In this document: piece after piece, positions 1 through 40,309 of the stretch
Numbering within the stretch: position 1 is the first letter of the stretch
How the letters are laid out: every line of letters begins with the position of its first letter
DNA from: Candidatus Scalinduaceae bacterium
GTDB lineage: Bacteria; Planctomycetota; Brocadiia; Brocadiales; Scalinduaceae
NCBI GenBank assembly: GCA_046759445.1
Contig: JBHICG010000027.1
Span: 1-40,309 of the forward strand
Length of the DNA: 40,309 bases
Direction of reading: 5' to 3'
The notes under the pieces: generated by a model
Databases searched by the model: none
What the model was told of the DNA's origin: nothing
Seen by the model: only the letters and a program-made list of their open reading frames with translations
Position numbers and translations under genes: made by a program

Positions 1-950
1 TTTATTATGTCTATAGTTGCCTTTTCCACAGCCACTGGATCTTTGGAAACAACAATGCCTATATCAGGGATATCTGGCTCAAAGGGTTTATCCATACAAT
101 CGCAATGTTTGGTTATGTGTGTGAGGAAATTAAAGAATGCAACTTTATGTTTTTTTTCTTTTAAAATGGCAAGGCAGTATTCTGCAATCTTTTTTTGTAA
201 ATTTATTGTATCCTCATCCCATGCGATCTTAACGGCATCAAATTGGCAGACAGCAAGGCATTCGCCACAACCAATACATTTCTCTGGATTGATTACGGCA
301 GTATCTTTCCCCATAGTTATAGCGTCCACAGGGCACCAAATCTCACAGACCTTGCATATTTTACAATGTTTCTTGATGATTTGAGGTATCACGCCGGAGT
401 GTTGAGCTAACTTGCCACCTCTAGCGGATAACCCCATACCAATATTTTTGAATGTGGTACCCATACCCGTTGCCAGATGCCCTGTAACATGGGCAATCGA
501 GATTATGGCATTTGCAGCCTTTGCCACACCTGCAATATAAGCATTCTTACATAGCTTTTGGTTAATTTTAACAATGTAATCATTTTCTCCAAATAGACCA
601 TCCCCAATAATAATAGGTGCCCCCGTATTTTCTATAGTAAAACCATGCTCATAAGCAAGCATTAAGTGGTCTATTGCATTAGAACGTTTTCCTACATACA
701 AAGTATTTGTCTCGACTAGAAAGGGCTTTCCGCCACTTAATTTTACCTTATCCACGGCTGCTTTTATTATGGGAGGTTTAATGTACCCAATATTCCCCTT
801 TTCCCCAAAACTGGTCTTTACGGCAACCATATCGCCTCTTTTAATGATTTTTTTTAGTCCCGCAGCATCGTAGAGGTGTTTAAGCTTTTCGGCTAGTGAG
901 TGAAGTGATTCACCATTCCTGGTTTCAATGAAAAATACCTTACTCTTCAT
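1..950 (-). CDS. DUF362-family protein with two 4Fe-4S ferredoxin motifs (3' end outside window)
   Basis: Not in the ORF track; translated by hand from ATG 950: MKSKVFFIETRNG...VAVKTSFGEKGN...KPFLVETNTLYVGKRSNA...KNIGMG...CKICKVCEIWCP...CIGCGECLAVCQ...CDC. The frame stays open to the window edge. Confidence 0.9.
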   Translation of the reverse strand, partial: MKSKVFFIETRNGESLHSLAEKLKHLYDAAGLKKIIKRGDMVAVKTSFGEKGNIGYIKPPIIKAAVDKVKLSGGKPFLVETNTLYVGKRSNAIDHLMLAYEHGFTIENTGAPIIIGDGLFGENDYIVKINQKLCKNAYIAGVAKAANAIISIAHVTGHLATGMGTTFKNIGMGLSARGGKLAQHSGVIPQIIKKHCKICKVCEIWCPVDAITMGKDTAVINPEKCIGCGECLAVCQFDAVKIAWDEDTINLQKKIAEYCLAILKEKKHKVAFFNFLTHITKHCDCMDKPFEPDIPDIGIVVSKDPVAVEKATIDII

Positions 951-1054
951 GGGTATTTTAAGCCTTGTTTAATGCTAGGGAATGTTAAGCTCAAATTTTG
1001 TCTGAAATTATATCATTGCACTATTTGTTTGTTAAGTACAAATTCCAAATTTGC

Positions 1055-1084
1055 TTGACATGATAAATGTTTATGGATTAAAAT
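1055..1084 (+). promoter_or_regulatory. Putative sigma70 promoter of mfd (TTGACA-N18-TAAAAT)
   Basis: Perfect -35 hexamer at 1055-1060 and TAAAAT at 1079-1084, 30 nt before the mfd ATG. Confidence 0.55.
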
Positions 1085-1114
1085 TATTAAGTATATTTAT
1101 GTGTATAAGTTATT

Positions 1115-4100
1115 ATGAAAAAATTGCTTAAGTTAATTCAGAAAAAGCAAAAGTACGGACGAATAATAGATGATTTGCTTTCGGGAAAGGAGTGTCATAT
1201 TCATGGATTATGGGGTTCGTCATCCGCCTTTTTAATTGCCAGTTTGGCGAGCAACAAATCTCTTTCGAGGAAAGGTGAGATACTTTTCGTAACCCCAACT
1301 ATAGAAGATGCAGAAGAAGTCTTTGAGGACATAAACATCTTCCTTTCCGGGGATGCCATCCTTTTTCCCGTCTCAGAAGATGCGTTTCTGGCTGAATCTC
1401 AACTTGATAATCAAGCTCATGTACAGCAGCTTAATATTTTACACAAGCTGCTAAATAACAAAGATAGTAGTAAATCTGCCACCCGAATTGTTGTAGCGCC
1501 TATCCAGGCGCTTTTGCAGAGGGTTCCTTTACCTGAAGCGGTAGAGAAGAACATACTTAAAATTAAAATTGGACAGAGATGTAAGCAGGAGTTTCTTCTT
1601 AATTGGCTAATAGAAGGCGGGTTGGAGCGGACAAGTATGGTTGAACTGCCTGGAGAGTTTAGTTTAAGGGGTGGTATTATAGACATCTTCACCTATTCTT
1701 CTGAAATGCCATACCGTATTGAGTTTTTTGGCGATGAAGTTGATTCTATTCGTATGTTTAATGTAGACACACAGATATCGGAAAATAAGGTAAATGAATG
1801 CCAGATACTTGTCCCATGTAATACTATTTTACACAGGGGGCTTGGTGTACAAACTAAATCAATAAATAAATCTAAAGAGGTTTTTGGTTTACTCCTCGAT
1901 TATGTTCCTAAGGGCTCCTGGGTTGTTTTTAAAGAATTTGAAAAGATAAAAAACAAGGCAAACAGCATTATTGCTAATTTGAAACTCCCTATAAAAACAC
2001 ATTCTTTTAATCATGTAATGAAATCTTGTGAAGGTTTTACAAAGTTTTATCTTTCTAATTTAACATTTGAACGTGAAAAGACGTATTCATTTAATATAAA
2101 GGCCTCAGATCTTTTTGATAATGATGTTAATAAATCTATTAAGAAAATTGAGGGAATAAGCCTTTCGCAAAAACGTACAATAATCTTTTGTAGTAACCAG
2201 GCTGAGGAACAAAGGCTTAAAGAGCTTTTATCAAGCTTTAATTCTCAGGAGGGAAGAACTAACAATCTGGCGTCTTTTGGTCATATAGAATTTCAACTCG
2301 GACATCTTAACCATGGTTTTATATTTGAAGACATCTCTACAGCATTTCTTACTCATCATGAGATATTCAGTCGTTACCGATTGAGAAGAGAACCCAAGAA
2401 ATCAATACATACAAGGGCTATTGATTCTTTCCTTGATTTAGAAAAGGGTGACTATGTTGTACACGCTAGCTATGGAATAGCAAGGTTCCTGGGCATGCAA
2501 ATGCTTTCTGATGATAATGATTCTGGTAGGCAGGGTGAATTCCTTGTGCTCGAGTTTGATAGAGGTGCGAAGGTTTATGTACCTGTTTCAAAGATTGAGT
2601 TGGTACAAAAATACATATGTGGTTCTGACCGTAAGCCAAGTTTGAGTAAGATAGGCAAACAGACATGGGAAAAAAAGAAGCAAATAGTAGAAGAGGCCGT
2701 TCGAGATATAGCTAGTGAGCTTCTCTCCATGCATGCAATTAGATGGGACAAACAAGGTATTACTTACACAAAAGACTCAGAATGGCAGGGAAAATTTGAA
2801 TCAGAATTCATTTATCAGGAGACTGAAGATCAACTTCAGGTGATGGATGAGATTAAAAAAGATATGGAATCATCAAGGCCAATGGATAGGCTTATTTGTG
2901 GGGATGTGGGGTACGGGAAGACCGAGATAGCAATACGGGCGGCATTTAAGGTGGTAATATACGGAAAACAGGTAGCTGTACTTGTGCCAACAACAATTCT
3001 AGCACAACAGCATTATAGGACTTTTTCTGAGCGTATGGCGGATTATCCCATTAACATTGATGTGTTGAGCAGATTTAAGACCCGAAAGGAACAAAGGGAA
3101 ATACTGGATAATTTAAAAGAGGGGAAGATAGATATTATTATTGGAACACATAGATTGGTTCAGAAGGATATTATTTTCAATGATATTGGTCTGGTCGTTG
3201 TCGATGAAGAACAAAGATTTGGTGTCGAACATAAAGAGAAACTAAAGAGACTTAGAGAAACAGTTGATGTCCTTACGCTAACGGCAACACCAATTCCACG
3301 GACTTTGCACATGTCCCTTTTAGGCATAAAAGACATTTCCTCACTAAACACTCCACCACAAGAGAGGCAGTCCATACAAACTAGATTATTACGTTTCGAT
3401 GCTGACATAATAAAGAATGCGATAATTTATGAACTTAATCGTGATGGGCAGATTTATTTTGTGCACAATCGTGTAAAAGACATAAACCGTATTGCGGATA
3501 GTATCGCGAAGTTGGTTCCTGAGGCAAAAATTACTGTAGCTCATGGGCAAATGCCGGAAGGGATTCTGGAAAGAAAAATGACTGATTTTGTAAATGGGAA
3601 ATCAGATATTCTTGTTTCGACAACCATAATAGAATCGGGTCTTGATATCCCAAACGTAAATACTATATTTATTAATCAAGCAGACAACTTTGGTTTAGCT
3701 GATTTGCACCAGTTGCGTGGTAGGGTGGGTCGTTATAAACATCGTGCATATACGTATCTTTTATTGCCAAAGGATAGACCGATTACTCCAGAGGCTGAAA
3801 AGAGACTGAAGGCTATCTTAGACTTTTCAGAACTTGGAGCTGGCTTTAAGATAGCAATGAGAGATCTTGAGATTAGAGGAACAGGAAATATTATAGGTAT
3901 AGAACAACACGGACATATTGAAGTGGTTGGCTATGAAATGTTTTGTAGATTACTTGAAGTTGCAATTCGTAAGGCAAAGAACGAGCCTATTCCAGTTTAC
4001 AAAGACGTTAACATAAGATTGAATTTAGAATCGTATTTGCCTGAAGATTATATTCATGATATAAGAATAAAGATGGAAATATACAGGAAGATAAATCGTC

Positions 4101-4432
4101 TATCTTCGAATCATGAGGTAAGGGAGATGAAAAAAGAACTTATCGACAGATTCGGCCCAATACCTCGTACTGTAAAAAACCTTTTAGTTGAGAGCGAAAT
4201 CCGAATAGCAGCTCAGGCTTCTAATGTACGTTCCCTTGTAAGAGTAAATGGTAGTATTATATTTCATATTGAAAATCTAAAGGATGCAGAACGGCTTTTC
4301 AAGAATGTAAAAAAACACGTAAAAGTAGTGGATAGTAATGAGTTGCATCTTATTTTACCCAGGAAGAGAATGATACCCGAAGATTCTGTAAAATTCCTAA
4401 GAAATATGTTAAACTCAAATCAAAAATTTTAG
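1115..4432 (+). CDS. mfd: Transcription-repair coupling factor
   Basis: UvrB-like N-terminus (GEFSLRGGIIDIF), CarD/RID region (GDYVVHASYGIARF), SF2 motifs GDVGYGKTE, DEEQRFG, TATPIPRT and QLRGRVGR, and a TRCF C-terminal domain. Confidence 0.98.
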   Translation: MKKLLKLIQKKQKYGRIIDDLLSGKECHIHGLWGSSSAFLIASLASNKSLSRKGEILFVTPTIEDAEEVFEDINIFLSGDAILFPVSEDAFLAESQLDNQAHVQQLNILHKLLNNKDSSKSATRIVVAPIQALLQRVPLPEAVEKNILKIKIGQRCKQEFLLNWLIEGGLERTSMVELPGEFSLRGGIIDIFTYSSEMPYRIEFFGDEVDSIRMFNVDTQISENKVNECQILVPCNTILHRGLGVQTKSINKSKEVFGLLLDYVPKGSWVVFKEFEKIKNKANSIIANLKLPIKTHSFNHVMKSCEGFTKFYLSNLTFEREKTYSFNIKASDLFDNDVNKSIKKIEGISLSQKRTIIFCSNQAEEQRLKELLSSFNSQEGRTNNLASFGHIEFQLGHLNHGFIFEDISTAFLTHHEIFSRYRLRREPKKSIHTRAIDSFLDLEKGDYVVHASYGIARFLGMQMLSDDNDSGRQGEFLVLEFDRGAKVYVPVSKIELVQKYICGSDRKPSLSKIGKQTWEKKKQIVEEAVRDIASELLSMHAIRWDKQGITYTKDSEWQGKFESEFIYQETEDQLQVMDEIKKDMESSRPMDRLICGDVGYGKTEIAIRAAFKVVIYGKQVAVLVPTTILAQQHYRTFSERMADYPINIDVLSRFKTRKEQREILDNLKEGKIDIIIGTHRLVQKDIIFNDIGLVVVDEEQRFGVEHKEKLKRLRETVDVLTLTATPIPRTLHMSLLGIKDISSLNTPPQERQSIQTRLLRFDADIIKNAIIYELNRDGQIYFVHNRVKDINRIADSIAKLVPEAKITVAHGQMPEGILERKMTDFVNGKSDILVSTTIIESGLDIPNVNTIFINQADNFGLADLHQLRGRVGRYKHRAYTYLLLPKDRPITPEAEKRLKAILDFSELGAGFKIAMRDLEIRGTGNIIGIEQHGHIEVVGYEMFCRLLEVAIRKAKNEPIPVYKDVNIRLNLESYLPEDYIHDIRIKMEIYRKINRLSSNHEVREMKKELIDRFGPIPRTVKNLLVESEIRIAAQASNVRSLVRVNGSIIFHIENLKDAERLFKNVKKHVKVVDSNELHLILPRKRMIPEDSVKFLRNMLNSNQKF

Positions 4433-4447
4433 GGGGAGGAGATATAC

Positions 4448-5422
4448 TTGAAATTTCAAAGATTAATTTTCATTATTTCCATTTTACAGTTGTTTTATTC
4501 TTGTCACATAAGAGCTGACAACTTGAATGCGATAAGGGTTATCGTAAATGGCGAGATAATTACAGAATTTGATATACGAAAACGTGTAGCTGAGGCCCTT
4601 AGGATGGCTGAAGAAAAATACTCAGAAATGGAACTGCAACAAAAAGAGAGTGAAATAATCTCGAATGCCGTTGATGAATTAATTGATAGAAAATTACTTG
4701 TGCAGGAATCAAAGAAATTATTACTTTCAAAACCGGAAAAGACAGAGGAAATTGAAAAGAAACTTGATTCATTTGTAAAAGGCGCTGTAGAAGAAGTGGG
4801 TTCTCTTTACAAGTTTTATGAGTTAGCAAATAAGCAGGGAATTAACCCCCTCAAAAAAAGAATGGAATTAAAGGAAGATTTGATGATTGATGAAATATTG
4901 CGCGAGAATGTTTATAAAAAAGTAATAGTGATACCAAAAGAAATCAGACGCTATTATAAGGAGCATATTGATGAATTCTCAAAGGAAGATAAATTAAGCT
5001 TCAGGCAAATACTGATAAAGTTTTCTAGATATAAGAAAAAAGAAGAAGCAATGTTAATGGCAGAAAAGATATTAAATAAAATAAAAAATGGAGAAGAATT
5101 TCAGGTCTTAGCAAAAGAATACTCGCAAGGTCCACATTCTAATAACGGAGGCTTGTGGAAATTCGATGAAGTAAAGGATTTCAGGAAAGACCTTGTTGCT
5201 AATATTTCTAATCTAAAGAAAGGCGAAAGAAGTCAAATAATAGAGACCACTATAGGCTATCACATCTTTAAGGTAGAAGAAATAATTCCAGCCCAAACCT
5301 TATCCTTTCAGCAGGCACAAGATGAAATAGACAAAATACTCTTTCGAGAAAAATTCCTTAAAGAGAAAAGGACATATTTACAAACACTGAGACAGAATGT
5401 TGTAATTAAGAGATATTATTAA
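4448..5422 (+). CDS. SurA/PrsA-like parvulin-type peptidyl-prolyl isomerase
   Basis: Signal peptide, SurA N-domain (VNGEIIT), rotamase motifs FQVLAKEYSQGP..NGGLW and ETTIGYHIFKV. TTG start with a GGGGGAGG RBS; usual position after mfd. Confidence 0.88.
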   Translation: MKFQRLIFIISILQLFYSCHIRADNLNAIRVIVNGEIITEFDIRKRVAEALRMAEEKYSEMELQQKESEIISNAVDELIDRKLLVQESKKLLLSKPEKTEEIEKKLDSFVKGAVEEVGSLYKFYELANKQGINPLKKRMELKEDLMIDEILRENVYKKVIVIPKEIRRYYKEHIDEFSKEDKLSFRQILIKFSRYKKKEEAMLMAEKILNKIKNGEEFQVLAKEYSQGPHSNNGGLWKFDEVKDFRKDLVANISNLKKGERSQIIETTIGYHIFKVEEIIPAQTLSFQQAQDEIDKILFREKFLKEKRTYLQTLRQNVVIKRYY

Positions 5423-5841
5423 ATAATATCTTACTTCTGATGTATAAATAGAGATCTATTTAGGGCTTTTGATTTAAAGGCGTAAGACTATATCTTTCGG
5501 GACATCTATCTTTCTATTCCTCATTACGTGTGTAATATTCTGAAGAAATGTAAACTTTAGTTTTTAGTATGCATAATATCACCTCTTAAACAGTTTTTTT
5601 CTCCTAAATTTTTTAACCATTTCCTTTTGGATTGTTTGCTTCGATATTTCTTTTGAATCATTGCAACATATAAAGCAAATATTTCTCTTTCCTGTCTTTT
5701 TCTACTCATTATTTACACCTTAAAAACTTCTGAGTTTCCAACGATTAGTATTATTTCGTCAAATTTCATTGTATATCAAAATTTATATGAAAATTAACAT
5801 TAGTATATTTCCCAAATTAAAAGGGATTGTTTTATAAATAT

Positions 5842-5874
5842 TGCACCAGATTTACGTCTTGTAGTGATTAATAT
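5842..5874 (+). promoter_or_regulatory. Conserved bipartite motif, copy 1 (TGCACCA-N15-GTGATTAATAT), putative alternative-sigma promoter
   Basis: Recurs with an identical 15-nt spacer elsewhere in the window; lies upstream of ORF 6019. Confidence 0.7.
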
Positions 5875-6018
5875 AAATAGAGAATTAGACGAGAAAATAG
5901 ATAAGAAATTGCTGTCCGGAATGCTTTAAAGAGGCTTTTTTTATCTTTATAGAAATGTAGTTTAGTTAATGAAATATAATAATTTTTTTTAATTTTCTCT
6001 GCAATCCGTAATTGGGAT

Positions 6019-7020
6019 ATGAGGATGAAGGTAAAAAATATTTCTAAAATTAGTGGGCTGGGTTTTCTTTTTATAATGATAAGCACGGCTAATATGTCAT
6101 TTACGATCGGTGATGAAATAACGTATAGTTTTTCAAAACCTGGTTATAAACCCGTGCCAGACACATGCCCTTATATCGAAGGTGGAGGAGAACTAAACGA
6201 CAATTTCCTGTATAAGAAATGGTGCGAGGAAACATTTGATAATGGAAATTATATATACGAAGCATACAAAAATATAGCTTTTAATATCAAATATGCTCCA
6301 GAGCCACCCAAGACAGATTCCTGGCAAACACCCTTAGAGACTGCCAGGCTAAAGAGGGGTGATTGTGAGGACGTGGTATTACATTTCTTCTCACAACTTC
6401 CCCCAAAACAGACAAATGCCGTAATCATATGGGGATGGGTAATAGACAGGAGAAGTGGTGTTGGGATGGCACATGTATGGTATCAACTAACAGATAAAAC
6501 AGGGCAAAGATATGTGGTAGAAGGCTTTTCTAAAGACTGGAACGGAATAATTCCAATGGAGATTGTGCAATATACCGAAATAAGAAAGCCCATACTTAGA
6601 ATCTCACACTGCATGGTTAATAGGTTGTCCCATTTGTTTCCAGAAGTAGAAGACTGGCAGATGTGCCAAACACTGGTAGATTTGTTTGCAACAACAAGAT
6701 TTATTACTCATGTTTCAGGTAGACGATTTTTTTCGCAGGATATAAGTATTCAACTTCATCTTTCTGCCTATGAGTTTATTGAATATCCTACGAGTGCACA
6801 ATACAGGTCCCGAGAATATACTCAGTTTCCAAACTATTCACCAAGACGCAAAATTGCTCCAAATGTAAATAAAAGAATTTCTAACATCTTAAAAAAGCTT
6901 CATGAAGTTTTTTCGAGATATGAAAACCAAAAAAGAGATGATAGATCAAATATACAAGTCTCTCATAAAAGTAACATGGAACTGATTTATTCTGAGAGAA
7001 ATCTTAAGTGTAGACGATAA
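6019..7020 (+). CDS. Exported transglutaminase-like cysteine peptidase domain protein
   Basis: N-terminal hydrophobic segment; WQTPLET...RGDCED, AHVW and YVVE match the Cys-His-acid arrangement of transglutaminase-like/BTLCP proteins. Confidence 0.7.
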   Translation: MRMKVKNISKISGLGFLFIMISTANMSFTIGDEITYSFSKPGYKPVPDTCPYIEGGGELNDNFLYKKWCEETFDNGNYIYEAYKNIAFNIKYAPEPPKTDSWQTPLETARLKRGDCEDVVLHFFSQLPPKQTNAVIIWGWVIDRRSGVGMAHVWYQLTDKTGQRYVVEGFSKDWNGIIPMEIVQYTEIRKPILRISHCMVNRLSHLFPEVEDWQMCQTLVDLFATTRFITHVSGRRFFSQDISIQLHLSAYEFIEYPTSAQYRSREYTQFPNYSPRRKIAPNVNKRISNILKKLHEVFSRYENQKRDDRSNIQVSHKSNMELIYSERNLKCRR

Positions 7021-7083
7021 AGGAAGTATTTATGTTTATCAGGAAGAAATTTAATGATTTAACAAAACGGAGAAAATATAAAA

Positions 7084-7260
7084 ATGCATAAACAAGGCGT
7101 TGCTTCCGATAAATATGCAAAATTTACCATAAAAGAACTTTTATCAATATTCAAAATGGAAGCACAGCGTATATGCAAAAAACCTGATGAGGCGCATTCT
7201 ATAGCAGAAAGTACCTTAAACGATTTTATCAAGAAGCATGGTAAATATGTACACATTTAA
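7084..7260 (+). CDS. Small hypothetical protein (58 aa), paralog of 31042-31230
   Basis: Absent from the ORF track. GGAGA upstream; MHKQGVASDKYAKFTIKELLSIFKMEAQRICKKPDEAHSIAESTLNDFIKKHGKYVHI aligns without gaps to the 31042-31230 product. Confidence 0.72.
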   Translation: MHKQGVASDKYAKFTIKELLSIFKMEAQRICKKPDEAHSIAESTLNDFIKKHGKYVHI

Positions 7261-7561
7261 AATATGATATTAAGAAATTATAAGATTAAGTTTTTTAAAA
7301 GGGGGTAAATTGTGAAAAAACAACTAGATTGTGAATACTATTACGATGATATTTATCCATCACTTCTAAAAAATAAGCCATCACTTTGTGAAAGATACTT
7401 ATTAAATATATGTTGGAGTTGGCTGAATTTGTGGTATAGGATTTGTCATCTGAAAAATACAAATTGAATAATGAGTCCTTAAAACAATTGTACGGGATAC
7501 TGTCGTTGGTTGCTGATTCCCATTCTATATGTCTTTTTGACACATATCTATCATCATCATT

Positions 7562-7778
7562 CATGACAATGCAGAAATATACAATTCACTAGGCGCGGTA
7601 TGTATAAAACTTGGATTTTTTGGAACTGATGATAACTCGAAAATATTAGAGTATTTTCCAAGAAGCTAGGGAATCGTTTCTAATCGACCCTAAGCATGCT
7701 GACGCCCACTTTAGTCTTGGTTTTATACACATGGCTTTTCAGGAAAAAGACTCTACTGTGCAGGAATATAACAGGTGA
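7562..7778 (+). pseudogene. Frameshifted TPR-protein remnant
   Basis: One frame reads NAEIYNSLGAVCIKLG; a shifted frame reads IDPKHADAHFSLGFIH...QEYNR*. Both are TPR-like and no start is evident. Confidence 0.5.
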
Positions 7779-7876
7779 TATAATTTAGAAAACTGGGAGT
7801 ATTGAAAGTTGCATGGTATGGGCGAATTGCGAAAAAAATAATCAAGTAATTCAAATAAACAAGTTACCAAGACGTG

Positions 7877-9406
7877 TCATTTCATATCTGTTACTGAACC
7901 AGACTGGTGCCACATTATGCCTGTTGCATGATCGATTACCGTTTTGTTGCCATTGATTGCTTTCGATTCATAAATGTGTTTTATTGTACTATAGCCATAA
8001 AACGTATTATAATCGCCTTCCGTTCTATATTTATCCGTTTTCTTGTAATTATTTGTCTTAGGTATTGTGAAATAGGGTAATAAAATTATTTCGGTTCCCA
8101 AAATTCTAGAGCTATATGAACGTAGTTTTACCAGTGATGGATTTGATTGTTCTGTTCTGGGTTGATGATGAATGGTTGTTGGCAGTTTTGTGGTAGATTC
8201 CTTACGGCTCTTCCAGTATTTCAGTCTTTCCTTTGCGTGACTGCGCATTGCCTCGTCTTCTTTACTGTGCGGGTTGTCAGCAGAATATGCAGCTATAAAT
8301 TCTTCCCACATCTGTACCTTTTCTGATGATTTTAGTATATCATTTTTATCTATGTCCTGGTTTTTGGAATACCTACTTGACATGTTTTCTTGCCACCCAT
8401 ACCATTCCTTTCTATTTTGTTCCCGTTCTTTGATAAGATTATCAAAATAATCATCTTCAACAATCTCCGGAGGTTGTGGAAGGAATTTGTGTAATGGTGT
8501 TTGATAATCTGGTTTATTTAGTTGAAAAACAAAATCACCTTTGTCCAAATTTGGATTACGTATTTTTCCATATTGTGGGTGTTGTGCCCCTTTTGTGTAA
8601 TTTGCTACTTTTGCTTGAAGAAACTCACCTAATTCAGTTCCAGTCACATAACCATCTTCATTTACATCTCCTTCTCCATTTAATGCGGTTACAAACTGTT
8701 GTCTAAAAATACTTTCATCTGGAACTTGTTCACCAGCACTCCCAGATGTGATAAATTGGCGTACAGGTTTATTAGTTTTGTAGGTAATATTCTCTGGTAC
8801 TGCACGTGAAAGTGCGAATATAGAGCCGGAAAAGCAACTATCAAATAAAAACAAAGCATGTTTGGATTGAATACGCATCGCATATACTTCAATCTGCTGC
8901 ATATTTATTGTCTTAGTTAAAAAGCCACCATACTCTCTATGAGGGTTGGGAGCATCGACAGGAATTATATATCCCATTTCTTCTCCATAAGATTGCTTTG
9001 CCGTATAGCCATGTCCCGCAAAATAGAACAAAAGTCTGTTTTCTGGTTTAAAACCGTATTCATTGATAAAATCAGTAAATGCATTGTATAATTGATCGTG
9101 GTCAGGATCATACACTATAACGACGTGAAAACCATGTTTTTCCAAAATTGAGCGGACCAGCCGGACATCTTCCTGTACACCTTTCAGTTTAGGCCAACCT
9201 TTTGTGTAATTACTTGATCCTATTATGAGCGCGTGACTCTCCTTATACAGCCCCACTTGTTGGTCTGTACTGTCTCTAATTGGAACGATGTCTAAACCCC
9301 GTTCGGCAAATAGTGTAGGTGAGAAAAAGAGATAACTTAATAGAATGGGTAATAGTAGATATTTTTTTCCCAAATCCATGACAATTTCCCAGTATTTATG
9401 CAACAA
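7877..9406 (-). CDS. Exported caspase-family (peptidase C14) protein ending in a truncated DUF1566/Lcl-like domain
   Basis: Signal peptide (start may be ATG 9379), ALIIG.SNY, YFAGHG and FDSCFSG dyad motifs, QHPQY. C-terminus NGNKTVIDHATGIMWHQSGS is followed by an early stop. Confidence 0.88.
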   Translation of the reverse strand: MLHKYWEIVMDLGKKYLLLPILLSYLFFSPTLFAERGLDIVPIRDSTDQQVGLYKESHALIIGSSNYTKGWPKLKGVQEDVRLVRSILEKHGFHVVIVYDPDHDQLYNAFTDFINEYGFKPENRLLFYFAGHGYTAKQSYGEEMGYIIPVDAPNPHREYGGFLTKTINMQQIEVYAMRIQSKHALFLFDSCFSGSIFALSRAVPENITYKTNKPVRQFITSGSAGEQVPDESIFRQQFVTALNGEGDVNEDGYVTGTELGEFLQAKVANYTKGAQHPQYGKIRNPNLDKGDFVFQLNKPDYQTPLHKFLPQPPEIVEDDYFDNLIKEREQNRKEWYGWQENMSSRYSKNQDIDKNDILKSSEKVQMWEEFIAAYSADNPHSKEDEAMRSHAKERLKYWKSRKESTTKLPTTIHHQPRTEQSNPSLVKLRSYSSRILGTEIILLPYFTIPKTNNYKKTDKYRTEGDYNTFYGYSTIKHIYESKAINGNKTVIDHATGIMWHQSGSVTDMK

Positions 9407-9450
9407 TTCTTAAATAAAAATTGTTGCATTACCCAATATTTGGTATCAAT

Positions 9451-11052
9451 CTATTTAAGCCCTTTGTTATAACTAGTCAGTTTTTCCTGGCTCTTATTTG
9501 AAACTATAGCGAGAGGTAGTTCTGTATCGTACTTTGGAGAAGCAGACAGGAATGGATGTTGCTTACTGTTTGTTTCGTTTTCAACTTGATACTTAACATA
9601 TTCAATCATCTCATGTAGAGAAACTATATTGTCCTTCTCAGTTCCATGGGTAAACCCGTCGGCCTCACCTTTCAGGGCCTTCAAAAGAGCCCATGTAAAA
9701 ACACCATGCCGGTCCCATTTTGTGCTCTCTAAAGACTGTTCGTAACCGTTAGAGCTGGAAAAAACGACTCGTCCCGGGCGAATATGAGCTAAACGGCGAA
9801 AGTATTTGTTATAAACATTTTCACTCGCTTCTATTTTCACACCTTTTGTACCATATTCTGGGGATACACCTGCGCTATGACATGCGTCAGCCAAAACAAT
9901 TACGCGCTGTGACATAATGGTCTTCCAGAGAACCTTTTCAATATCCCACATTGGGAAGGCACTACCTGAAAGATTGTCCGGTTCCACGTCATAAGGGATA
10001 AGATATAGATTATCTGGCCTGTCGGGATCAGGCGCACCATGACCAGAGAAATAAATGATTACAAGGTCATCGCTTTGTGCATCTTTTAAGAATGTAAAGA
10101 GTGCGTGTCTGATAGAAGAGTAAGTAGCTTCTGCGTTTGTCAGTAGTAAAACTCTATCTTTCTTGAATCCTCCACCTTCAGGTGACATTAGAAAGTTGCA
10201 AAATTCATTTGCATCTCTATCGGCAAATTGTAGATCCGGAAACATCGCACCTCCCCGAAAATATCTTGAAATACCTATGACTACAGCCCATTGATTCCTG
10301 GGTTTACCAGTTAGCAACTCATCGCTTTGGTTTTGAGCTTCACCAAGGTCCGGGCGTTCAAGAAAAGAGAAGTCCGACCTTTCCTCTAGGAACTTCGATT
10401 CAACATCATACAAAACTTCTTTAAAGAAATTGCGGCAACTCTTATTTAATTTTTCCTCAACTAAAGGTGGCAATATGGATGGGTTAATTGTAATTCCAAT
10501 TTTTTCACGTCTTTCAACTACTTCAGGCATTTGTAATGCAACTTTAAATTCTGCTACTTTACGACCATTTGGTGTTGAAAGCCTGAAGTCTGCATCAATC
10601 TCTGCCTTTACTTTCCAGTTGTCAAAAGTAACTGGGGCATATATCGCCTGAACTTGTGTTGAGCTAAAATTTGTGTCGGTACAAAACTTATGAAGCTTTC
10701 CTTCTAGAATAAGGTCTGCATTTTCTAGACCAGCTCTTGTAGCATCCAGTACTATATTTCTGGCTTGTAAGTATGAAGCAAGTGCATCAGGAAATGACTT
10801 TACTCCCATATCACGCCATCGTTTTCGCTCTTCGGTTGTTAGAAGTGTGTCGCTTCTATATTCTTCTGAAAACAATCCTTCAAAATCCTTTACCCCTAGC
10901 ACTATTTTTAACTTATTTTCTTCTTCTCTTGTTGGTTCTATCTTAAATGCCCTAATGTCCAAAGGTTCTCTTCTAGACATTGATGATGTACATCCTATGA
11001 TAAAAAGTAAGGTTCCAACTAACAATGTTAAAAAAATTTTACTGTTTTTCAT
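9451..11052 (-). CDS. Lipoprotein with C-terminal caspase-family (peptidase C14) domain
   Basis: Lipobox IIGC; WAVVIGISRY, LQFADRDA, YFSGHG, ADACHSAG, HGVFTWALLKALKG, QHP. Confidence 0.92.
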   Translation of the reverse strand: MKNSKIFLTLLVGTLLFIIGCTSSMSRREPLDIRAFKIEPTREEENKLKIVLGVKDFEGLFSEEYRSDTLLTTEERKRWRDMGVKSFPDALASYLQARNIVLDATRAGLENADLILEGKLHKFCTDTNFSSTQVQAIYAPVTFDNWKVKAEIDADFRLSTPNGRKVAEFKVALQMPEVVERREKIGITINPSILPPLVEEKLNKSCRNFFKEVLYDVESKFLEERSDFSFLERPDLGEAQNQSDELLTGKPRNQWAVVIGISRYFRGGAMFPDLQFADRDANEFCNFLMSPEGGGFKKDRVLLLTNAEATYSSIRHALFTFLKDAQSDDLVIIYFSGHGAPDPDRPDNLYLIPYDVEPDNLSGSAFPMWDIEKVLWKTIMSQRVIVLADACHSAGVSPEYGTKGVKIEASENVYNKYFRRLAHIRPGRVVFSSSNGYEQSLESTKWDRHGVFTWALLKALKGEADGFTHGTEKDNIVSLHEMIEYVKYQVENETNSKQHPFLSASPKYDTELPLAIVSNKSQEKLTSYNKGLK

Positions 11053-11276
11053 AAGATCACCCTCCGATTAAAAGATAAAAGTTTTGCATGAAATATGTAA
11101 CAGATTTCTTTCTTGATTAAACTTAAGGCAACCACAAGATAAGGAATACTTTTTTCTTATATCTCAGGAATTCTCTACACTATAGATTGAAAATCAATTT
11201 TAAAACAAATAACTTATCAATTGTCAATCGATTTTCATAAAAAACCTTGTCTTTCTATCCTAATACAACAAAAGGT

Positions 11277-13133
11277 TTATTTCCTTGTCTCAAATGGCCA
11301 ACTGCTTACTGCATAGACAAACTGCGAACCTGATTCATAATAATCAACCTCTTTGTATTCCATTTCGTTTTCTGTTTTTGGAACTATACCTATCCCCCTC
11401 GTCATGATTTCATGCAACCCTCTCATCTCAACCGGTGAGACTGCTCTAAAGACGGAATCATCTCCACTCCTTATCATATCTGCTGATGCTACTAAGAAAG
11501 AAGTATCTTTTGAGAGTACCCTCCTTATCTGTTCAATTGATAACGGTACTGAGGTAGCGATGACCTTTATGTATTCCTTTCCAGGCGGTTCTACTATGGA
11601 CAACTTAAAATCATCATTTGTTGATGGGATGGAATATCTGACGTTTGCTCTTATAAAATTATTTCGATTATATCTATTAGGAAATAGTTCCCAAATCTCT
11701 CCATTGCTACGCACATTTAATAATGTAACATAACAATCCCTGTCAGATGTTAGATAAATGGTAGTTGGCTCACCAATTCTATACACCTTACTGTTCGTCC
11801 AGACATTAATATTAAAATCGGTATTTTTGTCCGTATCATCGACGTTCCAGCCCAACATCTTAACGTTTTCAGAGACAATGATTCTGCCTGTCTCTACATG
11901 GATCATTCTTGCATTAATCTTAAATGTATTTTCTATGTATCCAACCCAGCCTACAACAACGCTCTCTGTATTAACCATTTTTCCTAATTCTTTTCTTGTC
12001 CTCTCATCAATAGCGCCTGTTCCACCCATTTCTATCTCTTTTAATATATCTGGTATTGAGTTGCGTTCATAAACTTTCAATCTTTGCAAGTTAACAAGCT
12101 CACTTATGAGTTCTGTTGCAACTGCCTTTCCCTGTGTGTTTTCTTCTCCTCTTAGATCAGAAAACGGAACTACAGAGACAGTCTTTTCTTTTAAAGAATA
12201 ACTGCAGGATGTCATCGCCCAGGCAATTAAGCTTATTGAATATTTGGAATATCTTTCTATAATCTTGTTAGCTATCTCTGGTGATGGGTTCAGGCTGTAT
12301 GCCTCTTCGAGCCTTTCAAGGCATTTCTGGAATTCGTGTCTATCTGCTAGCTCAACGGCTTCTTCAATAAGTTTGTCAATTAACCCATTCCTGAGCTCAC
12401 GTATACGATTTACTGATTTTTCCCTTAGAACTTTAGCATCAGGATGCATATCGAGAAAAACTTTATATGCCCTTAATGCCTCAGCCTTGTCACCACATTC
12501 ATCATAAGCCAGCGAAAGGTAGTATTGCGCCTTCTCGTTTTTTGGGTCTTTGATCGTAAGGGTATAAAAGTAGTCGATAGCTTCCTTACATTTTCCACTC
12601 ACTAGCAATATATGTCCTTTGTCAATCTCTGGTTTAATTCCGAGAATGTTATTCTTAATCCTTTTATATTCATCTTTCGGATAGCGGACGAGCACATAAA
12701 CATTGTACCTAATGGCTTTTTCTACGAGTAGGTCTTCACTATATGCTGCTACCTCTTTAACCCCTCGTGCAATTTCGGAGGAGAGAATCCTAACCCTATC
12801 TCTTATATAACTGCCTGCATCGCTGATTTCTGTGTCATGTGCAATGCCTCTTTCATACCTTTGTTTATCATAGTCCACCGTAACCTTTGACTGGATCATT
12901 CGGGAGATCTTGCTAACGGCGTTTTGAAAGGCATCATCCCACCCTGATTCATAGGTTAGGGCATGGGTCTTTCGACCGACAAAATAATGATACTTTTCAT
13001 CCTCATCGGGAACTTTGTTTACCCATTCTGGACGAGGCACTCTGGGGGGCCTATCAACATATTTTTCAGTAACACATCCAGCAAGTAAATATACTGCGAC
13101 AAAGGATATTATTAAAAAAGATAATTTTCTCAT
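11277..13133 (-). CDS. Multidomain lipoprotein: LPP20-like, TPR, CsgG/FlgO-like and DUF4384-like domains
   Basis: Lipobox LAGC; PEWV...YFVG (LPP20-like); TPR (AQYYLSLAYDECG); KVYERNSIPDILKEIEM...KINARMIHVETGRII (CsgG-like); YRIGE...DCYVTLLN...LFPN...PPGKEYIKVIAT (DUF4384-like). Confidence 0.8.
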   Translation of the reverse strand: MRKLSFLIISFVAVYLLAGCVTEKYVDRPPRVPRPEWVNKVPDEDEKYHYFVGRKTHALTYESGWDDAFQNAVSKISRMIQSKVTVDYDKQRYERGIAHDTEISDAGSYIRDRVRILSSEIARGVKEVAAYSEDLLVEKAIRYNVYVLVRYPKDEYKRIKNNILGIKPEIDKGHILLVSGKCKEAIDYFYTLTIKDPKNEKAQYYLSLAYDECGDKAEALRAYKVFLDMHPDAKVLREKSVNRIRELRNGLIDKLIEEAVELADRHEFQKCLERLEEAYSLNPSPEIANKIIERYSKYSISLIAWAMTSCSYSLKEKTVSVVPFSDLRGEENTQGKAVATELISELVNLQRLKVYERNSIPDILKEIEMGGTGAIDERTRKELGKMVNTESVVVGWVGYIENTFKINARMIHVETGRIIVSENVKMLGWNVDDTDKNTDFNINVWTNSKVYRIGEPTTIYLTSDRDCYVTLLNVRSNGEIWELFPNRYNRNNFIRANVRYSIPSTNDDFKLSIVEPPGKEYIKVIATSVPLSIEQIRRVLSKDTSFLVASADMIRSGDDSVFRAVSPVEMRGLHEIMTRGIGIVPKTENEMEYKEVDYYESGSQFVYAVSSWPFETRK

Positions 13134-13313
13134 GGATATTTTTCCTTAAATATTTCTTGTAATCTAATTAATTTGTTTTAGTTAAAAAATTGGTTTAGAA
13201 TCTATGGTCTAATCTTTCCAGTAAAAAACAGTTTGGAAATGGTTATTAAGATTCTTGATTATATTAAAAAAATGCCTATGGTCTCTATGACATGTGACAA
13301 GCTGTTTAGTTTA

Positions 13314-14501
13314 TTACCATTTCCACCAACTTTTTTTAATTAATTCTATTTTATTCATGTTAAATCTTATTATTTCCAGATTAAGACCCTCAATCCTTGT
13401 TGCTAAATCTTCTGCGCTGCCAGTGGTTTTTACATCATAGATGGCAGGCTTGTCCTTCTCCCATCCTCTCGGGAATACATTGGTAACGTTTCTCAAGTTC
13501 CTTAATTTACCCGCAAGCTTTGCAAAATCAGAAGAGCTTAGATTATTTACCACAACCTGTATGGTCTTTGCCTGTGATGATCCAATATGTAAGGGGATGT
13601 TCCAAATAAGGTTATTTGCCAGGTCTTGTCCGCATTGTTTGATTGCCTTCGTTCCGGCGTCCCAGTATGTCAAACCTGTACCAGCTTGCTGTGGACTTTT
13701 CACGTCTAGTATTTGACCGGTCTCTGCAATTATTGCCTTGATAGAACTGTATGCCTTGGTTGATACCCAATTTGTCCCTCTGAAATATTCATTCTTCGGC
13801 AGTTTTTCTGTATAAACCTTGCCAACTATTACCACATCAGCCTGCATGCGCAAGGCAAGCTCTCTGGCCTCAACATTGTTGCCCCCTTTAGCTTTCCTGG
13901 CTTGTTCGGTGTTTTCAATTAACTTCTTTTGTTCGGGGTCAATACTATGATAGCCATATCCTGTCATGGATTCTGTCAACTCGGCTTCCAGTACTGAATA
14001 CGGTGGTTTTTCCCCAATGTTGGTTTCACCAACTAAGACCATAAACCTGGGATTACCCATGAGATCTATTATGATCTTCAGGGCTTCTGTATCGTCTTTC
14101 TTGATAAATCCTTTCACTACTTCTGCTGTTATGGTAACAAAATAGAGATTATCGTCCCTCACCCCCTCATCCGTGATGTCCCATTTCCTTACGTAGCCAG
14201 ATGATCTTGCCTGTACAATGTCCTTTAATACTATGAGCATCTCCATTTTAGTTTCCGCTTCTATTTCAACACCTGTACCCTTTTCAATTGCCCTGCGGTA
14301 TGCGTCTCTGATCGCCTCATCTCTTGCCCTTGCCCTGTCATTTCCAATGATAGCGCCAACCCCATCTACGATTACTTTCTTTGTTTCACTGGCCTGAACA
14401 TCAGGTAGGAAGCAAAGCGATATGAGAAATACAAAACATAGCAGGTAAAGAGACCCGTAAAAATAAACATATTTGAGAAATAACTTTTTTGAATTTTTCA
14501 T
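13314..14501 (-). CDS. Exported FlgT-N-terminal-like domain protein
   Basis: Signal peptide (VQA); VDGVGAI...ARDEAIRDAYRRAIEKGTGVEIEAET is typical of FlgT_N; a CsgG-like middle domain follows (ADVVIVG, AETGQIL). Confidence 0.7.
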   Translation of the reverse strand: MKNSKKLFLKYVYFYGSLYLLCFVFLISLCFLPDVQASETKKVIVDGVGAIIGNDRARARDEAIRDAYRRAIEKGTGVEIEAETKMEMLIVLKDIVQARSSGYVRKWDITDEGVRDDNLYFVTITAEVVKGFIKKDDTEALKIIIDLMGNPRFMVLVGETNIGEKPPYSVLEAELTESMTGYGYHSIDPEQKKLIENTEQARKAKGGNNVEARELALRMQADVVIVGKVYTEKLPKNEYFRGTNWVSTKAYSSIKAIIAETGQILDVKSPQQAGTGLTYWDAGTKAIKQCGQDLANNLIWNIPLHIGSSQAKTIQVVVNNLSSSDFAKLAGKLRNLRNVTNVFPRGWEKDKPAIYDVKTTGSAEDLATRIEGLNLEIIRFNMNKIELIKKSWWKW

Positions 14502-14638
14502 TTTATTTATATTCCAAAATCAAAAAGCCCTAAAATGTAAATGTCGTTGGAAGTTTCATAAGCTTATTTAAACCACTTTCTGTATCTCCCAAAGGATGTA
14601 AAAAATCACAAAATATAAAAATGTAAAAATCCAGAAGC

Positions 14639-15850
14639 TTACGGTGTCATGGCGAGGCGGAAACCCAGGCCATAATACCTGACATCCGGGGAGAAGCCTT
14701 TTCGATACGACACTCGCATATACTTTGGGATATAGTACCAGGTGCCTCCTCGAAAAACCCGGAGAGAACCGCTCGAAGGTCCTCTTGGGTTGTGTCTGGG
14801 ACTGTTCTTGTAGTAATCCTCATCATACCAGTCCTGTACCCACTCCCATACATTGCCAGTCATGTCATAAAGACCAAGTTCATTTGGTTTCCTAGTTTTT
14901 ACAGGATGGGTTTTGTCCTTGGAATTACGCTCATACCATGCATATTTCTCGAGTTCTCTTTTATCATTCGTTCCTGCCCATTTTATCTTTTTCCCTCCTT
15001 CCCTTGCCGCATACTCCCACTCAGCTTCTGTGGGAAGACGATAATTGAGGCCGGTTTTCTGATTTAGTTTCCTGATAAACTCCTGCACATCATTCCAGCT
15101 TACTTGCTCCACGGGGCAATCAACACAACCATTGAAAAAAGACGGGTTGTTCCCCATAATCTCAACCCATTGTCCCTGGGTTACCTCTGACACACCAATA
15201 TAAAAATCGTCCACACATACTTCATGTACGGGGTTTTCCCTCATGTCACCATCTCCAAATATATCTCCCATATCAAAGCACCCACCTTTTATGAAGATCA
15301 TATCTTCAAAACTTTGAACTTTTGACTTCAGTCTCGGTGTCGCAACTATTTTATCTTTTTCATCTAAGTATCCCAAAAACTTATATGTAATTTTCTCAAT
15401 TGATTTATCCAGTTCCTTAAGCGGACAATCACAACTTTCTTTTTCCATTATCTCATTTTGTCCACTATCATTAATCAATCGTATTGAAATAAAATACTTT
15501 CCACCAACTGATCCTATACTACCTGCAATTATCTTATTCACTGCTAGTTTTTCCACATTCTCTAGCAAACATATATTGTCTTCACACCCTATTGCCGTTT
15601 CAAACTCTTTCTCAGTGAGTATGGCCTTCATATCATCTCTATTAAGGATAATAAATTTTCCCGACTTATGTATTTCTACTGATAAGATATCTGTTAGAAT
15701 GTGTGCTTCGTCCTGTGAAATCCCACTTCTGGCTTTGAGGGGAATTATTAAAATGCGTGTTTTTTCCTGGTTCTCTTCGGCTGCCAGATTGATTGAGGGT
15801 ATAACAATTACAAAAGGTAAGATTAAAATCAATAGTAAAGACTTTCTCAT
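14639..15850 (-). CDS. Exported CsgG/TolB-N-like plus FGE-sulfatase (SUMF1/C-type lectin fold) protein
   Basis: Signal peptide; GGCFDMG, EVTQGQW, PVEQVSW, YRLPTEAEWEYAAR, PNELGLYDMTGNVWEW, RGG.W, LGFRLA. Confidence 0.92.
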   Translation of the reverse strand: MRKSLLLILILPFVIVIPSINLAAEENQEKTRILIIPLKARSGISQDEAHILTDILSVEIHKSGKFIILNRDDMKAILTEKEFETAIGCEDNICLLENVEKLAVNKIIAGSIGSVGGKYFISIRLINDSGQNEIMEKESCDCPLKELDKSIEKITYKFLGYLDEKDKIVATPRLKSKVQSFEDMIFIKGGCFDMGDIFGDGDMRENPVHEVCVDDFYIGVSEVTQGQWVEIMGNNPSFFNGCVDCPVEQVSWNDVQEFIRKLNQKTGLNYRLPTEAEWEYAAREGGKKIKWAGTNDKRELEKYAWYERNSKDKTHPVKTRKPNELGLYDMTGNVWEWVQDWYDEDYYKNSPRHNPRGPSSGSLRVFRGGTWYYIPKYMRVSYRKGFSPDVRYYGLGFRLAMTP

Positions 15851-16136
15851 TTTTTTTGGCTTTCTTTTTAAAAAATTTCTCAGATAAAATATTGACTCTT
15901 ATATAGTTTTTCTATAATGGCATCTGTTTCCATCTCAATTCTCCCAGTCAGTGATAAAGTATATTTGGCATAGCGATAACTTTTGTCCTGATCCCTGTTT
16001 GTACTATTACCCTAAAAGTCTCTTGATCATTCTTATTATCCCCTTCAGATTCGTCCTTAAGTTTTACTTTCAATTTTTAAGTCTTCTTGTTACGGGAGTA
16101 GTCCTTATGGACACACTGCACCTCTTTCTATTTATC

Positions 16137-19100
16137 TCAATCAACTTCTTTGGTGAATTTATCCAGCATAGTAGATATACGTTTTATAAGATTATTAATC
16201 TCCTGTACCAGCTCTTTATTATTATTTTTACTGACTTCATCAGGAAAATTCTGTGTCATAGAGATACTGACATTTGAAATATCATTTTTCTTTTCCAACT
16301 GGCCTTTCATATCGGCTACGCCTATGTTGGTCGCAGAAACATCTTCTTTCGTATACACATATTTCTCGCCTAAACTATCCTCCCATTCGCCAACCAGTAT
16401 AAATGGCGCCCAGAAGTATGGATGAGAGGCATCCAATACAATCTCTTTCGGCGTCTTCATTGTTTTTCCCAAATATTCACTATTGCTAAAATTCCTATCT
16501 TTGCCTAAACTATATTGTCTTTTCCTTATATCCATCCTGGCCAACTTGACTGCCTTTGCCTTATCTTTACCTTCCTCTAAATATTTATATACTGACGTCA
16601 TAAAATCTGTAGTTGATTTACTCATCACACTCCAGAGACTTACCAATACCGAAGGACTTCCCGCATACATAAACGCACGCGTTAATCCTACTACGCCTTC
16701 TCCCCTTATCTCCTCCCCCAGCCCTGTCTTACAGGCAGACAACGTTACCATATCTGCAGATAGCTCAAGTCCCATAATCTCGCTCATGGTCAGGTAGCCA
16801 TCCTCATCTTTGTTATGCACCAGATTCATGACCAGTGCAGGTTCTAAAATATACGGTATCTCATTTCCCAATATCCCGTGTGTGGCAAAATGGACGTATC
16901 TGTATCCTGAAAGGCTCGTATCCTTTACCTCAGCTTCGCTGGCGCCTATATCTAACTTGATATGGGAAGGATCATTAACCTTAAGAGTTTGTCCTATTTG
17001 AATCACTTCATCCCTCGTCTCCTTCAAACGTTGGAATGTATATCCCTTCTCATTCACAGCAATACCTCTTATCCTTGAAGATAATTTATCCTTATTTAAG
17101 TAGGCAAGTCTGATATCTTTCGATTTGCCTTCTAAGAAATTTACATAACGGTTATCTTCTTTATCGAATACAGGGTCACCCAGGGCAAATAGTGGATTTA
17201 ACCATTTTCTTTTATTTTTACCTAGCGTTCTATTAATTCCCATGACTGTGGCTGATTGATAATAACTTGTTGACCATTTATCACCAAAGTACTCAATGCC
17301 TTTGTAGCCTAGGATTGTGGGTTCTGAACCAGAATCCTTACCTTCTACCTGCAAACCTCTCAAATCCCCCTTTGTTAAAGGGGGGGTAGGGGTGATTTGA
17401 TTATTTTTCATGTTACTTGTATTGACGACCAGGGCCTCAAAGGGGAGCAGGTTTAGTATACCATCTGGTATAATGATAAGATGTGAATCTTTGGATAAAT
17501 CCTTTACGCCTTCTGCCAGAAGCAGGTCATATAACTCCTTTGCCTTCATGGGATCAAACTCATTCATGTAACTAATATCCTCAAAGGGGCGTCTGAATGC
17601 CTTTACCTTTTTACTTAAATCTTCTCTTGATATAGGAATCTCAATGAGCTTTATTAAATCGTTTTTTCTCTGCGTCCTCTGCGGTGAAGCATTACTTAAT
17701 TTACCCTCAGCCACCACAAACAAATATGTCGCCTTTTCTGTTATGCTATACTCTAGCAAAATTTCACCAGAGGTTAGTGGTATATCCTGCAATTTCAAGG
17801 GTTGAGGATATTTCAGGGCTGCATACTGTGGATAATCCCTTCTCAGATCAAGGACAAACTGTTCAAGTTCTGCCTCTAAGGTCTTCACCATCTCCTTCTT
17901 ATTTTTAAAAAGGTCCTTATCCTTTTTAAAAGCATCCTCCAGTTGCTCGTTAAGTTTGGCAATCCGATTGGTTAGCAATTGTTCTTTTTTATAAATATCT
18001 CTGGGTAACCCATAAGCGTTTTTAGTTCCCATTCTCTTTGACAGTATCTCAATTAGAGAACGGGATCTGGTTTTCTCTGAAAAGTAGAAAGAAACATCTG
18101 CATAATTATTCCCGTAACTCTTTAGATCTGCATTGTCTAATCTTACTCCTTTTAAGTGCAACTTTGCCAGTACTGAGCATAAGCGCTGATACGGTTCCAA
18201 TCTTGTCGACAAAAACCCTATTTTGTGATCTTCCTTGCTTAGGCCTAACCGCATCTTTTCAGCAGCATTAACTGCCTTGAGGTAAGAAACGATTGCATCT
18301 CGTAATCTACCTAGCCCTTCCTGAGCCTCTCCAAAATCCATATATAACGCGAAAAATTCGCTTGGGTTTAGAATCTCTGCCTCTTCAATATACTGCTCTT
18401 TTTCTTTTAAAAATAATTCATAACGAATTACAGCACTCTCAAAATCTCCCAATTTGGTATAGCAGACAGCTACACCGAAAAAATCGCCAGTCTTTTCAAA
18501 AAACTCAAGGCTCTTTTTATAATCTCCTAAAAGCATATATAATTCGTATAAGGCTGCAATAGCCGGAGAAGAAATTACCTCAATTTGTTTATTTTCAATG
18601 TTCTCATAAATATCATGTGCTTGTTTTAGATACTCAAAAGCCTTTGCTTGGTCACCAAAGTATTTACAATAAATTCTACCGATATTTATCAATTCATACA
18701 TTGCACCATAATTGTTACCGACGAGTCTGAAGGTTTCTAGCGCCTGCTCATAATTCTCAAATGATTTCGAATAGTTGCCTAATCTCTCGTAGATATAACC
18801 GATACAATGTATGGCACTTCCCACACCTTCCATATCATCAATTAATCTGAAAGTTTTCAAAGTTTGTTTAAAATACTCAAGAGCCTTGGGATAGTCGCCA
18901 AATTGCTCATAGACAACCCCTAAACTGCGCAAATGATCTGCTATACCATTCTTATCCCCTATGTTTCTATGAATTTCCAGAGCCTGTTTATGGTACTCAA
19001 GCGCCTTCGGATAATCTAACAGTGTACTGTATGCAGCACCGATACTGCCAAGTAAATATCCTTCTTGTTTCTTATCCCCAATAGCCCTTTCACATTCTAA

Positions 19101-19379
19101 TGCCTTTTCATAGAACTCAATTGCCGTTGAAGGAAAACCTAAAGCATCGTAAGCCATACCAAGGCTACCGTTTGACATGCCTATCAATTTTTGATGATTG
19201 ATTCTTTTGGAGATTATAAGAGTCTGTTTCCATTTTCTTGCTGCTTCGATGAAATCGTTTTTTTTATAAAGAGCCATACCTTCTTTAAACAAATCAATGG
19301 CTCTTTGTTTGTCATCTGCGTGTAATATGTTTGTGGTAAATAAGACAAGTATAATGGTTATGGCAAGTGTGAATTTCAT
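16137..19379 (-). CDS. Exported TPR-CHAT domain protease
   Basis: Signal peptide (LHA), tandem TPRs, SEKTRSRSL, IIPDGILNLLPFEAL, catalytic VHFATHG and VTLSACKTG, GLTRAFMYAG, VSLWSV, HPYFWAPFILVG. Confidence 0.95.
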   Translation of the reverse strand: MKFTLAITIILVLFTTNILHADDKQRAIDLFKEGMALYKKNDFIEAARKWKQTLIISKRINHQKLIGMSNGSLGMAYDALGFPSTAIEFYEKALECERAIGDKKQEGYLLGSIGAAYSTLLDYPKALEYHKQALEIHRNIGDKNGIADHLRSLGVVYEQFGDYPKALEYFKQTLKTFRLIDDMEGVGSAIHCIGYIYERLGNYSKSFENYEQALETFRLVGNNYGAMYELINIGRIYCKYFGDQAKAFEYLKQAHDIYENIENKQIEVISSPAIAALYELYMLLGDYKKSLEFFEKTGDFFGVAVCYTKLGDFESAVIRYELFLKEKEQYIEEAEILNPSEFFALYMDFGEAQEGLGRLRDAIVSYLKAVNAAEKMRLGLSKEDHKIGFLSTRLEPYQRLCSVLAKLHLKGVRLDNADLKSYGNNYADVSFYFSEKTRSRSLIEILSKRMGTKNAYGLPRDIYKKEQLLTNRIAKLNEQLEDAFKKDKDLFKNKKEMVKTLEAELEQFVLDLRRDYPQYAALKYPQPLKLQDIPLTSGEILLEYSITEKATYLFVVAEGKLSNASPQRTQRKNDLIKLIEIPISREDLSKKVKAFRRPFEDISYMNEFDPMKAKELYDLLLAEGVKDLSKDSHLIIIPDGILNLLPFEALVVNTSNMKNNQITPTPPLTKGDLRGLQVEGKDSGSEPTILGYKGIEYFGDKWSTSYYQSATVMGINRTLGKNKRKWLNPLFALGDPVFDKEDNRYVNFLEGKSKDIRLAYLNKDKLSSRIRGIAVNEKGYTFQRLKETRDEVIQIGQTLKVNDPSHIKLDIGASEAEVKDTSLSGYRYVHFATHGILGNEIPYILEPALVMNLVHNKDEDGYLTMSEIMGLELSADMVTLSACKTGLGEEIRGEGVVGLTRAFMYAGSPSVLVSLWSVMSKSTTDFMTSVYKYLEEGKDKAKAVKLARMDIRKRQYSLGKDRNFSNSEYLGKTMKTPKEIVLDASHPYFWAPFILVGEWEDSLGEKYVYTKEDVSATNIGVADMKGQLEKKNDISNVSISMTQNFPDEVSKNNNKELVQEINNLIKRISTMLDKFTKEVD
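17354..17397. repeat. Short palindromic REP-like element inside the CHAT ORF
   Basis: CCCCCTTT-GTT-AAAGGGGG hairpin, similar in layout to the intergenic element at 21372-21414. Confidence 0.6.
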
Positions 19380-19559
19380 TGTTCTCTAAATGTTTTGGTT
19401 CTTATAGTTTATCTTGTCTACAATAGATTAATATGAAGATTTATTGTAATTACCAATAGTATTTTTTAAATAAGTTACAGGAATCCTTTAATTTATTGTT
19501 TCCTGCAGAGATCTGGGAAAACCTCGTATTTAGGCGGTATTAAAATTATGATAAATCAG

Positions 19560-21008
19560 TTATTGAAATATTACATATGGAATATCCTCTAATTTTTCTT
19601 CTTCTCTTTTGACGGATTTAGTCCATTTTCGCGTTGCTTCTTCACGGGACTCTCTCCACATTTTGACAACATCTCCGGTTTCCAAATCTACTGCTTTTAT
19701 AAAAGAAGTTGTAACATTGTGCTCATATGTCCCCTGATTCCCTCCCGATGGACCCCCATCTCTGTTAGTTGAAAAAATGTAGTTACCTCTAATTTCAATG
19801 AATAAAACCGCCCTTACATTTAGTGATTTTCCAACTTCTATGAGATTTCTACTACTTCGATAATAAGATGATAAAAGATAGTCCTTAGGTTTTTTTAATA
19901 ATTCATTAAGAGAATGAGGGCCTATAACAGTATATCCCTTTTTTTCTATGTTATATTTGAGCTTTTGTAATCTTTCTAAAGGTTTGGAAAGTTCTGCCCA
20001 ATGCGAGTGTATGGAAGATGAAGGGTGTACAATCAACAAAACTTTACTCCCGCGAGGAATGTTGATTGGTTTTATGTTATTTCTAAATCCGGCTGCTGCC
20101 CATCCACTCGTATATAGATTAGATGCTGTGGATCCCAAAGGTGTTTTAATCAAACGTCTGTTATCAGGAAGTTTTAACCAACGTCTTAATGCCAGATTTA
20201 TGGCTTCAATCCATGCCTCCTGTACTTCTGTGTCCCTGGCTGTACCACTTGTTACGGCTACAAATTTGGAATTACCTTCTTCGTCATAAACTTCCAGTCT
20301 CAGGGCAATATAGATGCGAGATACCCAAAAATCCATCAAACTAGCGTAATAATCAGTTGAAAGTGTTTCCAAGTATATAACATATGAGGATTGAGTAGCC
20401 CTTGCAAATGCCGAGATATTTTCCGGCGATCTTTCATCCTCGTCATAGAAATTAAGCATTGCATACTTTGTAACGTTGTCAACTTCTCTAAATGGTATTA
20501 TTGTTAAGCCTTGCCCTTTTAACACTTCTCCGGTTTTTTGCCTGACCAATTCCCATAATAGTTCATAAGCAACAGGTCTCAGTTTTTTTGATCTTTCCCT
20601 TATTAATTTATCTTTTTCAAAAAATTTGTTAGAATCAGACCGGGAAGTATGTAAGGCTGAAATGTTCATTTCGCGCCATGAAGTATAAGTTTCACTGTAT
20701 ATTTTCCCTCCGAACAAATACTGGGTTTGTGCTTCCCATGACACAGGCGGAAGTATAGCCACCCGTGCTTGATTCTGTATTTTGTCCCCTCTCCCCACAA
20801 AATTGTAGGAGCGTAGTTTTTCGAAGATTTTATTCATTACCAAACCCTGAGACTTTAATGCCTTTAGTTCTGGATATTTAAGAGATGTAACAGTTGAAAC
20901 AGAAGATTTCGTCGTTGGTGAAAGGTTTTGCAGTGTATAGCACCCGGTGATCGTAATAAACGTAATTAAAAGAATTCCGAACAGAGGTTTGTTCGATACG
21001 TTTTTCAT
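19560..21008 (-). CDS. Lipoprotein with two CsgG/LpoB-like alpha-beta domains
   Basis: Lipobox ITGC; RVAILPP...YVIY and GKSLNVRAVLF...IKAVDLETGDVV patterns. Confidence 0.55.
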   Translation of the reverse strand: MKNVSNKPLFGILLITFITITGCYTLQNLSPTTKSSVSTVTSLKYPELKALKSQGLVMNKIFEKLRSYNFVGRGDKIQNQARVAILPPVSWEAQTQYLFGGKIYSETYTSWREMNISALHTSRSDSNKFFEKDKLIRERSKKLRPVAYELLWELVRQKTGEVLKGQGLTIIPFREVDNVTKYAMLNFYDEDERSPENISAFARATQSSYVIYLETLSTDYYASLMDFWVSRIYIALRLEVYDEEGNSKFVAVTSGTARDTEVQEAWIEAINLALRRWLKLPDNRRLIKTPLGSTASNLYTSGWAAAGFRNNIKPINIPRGSKVLLIVHPSSSIHSHWAELSKPLERLQKLKYNIEKKGYTVIGPHSLNELLKKPKDYLLSSYYRSSRNLIEVGKSLNVRAVLFIEIRGNYIFSTNRDGGPSGGNQGTYEHNVTTSFIKAVDLETGDVVKMWRESREEATRKWTKSVKREEEKLEDIPYVIFQ

Positions 21009-21371
21009 TTTGATTCCTTTCCTCCTAGTATGGGAATAATAAAAATATATAGTAGGTTTCCCTGGTTATTAGAAATCAGGAACTATCACAATGTTTTTTA
21101 TTAATTAGGATATAATTTTTACAGACACTTGTTCAAATTGCCTGTTAGTGCAGGCAGCGTTAAGGCAATTATATTACAACCATAAGTGTGGCCTGGTATT
21201 AATTATTGAATATATTTTAATAAGCATGAAAAAGATGAAACAAAACAGAAATAAAGGATCTTTTATCCTCTCTTATTTAATCGGTTTATGTTGAAATTTA
21301 TACCGTAAACATAATACATCCACTTAGCCCGTCAATGCATACGCAGCCAATGCGCAGTTTTTATCTAAAAG

Positions 21372-21414
21372 CCTCCCCTCCCCTCTCTTTCCAAAAGAGG
21401 GAATGGGGAGGGAT
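21372..21414. repeat. Intergenic REP-like palindrome
   Basis: CCTCCCC...CTCTTT-CCA-AAAGAG...GGGGAGG inverted repeat just downstream of the 21465-22301 gene. Confidence 0.6.
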
Positions 21415-21464
21415 AGATCTCCTTTCTGCTTTATGGCAATTTGTCGACATGAATGTATTCTTAT

Positions 21465-22301
21465 TCAGTCTACCAAGACGATTACCTTGCCTTTAGAGAA
21501 TATGTCTGTATTCAAGACGTTTTTTTTTACCTTTGTAGCATCTTTATTACTTATAACTATGTCAACTCCGTTTGGTCCAGTTGTATCCTTTGCTGTAATT
21601 CTTAAGGGATTTGTGCCAATACGCCCTTCATTTATGTCTTTAATATCCTTTATGCTAACACGGTAAACCGGATGTATTGGTCCGCAAATCTTTTCCCCTT
21701 CTTCATTATAGATGTTAAAGAATATAGCAGGTGAAAGACCTAATCCTCTGGTGTCTACAACAAGGCCTGTGTATTTGGATTTTTTAATGCTACCTGTTTC
21801 CTCACCGGGAGATTCATCATCTGACTTTTCGAAAATTTTAAAAATCGTACCCATAGCTACTTGCATTGTTACCTCATATATTTCACCGTCCCACTTTTCT
21901 TCTGTTATCTCTGCATCTCTTAACGTACCTTCAACCTGTGTTTTCGTAACCTCACTTACTTCCATAAGGTCAGATACTATTGTTTCAGAATCGATACGAA
22001 CTCCCTTGATAGTTTCGAGTAGATTTTTCTGTGCATCTACAGTAGCCCCCCTTCGTGCAAGTACCTTACCCTGTGCCGGGTTGTCTGCACTTGAGGGTGA
22101 AGCTACCATGCCTATTGCCGCAATAAACCTTGTCTCCCAGTTAATGACACCAGTCTTTCCTTCTCCAATATCAATCTCTATCTTACCTTTTTCATAGTAA
22201 GGAGATGTTTTTTGGCCGGCCTTAACCATACTTTGATTAATGAATATAATTCCTGCTACAAATATACCTATCATTAATAAACTACATTTCCACGTATTCA
22301 T
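21465..22301 (-). CDS. LPP20-family-like exported protein
   Basis: Signal peptide; GVINWE...AIG, ARRGATVDAQKNLLETIKGVRIDSET, YTGLVVDTRGLGLSPA. Confidence 0.75.
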   Translation of the reverse strand: MNTWKCSLLMIGIFVAGIIFINQSMVKAGQKTSPYYEKGKIEIDIGEGKTGVINWETRFIAAIGMVASPSSADNPAQGKVLARRGATVDAQKNLLETIKGVRIDSETIVSDLMEVSEVTKTQVEGTLRDAEITEEKWDGEIYEVTMQVAMGTIFKIFEKSDDESPGEETGSIKKSKYTGLVVDTRGLGLSPAIFFNIYNEEGEKICGPIHPVYRVSIKDIKDINEGRIGTNPLRITAKDTTGPNGVDIVISNKDATKVKKNVLNTDIFSKGKVIVLVD

Positions 22302-22359
22302 GACCTTTTTTCCTTTCTCCTTTTTTCAGGAAAAAAATTAGAAAAATAATAACCTTATG

Positions 22360-22410
22360 AAATAAGAAAGCCGTACTATCACGAAACCTCTAAGTTTCGG
22401 ATAGTGCGGC
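22360..22410 (-). terminator. Putative intrinsic terminator (minus strand)
   Basis: On the minus strand, GCCGCACTATCCGAAAC-loop-GTTTCGTGATAGTACGGC is followed by TTTCTTATTT. Confidence 0.6.
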
Positions 22411-22665
22411 CCTTATAATTTAGTGAAAGATTCGCGAATATACCATTCGCAAATTTACCTCCCTTTATGTGAGATAGGTTACTCTCGTGGGTGTAGCTTA
22501 AGTGCTTACATTGTATAGTAGTGATCAGGTGCATATACTTAACATCTAAATAAAAATTATCAAGAGAAAAATGTAAATCCTTTTTATATCCTTGTACGTA
22601 CGATGATATCGACTTAACTTTCAATTGTACTTAATCTTACAGATTTTCCTGCATCGAGATAGGCT

Positions 22666-22926
22666 TCATTTTGGGTTGAAAGTCTTGATATTATCATTAA
22701 TGGTATCTGAGATAAAATTGTCAAGATATTGCATTACAATGGATTTTTCTGGATTAAGATGGAAATCTGTATTAAATTTTTTAAGTACGAATGGAGTAAT
22801 TCCCACGATGAATATACCTAAAAGTATTCCAAATACAAGACCTCTAAGCTTGTTCAGCAAACCTGAAAATCCCATAATACCAAAGAGAAGTATAACACCA
22901 ATAGCTGCAATGTCTAACCAGTACAT
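22666..22926 (-). CDS. Small membrane protein with a CvpA-like N-terminus (86 aa)
   Basis: GGAGGA RBS before ATG 22926; MYWLDIAAIGVILLFGIMGF and a second TM segment. Confidence 0.55.
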   Translation of the reverse strand: MYWLDIAAIGVILLFGIMGFSGLLNKLRGLVFGILLGIFIVGITPFVLKKFNTDFHLNPEKSIVMQYLDNFISDTINDNIKTFNPK

Positions 22927-23604
22927 TGTAATATCCTCCACTTTAATTTGTACATTAGTCAACTTTTTTCTGACACTAAGATGCAAAAATTGCGAGTTGA
23001 CAGTCATTAAGTCAATTCTCTCATCGTCATTAAGACACGAAGTGATGGTTTCTGGGTTAGGGTAATGACGCCCGTTTTGATCTGATTTTACATCAGACTT
23101 AATCGATTACGTCTTACGTCTTTTTTTTTTAAGTTACCCTTATATCAACGACGATACCGGCCTTGTTACCTTTGCCATAACCTTTTACTAGCTTGGTGCC
23201 TTAGTACTTTTACTGCATGATATTTTAAATAATGGTTTACATACTGTTAAATTAAGGCACAAGATTATTGATTGCGTAGTTTATTTATCAACAGGATTTT
23301 TGTGTCAAAACTATGTGTGTCAACTGCCTGGTAGTAGGAATCTCGGTCTTCAAACCAATCCCTGAGTGCCAAACAAATCCTCTTTAATCTGTCATAAGCC
23401 ATTATTAAGATTAACCTCATCGTTCCTGGTAACCATAGTATAGGCTTATTGATATTTGTTTTTTGTACAGACCAACAAGAGCCGTTCATAACACATTTCT
23501 CCCTTCTTATATATATTGATCCTATTTTTACATACTCTAAACGGTAGACGTCTGTATGTTTCTCTTGATTCTTTGAATGAACTAGCATAATCAACAAAGA
23601 GTTT

Positions 23605-24111
23605 TTACCTATTTATGGTTGAAACATAACCAGTGGTTATAACAGTGACCATTCTTTTTTGTACTCCAAATTTCAGGGCCTTTGTGTGATTGTCCATTAA
23701 GATGTCTATGTGCCTACCCTTAATCATTCCTCCTACGTCCTCAGCATAAAAAATTCCTAAACCCTCTATATAGACCATTGAATGAAGGGGTATTACGTTG
23801 GGGTCCACGGCTACAATTCTGTTTATGGCTCGAGCTTCTTTACCTGTGGCGGTAAAACCGTCTGCATATTTATCACAGCAGCATGATCCTGAGCAATATG
23901 ACGTAATTGTAAATGGTTTACTCCATTTCTTCCCACCATAATTCAAAAACATAATCTCATTCTTTTTTCCAGGATTCATAGTTATTCCCGAATAACATGC
24001 CGAACTAGATAGACAGATTATTAGTGTTAGCGTTAAACAATGTATAGATATTTTACGTGAGAATCTGTTTTTCATAATGTTTAGGAACGTAGAAGTTACA
24101 TTTCCACTCAT
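23605..24111 (-). CDS. 3D (Asp-Asp-Asp) domain protein, putative MltA-like peptidoglycan-cleaving enzyme
   Basis: ITSY...DGFTATG, VAVDPNVIPL, AEDVGGMIKGRHIDI; N-terminal hydrophobic segment. Confidence 0.9.
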   Translation of the reverse strand: MSGNVTSTFLNIMKNRFSRKISIHCLTLTLIICLSSSACYSGITMNPGKKNEIMFLNYGGKKWSKPFTITSYCSGSCCCDKYADGFTATGKEARAINRIVAVDPNVIPLHSMVYIEGLGIFYAEDVGGMIKGRHIDILMDNHTKALKFGVQKRMVTVITTGYVSTINR

Positions 24112-24249
24112 TCTGTAATGTGATCTTACTTCATTACCCTGGGATCAGTTGCAAAGTATAATAAGACAAAGAAGATGACGATAAAATATTCCATTTTAGT
24201 TGCTCCTACTTATCTTTTTGTTAGATCTTGGAAATCAGTTCAATCATAA

Positions 24250-24612
24250 TTAAAGTTTCTGTGTTTTGGGTTTTTTCCTTGATGGTTCTTGGTTTTTGCT
24301 GGCATTTACAACTAATAATTCCTTATTTATTTCCTTAATTAATGCCTGAAATGCTTCCATGTCCTTTTGGAGCATCTTTAAGCTCGTAAAAGGATCCTCT
24401 TCTCTGCCATAAGGCGTATTCGTGCTATTAGTGGTGACAACCTTTTCAGTCATTTCTTTATTAATGTTGTCATCCTTAATAAGTTTTTTCTTTATAAGGT
24501 CTATTCTATGGGCAGAAAAAAACCCAAGACCATAAGAAAAAAAGGTTAGAACTAGTATCAAGATAACGTTTTTCATGCTTAATTTTATTAATCTTACTTT
24601 TATCACAGGCAA
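24250..24612 (-). CDS. Hypothetical single-TM protein
   Basis: TM segment VILILVLTFFSYGLGFF followed by a short coiled-coil-like region; start may be ATG 24576. Confidence 0.6.
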   Translation of the reverse strand: MPVIKVRLIKLSMKNVILILVLTFFSYGLGFFSAHRIDLIKKKLIKDDNINKEMTEKVVTTNSTNTPYGREEDPFTSLKMLQKDMEAFQALIKEINKELLVVNASKNQEPSRKKPKTQKL

Positions 24613-24654
24613 CTCTCGAAAAAACGGTTAGTAAAACTATTTCATACTTCTATA

Positions 24655-24687
24655 ATATTAATCACTGTAAAAAGTAAATCTGGTGCA
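24655..24687 (-). promoter_or_regulatory. Conserved bipartite motif, copy 2 (TGCACCA-N15-GTGATTAATAT)
   Basis: Shares 24 identical nt (TTATAAATATTGCACCAGATTTAC) and the GTGATTAATAT box with copy 1. Confidence 0.7.
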
Positions 24688-24691
24688 ATAT

Positions 24692-25612
24692 TTATAATAA
24701 AATTTCTTTTAATTCTTGATCCTCTACTTCAAGAAATTGTCCGTCTTTAAGACTGATACCTTCAACTAAAAGTATCCAGTATCCTTGTGGCGTTTTAGAT
24801 ATACGGGCTTCTGTATAATTTATGTCTTTAACTGGTTTGGCAATAAACTTAATTGCCGACATCTCTTTCCAGTGGAAGTATCCAGCAGAATTACCTAACG
24901 CAATGGATATTTTTAAGTTCCCTGCATCCATTCCTTGCCTTGCCAATTCTGATTTGGTCCAATAGAGAAGGCCTTTTTCAGGTTCTATTGTACGATTCGA
25001 ATTATGGTTATAAAAATCCTGTAGCTTATCTTTGGTATCAAGTTTCTTAAACTTAAAATTTGGGGACTCGCAGACAAGAAGGTAACTGGGGTCACGAGTG
25101 GGATACGCTACTATCTTAAAGCCAAAAAAGGAGATAATTTCCCTCATGGTTTGATTTGTTACATCTTCAGAGAAGCTTACGTGCATATCTGTAACTATGG
25201 TACCTTCAAGCGGCAGGGCTCTTTTATACCTTTTGTATTCGTCAAGGGGCATGAATTGCTTTTGCTTTCTGTCAACGTCTGGAATTTCCACTATGTTTAT
25301 GATCTTTGCCTTGATGTCTTTATCTTCTTCCAAGTTTTCTTCCTGTTGCTTCCTTGTTCCCTTTGAGGATTCCTCTGTTGTTTTAACAGGTCTATACTTT
25401 TGGTTATTTAATGGTTCATTTATTTCTTTTTCATCCAAATCTGGTAAAAAATTAGCGGGGATTAATGAAATACTGTCCCTGGATTTGCTATTAGCCTTCT
25501 CAGGCATTGAACCTTTATCTTGTAACATTAGAATTACTAATATTAGAAGATTGCATATTAGAGATATAACAAGGTATTTGATTAGTCGTTTCATATTTTT
25601 TCTCCACTTCAC
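24692..25612 (-). CDS. Putative atypical TonB/TolA-like energy-transducing protein
   Basis: Follows exbD; N-terminal TM (ISLICNLLIL), long charged linker, unrecognised globular C-domain. Confidence 0.45.
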   Translation of the reverse strand: MKWRKNMKRLIKYLVISLICNLLILVILMLQDKGSMPEKANSKSRDSISLIPANFLPDLDEKEINEPLNNQKYRPVKTTEESSKGTRKQQEENLEEDKDIKAKIINIVEIPDVDRKQKQFMPLDEYKRYKRALPLEGTIVTDMHVSFSEDVTNQTMREIISFFGFKIVAYPTRDPSYLLVCESPNFKFKKLDTKDKLQDFYNHNSNRTIEPEKGLLYWTKSELARQGMDAGNLKISIALGNSAGYFHWKEMSAIKFIAKPVKDINYTEARISKTPQGYWILLVEGISLKDGQFLEVEDQELKEILL

Positions 25613-25724
25613 ATTGGAAGTAGTGTCAAATTATCAAGTGCAGAATATAGAAAATTGAATTCCCCATTTGTATTATCTCTTTCTTTTATATTTTTACTTC
25701 GTTTAAGTTCATTAATTGGATTCA

Positions 25725-26141
25725 CTATCCTTTATTCGCAGAGCTTGCTTTGAAATAGACTTTTGGTAAATCCGCCTCACGAATAGTCTGTAATATGCGC
25801 AGGGCATCACCCAGGAAGGCATTAGAATCACCATTAATTATTACGGTGACATCGTCTCCAGACTCTTTTTTCTCTACTAGTTTTTTAGAAAGTTCAGTTT
25901 GAGATGTAACTGGTTCTTTGTTGAAAAAGAGTTTGCCATCTTTTGTAATGCTAATTGTAACAAAGTCCTTTGGCTCAATATTTTGAACCTTCTTCAATTC
26001 AGGATTTTCAACATCTACCAGTTCAAGAAAGACCATCCTGGTCATCCCAATGATGCAGAAGATTACTATAATGAATATTATGTCTAACAAAGCAAGCATG
26101 TTAAATTCAGGTGTGCGCGCATACTTTTTTGATAATCTCAT
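25725..26141 (-). CDS. exbD: ExbD/TolR-family biopolymer transport protein
   Basis: FNMLALLDIIFIIVIF TM with the conserved Asp; ISITKDGKLFFN; VIINGDSNA. Confidence 0.9.
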   Translation of the reverse strand: MRLSKKYARTPEFNMLALLDIIFIIVIFCIIGMTRMVFLELVDVENPELKKVQNIEPKDFVTISITKDGKLFFNKEPVTSQTELSKKLVEKKESGDDVTVIINGDSNAFLGDALRILQTIREADLPKVYFKASSANKG

Positions 26142-26367
26142 ATTAAAATCTCACTTTGTAGCATTAGTCTGTAAACGCTTTGGACAGGCAGGGACGAAAA
26201 CCTATTCGAGTTGTTTACTCTGTTAAAATAAGTATGTTCCTTCAAACATGTATATCTAATCTATGGTAAATAATAATGGTATTTTCATATTATATTTATA
26301 TGTCTATTTAACAGGGTGAGCCTAATAACGAAAAACAAGCGATTGCGTATACACCCTCTAGGTCATT

Positions 26368-26997
26368 CTATGGTTTCTGGCATCTTATTTTTGCTAATTT
26401 AAATTCATTTAATCTTGACTCGATTTTTGATAGCGCCCTATCTGCTATTCCACCAAAGAAGTGGCTTGCTGCCAGATTGACTACAGCAACAACTAAACCG
26501 AGAAAAGTCGTTGTCATTGCCTCAGATATACCTCTTGCTATCAACGACATGTCAACTGTCTGACTCATTGTTCCAAATGCCTTGATTAACCCCGTAATAG
26601 TACCCAATAGTCCCAGTGCAGGCGCTATAACGGCACATGCATTAAGTATTCGTAAGTAACTATGTGACCTGCCGAATTCCTTGTCCACAGCTATTGCTAT
26701 TACGTTGTCCATCTCTTCCCTTTGAGGTATATCAGGAAGTAAATATCTGAATATTCGTACAAAGAGGTCTTTTGATTTTTTTGCTAACCCGCACGCCTCA
26801 ACAAATCTTCCAACTTTTATTGATTCGATTATTCTAGATTCACGAAAGGAATTTCTCCTAATCCACAGGAAGGACCAGAAGGTCATTCTTTCCATAATTA
26901 CGCCTATTGATAATATCCAGAGGAAAATAAGACATACTCCTATAGGACCACCATTTTTTAAAACTGTATTTAAAATATCCATCAGAAGTTTCTCCAA
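26368..26997 (-). CDS. exbB: MotA/TolQ/ExbB proton-channel protein
   Basis: GGPIG...IMER, APALGLLGTITGLIKAF, GISEAMTTTFLGLVVA. Confidence 0.9.
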   Translation of the reverse strand: MEKLLMDILNTVLKNGGPIGVCLIFLWILSIGVIMERMTFWSFLWIRRNSFRESRIIESIKVGRFVEACGLAKKSKDLFVRIFRYLLPDIPQREEMDNVIAIAVDKEFGRSHSYLRILNACAVIAPALGLLGTITGLIKAFGTMSQTVDMSLIARGISEAMTTTFLGLVVAVVNLAASHFFGGIADRALSKIESRLNEFKLAKIRCQKP

Positions 26998-27025
26998 TTT
27001 AAAATTAGTTCATTGTAGTTGCTGA

Positions 27026-27415
27026 TTATTCTTCAAGAAATAATTCTTTTGTACTTTCACTTTCCAATTCACCATAAACCAGAAAACAACGATAACACCT
27101 ATGACACGTGAAATCACATGAATCCAGGGTTCTACTAGCAATGTATTTGCGAAAGGCATTTATTCTCTCGACAGACATATTATTATTTATATTCAAAATC
27201 TTCCTTTCAATCTTGCTGCCAATCTCTTCCCCTTTACCATCGTAATTTGATGAATAGTGAGATTTTTTATCTGACACACGTTTTGCGTGATTCAATTGTC
27301 TAACTATGTCAATGTTTGGTCTATCAAGATATGCCAAATAATCAGTTCCTGGTGAATCATCAATTGATCTTGAGGAAAGAGTCCACCACAGCATGGCTAA
27401 GAGCAAGATTGTCAT
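27026..27415 (-). CDS. Hypothetical protein with C-terminal 4-Cys motif
   Basis: AGGAAGGA RBS; hydrophobic N-terminus; CDFTCHRCYRCFLVYG near the C-terminus. Confidence 0.65.
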   Translation of the reverse strand: MTILLLAMLWWTLSSRSIDDSPGTDYLAYLDRPNIDIVRQLNHAKRVSDKKSHYSSNYDGKGEEIGSKIERKILNINNNMSVERINAFRKYIASRTLDSCDFTCHRCYRCFLVYGELESESTKELFLEE

Positions 27416-27507
27416 TTTCGCATCCTTCCTGAAAAAAGTTTTTAGGCAGGATAATAGGTTAAGACAGATTATAAATCTTATATTGCTGTCTAAAATTTCC
27501 TTTGCGT

Positions 27508-28248
27508 CTAATTTACCTTTTTTCCGTAAAGAAGATTACATACATAGCAATCACTTCTCCCGCATGAAAATTCACAAAGGGCAAGGGTATTGTGTTGAAC
27601 ATCACCCAATAGATTCCTCGTCTCCTGGTAAGTAACTTGCTTGACAATATTACTCAAGTTGTTTTTTGCTTGTAGCGCAATTTTTGCCCTATCCTTGGTA
27701 TTATTCGCTTCGTTCTTTTGAATAAATGGATTTGAAATATTAGTAACGGTTTCCATTGTCTCCATATCCAAATTCAAATTAGAGATGCGTGTTCTAACTT
27801 CTACAAGGTCTTCCCGGAGTTCTACCATCCTATCTTTCAACTCTTTATCTTTTTCGTTATAGGCGCTATCAAAGGAAATCCATGTATTGTTAGCAATATC
27901 GCTATCCACTGACTCCAACATATGTTCAATTTGTGAATATTCCTTTTTTACTTTCTTTGGGAGCGATTTAAGCTGTTTTTCTAAATTATCAATCTCTTCG
28001 AGGATTTCTTTTTCCTTCTTTTGATTGTATGCAAGCTGTCTCCTGGCAATGTAGATATCGTTATTATTGGACATTACTTTCATATAATTTTTTTGTGCCT
28101 TGCTAGCACGTGCTTTTTTATCAACTGTCTTTTTAGCTTCAACGGTACTTTCATTGTGATTTTCATTGATGACTTCAAATGTATAATCTCCATATACGGT
28201 GAAACATGGAAACATTAAGATTATGGGCAATAAGATGAACTTTTTCAT
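27508..28248 (-). CDS. Exported coiled-coil protein with C-terminal 4-Cys motif
   Basis: AGGAG RBS before ATG 28248; signal peptide; heptad-rich region; CEFSCGRSDCYVCNLLYG. Confidence 0.75.
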   Translation of the reverse strand: MKKFILLPIILMFPCFTVYGDYTFEVINENHNESTVEAKKTVDKKARASKAQKNYMKVMSNNNDIYIARRQLAYNQKKEKEILEEIDNLEKQLKSLPKKVKKEYSQIEHMLESVDSDIANNTWISFDSAYNEKDKELKDRMVELREDLVEVRTRISNLNLDMETMETVTNISNPFIQKNEANNTKDRAKIALQAKNNLSNIVKQVTYQETRNLLGDVQHNTLALCEFSCGRSDCYVCNLLYGKKVN

Positions 28249-28345
28249 TGTAAGACTCCTTTCTATCAATAAGTTTAAAACTTAAAAACAATAATCACAA
28301 TTTCAGGTGATTGCCGTATATGATACGGCTAATAAAAGAATGAAC

Positions 28346-29353
28346 TTAGAAATATGTTTCAGCCTGTTTAGTTATCCATTCTTCTAGATCATCATTCCAT
28401 TTAATTCCATCAATCTCAATAGATTTACCGTCCGGGTTATTGACCAAGAATCTTGTTAATTCATCAGTTACCTGATTCATAATCCCTGAGAAGCCATCTA
28501 CAGTATCCCAGACATCTTGTACCTGTGTATACAGCTCAATTGCTGTACCGTCTCCAGAAAGCCCAGATTCGGGTACAGTAAAAATCATCATCATTCTGCA
28601 TACTTCAGCCGCACTTGAAAACTTTTGTCTCTCAACATTAAGCTTATCAAGTAAATGCTCTGTATGGCTACTGAGTTTACGGTAGAATATCCTTTTCCCA
28701 TCGACCATAGCTACAGCCTTGTTGATAACTTCTATTTGACCTGGAGTTTGTTGATTGCTATACGTAAAAGTATCTATTTTGTTCTTTAATAGATACAACT
28801 CTTCCTTCAATTCATCCGTCTGTTCATCCATATATTTCCTCGCAAGCTCACTTGACTTTTTTTGCAATTCCTCAAGCTTGCCCGAATTAATTTTGGCGTC
28901 ATCTGAGAGTTTTTGTAATTTTGCACCAAGTGATGTCTTCGCTTTCTCGAGTTCCCTATCTATTTCTTTAAATGAATCCTTTATTCTGTCTTTCTCTTTT
29001 ATCACTCCCACCATCTTTTCGTCTATCTTGTAAATGCTTTCAGAAAAGACGAATTGAAGTTGATCTAAAGTCTCTTGAGTTCTATTTTGTTTTACAGCCT
29101 CCAGTGCAGCTTTAATTTCTTCGGTAGCTTGATTAAGAGATTTTCTCAATGGTTTTGCCGTGTTAAGAGAATTGCGGATTTCCTTCTTAGGTTTTTCAAT
29201 GTTAATCTTGAACTCAGATATATCCGGGAGGAATCCAGTCCTTCCTTGAAAATCAGAAGACTGTTTTCTTTCAACAGATGCATGCACAACTATATTGTTA
29301 ACAAAGATAAATGATAAAACCATAAATGACATTACACATGATAATTTTTTCAT
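28346..29353 (-). CDS. Exported long coiled-coil protein
   Basis: GGAGGTG RBS, signal peptide (VHA), extended K/E/L-rich helical region. Confidence 0.8.
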   Translation of the reverse strand: MKKLSCVMSFMVLSFIFVNNIVVHASVERKQSSDFQGRTGFLPDISEFKINIEKPKKEIRNSLNTAKPLRKSLNQATEEIKAALEAVKQNRTQETLDQLQFVFSESIYKIDEKMVGVIKEKDRIKDSFKEIDRELEKAKTSLGAKLQKLSDDAKINSGKLEELQKKSSELARKYMDEQTDELKEELYLLKNKIDTFTYSNQQTPGQIEVINKAVAMVDGKRIFYRKLSSHTEHLLDKLNVERQKFSSAAEVCRMMMIFTVPESGLSGDGTAIELYTQVQDVWDTVDGFSGIMNQVTDELTRFLVNNPDGKSIEIDGIKWNDDLEEWITKQAETYF

Positions 29354-29367
29354 TAGTATACACCTCC

Positions 29368-30108
29368 TTAAAATTGAAACATTGGGTTTGAATTCTCAAC
29401 TATTTGTTTAATCCTTGCTTTTTCTTCCAGGGGCATATTCTTCCAGCTTGCTAAAGCTTCATCTTGTTTTCCTGATGCATATTGAAGGACTCCGAGCAGA
29501 TAATTATCCTCAACTGTAATGGGAAGATTGTTTTTTCTTAAGAATCGAATGAACTGTTCATAATCAGTTCTGGCCGAATCGAAGTTATCCATGCCTATAT
29601 ATGCTACTGCTCTGTTGTGCTGTAAAAATCCAGATACACTACTTTCTCCTTCAATAGCAAGGGCGGCGCTGAAGTCCTCAACTGCAGGTTTGTATCTACC
29701 CTGCAAGATATAAATCCTGCCCCTGAGGTTCAATGAATGAACGTTCAATGGATATTGCTTGATCGATTTGTTTACGTTTCGAAGTGATTCAGATATATTA
29801 CCCGTCTTAAATTCCAATTCTGCCCTGTAATAATATGCCAGTGGAGAATTTTCGGGATAGACATTAATGGCGTCGCTGAAGGTCTGTTTTGCGTTTGAAT
29901 ATTGCTTTATTCTCCATTGGGCTATACCCTTGTTTAAGAGGGCTTGATAATTATCTGAATGTTTTAAACCTTTGTCATAAAAGATAATTGCTTCCTCATA
30001 CCTTCCATCGTGCATATATTGGTCACCACGAGTAAACGACTTCGTAGAATTACATCCAGCAGCTACAACACATCCAAAAAAAATTATTATAAATAACTGT
30101 TTATACAT
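29368..30108 (-). CDS. TPR-repeat lipoprotein
   Basis: GGAGGA RBS before ATG 30108; lipobox AAGC; TPRs (ALLNKGIA, AYYYRAE, SLNLRGRIY, HNRAVAY). Confidence 0.88.
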   Translation of the reverse strand: MYKQLFIIIFFGCVVAAGCNSTKSFTRGDQYMHDGRYEEAIIFYDKGLKHSDNYQALLNKGIAQWRIKQYSNAKQTFSDAINVYPENSPLAYYYRAELEFKTGNISESLRNVNKSIKQYPLNVHSLNLRGRIYILQGRYKPAVEDFSAALAIEGESSVSGFLQHNRAVAYIGMDNFDSARTDYEQFIRFLRKNNLPITVEDNYLLGVLQYASGKQDEALASWKNMPLEEKARIKQIVENSNPMFQF

Positions 30109-30152
30109 AACTTTTTCCTCCAAATCTAAAAAGTAAATTTATTTTAACTAAT

Positions 30153-30185
30153 CTGTTAATCAAAGAATATTTGTCTAGTGGTGTA
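30153..30185 (-). promoter_or_regulatory. Conserved bipartite motif, copy 3 (TACACCA-N15-TTGATTAAC)
   Basis: Same 15-nt spacer; directly upstream of the TPR-lipoprotein/ExbBD gene run. Confidence 0.65.
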
Positions 30186-30268
30186 AAAAATTATTTTTTT
30201 ATCAAAAATAATTCCTATACAACATTATTCCAGCTCTCACTATTCAGGTAATTCCATGCATAAAATTT

Positions 30269-30679
30269 CTAAGTTTTATGTCTAACTAACTGATTTTGTT
30301 TAGCAGAATCTTCTACATCTGCTTCTGGTGGTAAATGACTTAATACAGTCTCTTGTTCATAGGTTTTAAATTTTACAATTTCCTTTATGCCCCAGTATAT
30401 CTGGAATCCTCCAAATATTGTCCAGAAGCTATTACTTGATTCAAGACCGCCAAGGCCATTGAGAAAACCTATGAGCATGAGTCCCATTCCAAGAATGATG
30501 AACATTATTCTGTGTTTCACTATAAAGCAGAGAATACCAATAATAATCAGCACTATCCCCCACTCTGCCCATAGAAGCGATGATAGGACAAAATGTAATA
30601 TACCCATAATTATCAGCCCAGCACCCCAACTATTTAGGTCTTCTGAAATCACATTCTTTATATCTTTAACTTCAGCCAT
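30269..30679 (-). CDS. Hypothetical 4-TM membrane protein
   Basis: AGGAG RBS; four hydrophobic segments. Confidence 0.75.
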   Translation of the reverse strand: MAEVKDIKNVISEDLNSWGAGLIIMGILHFVLSSLLWAEWGIVLIIIGILCFIVKHRIMFIILGMGLMLIGFLNGLGGLESSNSFWTIFGGFQIYWGIKEIVKFKTYEQETVLSHLPPEADVEDSAKQNQLVRHKT

Positions 30680-30722
30680 AATATTACTCTCCTTCCTTAA
30701 AATTATTCTGTCAGTAGATTAC

Positions 30723-30995
30723 TTAAGCTGTTTTCTCAACAATGATGTCGGTATCTTTAACTTCTGGAATATTAACCACCCTGGGCATTGAAATAAGCAC
30801 TATCTGGGTGATAATCACTATAAAATCTAAGATTACAAATACGCCTGTATTTTCAATAGTTCCTCCTCCTGCTCCTATAACTATTCCTACAAAAAAAGCA
30901 AACCCAGCCCCCACTCCTAACGGCATTAAGGAAAACCATTTCCAGCCTCTATTCCATGCAATAACCGTTAATACTATTTCCGCTATTAGTAACAT
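30723..30995 (-). CDS. Hypothetical small membrane protein
   Basis: GGAGGA RBS; three hydrophobic segments. Confidence 0.7.
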   Translation of the reverse strand: MLLIAEIVLTVIAWNRGWKWFSLMPLGVGAGFAFFVGIVIGAGGGTIENTGVFVILDFIVIITQIVLISMPRVVNIPEVKDTDIIVEKTA

Positions 30996-31041
30996 TTCTT
31001 TTCCTCCTTCTTTTTTAAGATGTTATAAATATTGTTTTTTC

Positions 31042-31230
31042 TCAGTAAACAATTCTTACTGAATTACTATAACGCTTTATAAATTCTGACAGTGTAACTA
31101 CCGCAAGTAAGCTCGTATTTATTGGTAACTTAGATACTTTTTCTGATTCTTCCTCAAAGATTGATAATAAATCCATTAGAGTGAAAGATGATTTGTCCAG
31201 AGTATCCGTATCTTCCGTGTCTTTCTGCAT
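31042..31230 (-). CDS. Small hypothetical protein (62 aa), paralog of 7084-7260
   Basis: AAGGAGG RBS before ATG 31230; FTLMDLLSIFEEE...TLSEFIKRY. Confidence 0.72.
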   Translation of the reverse strand: MQKDTEDTDTLDKSSFTLMDLLSIFEEESEKVSKLPINTSLLAVVTLSEFIKRYSNSVRIVY

Positions 31231-31284
31231 TTGATTTAACCTCCTTTCTTTTCTGGTTAAAGAAAAATTTTTTTTCACCCTATT

Positions 31285-31317
31285 ACTAAAATCAGCGCTA
31301 AATCGAAAGATGGTGTA
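31285..31317 (-). promoter_or_regulatory. Conserved bipartite motif, copy 4 (TACACCA-N15-CTGATTTTAGT)
   Basis: Same spacing; upstream of the 62-aa gene. Confidence 0.6.
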
Positions 31318-31439
31318 AAAAAATTATTATAGTTTTTCGGAATTTCTATGACCTATTGAGATTGAAGTAGTTTTTATGCTTAATTGTGTTATGGCGGGTT
31401 ATGAGCGAAGTGAATGAGATTCTTATTGTATATATTCAG

Positions 31440-31545
31440 TAATTAGTTTCTAGTTGCGGAAAGCTTATAAAAATGTCATTGGCAATTCAGTAACGGCAGA
31501 ATTGCTTATGTGACAATATAGTGTTTCCGCAACAAATACTAATTA
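31440..31545. repeat. Long imperfect inverted repeat
   Basis: Nested arm pairs TAATTAGT/ACTAATTA, GTTGCGGAAA/TTTCCGCAAC, TGTCA/TGACA and GCAATTC/GAATTGC. Confidence 0.65.
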
Positions 31546-31584
31546 GATAACTATTTTGGAAAAACAAATAAAATCATAATGTTT

Positions 31585-31965
31585 TTATTGAAACTTATAA
31601 GTTACCTTTTTTTCTGTTTCTTCTAGTAATCTTTCTTTGGTTAGATAAGATTTCTCAATATATACAAGATTTGGGTCTGTTTTTCTAAGGCACTTATATC
31701 GTCTTTCAGGATAGGCACTGATTACTATTACGGGAATATCTTCAAACTCCGGCATACTTTTTAGGTACAAGAAAAACGTGTCTCCTGTAACCATATCCAA
31801 AAGTATGTCCAGGATTATTAAATCTGGTTTGTCTTCCTTTAACTTCATCATCGCTTCATCTCCATCATAGGCATAAATAATATTATAATTTCTGCCCTCA
31901 AACATTAGCTCATATAAGTCATGAAAGAACTTTTCATCTTCAATTATCATTATTTTTTTGTTCAT
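31585..31965 (-). CDS. Single-domain response regulator (receiver only)
   Basis: GAGGAGG RBS before ATG 31965; IMIIEDE, PDLIILDI, IPVIVISA, YIEK. Confidence 0.9.
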   Translation of the reverse strand: MNKKIMIIEDEKFFHDLYELMFEGRNYNIIYAYDGDEAMMKLKEDKPDLIILDILLDMVTGDTFFLYLKSMPEFEDIPVIVISAYPERRYKCLRKTDPNLVYIEKSYLTKERLLEETEKKVTYKFQ

Positions 31966-32027
31966 ATGTCCTCCTCTCAGTACAAAAGGGAATAGCAATG
32001 TAGATAAAAGTTTGATTGCCTTTTACT

Positions 32028-32060
32028 GCATATATCTATGCTAGACTATAAAATGGTGTA
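32028..32060 (-). promoter_or_regulatory. Weak copy of the bipartite motif (TACACCA-N15-TAGATATAT)
   Basis: The upstream box and T-tract match copies 3 and 4; the downstream box is degenerate. Lies upstream of the receiver gene. Confidence 0.35.
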
Positions 32061-32602
32061 AAAAAAATATTGTTACACATAAATTCTTTTTCAAGAATAC
32101 TATATATAATAGTAACCGGTCTCTTATGATGACTAAAGCTTTTACGTCAATTCGTTTTCTACGCCCTAATATGAATATTTTGAAAAATTATTAACTAGTG
32201 TGGACAAAACTTAGATTGGTACAGATTTTAAGTGCAAACAAAGGTGTTTTGTCTTGGTTGTCTATCGATGAGCTTTTAATTGACAAAGATAGTGATATCC
32301 TGTAACGTAATGAATAATTAACTGTGATGTAAGAGTATGATTTGATTTGCTTTATGAATGATGAATAAGATAGGAAGTTTTTTATTAAAAATTGAAATAG
32401 AAGACTTCGGTTATTAAACTATTCAATTCTGCAAAATGTAGTTTTTGAATGAAAACCTTTTACTTTACGGATTCAACAATAACTAAGTCATAAGTGTTTT
32501 ATTTCAAATTAGCTTATATAATTTCTGAAACATAAATACTATATAATTTGATACAAGATTTGTACATGTTTAACGAATAATTGTGTCGAAAATAAAATAT
32601 TA

Positions 32603-32635
32603 TGCACCAAATTCATTTTTTGTGGTGATTAATAT
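32603..32635 (+). promoter_or_regulatory. Conserved bipartite motif, copy 5 (TGCACCA-N15-GTGATTAATAT)
   Basis: Both boxes identical to copies 1 and 2; upstream of the sigma gene. Confidence 0.7.
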
Positions 32636-32734
32636 AATATTGGAATAAATGTATAGTCTTCTATATGTTGTTTTAAAAAAATATAACGACATCTGCAACA
32701 TTTGGGTAAGTTTTCTAACTTAATTTGTTTTTTC

Positions 32735-32767
32735 TGCACCAGTAGGAAAACTTGTAATGATTATTTA
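32735..32767 (+). promoter_or_regulatory. Conserved bipartite motif, copy 6 (TGCACCA-N15-ATGATTATTTA)
   Basis: Second tandem copy upstream of the sigma gene. Confidence 0.62.
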
Positions 32768-32936
32768 GATATTCGTTAGGATAAAGCTTTTGTATAAAGG
32801 GTTACCAACTTACAATGAATATCAGTGATGTAAACGAATCAATCTAAATATAATAACGGTGGGGCCATATGGTTTGAGAATTTATCTCTCGATAGGCCCT
32901 TACGCCTTTATACACCCTCCACATGATTTTGAGTAA

Positions 32937-33668
32937 TTGCCAAAGGTAACTTCACCCATGCCAGATGAACTGACTAACGAAAAACTTATAGAATTAAAAA
33001 GGATTATTAATGAAGATAGTCCAGATGCTGAAGAGGCAAGAAGGATATTTTGTAACTTTATACGATATAAGGTTGAAAAGATTCTAAACAAGAGATCAAT
33101 TAGATATGGCAAACCTTATAAGTATTATCTTAATAGCTATTTGGATATAGGAATAGGTGTAGCGCTTTTAGCATTGTGTAAAAAATGGAATTCGGAAATC
33201 AATGTGCCATATATGGCTTTTTTCTGGATGTATGTAAAAAATTGGATTAATGATGAAATCAATAAAAATGAAGAAAGATTAATTTCAATTGATCAATCAA
33301 CAAAAGAAAATGATGATGAAGCACGTACATTAGGAGATACTGTCCCGGCTAAAGAATTACCAATAAAATACATTGATTTAGGTATGCGTGTTGCGGAAAT
33401 AATATATGATCAGAAATATAAGAACCAAAAATTTATATGGCTGCTGGCAAAAGGTTATAGTTATAGAGAAATGGAAAGGGAATTTGGTATTAATCGTAGA
33501 ACTTTGACAAGCATGCTGAAAAACGTAATGGAAAGATTGCAAAATGAGATGAGATCGTTCTTTGAGATGAGGAATTTGGATATTGATAATGAGACGGCAA
33601 TAAAGATGTTGAAGTATTTGCATTGCCATAATATTCTAAAAGAAAGGAGTGACAACAATGAAGGCTGA
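32937..33668 (+). CDS. Divergent sigma70-family (ECF/SigH-like) sigma factor
   Basis: Region-2-like ALLALCKKWN...YMAFFWMYVKNWINDEI, linker ISIDQ...TLGDTV, and region-4 HTH GYSYREMEREFGINRRTL. Overlaps a zinc-finger anti-sigma gene. Start may be ATG 32958. Confidence 0.72.
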   Translation: MPKVTSPMPDELTNEKLIELKRIINEDSPDAEEARRIFCNFIRYKVEKILNKRSIRYGKPYKYYLNSYLDIGIGVALLALCKKWNSEINVPYMAFFWMYVKNWINDEINKNEERLISIDQSTKENDDEARTLGDTVPAKELPIKYIDLGMRVAEIIYDQKYKNQKFIWLLAKGYSYREMEREFGINRRTLTSMLKNVMERLQNEMRSFFEMRNLDIDNETAIKMLKYLHCHNILKERSDNNEG

Positions 33669-34467
33669 ACAACATATAGCAATTGACGAACTCATGATAT
33701 ACCTGGAAAATTCTACTGATTCTGAAGAAAACGTGATTATTGAGGAACACTTGGCGGAATGCGATGCGTGTGTGGCTAATCTAAGCTCTCTTGATGCATT
33801 AAAGACAGGATTAAGGAAGTTCGGGGAGCATTCACAGGAGTTAGTAGAAAGTGGTGCATCTACCCACTTAACAGATGAAGAGATTCCCAGTTATGTCAAG
33901 GATATGTGTGATGAGGATAAAAAAAGAATGATAGTGACTCACCTTGCTGGCTGTGAAAAATGCTTCAATGATGTGCTTGCTATAGAGAATGTATTAGAAC
34001 AAATAGAATCTGAAGCAACATTAATTAAAAAAGTTTCTATTATTTCCAAGTTTATAGTAAGTCACCCAACCAGAATTCCTGCAGTAGAAAGAGAGGGAAA
34101 GGAATTAATTCGTGAAGCTGCAAGAAATTGTTTTGCACCGTTTTTATTGGAGAGAGCATTTAGCTTTTCATTCAAAGGGACGGAAAGTACAGAGACCAAA
34201 CTATACAAGAAACCCAGAAAGATGGATATCAAGGGTTTTACGATTGAAATGACCCAAACTCTTACAAAACCACCAAAAGTTATAATAGGGATCATGGCCA
34301 AAGATGATTTTAAACAGGTAAAGGTTACAATAATCTATTTGAAAGAAGGACAAGAAAAAGAACAATCTGAGATGATATCTCTTAGACAAAGAAACGCCGT
34401 AATCCATAAAGAAAATATGACAGTTGATGACATAATCAACATTGAGGTGCGAGGATACAAATCGTAA
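33658..34467 (+). CDS. Soluble anti-sigma-like protein with two zf-HC2 (ZAS-type) motifs
   Basis: AAGGAG RBS before ATG 33658; HIAIDELMIYLE...HLAECDAC and HLTDEEIPSYVK...HLAGCEKC; no TM segment. Confidence 0.8.
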   Translation: MKAEQHIAIDELMIYLENSTDSEENVIIEEHLAECDACVANLSSLDALKTGLRKFGEHSQELVESGASTHLTDEEIPSYVKDMCDEDKKRMIVTHLAGCEKCFNDVLAIENVLEQIESEATLIKKVSIISKFIVSHPTRIPAVEREGKELIREAARNCFAPFLLERAFSFSFKGTESTETKLYKKPRKMDIKGFTIEMTQTLTKPPKVIIGIMAKDDFKQVKVTIIYLKEGQEKEQSEMISLRQRNAVIHKENMTVDDIINIEVRGYKS

Positions 34468-34533
34468 AGAGTTGGTTTTACTAGCAACCCGCAACTATAA
34501 TCTCCTTAAAATGATAAAAAGGAATTAGTAAAC

Positions 34534-34848
34534 ATGGAGTCCACTAATCCACAAATTAATGAATCAGAGGTTGAAATTAAGATTGAGGAGTTAAGAAAGG
34601 AAAGAGAATCTGGCAAATCACATTTTATATGCTACCTCAAGGCATTGGATATCTTTGTTGATCTGTGTAATGGAAATCCTGAAGAAAGTAAGATAGATTC
34701 AAAAATTATTAAATCACTTTCCAGAGAGCTTGCCTTTAACTTGAGAATGGAATTGGAATATTTTGTTAACTCTATCGTAGATGAGAGGGTTAAGGAGAAA
34801 TGGAAAGAACTGATAAAAAAACTTAAGGAGTCTCATTCCCAATGTTGA
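34534..34848 (+). CDS. Small helical hypothetical protein
   Basis: AAGGA RBS; its end overlaps the start of the next gene. Confidence 0.65.
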   Translation: MESTNPQINESEVEIKIEELRKERESGKSHFICYLKALDIFVDLCNGNPEESKIDSKIIKSLSRELAFNLRMELEYFVNSIVDERVKEKWKELIKKLKESHSQC

Positions 34849-35993
34849 TAAACGTAAATACAATAATGGTAAAAGGAACTGATGTCGGGACTAAGGAAAA
34901 CAAACAAAATGGGAAAATTCATTATATTCAACTATCGCTAATCAAGGAAGGTGAGTATGACCTCATTATGCCTAGTCTTGAGGATAGTACTAAAGAAAAG
35001 GAGAGATTAAAAACAGTCATTAACAGGATTCGAGGGTTAAAGAACATAGATCAATTACGCTTCCGTATTGATTTACGCATCGACGAAGATGGAAACCTAG
35101 ATTATCAGGAACAATTGGATGATTTAAAGTCATTAGAGCTTTCTATCGGAATAAGCATTCAGGCGTGTTGTTGTTGGAAAGATATATGGGATAGAATATG
35201 GTCTGAGTGGAGCTTTAGCGGTGTTATTGATGGGCTAAATTGTGAAATCCGCAAAATAGACTCACTCAATGCCAAACTTAATGCTGCCGTATTCAATGAT
35301 GATAATATAAAATACATTATGATCCCATATGATAATAAGCAAGAAACAATAAACTGGGTTAAGGAAGAGGGAATCAGATATGAGGAGGGTTCCAAGACTG
35401 GTATAAAAATTACTGATAATAAAAAAAAACCTCTTCTCCTTAGCAGAGTTTGGTCATTGGCAACCAAAAATACTATTACGAGGATAGCACTGATATTATG
35501 GATATTATCAATAATTTATATCCCGATAAGATACCTTTTCTGGAATGATATCCAGTCGTGGAAGTCAGGTATTCCACAGGTAACCATAAATCTACCCGTT
35601 AACAACCCCAAAAAGGTAAAGGAAAAACTTTTGGGTAAAGGTTTTCCAGAAGACCAACTAAAAGAGATTTCCTTATCATCCTTAACTAAAATGAAACAGG
35701 GTCGCAAGGTATTAATTACAAATAGAGATGGGGCTATTGAGTTTGAAATTACTGATTTACTAGATTGGACGATAATATCCAGTTACATTTGCTGTGGGTA
35801 CGTTATTTTATTTGCCTTTGTACTTGTTATGATTGCATTAAGAAATAATAACAGCGACATTAAAGAAAATCGTGGAGATATAAATTATGATTCCGTAATC
35901 CTGCCGTTAATTAACAAAGAGATTATTTTTGTAGACAATATAAAAAAAGCCGAAACCATTGTAGAATACAAGATCCATCAAACCGTAGGGTAA
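34842..35993 (+). CDS. Membrane-anchored Lon-protease-like (S16 proteolytic fold) protein lacking an AAA+ module
   Basis: LKSLELSIGI...FSGVIDG...EIRKIDSLNAKLNAA...IKYIMIPYDN and C-terminal EIIFVDNIKKA follow the Lon P-domain motif order; two TM helices lie in between. Confidence 0.65.
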   Translation: MLINVNTIMVKGTDVGTKENKQNGKIHYIQLSLIKEGEYDLIMPSLEDSTKEKERLKTVINRIRGLKNIDQLRFRIDLRIDEDGNLDYQEQLDDLKSLELSIGISIQACCCWKDIWDRIWSEWSFSGVIDGLNCEIRKIDSLNAKLNAAVFNDDNIKYIMIPYDNKQETINWVKEEGIRYEEGSKTGIKITDNKKKPLLLSRVWSLATKNTITRIALILWILSIIYIPIRYLFWNDIQSWKSGIPQVTINLPVNNPKKVKEKLLGKGFPEDQLKEISLSSLTKMKQGRKVLITNRDGAIEFEITDLLDWTIISSYICCGYVILFAFVLVMIALRNNNSDIKENRGDINYDSVILPLINKEIIFVDNIKKAETIVEYKIHQTVG

Positions 35994-36060
35994 TTAAAAT
36001 TAAAATCTTGCTTAACTTCTACCAGACCTTAAAATCACTCTCAAGGAGTTTTCATTCTGC

Positions 36061-36205
36061 CACTGACAGATACAGATTATCATGATGAAAATATTATCTA
36101 CGTGCCCGCCTGCCCGCCCGGCAAATCTGTTTGTAGGGAATGACCGTCCAATTCGGCACGCGGGCACGCTTAGTCAGTGAAAATCTGGTGCGCCATGAGG
36201 CGCAC
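36061..36205. repeat. Nested GC-rich palindromic (REP/MITE-like) elements
   Basis: CACTGAC/GTCAGTG encloses CGTGCCCGC/GCGGGCACG; followed by a GTGCGCC-ATGA-GGCGCAC hairpin. Confidence 0.6.
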
Positions 36206-36745
36206 ATATACTATACTGGCTAAATTTAACATGAGAAAGTCCTTACTATTGTAAAACTTGGGACACTTCCCATATTTATTTACTCTTTTAAGTTACTTTA
36301 GAACATTGATTATTTGCATTTATAGATAGAGCTGGTTGTAGTGTTTATAATTCAAATCCATATATAAACGATTATGCCCAGAATGAACCTGTCAACTTTG
36401 ATGTTCCTTATGGGTTACATATGATACAATTTTTATAATAGAAAACATGGAGAAGGAAGGGAAATTTCTCGAAGAAGCTCTTGGTATAATAAAGTTTACT
36501 GAAGAAAGATGGTTTTAGATATTAAAAACCGACTCTAATAATCAAAGAGTCTATTTTTTATGCCTTAACCCTATTTCTTAATTGTGTAAGTACCTTTGCT
36601 CCCTCATATACTAAAACACCAAGTCTAAGTCTGTATATATCTAATCGGAAAACACTGTGAAAAAGATATAAAAGTAATAGTAAAGAAATATAATTTTTAT
36701 GATAGGGATTATAATAATGCAACTTGGGTGCTTCGTGTAAAAGTG

Positions 36746-37954
36746 CTAACTTTTAATAATCTTCGCAAATCTACGTTTACCTACTCTTAGTATCATACCG
36801 GTTTTTACATCTACTTCTTGTTTTGGATCAGTTAATGTATTATCGTCAATACTCACTCCTCCCTGTGTGATTAATCTTCTTGCTTCTCCGTTAGTAGAGG
36901 CGAACCCACTTAATACCAGTAATTTTACTATCCATATCTTATGATTTTCAAGCTCATGAGAAGGAAGCTTGACTTGTGGAATATTATCCGGGAGTTTGTG
37001 CTCTTTAAATATCCTGTCAAATTCCTCCGCTGCTTTTTCGGCTATTTCATTATTATAATAGCGACAGACAACGGCCTTTCCAAGATTAACCTTTGTCTGG
37101 CGTGGATGGTGGTTTAACATATCATCTATTTCTTCCAGGGTTATATCTGTGGCTAGCTCGAAGTACTTACGCATTAGGTTATCGGGTATTGACATTGTTT
37201 TCCCAAAGATTTCTTTTGGTTCTTCGTAAATTCCTATATAGTTGTCAAGACTTTTACTCATTTTTTTATTTCCATCGATTCCCTCGAGTAGGGGGGTAGT
37301 AAGCGCCACTTGTGGTTCCATATTCCTGCCCCTTTGAAGGTCACGGCCGACAAGTAGGCTAAAGATTTGATCTGTACCACCAATTTCTATATCGCTTCTT
37401 ACCATTATTGAATCATATCCCTGCATCAGTGGATAAATGAACTCATGCAGGCTAATGGGGATTCCCGAATTATATCTTTTAGAGAAATCGTCTCTCTCAA
37501 GCATTCTCGCTACTGTCATCTTAGAGGCTAACGTAATTACTTCAGCAAATTGCATATTCTTGAACCACTCACTGTTGTAAAAAATTTCAGTCTTTTCTAG
37601 ATTCAATATCTTTCCTAATTGATTAAGATAGGTCTTGGCATTCTTTGTTATCTCTTCATGAGAAAGTTGTGGTCGTGTCTTATTTACGCCAGAGGGGTCA
37701 CCTACAATTGCAGTGTAGTCTCCAATTATAAGCACAGCGGTATGTCCAAGTTCCTGAAAGTCGTGCAGCTTGTGTATGGGAATGGCATTTCCAATATGTA
37801 TGTCTGGTGCAGTTGGGTCGAGGCCTAGTTTAATACGTAAGGGATTTTTTGTTTTTATAGACTTATCTAGTTTTGCAATGAGTTCTTCTTCACTAACTAT
37901 TTCGACAATACCACGTTTGATTATCTTTAATTGATCTTCGATATTCTTAAACAT
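36746..37954 (-). CDS. tyrS: Tyrosine--tRNA ligase
   Basis: GLDPTAPDIHIGN, YPLMQGYD, GGTDQ, KMSKS, C-terminal S4 domain. Confidence 0.97.
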   Translation of the reverse strand: MFKNIEDQLKIIKRGIVEIVSEEELIAKLDKSIKTKNPLRIKLGLDPTAPDIHIGNAIPIHKLHDFQELGHTAVLIIGDYTAIVGDPSGVNKTRPQLSHEEITKNAKTYLNQLGKILNLEKTEIFYNSEWFKNMQFAEVITLASKMTVARMLERDDFSKRYNSGIPISLHEFIYPLMQGYDSIMVRSDIEIGGTDQIFSLLVGRDLQRGRNMEPQVALTTPLLEGIDGNKKMSKSLDNYIGIYEEPKEIFGKTMSIPDNLMRKYFELATDITLEEIDDMLNHHPRQTKVNLGKAVVCRYYNNEIAEKAAEEFDRIFKEHKLPDNIPQVKLPSHELENHKIWIVKLLVLSGFASTNGEARRLITQGGVSIDDNTLTDPKQEVDVKTGMILRVGKRRFAKIIKS

Positions 37955-37996
37955 ATCAGACTTTTATTCCTAAATCTATTAGTGAAGACAAGAAAA

Positions 37997-38746
37997 CTAA
38001 TTCGTGGCCACATAACCTTTTAGAAGGTGTTTGAATGAAATTAAAAAGGCTATTGTTGCTGAGTTGTGGAAGATATGAACGGTTATTGGTGCGATTAAAG
38101 AACCAGTTTTCTCGAAAAGATAGGCCAATAGAAGCCCAAGTATAAATATCTGCAGGAATACATGTGCATTTAGGTGTACTAAAGCAAAAAGAAATCCACT
38201 AACAAAAATAGCGCTAAGTTTTCCATAAGTAGTTTTTACGGCAGATTGAAGGAATCCTCTGAAAAGCATTTCCTCAATAATAGGTGCAGCTAATATACCG
38301 AAAAGAATCATGAAAATAAGTACTGCTAATGAATCTTCCTCCAGGATCTTATTAATTATTTCTTGCTGTTTAGGTAATGTGCCAAAGATTCTTGAAATGA
38401 AATCAACCACAAATCCAGCTAATACTATAACTGGAAGTACGATAAAATAACGTTTAAGACCGAGCTTTGTATCTCTCTTCCAATTAGAAGTTGTAAATCC
38501 TAAAGAGGCTATGGGTAAATTGTAACTTATCCTAATAATATAGAAAACGTATAAGCAGGTTAAAATATTTACGATTAGCGATAAGCTAAGGATCACTATG
38601 TTTTGGCCAAATACTTTTACTAGATCCATTCCAAATATTTGTTTTATAATCCATAAAAGAACAGGTATTCCAACCAACATCATAAAGAAGTAAAACAGAA
38701 AAACCTTAAATATATCTATTAAATTCCACCTTGTATTGTCTAACAT
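37997..38746 (-). CDS. CPBP (CAAX/Abi) family intramembrane metalloprotease
   Basis: APIIEEMLFRG, FALVH, VHIFHN and multiple TM segments. Confidence 0.92.
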   Translation of the reverse strand: MLDNTRWNLIDIFKVFLFYFFMMLVGIPVLLWIIKQIFGMDLVKVFGQNIVILSLSLIVNILTCLYVFYIIRISYNLPIASLGFTTSNWKRDTKLGLKRYFIVLPVIVLAGFVVDFISRIFGTLPKQQEIINKILEEDSLAVLIFMILFGILAAPIIEEMLFRGFLQSAVKTTYGKLSAIFVSGFLFALVHLNAHVFLQIFILGLLLAYLFEKTGSLIAPITVHIFHNSATIAFLISFKHLLKGYVATN

Positions 38747-38804
38747 TTTTAGGTCAAATACCTTTTATTAAATGGAAATGGGTTTTTTCTTTATAATATG
38801 TTTA

Positions 38805-39209
38805 CTATTTTTTTTGCCTTGTTTTCTTTTTAATACTTTTCTTATACTCTTCGTATTCATCTTCATTCATAAAAGTTTCTAGTTGTTTTGGTTCAATTAT
38901 CCTTACCTTAATAAACCAGCCATCACCAAAAGGGTCTTTTTTTAGTTTGCTTAAATTAGTAGGTAAATCCGAATTTACCTTTATTACTTCACCACTAATA
39001 GGTGCGATTAGGTCAGAGTAATTATTTATGGATTCTATTTCACCATAAGAAATACCAGTAATAATTTCTTCTTTAACCTTCGGCAAGACAAGATCTATAA
39101 TGTTACCAATTTCGTTTATGAAATAATCGGTTACGCCAATGGTTACAATATCTTTTCTTGATTTTATCCAGTAATGTGTCTGAGAATATTTAAGTTTTCC
39201 TGTAGTCAT
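38805..39209 (-). CDS. gcvH: Glycine cleavage H-like protein lacking the lipoyl-lysine
   Basis: YSQTHYWI, IGVTDY, APISGEVIKVN, DPFGDGWFIKV; ESINN replaces ESVKA. Confidence 0.82.
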   Translation of the reverse strand: MTTGKLKYSQTHYWIKSRKDIVTIGVTDYFINEIGNIIDLVLPKVKEEIITGISYGEIESINNYSDLIAPISGEVIKVNSDLPTNLSKLKKDPFGDGWFIKVRIIEPKQLETFMNEDEYEEYKKSIKKKTRQKK

Positions 39210-39210
39210 T

Positions 39211-39774
39211 TTAACATAACATAAAACTGTTTAATTTCGTATATATTGGTCCACTCGGAGTCAGTTTGCTTTGCATCAGAGAGATTTGATTTACTTTTTC
39301 TTGACCAAAGAAATATCCTGCATCAGAGTTTAAAGCGTTTACAAGTTTGGATATGTTTTTCTGAGATTTAATTCTCCCGATTGTAATATGTCCCACATAT
39401 TTTCTGGGTTTACGTTTTATATCAAGCTCTTCAAATCCCTTGTCGAGTCTTTCAAAAATTTTTGAAAGGTTATTTCCTCGATCCCGTGCACAGACATATA
39501 TTACCCGAGGTTTTTTAAAAGTTGGAAACGCACCAACATTTTCTATATTCATAATAAAAGGGCTTAGACAAGAGATTGCATTATTAATTATCTTATTCAA
39601 ATTGGGAAGGTTTGTTTCATCTATATATCCAATAAATTTTAAAGTTAAATGAGTATTTTCAGGGGCAACCCATTTGACATCAGCAGCAGTCTTTTTCAGA
39701 TGATTTAGGAATTCAGATAACCTGTTCTTTATTTCCTTATCGATTTCTATTGCAACAAAGATTCTAATAACCAT
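39211..39774 (-). CDS. thpR: RNA 2',3'-cyclic phosphodiesterase (2H family)
   Basis: RIFVAI, HLTLKFIG and HITIGR (two HxT motifs), SKLTPSGPIY. Confidence 0.93.
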   Translation of the reverse strand: MVIRIFVAIEIDKEIKNRLSEFLNHLKKTAADVKWVAPENTHLTLKFIGYIDETNLPNLNKIINNAISCLSPFIMNIENVGAFPTFKKPRVIYVCARDRGNNLSKIFERLDKGFEELDIKRKPRKYVGHITIGRIKSQKNISKLVNALNSDAGYFFGQEKVNQISLMQSKLTPSGPIYTKLNSFMLC

Positions 39775-39840
39775 TGAAGTTTTAAGGGATTAAGACTTTC
39801 CATATCTTACTCTTTTAACTTGATGAAATTGATACAAACC

Positions 39841-40309
39841 TTAAAAAAATGTATTTATTGTATACTCTATACGCTTAAGTGTTTTTTCCCTGCCTAAAAG
39901 TTCTAAGGTTTCAAAAATTCCTGCACTTGCACCTTTTCCAATAACTGCTGCTCTTATCGGTTGGGCCAATTTACCAAAGCCAATCCCGTGCTCTGTAGCA
40001 ATGGCTCGTAAACAAGCCTCTAGATCTTCTACAGAAAAACTCTCAATTTCCCCTAATCTCTTATGGGCATCTCTTAACAGAGAAGAAACACCGTCTTTCT
40101 TAAAGAATTTCTTGACCGTAACACTATCATAAACAATTTCATTAGAAAAGAAAGGAGATGTTTGTGTTATGAAATCTGATAATGTCTTAAATCTCTCTTT
40201 ATACAAATCCACTAATTTATACAACCATTCATCTGAAATCGACTCAGTATCAAAGCCCGCTTTTTCGATATATGAGTATAATTTTTTAATGAGACTTTTA
40301 GTGGGCATA
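39841..40309 (-). CDS. gltX: Glutamate--tRNA ligase, C-terminal anticodon-binding part (5' end outside window)
   Basis: KERFKTLSD...GKLAQPIRAAVIG...GIFETLELLGREKTLKRI. Confidence 0.85.
   Translation of the reverse strand, partial: MPTKSLIKKLYSYIEKAGFDTESISDEWLYKLVDLYKERFKTLSDFITQTSPFFSNEIVYDSVTVKKFFKKDGVSSLLRDAHKRLGEIESFSVEDLEACLRAIATEHGIGFGKLAQPIRAAVIGKGASAGIFETLELLGREKTLKRIEYTINTFF

Follow-up and report, generated by a model that had tools for sequence, protein, structure and literature searches.

A putative sigma factor promoter motif and its local regulon in a patchy Brocadiales island

Introduction

About half of ECF sigma factors autoregulate, and many are local regulators, as far as the available parts of one source report (PMC7776599). 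Several described systems lie close to the locus analysed here; the accounts given draw on parts of the cited papers. In Myxococcus xanthus, the sigma factor DdvS and its anti-sigma DdvA control a local island (PMC6061681, PMC11506125). CalpL belongs to type III CRISPR loci and is switched by cA4 through SAVED (10.1101/2024.05.08.593097). In type III-E CRISPR, CASP-sigma is associated with Csx30 and Csx29, and homologous loci have been predicted in Ca. Scalindua brodae (PMC10028731).

The DNA considered here (the window, 40,309 nt, contig JBHICG010000027.1 of a Candidatus Scalinduaceae bacterium) carries genes for a sigma-70-family protein, for an anti-sigma with two ZAS motifs and for a Lon-type protease with two TM helices, best read as one operon. 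The original prediction, made from the sequence of the window, held that a bipartite motif repeated between its genes is the promoter of this sigma. Literature searches, mostly at the level of search listings, returned nothing relevant on the motif or the system, and no sigma promoter motif was found for anammox bacteria.

Results

The promoter-like dyad TRCACCA-N16-TGATT occurs in the window as six exact intergenic copies and one near copy. Six sites with an invariant 15-nt spacer and a weak seventh had been predicted; their coordinates and strands were all confirmed and the spacing is constant, the N15+n form of the prediction amounting to N16 between the boxes. As had also been proposed, the sites point at nearby gene starts: 7/7 are directed towards an ORF on their own strand whose earliest possible start codon lies 12-307 nt further on. 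They are listed below with one further promoter-like element ("ancestral" and "window-specific" refer to the comparison with relatives).

5842..5869, + strand: duplicated site upstream of the 6019 gene; window-specific; 87% over 60 nt to the 24660-site region
24660..24687, - strand: internal site between the 306-aa and 120-aa genes; ancestral; 8 relatives, boxes 99% identical
30158..30185, - strand: proximal site of the TPR/coiled-coil/ExbBD operon; ancestral; orthologous site in 10 relatives
31290..31317, - strand: distal site of the same operon; ancestral; orthologous in 8 relatives
32033..32060, - strand: weak site (TACACCA-N16-AGATA) before the receiver-domain gene; window-specific; 1 mismatch, matrix score 19.8
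32603..32630, + strand: second sigma-facing site; window-specific; top matrix score, 35.6
32693..32721, + strand: degenerate promoter-like sequence of housekeeping type, immediately before the autoregulatory site; aligns with TTGCCA-17-TATCTT of most relatives
32735..32762, + strand: autoregulatory site before the sigma gene; ancestral; both boxes invariant in 9/9 aligned upstream regions

Because the pattern was taken from the tested sites themselves, significance is overstated by the shuffle and count tests, in which seven window matches were found at up to one mismatch (the extra match being coding, at 10033) against 0.51 +/- 0.72 in 100 shuffles, the six intergenic copies compared with a mean of 0.002 (maximum 1) in 1000 triplet-block shuffles, and 12 exact copies were counted in the 3.62-Mb genome, six of these on the present 40-kb contig, with two, two, one and no copies at spacers of 14, 15, 17 and 18 nt, respectively. 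An independent test was provided by a matrix trained on 22 sites of relatives only and then scored on the window's genome. It placed five window sites in the genome's top six and all seven in the top eleven (scores, 18.2-35.6), and the reversed genome gave no match scoring at least 18. A de novo dyad search of the window alone ranked CACCA-N16-TGAT first and detected no second enriched dyad. An A/T-rich tract lies upstream of the refined consensus, TGCACCA-N16-TGATW. Sites with TACACCA are nearly exclusive to the window's genome (3/7 window sites versus 1/53 sites in relatives).

Four of the motif's positions have orthologous counterparts in an island that is patchily distributed among the Brocadiales (anammox bacteria). 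When 723,412 dyads were searched de novo in the island intergenic DNA of six relatives, excluding the window, GCACC-N17-TGAT ranked first (22 observed versus 0.19 expected; present in 6/6); in the islands of genomes G052 or G022 taken alone, local repeats dominated the same type of search. Many relatives are close kin, so that independence is overstated by the site counts, namely 24 sites with a spacer of 16 and none with 12-15 or 17-21 in loci L001-L010, a sigma-facing site upstream in 15 of the 16 sigma homologues with upstream DNA, and 60 intergenic island sites, of which 56 face a same-strand ORF, one does not and three run off the contig. As to whether the motif is equally common without the sigma, it is not: in a class-wide search of 132 genomes, with a pattern derived from cassette-bearing genomes, the 11 carrying the sigma cassette contained 37 sites (34 intergenic; at least two in 10/11), and the 121 cassette-free genomes contained nine (eight coding, one intergenic), never two per genome. 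G052 was picked out by three sites without a sigma match, and a profile search later found an adjoining sigma and anti-sigma; G076 was picked out by its anti-sigma and was afterwards found to have the matching site layout. These two after-the-fact confirmations, in another family, support the promoter reading.

G008 (94% complete) gave no cassette match, yet a small lipoprotein gene there is preceded by a single perfect site in intergenic DNA. The second sigma copy of G005 is split and has no site, and the sigma orthologues of G024 and G026 are frameshifted in their assemblies. Relocated envelope genes in G003, L046 and G005 have their own motif site. Separately, G033, which has no cassette, carries four copies within a 99-nt tandem repeat over a gene, and a site common to G003, G018, G019, G021 and G025 lies antisense within a coding region. 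No cassette family members were found outside the order, either among 401 phylum genomes (two matched, both known already) or in a protein collection searched at near lengths only (5 sigma, 18 protease and 9 anti-sigma homologues).

By comparison with relatives, four sites, and only these, are ancestral (32735, 30158, 31290 and 24660); they have just 3-7 of 16 spacer bases in common, which argues against their being copies of one repeat. Boxes are better conserved than spacers at 32735 (99% versus 54% identity, 10 relatives), 30158 (91% versus 49%, 10 relatives) and 31290 (88% versus 54%, 8 relatives). The counterpart of the 24660 site is degenerate in G022, and L046 has no match at one mismatch. 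The three copies with identical boxes are real but not independent, two of them deriving from the site at 24655/24660. The alignment of 5815-5874 with 24655-24714 (E 2e-13) indicates that the duplication which gave rise to the 5842 site also took in the 3'-terminal codons of the 306-aa gene, and the 32603 site is probably another copy (32595-32639 resembles 24651-24693; 80% over 45 nt, E 6e-4). Both members of the predicted tandem pair before the sigma gene are accordingly present, one ancestral and the other a window-specific copy. The 32693 element scores below the threshold of our sigma-70 consensus scan, which was itself uninformative (60 sites versus 75 expected); its counterpart is found in most aligned upstream regions of relatives, and it may be the basal promoter of the sigma operon. 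Two metatranscriptome runs from one study contain the region solely as contigs, one of which spans the 31290 site; as start, strand and level are unreadable from contigs, they are no evidence either way.

The genes concerned are as follows.

6019..7020, + strand: 333-aa gene of a family-wide paralogue group; present in 26/28 genomes
7877..24111, - strand: co-directional envelope genes (Pfam) with no site of their own in the window: 3D, CvpA-like, LPP20-like, CHAT-TPR, CsgG/FGE, FlgT-like, CsgG/DUF4384 and two caspase-domain proteins
24250..30123, - strand: conserved target operon (Pfam; gene order kept in relatives): TPR protein, two exported coiled-coil proteins, 129-aa, ExbB/TolQ-like, ExbD/TolR-like, 306-aa membrane-anchored and 120-aa proteins
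30269..31998, - strand: lineage-variable small genes between cassette and TPR operon: two small membrane proteins, a 78-aa ORF and a receiver domain
32937..33668, + strand: divergent sigma-70-family factor: sigma2, short linker, sigma4 and a tail of ~40 aa, no sigma3 core
33649..34467, + strand: soluble anti-sigma in which a pair of HxxxCxxC (ZAS) motifs is joined to a C-terminal domain; zf-HC2 x2, E 7e-11
34534..34848, + strand: 104-aa protein without family assignment, consistently encoded between the anti-sigma and protease genes; order conserved in relatives
34842..35993, + strand: Lon-type Ser-Lys protease domain (S97, K145) interrupted by two TM helices and a loop

Assignment of target genes required some revision of the original prediction. 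The 24660 site is real, but the gene immediately downstream of it is the 120-aa gene rather than the 3D gene that it had been thought to serve; the genes at 7877..24111 are probably regulon members through read-through. The 31290 site had been assigned to the small membrane genes, and its orthologue is the distal promoter of the TPR operon, behind which the small genes were inserted. A site does stand upstream of the 6019 gene, as predicted, but it is a window-specific duplicate and no motif site occurs at the other 29 homologue loci (0/29), so that this gene appears to be a lineage-specific recruit; its "transglutaminase-like" label found no Pfam or NCBIfam support. The 335-aa gene of the target operon occurs in 9/61 genomes, every one cassette-bearing. 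"TonB-like" for the 306-aa protein is a positional inference only, as the Atlas gave no usable match. Among the 38 window proteins no cas gene was detected (the sole Cas3-like_C match lies inside Mfd; relatives' loci were compared with window proteins only), and the window has no Rfam matches.

The 32937 protein has no Pfam sigma match. The profile of its family matched RpoS (E 4e-4), SigW and FliA in the PDB; it aligns with RpoS 112-171 (sigma2) and 225-327 (sigma4), leaving RpoS 172-224 (sigma3) without a counterpart, and HTH_28 matched the window protein (E 0.003). The predicted fold resembles SigB (Z 11.1, rmsd 7.8, 144 aligned) and pro-SigK (Z 10.1, rmsd 2.8, 99 aligned), and the first 16 rows of the search held sigma-factor structures only (e.g., RpoS region 2; Z 9.3, rmsd 2.9, 95 aligned), with the reservation that model pLDDT is 65.5 and that Z below 13 may be generic for helical folds. 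The Atlas placed the protein at 0.97 to sigma clusters. TIGR02937 matched residues 77-205 (E 1e-5) at 25.3 bits, under the cut-off of 42.9 and the lowest of five family members scanned (P0008, 30.9; P0004, 38.5; G019, 47.4; G052, 63.6), of which two orthologues exceed the cut-off. Identity to full-length main-clade sigmas is 28-33% for the window sigma, 34-39% for G022 and 19-26% for G052. Of the cassette genes, the sigma is least conserved (anti-sigma, at least 37%), and the TPR target has at least 49%. The sigma4.2 helix also differs (window, RRTLTSMLKN; main clade, HTTVMRNLNE; G052, YNTVKSYYER); alleles that are 19-39% identical and differ in their recognition helices are nonetheless accompanied by a constant motif. 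Single substitutions at such positions shifted ECF specificity in work described in part of PMC7776599. The frame is intact in strain variants of the sigma gene from RNA-library contigs, which differ by one 3-nt insertion, two silent and two replacement changes. None of the genome's nine other over-cut-off sigma-70 genes has a motif site before it (best score, 8.5).

The predicted sigma operon stood up, with one addition that had been overlooked, the terminal Lon-type protease. The anti-sigma gene overlaps the sigma gene, its HxxxCxxC motifs are invariant in seven orthologues, and no TM helix, TPR or CHAT was found in the protein. In complex models, the sigma-anti-sigma pair scored 0.69 against 0.00 for the best of three controls (contact agreement between runs, 62% or more; partner pLDDT, 71 or more), with a pass mark reached by 116/157 solved pairs and 2/215 mismatched pairs; since ZAS-sigma complexes have already been solved, the pass may reflect likeness. 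The anti-sigma is thus predicted to bind the sigma. In the protease, S97 and K145 are invariant in six orthologues, TM helices lie at 215 and 315, one orthologue exceeds the Lon_C cut-off (E 1.2e-5), and weak Lon matches occur in the PDB. This indicates a protease domain with a Ser-Lys dyad, putatively active. SAVED had no match in four orthologues, and Foldseek gave no match at E <=0.001 for either predicted model, the Lon model being poor (pLDDT 54).

Discussion

Comparative evidence supports the original prediction of a local regulon in which the motif supplies the -35 and -10 elements read by the 32937 sigma: the autoregulatory site is conserved, the 16-nt spacer strict, the orientation consistent and the cassette co-occurring, and there are the two after-the-fact confirmations. 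TGCACCA-N16-TGATW is very probably an alternative-sigma promoter; the sigma family of this cassette is highly likely to read it, and the window's own divergent sigma likely still does so.

Other readings would separate the motif from this sigma. A conserved sigma or other factor encoded elsewhere might recognise it in trans, the island sigma gene being just one target and its product reading something else. The constancy of the motif although the local recognition helices change would fit this, as would the site retained in G008. However, a core sigma should leave intergenic sites in island-free genomes, of which 1 in 121 has one; no other sigma gene of the window's genome has a site, the window has no second enriched dyad, and the candidate C12-type sigma matched as a 51-aa fragment in 1/5 island genomes and the C24-type in 0/5 (single-protein queries, one without a positive control). 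We regard action in trans as improbable. It is equally improbable that the family reads the motif but the window allele has drifted, with weakened or changing specificity and inherited, eroding sites. The low TIGR02937 score and the G-to-A change at box position 2 in the window sites could be so explained; but an intact 236-codon frame at 30% identity to kin makes neutrality unlikely, strain variants preserve that frame, copies with perfect boxes arose newly in the window's lineage, and the change may reflect relaxed specificity of a new helix.

A very unlikely reading is that a DNA-binding protein uses the motif as its operator (as a half-site of NtrC type or a two-turn tandem site), or that the motif is left over from a duplicated repeat. 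In favour of this, TGCACCA is similar to half of an NtrC site, three of the window copies finish with GTGAT, giving a partial inverted repeat, and duplication did produce some copies. The NtrC enhancer is the palindrome TGCAC..GTGCA, and the sigma-54 promoter is TGGCAC-N5-TTGC. G precedes TGAT in just 1/22 sites of relatives, so that there is no palindrome; this, the asymmetry of the motif and the strict polarity of sites towards genes argue against an NtrC or sigma-54 site. Nor was another regulator family found among the island's conserved genes. A housekeeping reading (TTGCAC and TAATAT) was also rejected, as its boxes would be spaced by 22 nt and relatives do not keep TAnnnT, and the -35 box ruled out a FliA-type reading.

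Returning to the promoter reading, sequence comparison established the motif with its spacing, orientation, conservation and cassette linkage, the sigma fold, the double-ZAS partner and the Ser-Lys pair, on which the following circuit could operate. A weak housekeeping promoter would supply sigma and anti-sigma together, the latter holding the former. The loop between the two TM helices would sense an envelope signal and activate the Lon-type domain, the likely trigger, which would cut the anti-sigma, perhaps via the 104-aa protein as an adaptor; we lean slightly towards such release of the sigma by the protease. Freed sigma would transcribe its own operon, in positive feedback, and the divergent operon for ExbBD-energised envelope assembly, including exported TPR, CsgG/FlgT/LPP20-like, CHAT and caspase-domain proteins. 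New genes would enter the regulon by copying a promoter fragment, as at 5842 and 32603. Taken as a whole, promoter and circuit form an explanation that we consider probable. A bolder and doubtful extension is a CRISPR-free Lon-gated sigma system in which exchangeable, fast-diverging sensor cassettes use one fixed promoter despite rewritten -35/-10 recognition helices; if true, a single envelope or defence machine driven by ExbBD could be coupled to different sensors, and the residue-to-base code of alternative sigmas would have a natural exception.

Since local autoregulated sigma regulons are common, the regulatory logic is not new. The analysis adds a consensus promoter and a list of targets for a sigma family of anammox bacteria that is undescribed and escapes Pfam, and a tie between an uncharacterised ExbBD/lipoprotein envelope operon and a putative Lon-gated signal. 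Four alleles of 19-39% identity with one motif would allow the strictness of the sigma-promoter code to be tested directly.

ECF -10 elements are typically CGT, which is absent from the island boxes (TGATW instead). The island sigma2 and linker resemble RpoS/SigB/FliA-type sigmas, and its alleles share one motif despite different recognition helices. On the other side, sigma3 is absent, an anti-sigma is co-encoded, and an autoregulatory bipartite promoter precedes 15/16 homologues in silico. Local-regulator ECF sigmas, in the portions of the sources available, are like the island in their small sigma2-sigma4 protein, adjacent ZAS anti-sigma, autoregulation, near-consensus promoters and small linked regulon (PMC7776599, PMC4598750, PMC7826278), and unlike it in the typical -35 AAC (PMC4598750).

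DdvS/DdvA likewise pairs a sigma with a zinc-binding anti-sigma over a local island (PMC6061681, PMC11506125), and the part of PMC6061681 available describes four promoters with a fixed 16-nt spacer and an envelope-facing protease-like domain, as here. The DdvS promoter is GTAA-n16-CGT, whereas the island has TGCACCA-N16-TGATW; DdvA is a transmembrane TPR-CHAT protein, whereas the island has a soluble anti-sigma and then a separate two-TM Lon-type protein; and the targets are CRISPR and CBASS rather than an ExbBD/lipoprotein envelope operon (PMC6061681). CASP-sigma, in the available part of its description, is protease-gated, as proposed here, and its motif occurs three times at its own locus but seldom in the rest of the DNA, much as in the island; its RNA-activated TPR-CHAT protease and its inhibitor Csx30 set it apart (PMC10028731). 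CalpL-CalpT-CalpS, as partly available, also co-encodes a Lon protease domain, an anti-sigma and a sigma, with release by cleavage proposed (10.1101/2024.05.08.593097). In the island, by comparison, the Lon domain is split by two TM helices and a loop and lacks SAVED, the anti-sigma is double-ZAS, no cas gene was detected in the window, and promoter and regulon are predicted here, whereas the available part of the CalpL account gives no promoter for CalpS; the motif could serve as a reporter read-out for what is probably a Lon-gated, membrane-sensing counterpart of CalpL-CalpT-CalpS.

Organization and distribution of the island

The cassette is a four-gene operon encoding a sigma factor (32937-33668 in the window), an anti-sigma factor, a protein of ~100 aa and a membrane protease. 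It lies head to head with a conserved operon for a TPR protein, two exported coiled-coil proteins, a 129-aa protein, ExbB- and ExbD-like proteins, a 306-aa membrane-anchored protein and a 120-aa protein, followed in variable order by CvpA-, LPP20-, FlgT- and CsgG/DUF4384-like, CHAT and caspase-domain genes. Island homologues occur in Candidatus Scalindua (anammox order Brocadiales); the cassette was found in 11 of 132 genomes of the class, and a scan of 401 genomes drawn from the phylum added no new one. One genome (G005) carries two tandem cassettes, the second of which is split, and in another (G052:C42:81405-81703, locus L105) an inverted duplicate of the island's two-promoter intergenic block lies ~29 kb away.

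ORF 32937-33668 had no sigma match in Pfam. Searched against the PDB, a profile of its family matched RpoS (E 4e-4), SigW and FliA; the alignment covered sigma2 and then the linker and sigma4, with the sigma3 core missing. Sigma factors occupied the first 16 rows of a fold search with the predicted structure. Two orthologues passed the TIGR02937 cut-off, below which the window copy fell. Two sigma alleles (homologue P0008 at L124/L111, and L005:15417-16951) have ~110 aa inserted after sigma2, ahead of the linker. Two HxxxCxxC motifs are invariant in the anti-sigma factor, which lacks a TM helix. A model of the sigma-anti-sigma complex scored 0.69, and the highest-scoring of three controls 0.00 (contact agreement at least 62%, partner pLDDT at least 71; a mark that 116 of 157 solved pairs and 2 of 215 mismatched ones attained). 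The model's score may stem from its resemblance to ZAS-sigma pairs already solved. The last cassette gene retains the Lon-type Ser97 and Lys145 and has two TM helices.

The motif in the window and in the genome

All seven sites claimed in the original prediction were found at the positions given there. TRCACCA-N16-TGATT matched six of them exactly, and with one mismatch permitted the window held 7 matches vs 0.51 expected; 6 of the 12 exact copies in the genome fall in this 1.1% of the assembly. Because the pattern was derived from the window sites themselves, independent tests were sought. A spacer-masked matrix, built solely from 22 sites of relatives, placed five window sites within the top six genome-wide and all seven within the top eleven; on the reversed genome, the same matrix gave no match at the level of the window sites. 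When 723,412 spaced dyads were counted across the intergenic parts of the island in six relatives, with the window left out, GCACC-N17-TGAT ranked first (22 vs 0.19 expected; 6/6 genomes). The sole strong remote candidate beyond the window, C28:14006-14033(-) (score 26.8), lies 382 nt upstream of a 332-aa gene. Other candidate remote sites are C15:10960(+), with one mismatch, before a 284-aa gene, and C1:71850-71877(-), aimed antisense into an ExbD-like gene.

In the -10 box, A comes after TGAT in 26 and T in 22 of 53 sites. The second position of the -35 box is occupied by G in 52/53 sites of relatives but by A in 3/7 window sites. Four site classes are ancestral, and between the window and relatives their boxes are 88-99% and their spacers 49-55% identical. 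Over 60 nt that take in the end of the 306-aa gene, the 5842 site duplicates the 24660 site (87%), and the 32603 site is probably a second copy. Duplication accounts for the three copies with identical boxes noted originally, which are not independent instances. The 333-aa gene at 6019, behind the 5842 site, belongs to a family found in 26/28 genomes, and the motif was absent upstream at all 29 other loci of this family.

Small orphan ORFs and signalling genes are as follows.

Window 7084-7260(+) and 31042-31278(-), and C21:4723, C18:18203 and C3:52671 in the same genome: 58-78-aa orphan ORF family, five paralogues
Window 31585-31998: receiver protein behind a lineage-specific site
L125:259-1050 (G076): receiver-AraC protein behind a lineage-specific site
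L016:6813-7495 (G022): CheX-like cluster behind a lineage-specific site

One member of the orphan family lies behind the distal TPR-facing site, both in the window and in G005. Signalling genes recur behind lineage-specific sites (window, G076, G022); in G022 a CBM6 protein is also so placed. Depth in one RNA-library run spiked at an intergenic repeat (window 31438-31547) that has 71 blastn matches in the genome.

Linkage of the motif to the sigma gene

In a pattern-blind alignment of nine sigma upstream regions, no invariant block apart from GCACCAG and AATGAT exceeded 3 nt. A site precedes 15 of 16 sigma homologues (four metagenome loci, G052 and G076 counted in), the sole exception being the split second copy in G005. 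The spacer is 16 nt only, and 56/60 sites face a same-strand gene. In G052, three sites and the target operon were seen first, a single-query search having given no sigma; a later profile search revealed a 219-aa sigma and an anti-sigma adjoining the sites. G076, picked up via its anti-sigma, has an identical site layout; these two are after-the-fact checks in another family. In G003, L046 and G005, relocated island genes have sites to themselves. Nine other sigma genes of the window's genome exceed the cut-off, and the motif was found before none of them. Further sigma genes there, at C12:15016, C68:17074 and C24:28590, have zinc-finger partners downstream and lack the motif; CHAT- or FlgP-like genes adjoin two of the three.

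Across the class, 37 sites (34 intergenic) occur in the 11 genomes with the cassette and 9 (8 coding) in the other 121, a tally weakened by kinship, incomplete assemblies and a pattern drawn from cassette genomes.

Which factor reads the motif?

Within the system, the sigma gene changes fastest: between G022 and G019 it stands at 37% identity vs 63, 85 and 74% for the other three cassette genes, and between the window and G024 at 25-29% vs 66, 72 and 62%. The sigma4.2 helices are unlike between allele classes, although in ECF sigma factors single changes at equivalent positions suffice to alter specificity (PMC7776599). In addition, G008 has one perfect site ahead of a 59-aa lipoprotein gene, and the cassette was not found in that genome. 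A trans-acting factor reading the motif would explain all three observations, namely the diverging sigma, the differing helices and the lone site. Such a reader should, however, leave intergenic sites in island-free genomes, where they are nearly absent; for this reason the account we prefer is that swapped sigma alleles may read one motif in a relaxed or convergent manner.

A remote cassette (L013:5206-5466, L012, L014, L017) consists of the motif and a gene for a 59-aa His/Pro-rich lipoprotein with WxxGxW-like repeats and no Pfam match; it adjoins an oxidoreductase gene in G003, G008, G012, G019 and G022. At L011:7209-7533 (G033:C37), the motif occurs four times within a 99-nt tandem repeat that overlies an efflux-type gene; the cassette was not found in G033.

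Proposed mechanism and comparison with known systems

The motif is real, and its geometry, conservation and linkage, together with the domain content, are established at the level of sequence comparison. We propose that a housekeeping-type promoter just upstream would provide basal expression and that the ZAS protein would sequester sigma. An envelope signal would then lead to cleavage by the membrane Lon domain, followed by autoregulated transcription of the envelope operon, which most likely encodes an assembly, energised by ExbBD, for envelope repair or defence.

No description of the motif or cassette was found in the literature searched. Kaur et al. reported caspase neighbourhoods with ECF sigma factors, with no Lon-type version among those found in the part consulted (PMC8195603). 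In its proposed mode of action the system resembles DdvS/DdvA (PMC6061681, PMC11506125), CalpL-T-S (10.1101/2024.05.08.593097) and CASP-sigma (PMC10028731), but features that define each of the first two are lacking here.

Follow-up and report, generated by a model that had tools for sequence, protein, structure and literature searches.

A Lon-fold membrane protein encoded beside a predicted sigma/anti-sigma pair: a candidate protease-gated sigma switch in Scalindua-type anammox bacteria

Can a Lon-fold protease release a sigma factor where no CRISPR system supplies the signal? In the type III CRISPR system CalpL/CalpT/CalpS a Lon-fold protease cuts an inhibitor and frees a sigma factor, the cut exposing a degron (10.1101/2024.05.08.593097). 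The question is raised here by four adjacent genes in a 40,309-nucleotide stretch of DNA from a Candidatus Scalinduaceae bacterium (the window). We tentatively read this cluster as a switch in which a Lon-type serine-lysine peptidase, anchored in the membrane and independent of ATP, controls a sigma/anti-sigma pair, a reading that we regard as plausible if somewhat short of probable.

The initial annotation described four co-oriented genes forming two overlapping pairs, and the list of open reading frames agrees with it exactly. All four lie on the forward strand: a sigma-like ORF at 32937-33668 (243 aa, TTG start), an anti-sigma ORF at 33649-34467 (272 aa, GTG start), a small ORF at 34534-34848 (104 aa) and a Lon-like ORF at 34842-35993 (383 aa). 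The database copies of the first two proteins start at internal ATG codons, at 32958 (236 aa) and 33658 (269 aa) respectively, and even from these starts the two genes overlap by 11 nt. The small gene runs 7 nt into the Lon-like gene, and these two genes overlap in all four loci compared, namely the window and three related loci, L001, L002 and L003. Each downstream ATG of the overlapping pairs is preceded by GGAG, and together these features suggest translational coupling within each pair. Since other genomes encode relatives of all four proteins, at 13-66% identity, we consider the ORFs to be genes and not chance reading frames.

The first protein (32958..33668, 236 aa) is the weakest of the part assignments. 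It had been called sigma70-like, and the likeness holds in so far as the TIGR02937 model matches aa 77-205 over positions 39-165 of 165 with E=9.9e-6, but the score of 25.3 bits lies below the 42.9-bit cut-off, as the protein does for every curated threshold. Pfam gave weak helix-turn-helix matches only (Sigma70_r4_2 at E=0.1, and no region 2). A profile built from four orthologs aligned residues 60-200 with 50-186 of SigW (5wuq_A, E=0.055), and an hhalign comparison with E. coli RpoE covered region 4 only and was not significant (E=0.013, probability 3%). Atlas feature scores were 0.96-0.97, and the clusters that carry a family name were all Sigma70 region 2, region 4 or ECF. A word-based homolog search recovered only the protein itself, and the orthologs were drawn from L001-L003; that of L002 is 5'-truncated, shows 13% identity when aligned and was missed by tblastn. 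We describe the protein as a putative, divergent ECF-like member of the sigma-70 family, with a predicted sigma activity.

The second protein (33658..34467, 269 aa) gave a firmer result. It had been proposed to be a soluble anti-sigma factor with two HxxxCxxC motifs, and it can be seen that Pfam zf-HC2 (PF13490) matches it in two stretches with 42.5 bits against a cut-off of 22.2, while Kyte-Doolittle windows revealed no hydrophobic segment. An internal repeat pairs residues 3-46 with 67-110 in register (E=7e-6), the units standing 64 residues apart: repeat 1 comprises aa 1-64 (33658-33849) with ligands H6/H31/C35/C38, and repeat 2 comprises aa 65-128 (33850-34041) with H70/H95/C99/C102. Both motifs, with their full His/His/Cys/Cys sets, are invariant in 9/9 orthologs. 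Beyond the repeats (54 and 56% identity) come a conserved middle part (aa 129-175, 57%), a variable linker (aa 176-192, 36%) and a C-terminal domain (aa 193-269, 48%); the C-terminal ~140 aa are conserved and of no known family. The best NCBIfam match is the RsrA model (E=5.6e-7), followed by ChrR (E=3.3e-4), both under their cut-offs, and the nearest PDB sequence is 3hug_B (E=0.24), presumably M. tuberculosis RslA. We conclude that the protein is a soluble anti-sigma factor with two in-register zf-HC2 repeats, predicted to bind and inhibit the sigma-like protein.

ZAS anti-sigma factors of the RsrA kind are their own sensors and need no protease. An explanation that would not need to invoke cleavage is that the tandem-ZAS protein is itself the sensor of thiol oxidation, an electrophile or a metal, and that the small and Lon-type proteins form a separate two-gene unit, which may be part of the sigma output or serve unrelated envelope or membrane proteolysis. 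The two complete and invariant ligand sets and the sub-threshold match to the redox-sensing RsrA model are consistent with this explanation, as is the solubility of the anti-sigma protein, which a cytoplasmic signal could reach without any membrane protease. So too is the spacing of the genes, as a 66-nt gap lies between the pairs versus the overlaps inside them, and in L001 three genes, on a 5.3-kb insertion, stand between sigma/anti-sigma and small/Lon-like, so that transcription of one half need not depend on the other. However, the genes occur in the order sigma, anti-sigma, small, Lon-like, on the same strand and near each other, in 4/4 genomes including the window, all from one narrow lineage (Scalinduaceae/Brocadiales), and they do so despite differing downstream flanks (TyrRS in the window, other genes at L001-L003). 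Furthermore, a switch based purely on ZAS redox chemistry would leave the conserved 140-aa C-terminal part without a function, and the CalpL/CalpT/CalpS system offers a precedent for cleavage. We consider sensing by the ZAS units alone to be rather unlikely.

That the cluster is conserved elsewhere, as had been anticipated, is borne out in 3/3 other genomes, the anti-sigma and Lon-like genes being co-located in all three of the Scalindua/Brocadiales genomic loci found by tblastn. This linkage might nevertheless lack mechanistic meaning, the two gene pairs adjoining by descent and acting independently. The cluster is carried by a single family-level lineage, the Lon-like family numbering 12 matches among 1.84 billion representatives, Scalindua-type anammox bacteria only. 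Because this lineage is narrow and the window and L003 also share upstream synteny, some of the linkage may reflect descent and not selection, and the insertion in L001 fits the same picture. Against this, gene order is kept though protein identities fall to 39-50% and the downstream neighbourhoods are rearranged, and the Lon-like family lies with the anti-sigma gene in 3/3 genomes with readable context. The long intergenic regions flanking the cluster contained no gene remnants and no DNA conserved with L001-L003. On balance we judge descent alone to be an improbable account, and we continue with the reading of the cluster as a peptidase-gated switch.

The third gene (34534..34848) encodes a small acidic protein of 104 aa and pI 5.5. 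It had no significant match in Pfam, NCBIfam, PADLOC or PDB, and its profile likewise found nothing significant in PDB. In L001, L002 and L003 an ortholog stands at the corresponding place, with 33-62% identity and 22 invariant columns. By Kyte-Doolittle analysis neither this protein nor the sigma-like protein has a hydrophobic segment.

In order to characterise the fourth protein, direct sequence searches proved of little use: Pfam, NCBIfam, PADLOC and PDB returned nothing significant, and Pfam Lon_C, which matched 6 of the 11 family members below threshold (best E=5.7e-4), did not match the window protein at E<=1. A five-sequence profile run against PDB placed antibody chains on top (E=0.022), which we discarded as spurious, with Lon at E=0.16, and a full-length fold from five sequences was too poor (pLDDT 47.1) and was replaced by an 11-sequence AF2 model of the domain. 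This model has a pLDDT of 79.2 and a pTM of 0.80, and the fold begins at residue 1. It gave 81 Foldseek matches in PDB at E<=1e-3, and the best 30 of the 81 are all Lon or Lon-like domains (top match 8dvh_B, E=2e-5; TMq 0.42-0.61). An Atlas structure search agreed, with Lon or YifB-type proteins in 10/10 rows (TM 0.65-0.72). An hhalign comparison with the P domain of E. coli Lon (E=7.3e-6) places S97 (codon 35130-35132) on S679 and K145 (codon 35274-35276) on K722, the catalytic pair of that enzyme. It can be seen, therefore, that the Lon-P-like domain proposed by the initial annotation stands on fold and dyad, no curated sequence model having been reached, and occupies aa 1-195 of 383 (34842..35426) as a Lon (S16-type) proteolytic-domain fold. 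We conclude that this part of the protein is a predicted peptidase with a conserved Ser-Lys dyad.

The fold alone would also suit a non-catalytic scaffold that tethers the anti-sigma or sigma protein to the membrane and acts by sequestration and release without cleavage. The Lon-like domains of ComM, RadA and BrxL do appear among the best Foldseek matches listed, and the window protein does fall short of the Pfam Lon_C cut-off. Nevertheless, among relatives whose overall identity is 33-51%, S97, K145 and G127 are each kept in 10/10, and the column that matches T704 of E. coli Lon has S or T in 10/10, a conservation that contrasts with the non-catalytic Lon-like domains of RadA, ComM and BrxL. 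A scaffold role is accordingly quite improbable in our view, and the peptidase reading is retained.

The two transmembrane helices previously assigned to this protein were found again as Kyte-Doolittle segments at aa ~210-234 (35469..35543, peak 2.15) and aa ~309-336 (35766..35849, peak 2.66); the full-length model, with its pLDDT of 47.1, places helices at 211-237 and 319-335. Between them lies a loop of ~74 aa (35544..35765), a candidate sensor predicted to be extracytoplasmic, with the conserved family motifs TINLP and LL..GFP. A conserved C-terminal tail follows (aa 337-383, 35850..35993 with the stop codon), predicted to be cytoplasmic and of strand-strand-helix form; no other part of the full-length fold is modelled as well (block pLDDT 84/74), and I361, F363, V364 and A370 are nearly invariant. 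Mean identity is highest in the first helix (58.5%), compared with 38.6% in the Lon domain, 44% in the loop and 48.8% in the tail. We found no N-terminal hydrophobic segment, and we infer a cytoplasmic Lon domain and an extracytoplasmic loop because a signal peptide is lacking. With 12 K/R in 76 aa and a pI of 9.06 the loop is basic, so the positive-inside rule does not settle this topology. Searches for an AAA+ ATPase (Pfam and NCBIfam), a SAVED domain (Pfam and PADLOC) and a PDZ domain (Pfam) were negative.

We also looked upstream of the cluster for promoter elements. A two-block motif, GCACCAG-N13-AATGAT, with the core TGCACCAG ... TGAT at fixed spacing, lies at 32736..32761 on the forward strand, and an exact copy is found upstream of the L003 sigma ortholog (5100-5125), where the flanking DNA is not conserved. 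The motif thus precedes the sigma gene in 2/2 genomes with upstream DNA (the window and L003). Allowing up to 3 mismatches it has 21 sites in the window versus 10.6+-3.2 expected, a count reached in 0/100 shuffles, and it also precedes two operons for exported or membrane proteins. Based on these patterns we regard it as a candidate autoregulatory promoter element of the operon. At up to 2 mismatches it was absent from L001, from L002 and from the upstream regions of the caspase-domain genes considered below, so the idea that those genes form the regulon is unsupported by the motif. A second candidate, GGAAAAC...CGTT upstream of the sigma gene, was rejected as an ECF-type promoter since its spacing of ~22 nt is too long, and a scan for sigma-70 promoters and terminators was uninformative (25 sites versus 24.2 expected).

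The window had been said to hold no CRISPR or SAVED component, and we agree. Among its 30 ORFs the only Cas-named match is Cas3-like_C_2, which we read as helicase cross-similarity because it is sub-significant, has no qualifying stretch and lies within the Mfd helicase; no repeat array or defence signature was found in the window, and no cas gene among 17 scanned ORFs of L001-L003. Caspase-domain genes adjoin or lie within the cluster in 3/3 related loci and lie 21-27 kb upstream in the window. A 333-aa protein at 6019-7020 was considered as a transglutaminase-like cysteine peptidase and set aside for want of Pfam support. An anti-phage or abortive-infection module like CalpL/CalpT/CalpS or Craspase/Csx30/CASP-sigma, with a non-nucleotide trigger and the neighbouring caspase-like proteases as output, would draw on the shared protease, anti-sigma and sigma logic, on those caspase neighbours and on the mention of Scalindua in the type III-E (gRAMP/Craspase) literature, but we hold it very improbable, as PADLOC gave 0 matches for all four proteins, the window has no cas gene, SAVED domain or repeat array, the neighbouring caspases are judged to be exported because they carry signal or lipoprotein peptides, and the setting is chromosomal, among housekeeping genes and with no match in a plasmid search.

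How might the peptidase-gated switch work? At rest, the ECF-like sigma protein (236 aa) would be kept in the cytoplasm by the soluble anti-sigma, whose N-terminal half is a tandem duplication of the zinc-binding ZAS unit. The N-terminal Lon-fold domain of the 383-aa protein (S97, K145) would face the cytoplasm, anchored by a helical hairpin around the ~74-aa extracytoplasmic loop, with the conserved tail also cytoplasmic, and the 104-aa protein, translationally coupled to it, may be an adaptor or inhibitor of the peptidase. The peptidase would be switched on by a cue from the envelope or membrane that the loop or the first helix senses, perhaps via oligomerisation or release of the small protein. 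It would then cut the anti-sigma, and the poorly conserved stretch at aa 176-192, the linker, would be the likeliest site. CalpT is cleaved in a poorly structured region (10.1101/2024.05.08.593097). General proteases would remove the fragments, and the freed sigma may transcribe its own operon together with envelope genes.

The cluster can be set beside several known systems. The Lon-like protein shares with LonA and LonB the proteolytic-domain fold and the aligned Ser/Lys positions; unlike them it lacks both an AAA+ module and a substrate-binding N domain, and its sequence similarity lies under curated thresholds. The anti-sigma has, like RsrA, ChrR and RslA, an HxxxCxxC motif with a further upstream ligand and scores above the PF13490 cut-off, but differs from them in its two complete tandem ZAS units and in its 140-aa C-terminal part of no known family. 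In RseA-type cascades the anti-sigma is a membrane protein and the substrate of site-1 and site-2 proteases, whose folds are different, whereas here the anti-sigma is soluble and it is the Lon-fold peptidase that is the membrane protein. The route proposed here, from envelope signal through anti-sigma cleavage to sigma release, is otherwise like the proteolysis of RseA by DegS/RseP and then ClpXP. RseA is also the parallel drawn in the CalpL paper (10.1101/2024.05.08.593097). YlbL (DdcP) is another ATPase-less, membrane-anchored Lon-domain protein with a Ser-Lys dyad (S234/K279), and has the domain set TM plus Lon plus PDZ (PMC6051672); it differs in its N-terminal TM anchor and PDZ domain, the Lon domain here coming first, followed by a TM hairpin and tail without PDZ.

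The claim of an analogy with CalpL/CalpT/CalpS survives for its logic and fails for its architecture. In both, a Lon-fold Ser-Lys peptidase that has no ATPase, here a predicted one, shares its locus with a soluble anti-sigma and an ECF-like sigma, the latter putative in the window. CalpT is MazF-like plus DUF2080 and CalpL carries a SAVED sensor (10.1101/2024.05.08.593097), and the likeness is for that reason one of logic only: the anti-sigma here carries tandem zf-HC2 repeats, SAVED sensor, cyclic-nucleotide input and CRISPR locus are all absent, a TM hairpin comes after an N-terminal Lon domain, and a 104-aa protein is added. CalpL structures were not among the best 30 of the 81 Foldseek matches. 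A wider claim, that relays of Lon-fold protease, anti-sigma and sigma form a broader class of which this cluster is a CRISPR-independent member, one in which a hairpin-gated peptidase cuts a tandem-ZAS anti-sigma and the relay is wired to exported caspase-like proteases, we put forward as doubtful.

The cluster is plausibly a variant of protease-gated sigma control, with proteolytic sigma release that needs no CRISPR input. Its biological reach is narrow, because the family is confined to Scalindua-type anammox bacteria. Literature searches found no description of a tandem-ZAS anti-sigma and, as far as they show, this would be the first soluble anti-sigma with two complete ZAS units and the first Lon domain N-terminal to a TM hairpin. 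With four proteins the system is compact and open to testing in E. coli. Should the anti-sigma prove to be cut by the peptidase, Lon-fold sigma release would not be peculiar to CRISPR signalling; it would be a more general design, compatible with different sensors, of which the membrane hairpin in place of SAVED would be one, and would add a third way of coupling an envelope signal to a sigma factor, beside the membrane anti-sigma RIP cascades and nucleotide-activated CalpL.

The initial annotation had described four co-oriented genes, and an ORF listing of the window returned them at exactly the same coordinates, all on the + strand: the sigma-like gene (32937-33668), the anti-sigma gene (33649-34467), the gene for a small protein of 104 aa (34534-34848) and the Lon-like gene (34842-35993, 383 aa). 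In database copies the first two start at internal ATG codons, at 32958 (236 aa) and 33658 (269 aa) respectively; with these starts they share 11 nt, and the overlap between the small-protein and Lon-like genes is 7 nt, giving the two overlapping pairs that had been noted. GGAG precedes the downstream ATG in both pairs, and a gap of 66 nt parts the anti-sigma gene from the small-protein gene. The cluster lies on the strand opposite to both of its neighbours, a response-regulator gene and tyrS, and is bordered on each side by an AT-rich, unusually long intergenic region (31999-32936 and 35994-36745). Except for a two-block motif, these regions showed no Rfam match, gene remnant or conservation in three related loci (L001, L002 and L003), and Rfam, tRNA and tandem-repeat scans of the window gave nothing relevant. 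Between a TPR gene and the cluster, positions 30269-31998 (- strand) contain the genes for two small proteins with multiple TM segments (136 and 90 aa), an ORF of 78 aa and the gene for an orphan receiver-domain protein (31585-31998). The GC skew changes sign at about 32000, from -0.18 to +0.23, at the change of coding strand from - to +, which is consistent with gene orientation and with no replication landmark. Since the closest relatives of the window proteins come from Candidatus Scalindua, the window is part of the chromosome of a Scalindua-type anammox planctomycete.

The related loci came from a genome scan that gave 51 pattern matches, three of which encode a relative: L001 (Ca. Scalindua rubra), L002 (an uncultured Brocadiaceae) and L003 (Ca. 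Scalindua sp.). When the four window proteins were used as tblastn queries, the anti-sigma and Lon-like proteins were each found in 3/3 loci, the small protein in 2/3 (the L003 copy was recognised by position and alignment) and the sigma in 2/3, its place in L002 being taken by an ORF at the contig edge that lacks its 5' end and has an HTH match and only 13% identity. The gene order sigma, anti-sigma, small protein, Lon-like is identical in all loci. Conserved co-occurrence, which had been proposed as a check, is thus observed for the anti-sigma and Lon-like genes in every related locus, its weight being limited by the origin of all four genomes in one narrow lineage. In L001 a same-strand insertion of 5.3 kb (1412-6716), carrying three genes (a 480-aa unknown, a caspase-Big_7 protein and a DUF4384 protein), lies between the anti-sigma and small-protein genes. 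L003 is syntenic upstream with window 24692-30123 but has different downstream neighbours, and therefore the linkage survives rearrangement. In this otherwise syntenic upstream region of L003, the TPR gene lies immediately next to the promoter region of the sigma gene.

The anti-sigma protein matched Pfam zf-HC2 over two stretches with 42.5 bits (cut-off 22.2), and matched the NCBIfam models for RsrA and ChrR below their cut-offs. Its two HxxxCxxC motifs, H31-x3-C35-x2-C38 and H95-x3-C99-x2-C102, were borne out as invariant in nine orthologs, as are H6 and H70, each a His 25 residues before its motif. Because residues 3-46 also align in register with residues 67-110 (E=7e-6), giving two full His/His/Cys/Cys sets, the sequence indicates that the N-terminal half is a tandem duplication of the ZAS unit (a zinc-binding anti-sigma unit) with four candidate zinc ligands per copy. 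The upstream His would be a ligand by likeness to ChrR and RsrA. Hydropathy shows no hydrophobic segment, so the protein is soluble, as had been claimed. Beyond residue 128 there was no family match to the conserved middle part (aa 129-175, 57% identity), the variable linker (aa 176-192, 36%) or the C-terminal part (aa 193-269, 48%). The best PDB sequence match was 3hug_B (E=0.24), which we take to be M. tuberculosis RslA. Tandem ZAS units were not described in the literature looked up.

The sigma70-like character ascribed to the first protein was borne out in part. TIGR02937 (sigma70-ECF) aligned aa 77-205 with model positions 39-165 of 165 (E=9.9e-6), and by ESM Atlas features (0.96-0.97) every family-bearing neighbour has Sigma70 r2, r4 or ECF; however, the TIGR02937 score of 25.3 bits lies below the curated cut-off of 42.9, and an hhalign comparison with E. 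coli RpoE aligned region 4 alone and was not significant (E=0.013, probability 3%). Pfam gave weak HTH matches at most (Sigma70_r4_2, E=0.1). A profile of four orthologs matched B. subtilis SigW in the PDB nearly end to end (E=0.055), outranked in the same search by a spurious proteasome subunit (E=0.032). On account of these sigma-like signals and the translationally coupled ZAS gene, the protein is likely to be a divergent ECF-like sigma, although this is the weakest assignment among the four. An extension of about 30 aa past the region-4-like HTH (aa 206-236; 33572-33668) shows partial conservation in L002 and L003. The small protein, which is acidic (pI 5.5), matched no family in Pfam, NCBIfam, PADLOC or the PDB; its orthologs occur at the corresponding place in each of the three related loci, with 33-62% identity and 22 invariant columns, and in every case their genes run into the start of the Lon-like gene.

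The Lon-like protein had no significant match in Pfam, NCBIfam, PADLOC or (phmmer) the PDB, and its family is very small: five clusters, its own among them, in 5.8 billion sequences, and at E<=1e-3 12 representatives out of 1.84 billion. A full-length fold from five sequences was discarded (pLDDT 47.1). Residues 1-195 folded with 11 sequences gave pLDDT 79.2 and pTM 0.80, and this model returned 81 Foldseek matches in the PDB at E<=1e-3 (TMq 0.42-0.61), the best 30 of which are all Lon proteolytic domains or the Lon-like domains of ComM, RadA and BrxL. The Lon matches include B. subtilis LonBA 8dvh_B (2e-5), E. coli 3wu6_A, A. fulgidus 1z0e_A and human LONP1, and the one match at E<=1e-3 in a viral structure library is a Megavirus Lon-like protein. 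The ESM Atlas's own, independent model likewise had Lon or YifB/ComM types as 10/10 structural neighbours (query TM 0.65-0.72); in the Atlas feature search Lon_C-bearing clusters appear only at ranks 10 and 14 (0.86, 0.83) and serve as no more than leads. Scanned singly, six of 11 family members matched Pfam Lon_C below threshold (best E=5.7e-4), and no other Pfam family was matched by more than one. Profile comparison with the E. coli Lon P domain gave E=3.6e-5 across the lysine motif, and a permissive local alignment gave E=7.3e-6 over 166 columns. Predicted structure and profile alignment thus bear out the description of this protein as Lon-P-domain-like.

Local and global alignments agree in placing S97 on S679 (DGPSAG) and K145 on K722 (GGLKEK) of E. 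coli Lon, its catalytic dyad. S97, K145, G127 and an S/T at the T704-aligned column are each kept in 10/10 relatives covering them (one of the 11 alignment rows is a C-terminal fragment), so the choice of S97 and K145 as the candidate dyad holds. The dyads given for YlbL (S234/K279; PMC6051672) and CalpL (S152/K193; 10.1101/2024.05.08.593097) are in line with this role.

Two TM helices had also been claimed, and hydropathy gives segments at about 210-234 and 309-336, both helical in the first full-length model. No AAA+, SAVED or PDZ domain was found in Pfam or NCBIfam searches. Because there is no signal peptide and the chain opens with the first Lon-fold strand, the simplest topology would place the Lon domain in the cytoplasm, a loop of about 74 aa outside and a 47-aa tail inside; the loop is basic (pI 9.06), and the positive-inside rule is therefore no help. 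TM1 is the best-conserved segment (58.5% mean identity vs 38.6% for the Lon domain), and since loop (44.1%) and tail (48.8%) are conserved besides, all parts of the protein appear to be under constraint.

In classical RIP cascades, membrane-bound anti-sigmas are cut by proteases of other folds. RseA is cited in the CalpL paper (10.1101/2024.05.08.593097), which describes a CRISPR-linked Lon protease, anti-sigma and sigma (CalpL/T/S). The analogy drawn with this trio stands as regards logic and the ATPase-less Lon fold, but CalpL has a SAVED sensor, none of which was found in our protein, and CalpT is MazF-like plus DUF2080 whereas the cluster's anti-sigma is a tandem ZAS protein; the cluster therefore at most works like CalpL/T/S and is no member. 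YlbL (PMC6051672) is a membrane-anchored, ATPase-less Lon peptidase, but its anchor is N-terminal and it has a PDZ domain. A full-text search for a Lon-like protease with an anti-sigma factor and transmembrane found none, and one on Lon-like, anti-sigma, ECF and cleavage returned a CRISPR paper and a Bacillus protease review. 'Lon' and 'protease' are absent as whole words from the main text of the ECF reclassification paper (PMC7826278), the supplements of which may list the sigma's group. The full-text literature searched contained no description of the cluster's architecture.

Our best reading, offered tentatively, is a protease-gated sigma switch, in which every interaction among the proteins is one that we infer. 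The soluble tandem-ZAS anti-sigma would hold the sigma; the hairpin or loop of the Lon-like protein would sense an envelope cue, whereupon its cytoplasmic Lon-type domain would cut the anti-sigma, with the translationally coupled small protein as adaptor or inhibitor; and the freed sigma would drive its own operon and envelope genes. The main rival, which we hold to be unlikely but deserving of weight, is that the ZAS protein itself senses a cytoplasmic thiol or metal signal, with the small/Lon-like pair as an output or a separate unit; in its favour are the L001 insertion and the 66 nt that part the two gene pairs. It is less probable again that the adjacency of the pairs is merely inherited, without function. 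That the Lon-fold domain is a non-catalytic scaffold is very unlikely given the conserved S97/K145 dyad. A defence module is the least probable reading, since the four proteins have no PADLOC match, the window holds no cas, SAVED or PADLOC-listed defence gene and no repeat array (as the initial annotation had said for CRISPR and SAVED), and the neighbouring gene set carries signal or lipoprotein peptides.

Caspase-domain genes adjoin the cluster or sit inside it in 3/3 related loci, and the window has homologs of the caspase, DUF4384 and 395-aa genes of these loci at 7.9-14.5 kb. Of the 14 associated proteins inspected, 13 start with a signal or lipoprotein peptide, so we regard the genes as an exported set. 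It is made up of two lipoproteins with a caspase domain, a third that is DUF4384/CsgG-like, a FlgT_N-like protein of 395 aa, a protein with an FGE-sulfatase domain and a TPR-CHAT protein bearing a signal peptide. In the window the set (7877-19379, - strand) lies 14-25 kb from the cluster, yet it directly adjoins the cluster or lies within it in each of the related loci (L001 1562-6367 and 9248-11002; L002 3262-6561; L003 8189-10180); the L003 caspase is 48% identical to that at window 7877-9406. These proteins may be functional partners of the cluster; alternatively, genes of this kind may just be abundant in Scalindua genomes.

An exact copy of the motif GCACCAG-N13-AATGAT (TGCACCAG-N15-TGAT) lies upstream of the sigma gene both in the window (32736-32761, +) and in L003 (5100-5125, +), and the motif recurs at L003 4816-4841 (-). 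Sites with one mismatch lie at window 5843-5868 (+), upstream of the gene for an exported 333-aa protein (6019-7020), and at 24661-24686 (-), upstream of a small membrane protein gene (24250-24612) with a 3D-domain lipoprotein gene after it; some 40 nt are near-identical between the regions upstream of these two genes. A fourth site, again with one mismatch, is antisense within a caspase gene. At up to three mismatches 21 sites were observed against 10.6+-3.2 expected, and 0/100 shuffles reached 21; at up to two mismatches there was none in L001 or L002, nor upstream of caspase genes. The motif is a candidate cognate promoter of the alternative sigma, which would serve the sigma operon as well as two others that encode exported or membrane proteins.

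We conclude that the observations of the initial annotation are confirmed and its interpretation partly supported. The cluster may represent a protease-controlled sigma/anti-sigma module with three unusual parts: a Lon domain on the N-terminal side of a TM hairpin, a soluble tandem-ZAS anti-sigma and a conserved small partner.

What the first reader, a model, noticed from the sequence alone, without database searches (positions are those of the whole stretch)
34842..35993. Lon proteolytic domain apparently split by a TM-loop-TM insertion
Seen: candidate Ser97 (LKSLEL) and Lys145 (LNAKLNAA) are 48 residues apart, with FSGVI and IMIPYDN. TM1 (~aa 215-234), a ~75-aa loop and TM2 (~aa 309-333) follow, and only then the terminal strand-helix (KEIIFVDNIKKAETIV, from aa 359). 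Established: the E. coli Lon dyad S679/K722 is 43 residues apart, its P-domain ends with a similar strand-helix shortly after the IPxxN motif, and archaeal LonB carries its TMs in the ATPase domain instead. Inference: an extracytoplasmic sensor inserted within the protease fold could act as a one-component transmembrane protease switch.
Basis: partly seen in the sequence, partly recalled or inferred. Interest (0 to 1): 0.75.

Follow-up and report, generated by a model that had tools for sequence, protein, structure and literature searches.

The report
Membrane Lon-type protease with split fold
A small membrane protein of anammox bacteria carries a Lon-type cutting domain whose last piece lies beyond two membrane helices and an outside loop, and its gene sits with a sigma factor and its inhibitor, so it probably relays signals across the membrane.

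Summary
ORF 34842..35993 (+, 383 aa) has a Lon (S16) proteolytic fold: VIA-align Z 17-18 over 168-174 residues, and the 20 chains with Z >= 8 among 48,161 are all Lon-fold proteins. Ser97 and Lys145 align with the Lon dyad and are invariant in 18 of 18 relatives. Two hydrophobic helices (about 211-236 and 309-335) flank a 72-residue loop.

The C-terminal strand-helix (359-383) belongs to the Lon fold. Structural alignments run from residue 1 to 375-383. Removing residues 177-354 from the family profile raises its hhalign score against LonA from 40.9 to 50.2, above 20 of 20 shuffled controls.

There is no ATPase domain. The family is tiny (12 hits among 1.84 billion representatives) and was found only in the window genome's own order, whose named relatives are Scalindua and Brocadiaceae.

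The gene ends a conserved operon: sigma-like protein, soluble tandem zf-HC2 anti-sigma, 104-aa protein, Lon protein. The 104-aa protein is predicted to bind the Lon domain (ipSAE 0.76, best control 0.00).

[quoted passage not shown] I rate this a new variant of a known kind.

The parts
32937..33668 (+). Sigma-70-family (ECF-like) protein, 243 aa, first gene of the operon
   Evidence: NCBIfam TIGR02937 sigma70-ECF E 9.9e-6, 25.3 bits, below its cut-off of 42.9. The profile of 6 relatives hits RpoS regions 3-4 at E 5.6e-5 and SigW at 0.0046 in the PDB. Its end overlaps the start of the next gene.
33649..34467 (+). Soluble anti-sigma factor with two zf-HC2 (HxxxCxxC) motifs, 272 aa. Motifs at residues 34-41 (33748-33771) and 98-105 (33940-33963).
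   Evidence: Pfam zf-HC2 E 6.9e-11, 2 stretches. NCBIfam RsrA-type E 5.6e-7, below its cut-off. Both motifs are invariant in 6 of 6 relatives. No hydrophobic segment: maximum KD19 1.03.
34534..34848 (+). 104-aa protein of no known family, predicted binding partner of the Lon domain
   Evidence: No significant Pfam, NCBIfam, PADLOC or PDB match. Present directly upstream of the Lon gene in 9 of 9 distinct genome loci. Its stop overlaps the Lon gene's start. Complex prediction ipSAE 0.76, best control 0.00.
34842..35993 (+). Whole gene of the 383-aa membrane Lon-type protein
34842..35411 (+). Main (N-terminal) part of the Lon proteolytic fold, residues 1-190. Ser97 codon 35130-35132, Ser126 (Thr in most relatives) codon 35217-35219, Lys145 codon 35274-35276, IPxxN at residues 161-165.
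   Evidence: hhalign query 16-190 against LonA P-domain 51-220, with S97 under the Ser of PSAG, S126 under the Thr of MTGE and K145 under the second Lys of GGIKEK. pLDDT 89-96 for residues 100-180. S97, G127, K145, N165, E168 and W172 are invariant in 18 of 18.
35472..35549 (+). TM1, residues 211-236
   Evidence: KD19 2.15; helix 211-242 in the model; K/R-rich flank before it.
35550..35765 (+). Extracytoplasmic loop domain, residues 237-308 (predicted strand, three short helices, strand hairpin)
   Evidence: Model elements E246-251, H256-265, H270-273, H279-282, E288-295, E298-304, pLDDT 67-82. 6 invariant columns of 72, mean identity 0.41. No informative look-alike.
35766..35846 (+). TM2, residues 309-335
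   Evidence: KD19 2.66; helix 309-338.
35880..35990 (+). C-terminal strand-strand-helix, residues 347-383. Residues 359-383 supply the last strand-helix of the Lon fold.
   Evidence: pLDDT 94/94/87. All Lon-fold alignments span the model from residue 1 to 375-383. Splice test 40.9 to 50.2. I361, F363, V364 and N366 are invariant in 16 of 16. This is the best-conserved region, at 0.52 mean identity, level with TM1.

Best explanation
The gene encodes an ATPase-less, membrane-inserted Lon-family (S16) Ser-Lys protease whose catalytic fold is split. Residues 1 to about 176 form most of the proteolytic domain in the cytoplasm, with Ser97 as nucleophile and Lys145 as base. The chain then crosses the membrane (TM1), forms a conserved 72-residue domain outside, and returns (TM2). 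Only then does it supply the last beta-strand and helix of the Lon fold (residues 359-383). The protein is made from the last gene of an operon that also encodes a sigma-70-family protein, a soluble anti-sigma factor with two zinc-finger (HxxxCxxC) motifs, and a 104-aa protein. That small protein is predicted to dock on the N-terminal sheet of the Lon domain. Shown by computation: the fold, the conserved dyad, the two membrane helices, the C-terminal piece belonging to the fold, the operon, and the predicted partner. Inferred, at roughly 40% as a whole: the protease is active; a signal at the outside loop or in the membrane shifts TM2 against TM1 and thereby seats or unseats the terminal strand-helix, or changes self-association, so gating the active site; the gated protease cuts the anti-sigma factor, directly or through the 104-aa adaptor; and this frees the sigma factor to transcribe the co-located envelope, caspase and CHAT gene cluster.
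For: Fold: AF2 with 15 sequences gives mean pLDDT 77.4. Foldseek finds 93 PDB matches at E <= 0.001, and every row listed is Lon, RadA or ComM. VIA-align gives Z 15.4-18.1, rmsd 2.4-3.5 A and 159-177 aligned residues for the 50 entries shown. In the Foldseek-independent search of 48,161 chains, all 20 chains with Z >= 8 have the Lon fold, and the next chain scores Z 6.4. Sequence: hhalign E 4.2e-6. Lon_C is matched by 9 of 15 family members at E <= 10, and one member exceeds the gathering score (25.4 against 21.1 bits). An HMM of LonA P-domains finds 5 metagenomic family members at E 1.2e-6 to 5.3e-4. Dyad: S97, K145 and S/T126 are conserved in 18 of 18. Split: Lon alignments span model residues 1 to 375-383 with only about 170 residues aligned, whereas an unrelated hit ends at 176. 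The ESM Atlas's own model gives the same ranges. In the splice test, adding 355-383 to 1-176 raises the score by 9.3, while adding native 177-210, loop segments or 20 shuffled versions adds 0.1-3.8. Topology: K/R 84 against 34, and no signal peptide. Operon: the anti-sigma gene lies directly upstream in 8 of 9 genome loci, and the Lon gene follows full-length anti-sigma relatives in 6 of 7 metagenome loci, the seventh contig ending first. Partner: ipSAE 0.70/0.76/0.77 against controls of 0.00, partner pLDDT 70-71, runs agreeing in at least 96% of contacts; this mark was reached by 116 of 157 solved complexes and 2 of 215 mismatched pairs. [quoted passage not shown]
Against: Nothing here shows catalysis, a substrate, or any signal. 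The window protein itself has no Pfam or NCBIfam Lon hit. The catalytically dead Lon-like domains of RadA and ComM match the model as well as true Lon proteases do (Z 16.5-17.5), so the fold alone does not prove activity. The packing of the C-terminal piece rests on predicted models, which may have learnt the Lon fold, and on alignment ranges rather than residue-level contacts. The stand-alone profile match of residues 344-382 is weak (E 0.1). The anti-sigma factor is not a CalpT homologue: it is zf-HC2, whereas CalpT is MazF plus DUF2080. Its binding to the protease was not tested. ZAS factors can sense redox state themselves, without a protease. One locus (L001) has the Lon and 104-aa genes without an adjacent sigma or intact anti-sigma gene. 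The loop has no recognisable ligand-binding fold. The family alignment has only 14-18 sequences, all from one order.
Confidence: 0.5

Rival explanations
1. Same split Lon protease, but the TM hairpin is only a membrane tether, as the LonB insert is thought to be. No signal passes through the fold. Regulation comes from the redox- or zinc-sensing ZAS anti-sigma factor or from the 104-aa partner, and the protease acts constitutively on whatever is delivered to it.
For: Membrane anchoring by an inserted hairpin has a precedent in LonB (passages of PMC9569914). Tandem HxxxCxxC motifs are invariant, and RsrA-type factors sense thiol stress (NCBIfam RsrA match E 5.6e-7, below its cut-off). The loop has no recognisable sensor fold.
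Against: The loop is a predicted folded domain and is as conserved as the catalytic part (0.41 against 0.42, with 6 invariant columns), which is more than a tether needs. A simple C- or N-terminal anchor would not require interrupting the fold.
Confidence: 0.25
2. The protease acts on something other than the anti-sigma factor. Candidates are the 104-aa partner, membrane proteins, or products of the neighbouring caspase, CHAT and CsgG-like cluster. On this view the operon link to sigma and anti-sigma reflects co-regulation only.
For: Locus L001 keeps the 104-aa and Lon genes without an adjacent sigma or intact anti-sigma gene. The only interaction with model support is with the 104-aa protein. 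The module always lies among the same envelope and caspase genes.
Against: The anti-sigma gene is directly upstream in 8 of 9 genome loci and 6 of 7 metagenome loci, with overlapping or tightly spaced genes. There is a precedent for Lon-domain and CHAT proteases paired with anti-sigma and sigma factors.
Confidence: 0.2
3. A pseudo-protease. The Lon-like domain is a non-catalytic scaffold, as in RadA or ComM, that holds the sigma/anti-sigma complex or the 104-aa protein at the membrane.
For: The Lon-like domains of RadA and ComM match the model at Z 16.5-17.5, level with true Lon proteases. The window protein has Glu, not Gly, two residues after Ser97.
Against: Ser97, Lys145 and the Ser/Thr equivalent to the Thr of the Lon MTGE motif are conserved in 18 of 18 sequences down to 34% identity, at exactly the aligned catalytic positions.
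Confidence: 0.1
4. The Lon fold is complete before TM1: strand 181-188 and helix 199-209 serve as its last strand-helix. On this view the C-terminal 347-383 is a separate small element, so the domain is not split.
For: hhalign's first alignment runs on through residues 171-190 against the LonA terminal region, at low confidence. The model has a strand at 181-188 and a helix at 199-209.
Against: Adding 177-190 or 177-210 to the profile gives no gain (41.0 and 41.4 against 40.9), while adding 355-383 gives 50.2. Every Lon-fold alignment ends at model residue 375-383. Residues 191-210 have no invariant column, whereas 347-380 is the best-conserved region, level with TM1.
Confidence: 0.08

Closest known systems
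CalpL-CalpT-CalpS (type III CRISPR SAVED-Lon protease, anti-sigma, ECF-like sigma)
   Same: An ATPase-less Lon-fold Ser-Lys protease (dyad S154/K195 or S152/K193) encoded with an anti-sigma factor and an ECF-like sigma. Signal-activated cleavage of the anti-sigma frees the sigma (abstract and passages of bioRxiv 10.1101/2024.05.08.593097). The CalpL structure 7qda_A matches the model at Z 12.0, rmsd 2.4 A, 137 residues.
   Different: There is no SAVED domain; the non-Lon part is TM-loop-TM inserted inside the Lon fold. The anti-sigma is a tandem zf-HC2 protein, not MazF plus DUF2080. There is an extra 104-aa partner. No cas genes were found in the window and there are no PADLOC hits. The input would be extracytoplasmic or membrane-borne, not a cyclic nucleotide.
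Archaeal LonB (membrane-bound Lon)
   Same: A Lon proteolytic domain held at the membrane by a hydrophobic insert placed inside a domain rather than at a terminus. LonB P-domains match the model at Z 15-16.4.
   Different: The LonB insert lies in the AAA+ module between Walker A and B (PMC9569914 passages). This protein has no AAA+ module and no Walker A motif, and the insert lies in the proteolytic domain itself and carries a folded outside domain.
Stand-alone or accessory Lon-fold domains: RadA/Sms and ComM Lon-like domains, BrxL C-terminal domain, LonC, birnavirus VP4
   Same: The same fold: Z 16.5-17.5 for RadA and ComM, 15.1 for BrxL, 15.3 for LonC, 9.5-10.5 for VP4. VP4 also uses a Ser-Lys dyad without an ATPase, according to the titles of the PDB entries.
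   Different: None of these entries was seen with a membrane hairpin inside the fold. That the RadA and ComM domains lack the catalytic dyad is recalled from memory, not tested here. In the present family the dyad is invariant.
Regulated proteolysis of anti-sigma factors (RseA with DegS, RseP, ClpXP)
   Same: A transmembrane signal is converted into proteolysis of an anti-sigma factor that frees an ECF-type sigma. This comparison is drawn in the CalpL preprint.
   Different: In that system the anti-sigma factor spans the membrane and is cut by separate site-1 and site-2 proteases. Here the anti-sigma factor is soluble (no hydrophobic segment) and the protease is the membrane-spanning component.
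Membrane 'Lon-type receptor protease, zf-HC2 anti-sigma, sigma-like' modules noted earlier in this scan in Zixibacteria and Bacteroidota-type genomes (AI notes, unpublished)
   Same: The same logic and cast: an ATPase-less Lon-type domain inside, a sensor outside, a soluble zf-HC2 anti-sigma-like partner, and in one note an 'unknown helical partner'.
   Different: Those notes describe single-pass proteins with large FG-GAP or propeller sensors. Here the sensor is a 72-residue loop between two helices, and the fold is completed after the second helix. No sequence link was found: an exhaustive phmmer search gave 12 family hits only, and 0 of 52 generic-ZAS metagenome loci carry a Lon-like ORF. 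Their sequences could not be compared here.

Membership tests
Lon (MEROPS S16) proteolytic-domain fold | Three-dimensional Lon P-domain fold | tested here: met
   Predicted model against solved structures: Z 17.1-18.1, rmsd 2.4-2.8 A, 168-174 residues aligned, covering E. coli Lon 594-774. All 20 chains with Z >= 8 among 48,161 have the Lon fold. This rests on a prediction, not an experimental structure.
Lon (MEROPS S16) proteolytic-domain fold | Ser-Lys catalytic dyad at the canonical positions | tested here: met
   In hhalign, S97 lies under the Ser of PSAG and K145 under the second Lys of GGIKEK. Both are invariant in 18 of 18. The spacing is 48 residues, against 41-43 in CalpL, BsLonBA and AfLonB. 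Their spatial juxtaposition was not measured.
Lon (MEROPS S16) proteolytic-domain fold | Pfam Lon_C (PF05362) at its gathering score | tested here: inconclusive
   The window protein has no Lon_C hit at E <= 1. Of 15 family members, 9 match at E <= 10. Of the 12 scanned singly, 1 is over the cut-off (25.4 against 21.1 bits; protein 91-166 against profile 110-178 of 205).
Lon (MEROPS S16) proteolytic-domain fold | Peptidase activity | not testable with these tools
   Needs biochemistry.
Canonical Lon proteases (LonA, LonB, LonC, LonBA) | AAA+ (or AAA-like) module on the same chain | tested here: not met
   383 aa in all. No AAA family in Pfam or NCBIfam. No Walker A motif. All residues are accounted for by the Lon fold, two TM helices and the loop.
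LonB | Membrane anchor inserted in the AAA+ alpha/beta subdomain between Walker A and B | tested here: not met
   The insert lies after the IPxxN helix of the proteolytic domain. LonB definition from PMC9569914 passages.
CalpL-CalpT-CalpS | SAVED cyclic-oligoadenylate sensor fused to the Lon domain | tested here: not met
   No SAVED family at E <= 1. The non-Lon part is TM-loop-TM.
CalpL-CalpT-CalpS | CalpT-type anti-sigma factor (MazF plus DUF2080) | tested here: not met
   The neighbour is a zf-HC2 protein, E 6.9e-11, with two HxxxCxxC motifs. CalpT domains.
CalpL-CalpT-CalpS | ECF-like sigma partner | tested here: inconclusive
   TIGR02937 scores 25.3 bits, below its cut-off of 42.9. The profile hits RpoS at E 5.6e-5 and SigW at 0.0046. 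It is a sigma-70 family member; its ECF status is unsettled.
CalpL-CalpT-CalpS | Association with a type III CRISPR-Cas locus | tested here: not met
   No cas family among the 33 window ORFs scanned. The only Cas-named hit is a Cas3-like helicase sub-match inside the Mfd/TRCF protein. No PADLOC hit for the four genes. Only this window was examined.
ZAS (zf-HC2) anti-sigma factors | HxxxCxxC zinc motif in an N-terminal anti-sigma domain | tested here: met
   Pfam zf-HC2 at 42.5 bits against a cut-off of 22.2, two stretches. Motifs at residues 34 and 98, invariant in 6 of 6. Binding to the sigma protein was not tested.
Site-1/site-2 regulated intramembrane proteolysis (RseA type) | Membrane-spanning anti-sigma factor | tested here: not met
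   Maximum KD19 is 1.03, and no window reaches 1.6.

The most novel reading that the evidence does not exclude
Transmembrane signalling by fold completion. The outside loop binds a ligand or a partner, and the resulting shift of TM2 against TM1 pulls the last strand-helix of the Lon fold into or out of place. A Ser-Lys protease in the cytoplasm is thereby switched on without ATP, phosphorylation or a second messenger. The activated protease, held with its 104-aa adaptor, cuts a soluble tandem-ZAS anti-sigma factor and releases a sigma factor that controls the neighbouring caspase, CHAT and CsgG-like envelope cluster of anammox bacteria. This would be a new principle for receptor proteases and a transmembrane counterpart of CalpL.
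Probability: 0.2. Interest if true: 0.85.

Novelty: new variant of a known kind. Interest (0 to 1): 0.65.

Why it matters
Lon-fold proteases are known as ATP-driven quality-control machines and, more recently, as signal-activated switches such as CalpL. A Lon fold interrupted by a membrane hairpin that carries a folded outside domain did not turn up in the three literature searches, nor among the solved structures that match the model. If the insert couples the outside world to the integrity of the catalytic fold, it would be a very compact receptor protease and a natural example of allostery by domain insertion across a membrane. It would also widen the protease, anti-sigma, sigma design from CRISPR-linked defence to envelope signalling. 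The family is small and restricted to anammox bacteria, which are hard to grow. However, the four genes total only 3.1 kb and could be tested in E. coli.

Tried and rejected
- **Family scans of the window protein.** Pfam, NCBIfam and PADLOC gave no meaningful hit.
- **First AF2 run.** With 5 sequences it was too poor to use (mean pLDDT 47.1). Its Foldseek hits were Lon, but only at E about 0.1.
- **PDB profile searches.** The first family profile gave only E 0.16 to Lon protease 2. The anti-sigma and 104-aa profiles gave nothing significant.
- **Loop domain.** The ESM Atlas search on residues 236-310 gave no usable feature hit and only unnamed or unrelated small-fold rows. I therefore do not claim the loop has a new fold.
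- **Wider relatives.** A profile search of 5.8 billion proteins returned only 6 family members. In 401 genomes sampled across the phylum, only 2 carry the family; 4 more gave weak local hits to ordinary LonA- or RadA-like ORFs.
- **Generic ZAS loci.** Of 52 such loci from metagenomes, 0 had a Lon-like ORF at E <= 0.01. This neither supports nor excludes a link to the modules in the earlier AI notes.
- **Shared promoter motif upstream of the sigma genes.** No 8- or 9-mer was shared by 4 of 5 loci. Sigma-70-type promoter and terminator scans were at chance level: 23 found against 23.1 expected, and 2 against 2.2.
- **Rfam on 30000-40309.** No match.
- **RNA.** Contigs from two DNase-treated metatranscriptome runs of one study cover parts of all four genes at 95% identity or more. 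Contigs cannot show strand or level, DNA carry-over is possible, and uncovered parts mean nothing, so I use this only as a weak hint of expression.
- **Earlier findings.** Look-ups by place and by sequence returned nothing.
- **Not tried.** Binding of the anti-sigma factor to the protease (the single complex job went to the 104-aa protein) and any oligomer model.
Full report
**1. The observation**

The ORF 34842..35993 (+) encodes 383 residues. Its ATG overlaps the stop codon of the upstream 104-aa ORF, in the sequence ATGTTGA. Residue 97 is Ser and residue 145 is Lys. SFSGV lies at 124-128, IMIPYDN at 159-165, and KEIIFVDNIKKAETIV at 359-374. Two strongly hydrophobic segments are present, with Kyte-Doolittle 19-residue means of 2.15 and 2.66.

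**2. Is it a Lon domain?**

Direct family scans of the window protein found nothing (Pfam, NCBIfam, PADLOC). The family is very small:
- 5 proteins at E <= 0.001 in the word-indexed search.
- 12 at E <= 0.001 among 1.84 billion representatives read exhaustively by phmmer, self included.
- 6 with a profile query.

Relatives nevertheless reveal the homology. Of 15 aligned members, 9 match Pfam Lon_C at E <= 10. Twelve were scanned singly, and one exceeds the gathering score (25.4 against 21.1 bits). In that one, protein residues 91-166 align with profile positions 110-178 of 205, the stretch from the catalytic Ser to the IPxxN motif.

I built a profile of 19 LonA P-domains taken from planctomycete genomes. 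hhalign of the family profile against it gives probability 86.8 and E 4.2e-6 over 161 columns. Three positions line up:
- S97 lies under the Ser of PSAG.
- S126 lies under the Thr of MTGE.
- K145 lies under the second Lys of GGIKEK.

That this second Lys is the catalytic one, and the E. coli numbering S679/K722, I recall from memory. Passages of PMC9569914 give the dyads S445/K488 for BsLonBA and S509/K552 for AfLonB.

**3. Structure**

AF2 with 5 sequences was poor (mean pLDDT 47.1). With 15 sequences it reached mean pLDDT 77.4 and pTM 0.59. Residues 100-180 scored 89-96, and residues 350-380 scored 94/94/87.
- Foldseek found 93 PDB matches at E <= 0.001, the best being the E. coli Lon proteolytic domain at 4.6e-6. 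Every listed row is Lon, RadA or ComM.
- VIA-align gave Z 18.1 (rmsd 2.4 A, 168 residues) to human LONP1 and Z 17.1 (2.7 A, 173 of 182 residues) to E. coli Lon 594-774.
- The Foldseek-independent search of 48,161 chains found 20 with Z >= 8, and all have the Lon fold: ComM, LonA, LonB, LonBA, LonC, RadA, BrxL, CalpL at Z 12.0, and birnavirus VP4 at Z 9.5-10.5. The next chain scores Z 6.4.

**4. Is the fold split?**

Four lines of evidence say yes.

(a) Every Lon-fold alignment spans model residues 1 to 375-383, although only about 160-175 residues are aligned. The segment from about 190 to 345 must therefore be skipped, and the C-terminal helix is matched to the end of the Lon domain. An unrelated hit in the same list ends at residue 176, so the tool does report shorter ranges when they apply.

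(b) The ESM Atlas holds its own model of this protein, made by another predictor. It aligns to Lon_C and ChlI clusters over residues 1 to 376-383, with 169-190 residues aligned.

(c) A splice test at the profile level:

| Family profile columns | hhalign score against LonA |
|---|---|
| Residues 1-176 | 40.9 (E 1.4e-5) |
| 1-176 plus 355-383 | 50.2 (E 6.2e-7, probability 92) |
| 1-190 (native continuation) | 41.0 |
| 1-210 (native continuation) | 41.4 |
| 1-176 plus either of two loop segments | 41.3 |
| 1-176 plus column-shuffled C-segment (20 shuffles) | 41.2-44.7 |

With residues 355-383 added, the alignment runs to position 229 of 240 of the LonA profile, and EIIFVDNIKKAE lies over the LonA terminal strand-helix.

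(d) The C-terminal segment is the best-conserved part of the protein, level with TM1. Mean pairwise identity is 0.52 for 347-380, against 0.42 for the Lon N-part and 0.22 for the linker 336-346. I361, F363, V364 and N366 are invariant.

There are caveats. The evidence is at the level of ranges and profiles, not residue contacts. Structure predictors may have learnt the Lon fold. The stand-alone alignment of residues 344-382 is weak (E 0.1).

**5. Active-site conservation and topology**

S97, G127, K145, N165, E168 and W172 are invariant, and position 126 is Ser or Thr, in 18 of 18 distinct sequences down to 34% identity. The Ser-Lys distance itself could not be measured.

The N-terminus is a beta-strand of the Lon fold, not a signal peptide. 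Over 14 sequences the flanks before TM1 and after TM2 hold 84 Lys/Arg, against 34 on the loop-side flanks. This fits an N-in/C-in topology with the loop outside, which a split cytoplasmic fold requires.

There is no Walker A motif and no room for an ATPase domain. The 72-residue loop is predicted to fold as a strand, three short helices and a strand hairpin (pLDDT 67-82). It is as conserved as the catalytic part (0.41; invariant residues include those of the TINLP, GFP and EFE motifs). Nothing informative resembles it.

**6. Context**

The gene is the last of four on the + strand.
- **Sigma-like protein** (32937..33668). Sigma-70 family: TIGR02937 E 9.9e-6, below its cut-off; the profile hits RpoS at E 5.6e-5 and SigW at 0.0046.
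- **Anti-sigma factor** (33649..34467). Soluble, with two zf-HC2 motifs: Pfam E 6.9e-11; HxxxCxxC at residues 34 and 98, invariant in 6 of 6; no hydrophobic segment.
- **104-aa protein** (34534..34848). No known family.
- **The Lon protein** (34842..35993).

Among 9 distinct genome loci (the window, L001-L006, L042, L043):
- The 104-aa gene is directly upstream in 9.
- The anti-sigma gene is directly upstream in 8.
- A sigma-like gene is present in 6, with a fragment in L006. The flank of L042 is too short to tell, and L001 has none.
- Stops and starts overlap, for example in L043.

A metagenome scan with the anti-sigma alignment returned 59 loci. Seven carry full-length-type relatives (46-53% identity). 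Six of those seven have the Lon gene about 300 bases downstream, and the seventh contig ends inside the anti-sigma gene. None of the 52 loci that match only the generic ZAS motif has a Lon-like ORF.

The module always lies among the same neighbours:
- a TPR lipoprotein;
- 335-, 253- and 129-aa proteins;
- ExbB/ExbD;
- caspase-domain proteins;
- a CsgG/DUF4384 protein;
- an FGE-sulfatase-domain protein;
- in the window, a 1080-aa TPR-CHAT protein.

**7. Distribution**

The family was found in 9 of 92 genomes of the window genome's own order. That is 6 of 27 in its family apart from the window genome, 2 of 47 in another family, and 0 of 2 in its own genus. In a sample of 401 genomes across the phylum only 2 carry it. 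Four further weak hits (E 3.5e-4 to 8.2e-4) fall on profile positions 84-153, which hold the Ser-to-Lys stretch, in three cases in ordinary LonA- or RadA-sized ORFs. Named relatives are all Candidatus Scalindua or Brocadiaceae records. The pattern is patchy, as for an accessory module.

**8. Predicted partner**

Complex prediction, with the whole protein and the 104-aa protein each given as an alignment, returned ipSAE scores of 0.70, 0.76 and 0.77. Three controls scored 0.00. The partner's pLDDT was 70-71, and the runs agreed in at least 96% of contacts. This mark was reached by 116 of 157 solved complexes and by 2 of 215 mismatched pairs; those counts hold only roughly here because I supplied my own alignments.

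The interface lies on the N-terminal sheet of the Lon domain (residues 1-4, 28-45, 75, 77, 121) and on two helices of the partner (18-25, 64-79). It is not at S97 or K145. According to PMC9569914, the beta1-beta2 hairpin of Lon P-domains forms part of the substrate-binding site, so an adaptor or gatekeeper role is plausible. This supports binding but does not show it. No like complex is known to me.

**9. Mechanism**

Shown by computation are the fold, the dyad, the helices, the split, the operon and the partner. The rest is inferred, by analogy with CalpL-CalpT-CalpS and with TPR-CHAT/Csx30/CASP-sigma. In those systems a signal-activated protease cuts an anti-sigma factor and frees a sigma factor (abstract and passages of bioRxiv 10.1101/2024.05.08.593097).

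I propose that this protein is the transmembrane counterpart. The sensor is the loop and TM hairpin. Because the hairpin sits between the body of the fold and its last strand-helix, movement of TM2 against TM1 could seat or unseat that element and so gate the active site, or could drive the self-association that Lon-fold proteases need. I give the full chain about 40% and the split-fold architecture about 80-85%. The rival readings are scored separately: plain tether, another substrate, pseudo-protease, and unsplit fold.

**10. Comparison and novelty**

The protein is a member of the Lon-fold superfamily but not a canonical Lon, because it has no AAA+ module. It is not LonB, whose insert lies in the ATPase module. 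It is not CalpL, because it has no SAVED domain, a different anti-sigma family and no CRISPR context in the window.

Three full-text searches returned no paper describing a Lon proteolytic domain interrupted by membrane helices. I read only the listings, apart from passages of PMC9569914.

Earlier notes of this scan, which are AI-written and unchecked, describe membrane Lon-type receptor proteases encoded with zf-HC2 anti-sigma-like and sigma-like partners in Zixibacteria and Bacteroidota-type genomes. One of them includes an unknown helical partner. They suggest a wider, undescribed class of which this would be a miniaturised, split-fold form. I found no sequence link and could not compare the sequences.

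**11. Expression hint**

Contigs of two DNase-treated metatranscriptome runs from one study cover parts of all four genes at 95% identity or more. Within the Lon gene they cover 34808-35439 and 35513-35790. Contigs cannot show strand, ends or level, and DNA carry-over is possible.

**Verdict**

The architectural reading is well supported and the switch mechanism is plausible but untested. This is a new variant of a known kind, with interest 0.65.

Noticed in passing
window 7877-22301 (- strand) and 24692-30123 (- strand): A large minus-strand cluster: two caspase-domain proteins (7877-9406, 9451-11052), a CsgG/DUF4384/BTAD protein (11277-13133), a 395-aa protein, an FGE-sulfatase-domain protein (14639-15850), a 1080-aa TPR-CHAT protein (16137-19379), a 3D-domain protein, ExbB/ExbD, and a TPR lipoprotein (29368-30123). 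Homologues of most of these flank the sigma/anti-sigma/Lon module in related loci, in different orders. This cluster is a candidate regulon of the sigma factor.
   Followed up: partly
L006 2565-7737 (same contig as L001): One Scalindua record carries two copies of the Lon gene about 13 kb apart (33% and 49% identical to the window protein). It also has a 93-aa ORF that matches only the C-terminal quarter of a third copy (68% identity). Its sigma-like gene is reduced to a 91-aa ORF followed by an unrelated 336-aa ORF.
   Followed up: partly
window 31999-32936 and 35994-36745: Long stretches without ORFs of 40 aa or more (upstream) or with only 51-54-aa ORFs (downstream) flank the operon. There was no Rfam match, and promoter and terminator scans were at chance level.
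   Followed up: partly
window 30269-31998 (- strand): A receiver-only response regulator (31585-31998) and two small multi-pass membrane proteins (30269-30679, 30723-30995) lie between the TPR lipoprotein gene and the sigma gene. In loci L003-L005 the lipoprotein and sigma genes are directly divergent.
   Followed up: no
window 35159-35467 (- strand): A 102-aa antisense ORF inside the Lon gene finds 'homologues' in related loci (66-67% identity). This is most simply a shadow of the conserved coding strand, not a gene.
   Followed up: no
L043 (G076:C42): The genome search flagged one TGA inside the match in a genome of a second family of the order. However, the ORF from the GTG at L043:1504 is open for 358 aa, and the full four-gene operon with overlapping stops and starts is present.
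   Followed up: yes
row 1 (ESM Atlas): A cluster of 279 hypothetical proteins of about 561 aa, commonest in Planctomycetota, with Lon_C on 13% of members, aligns structurally to residues 1-330 of this protein (216 residues, TM 0.45). It may be another membrane-associated Lon-like family. No sequences were available to test this.
   Followed up: no
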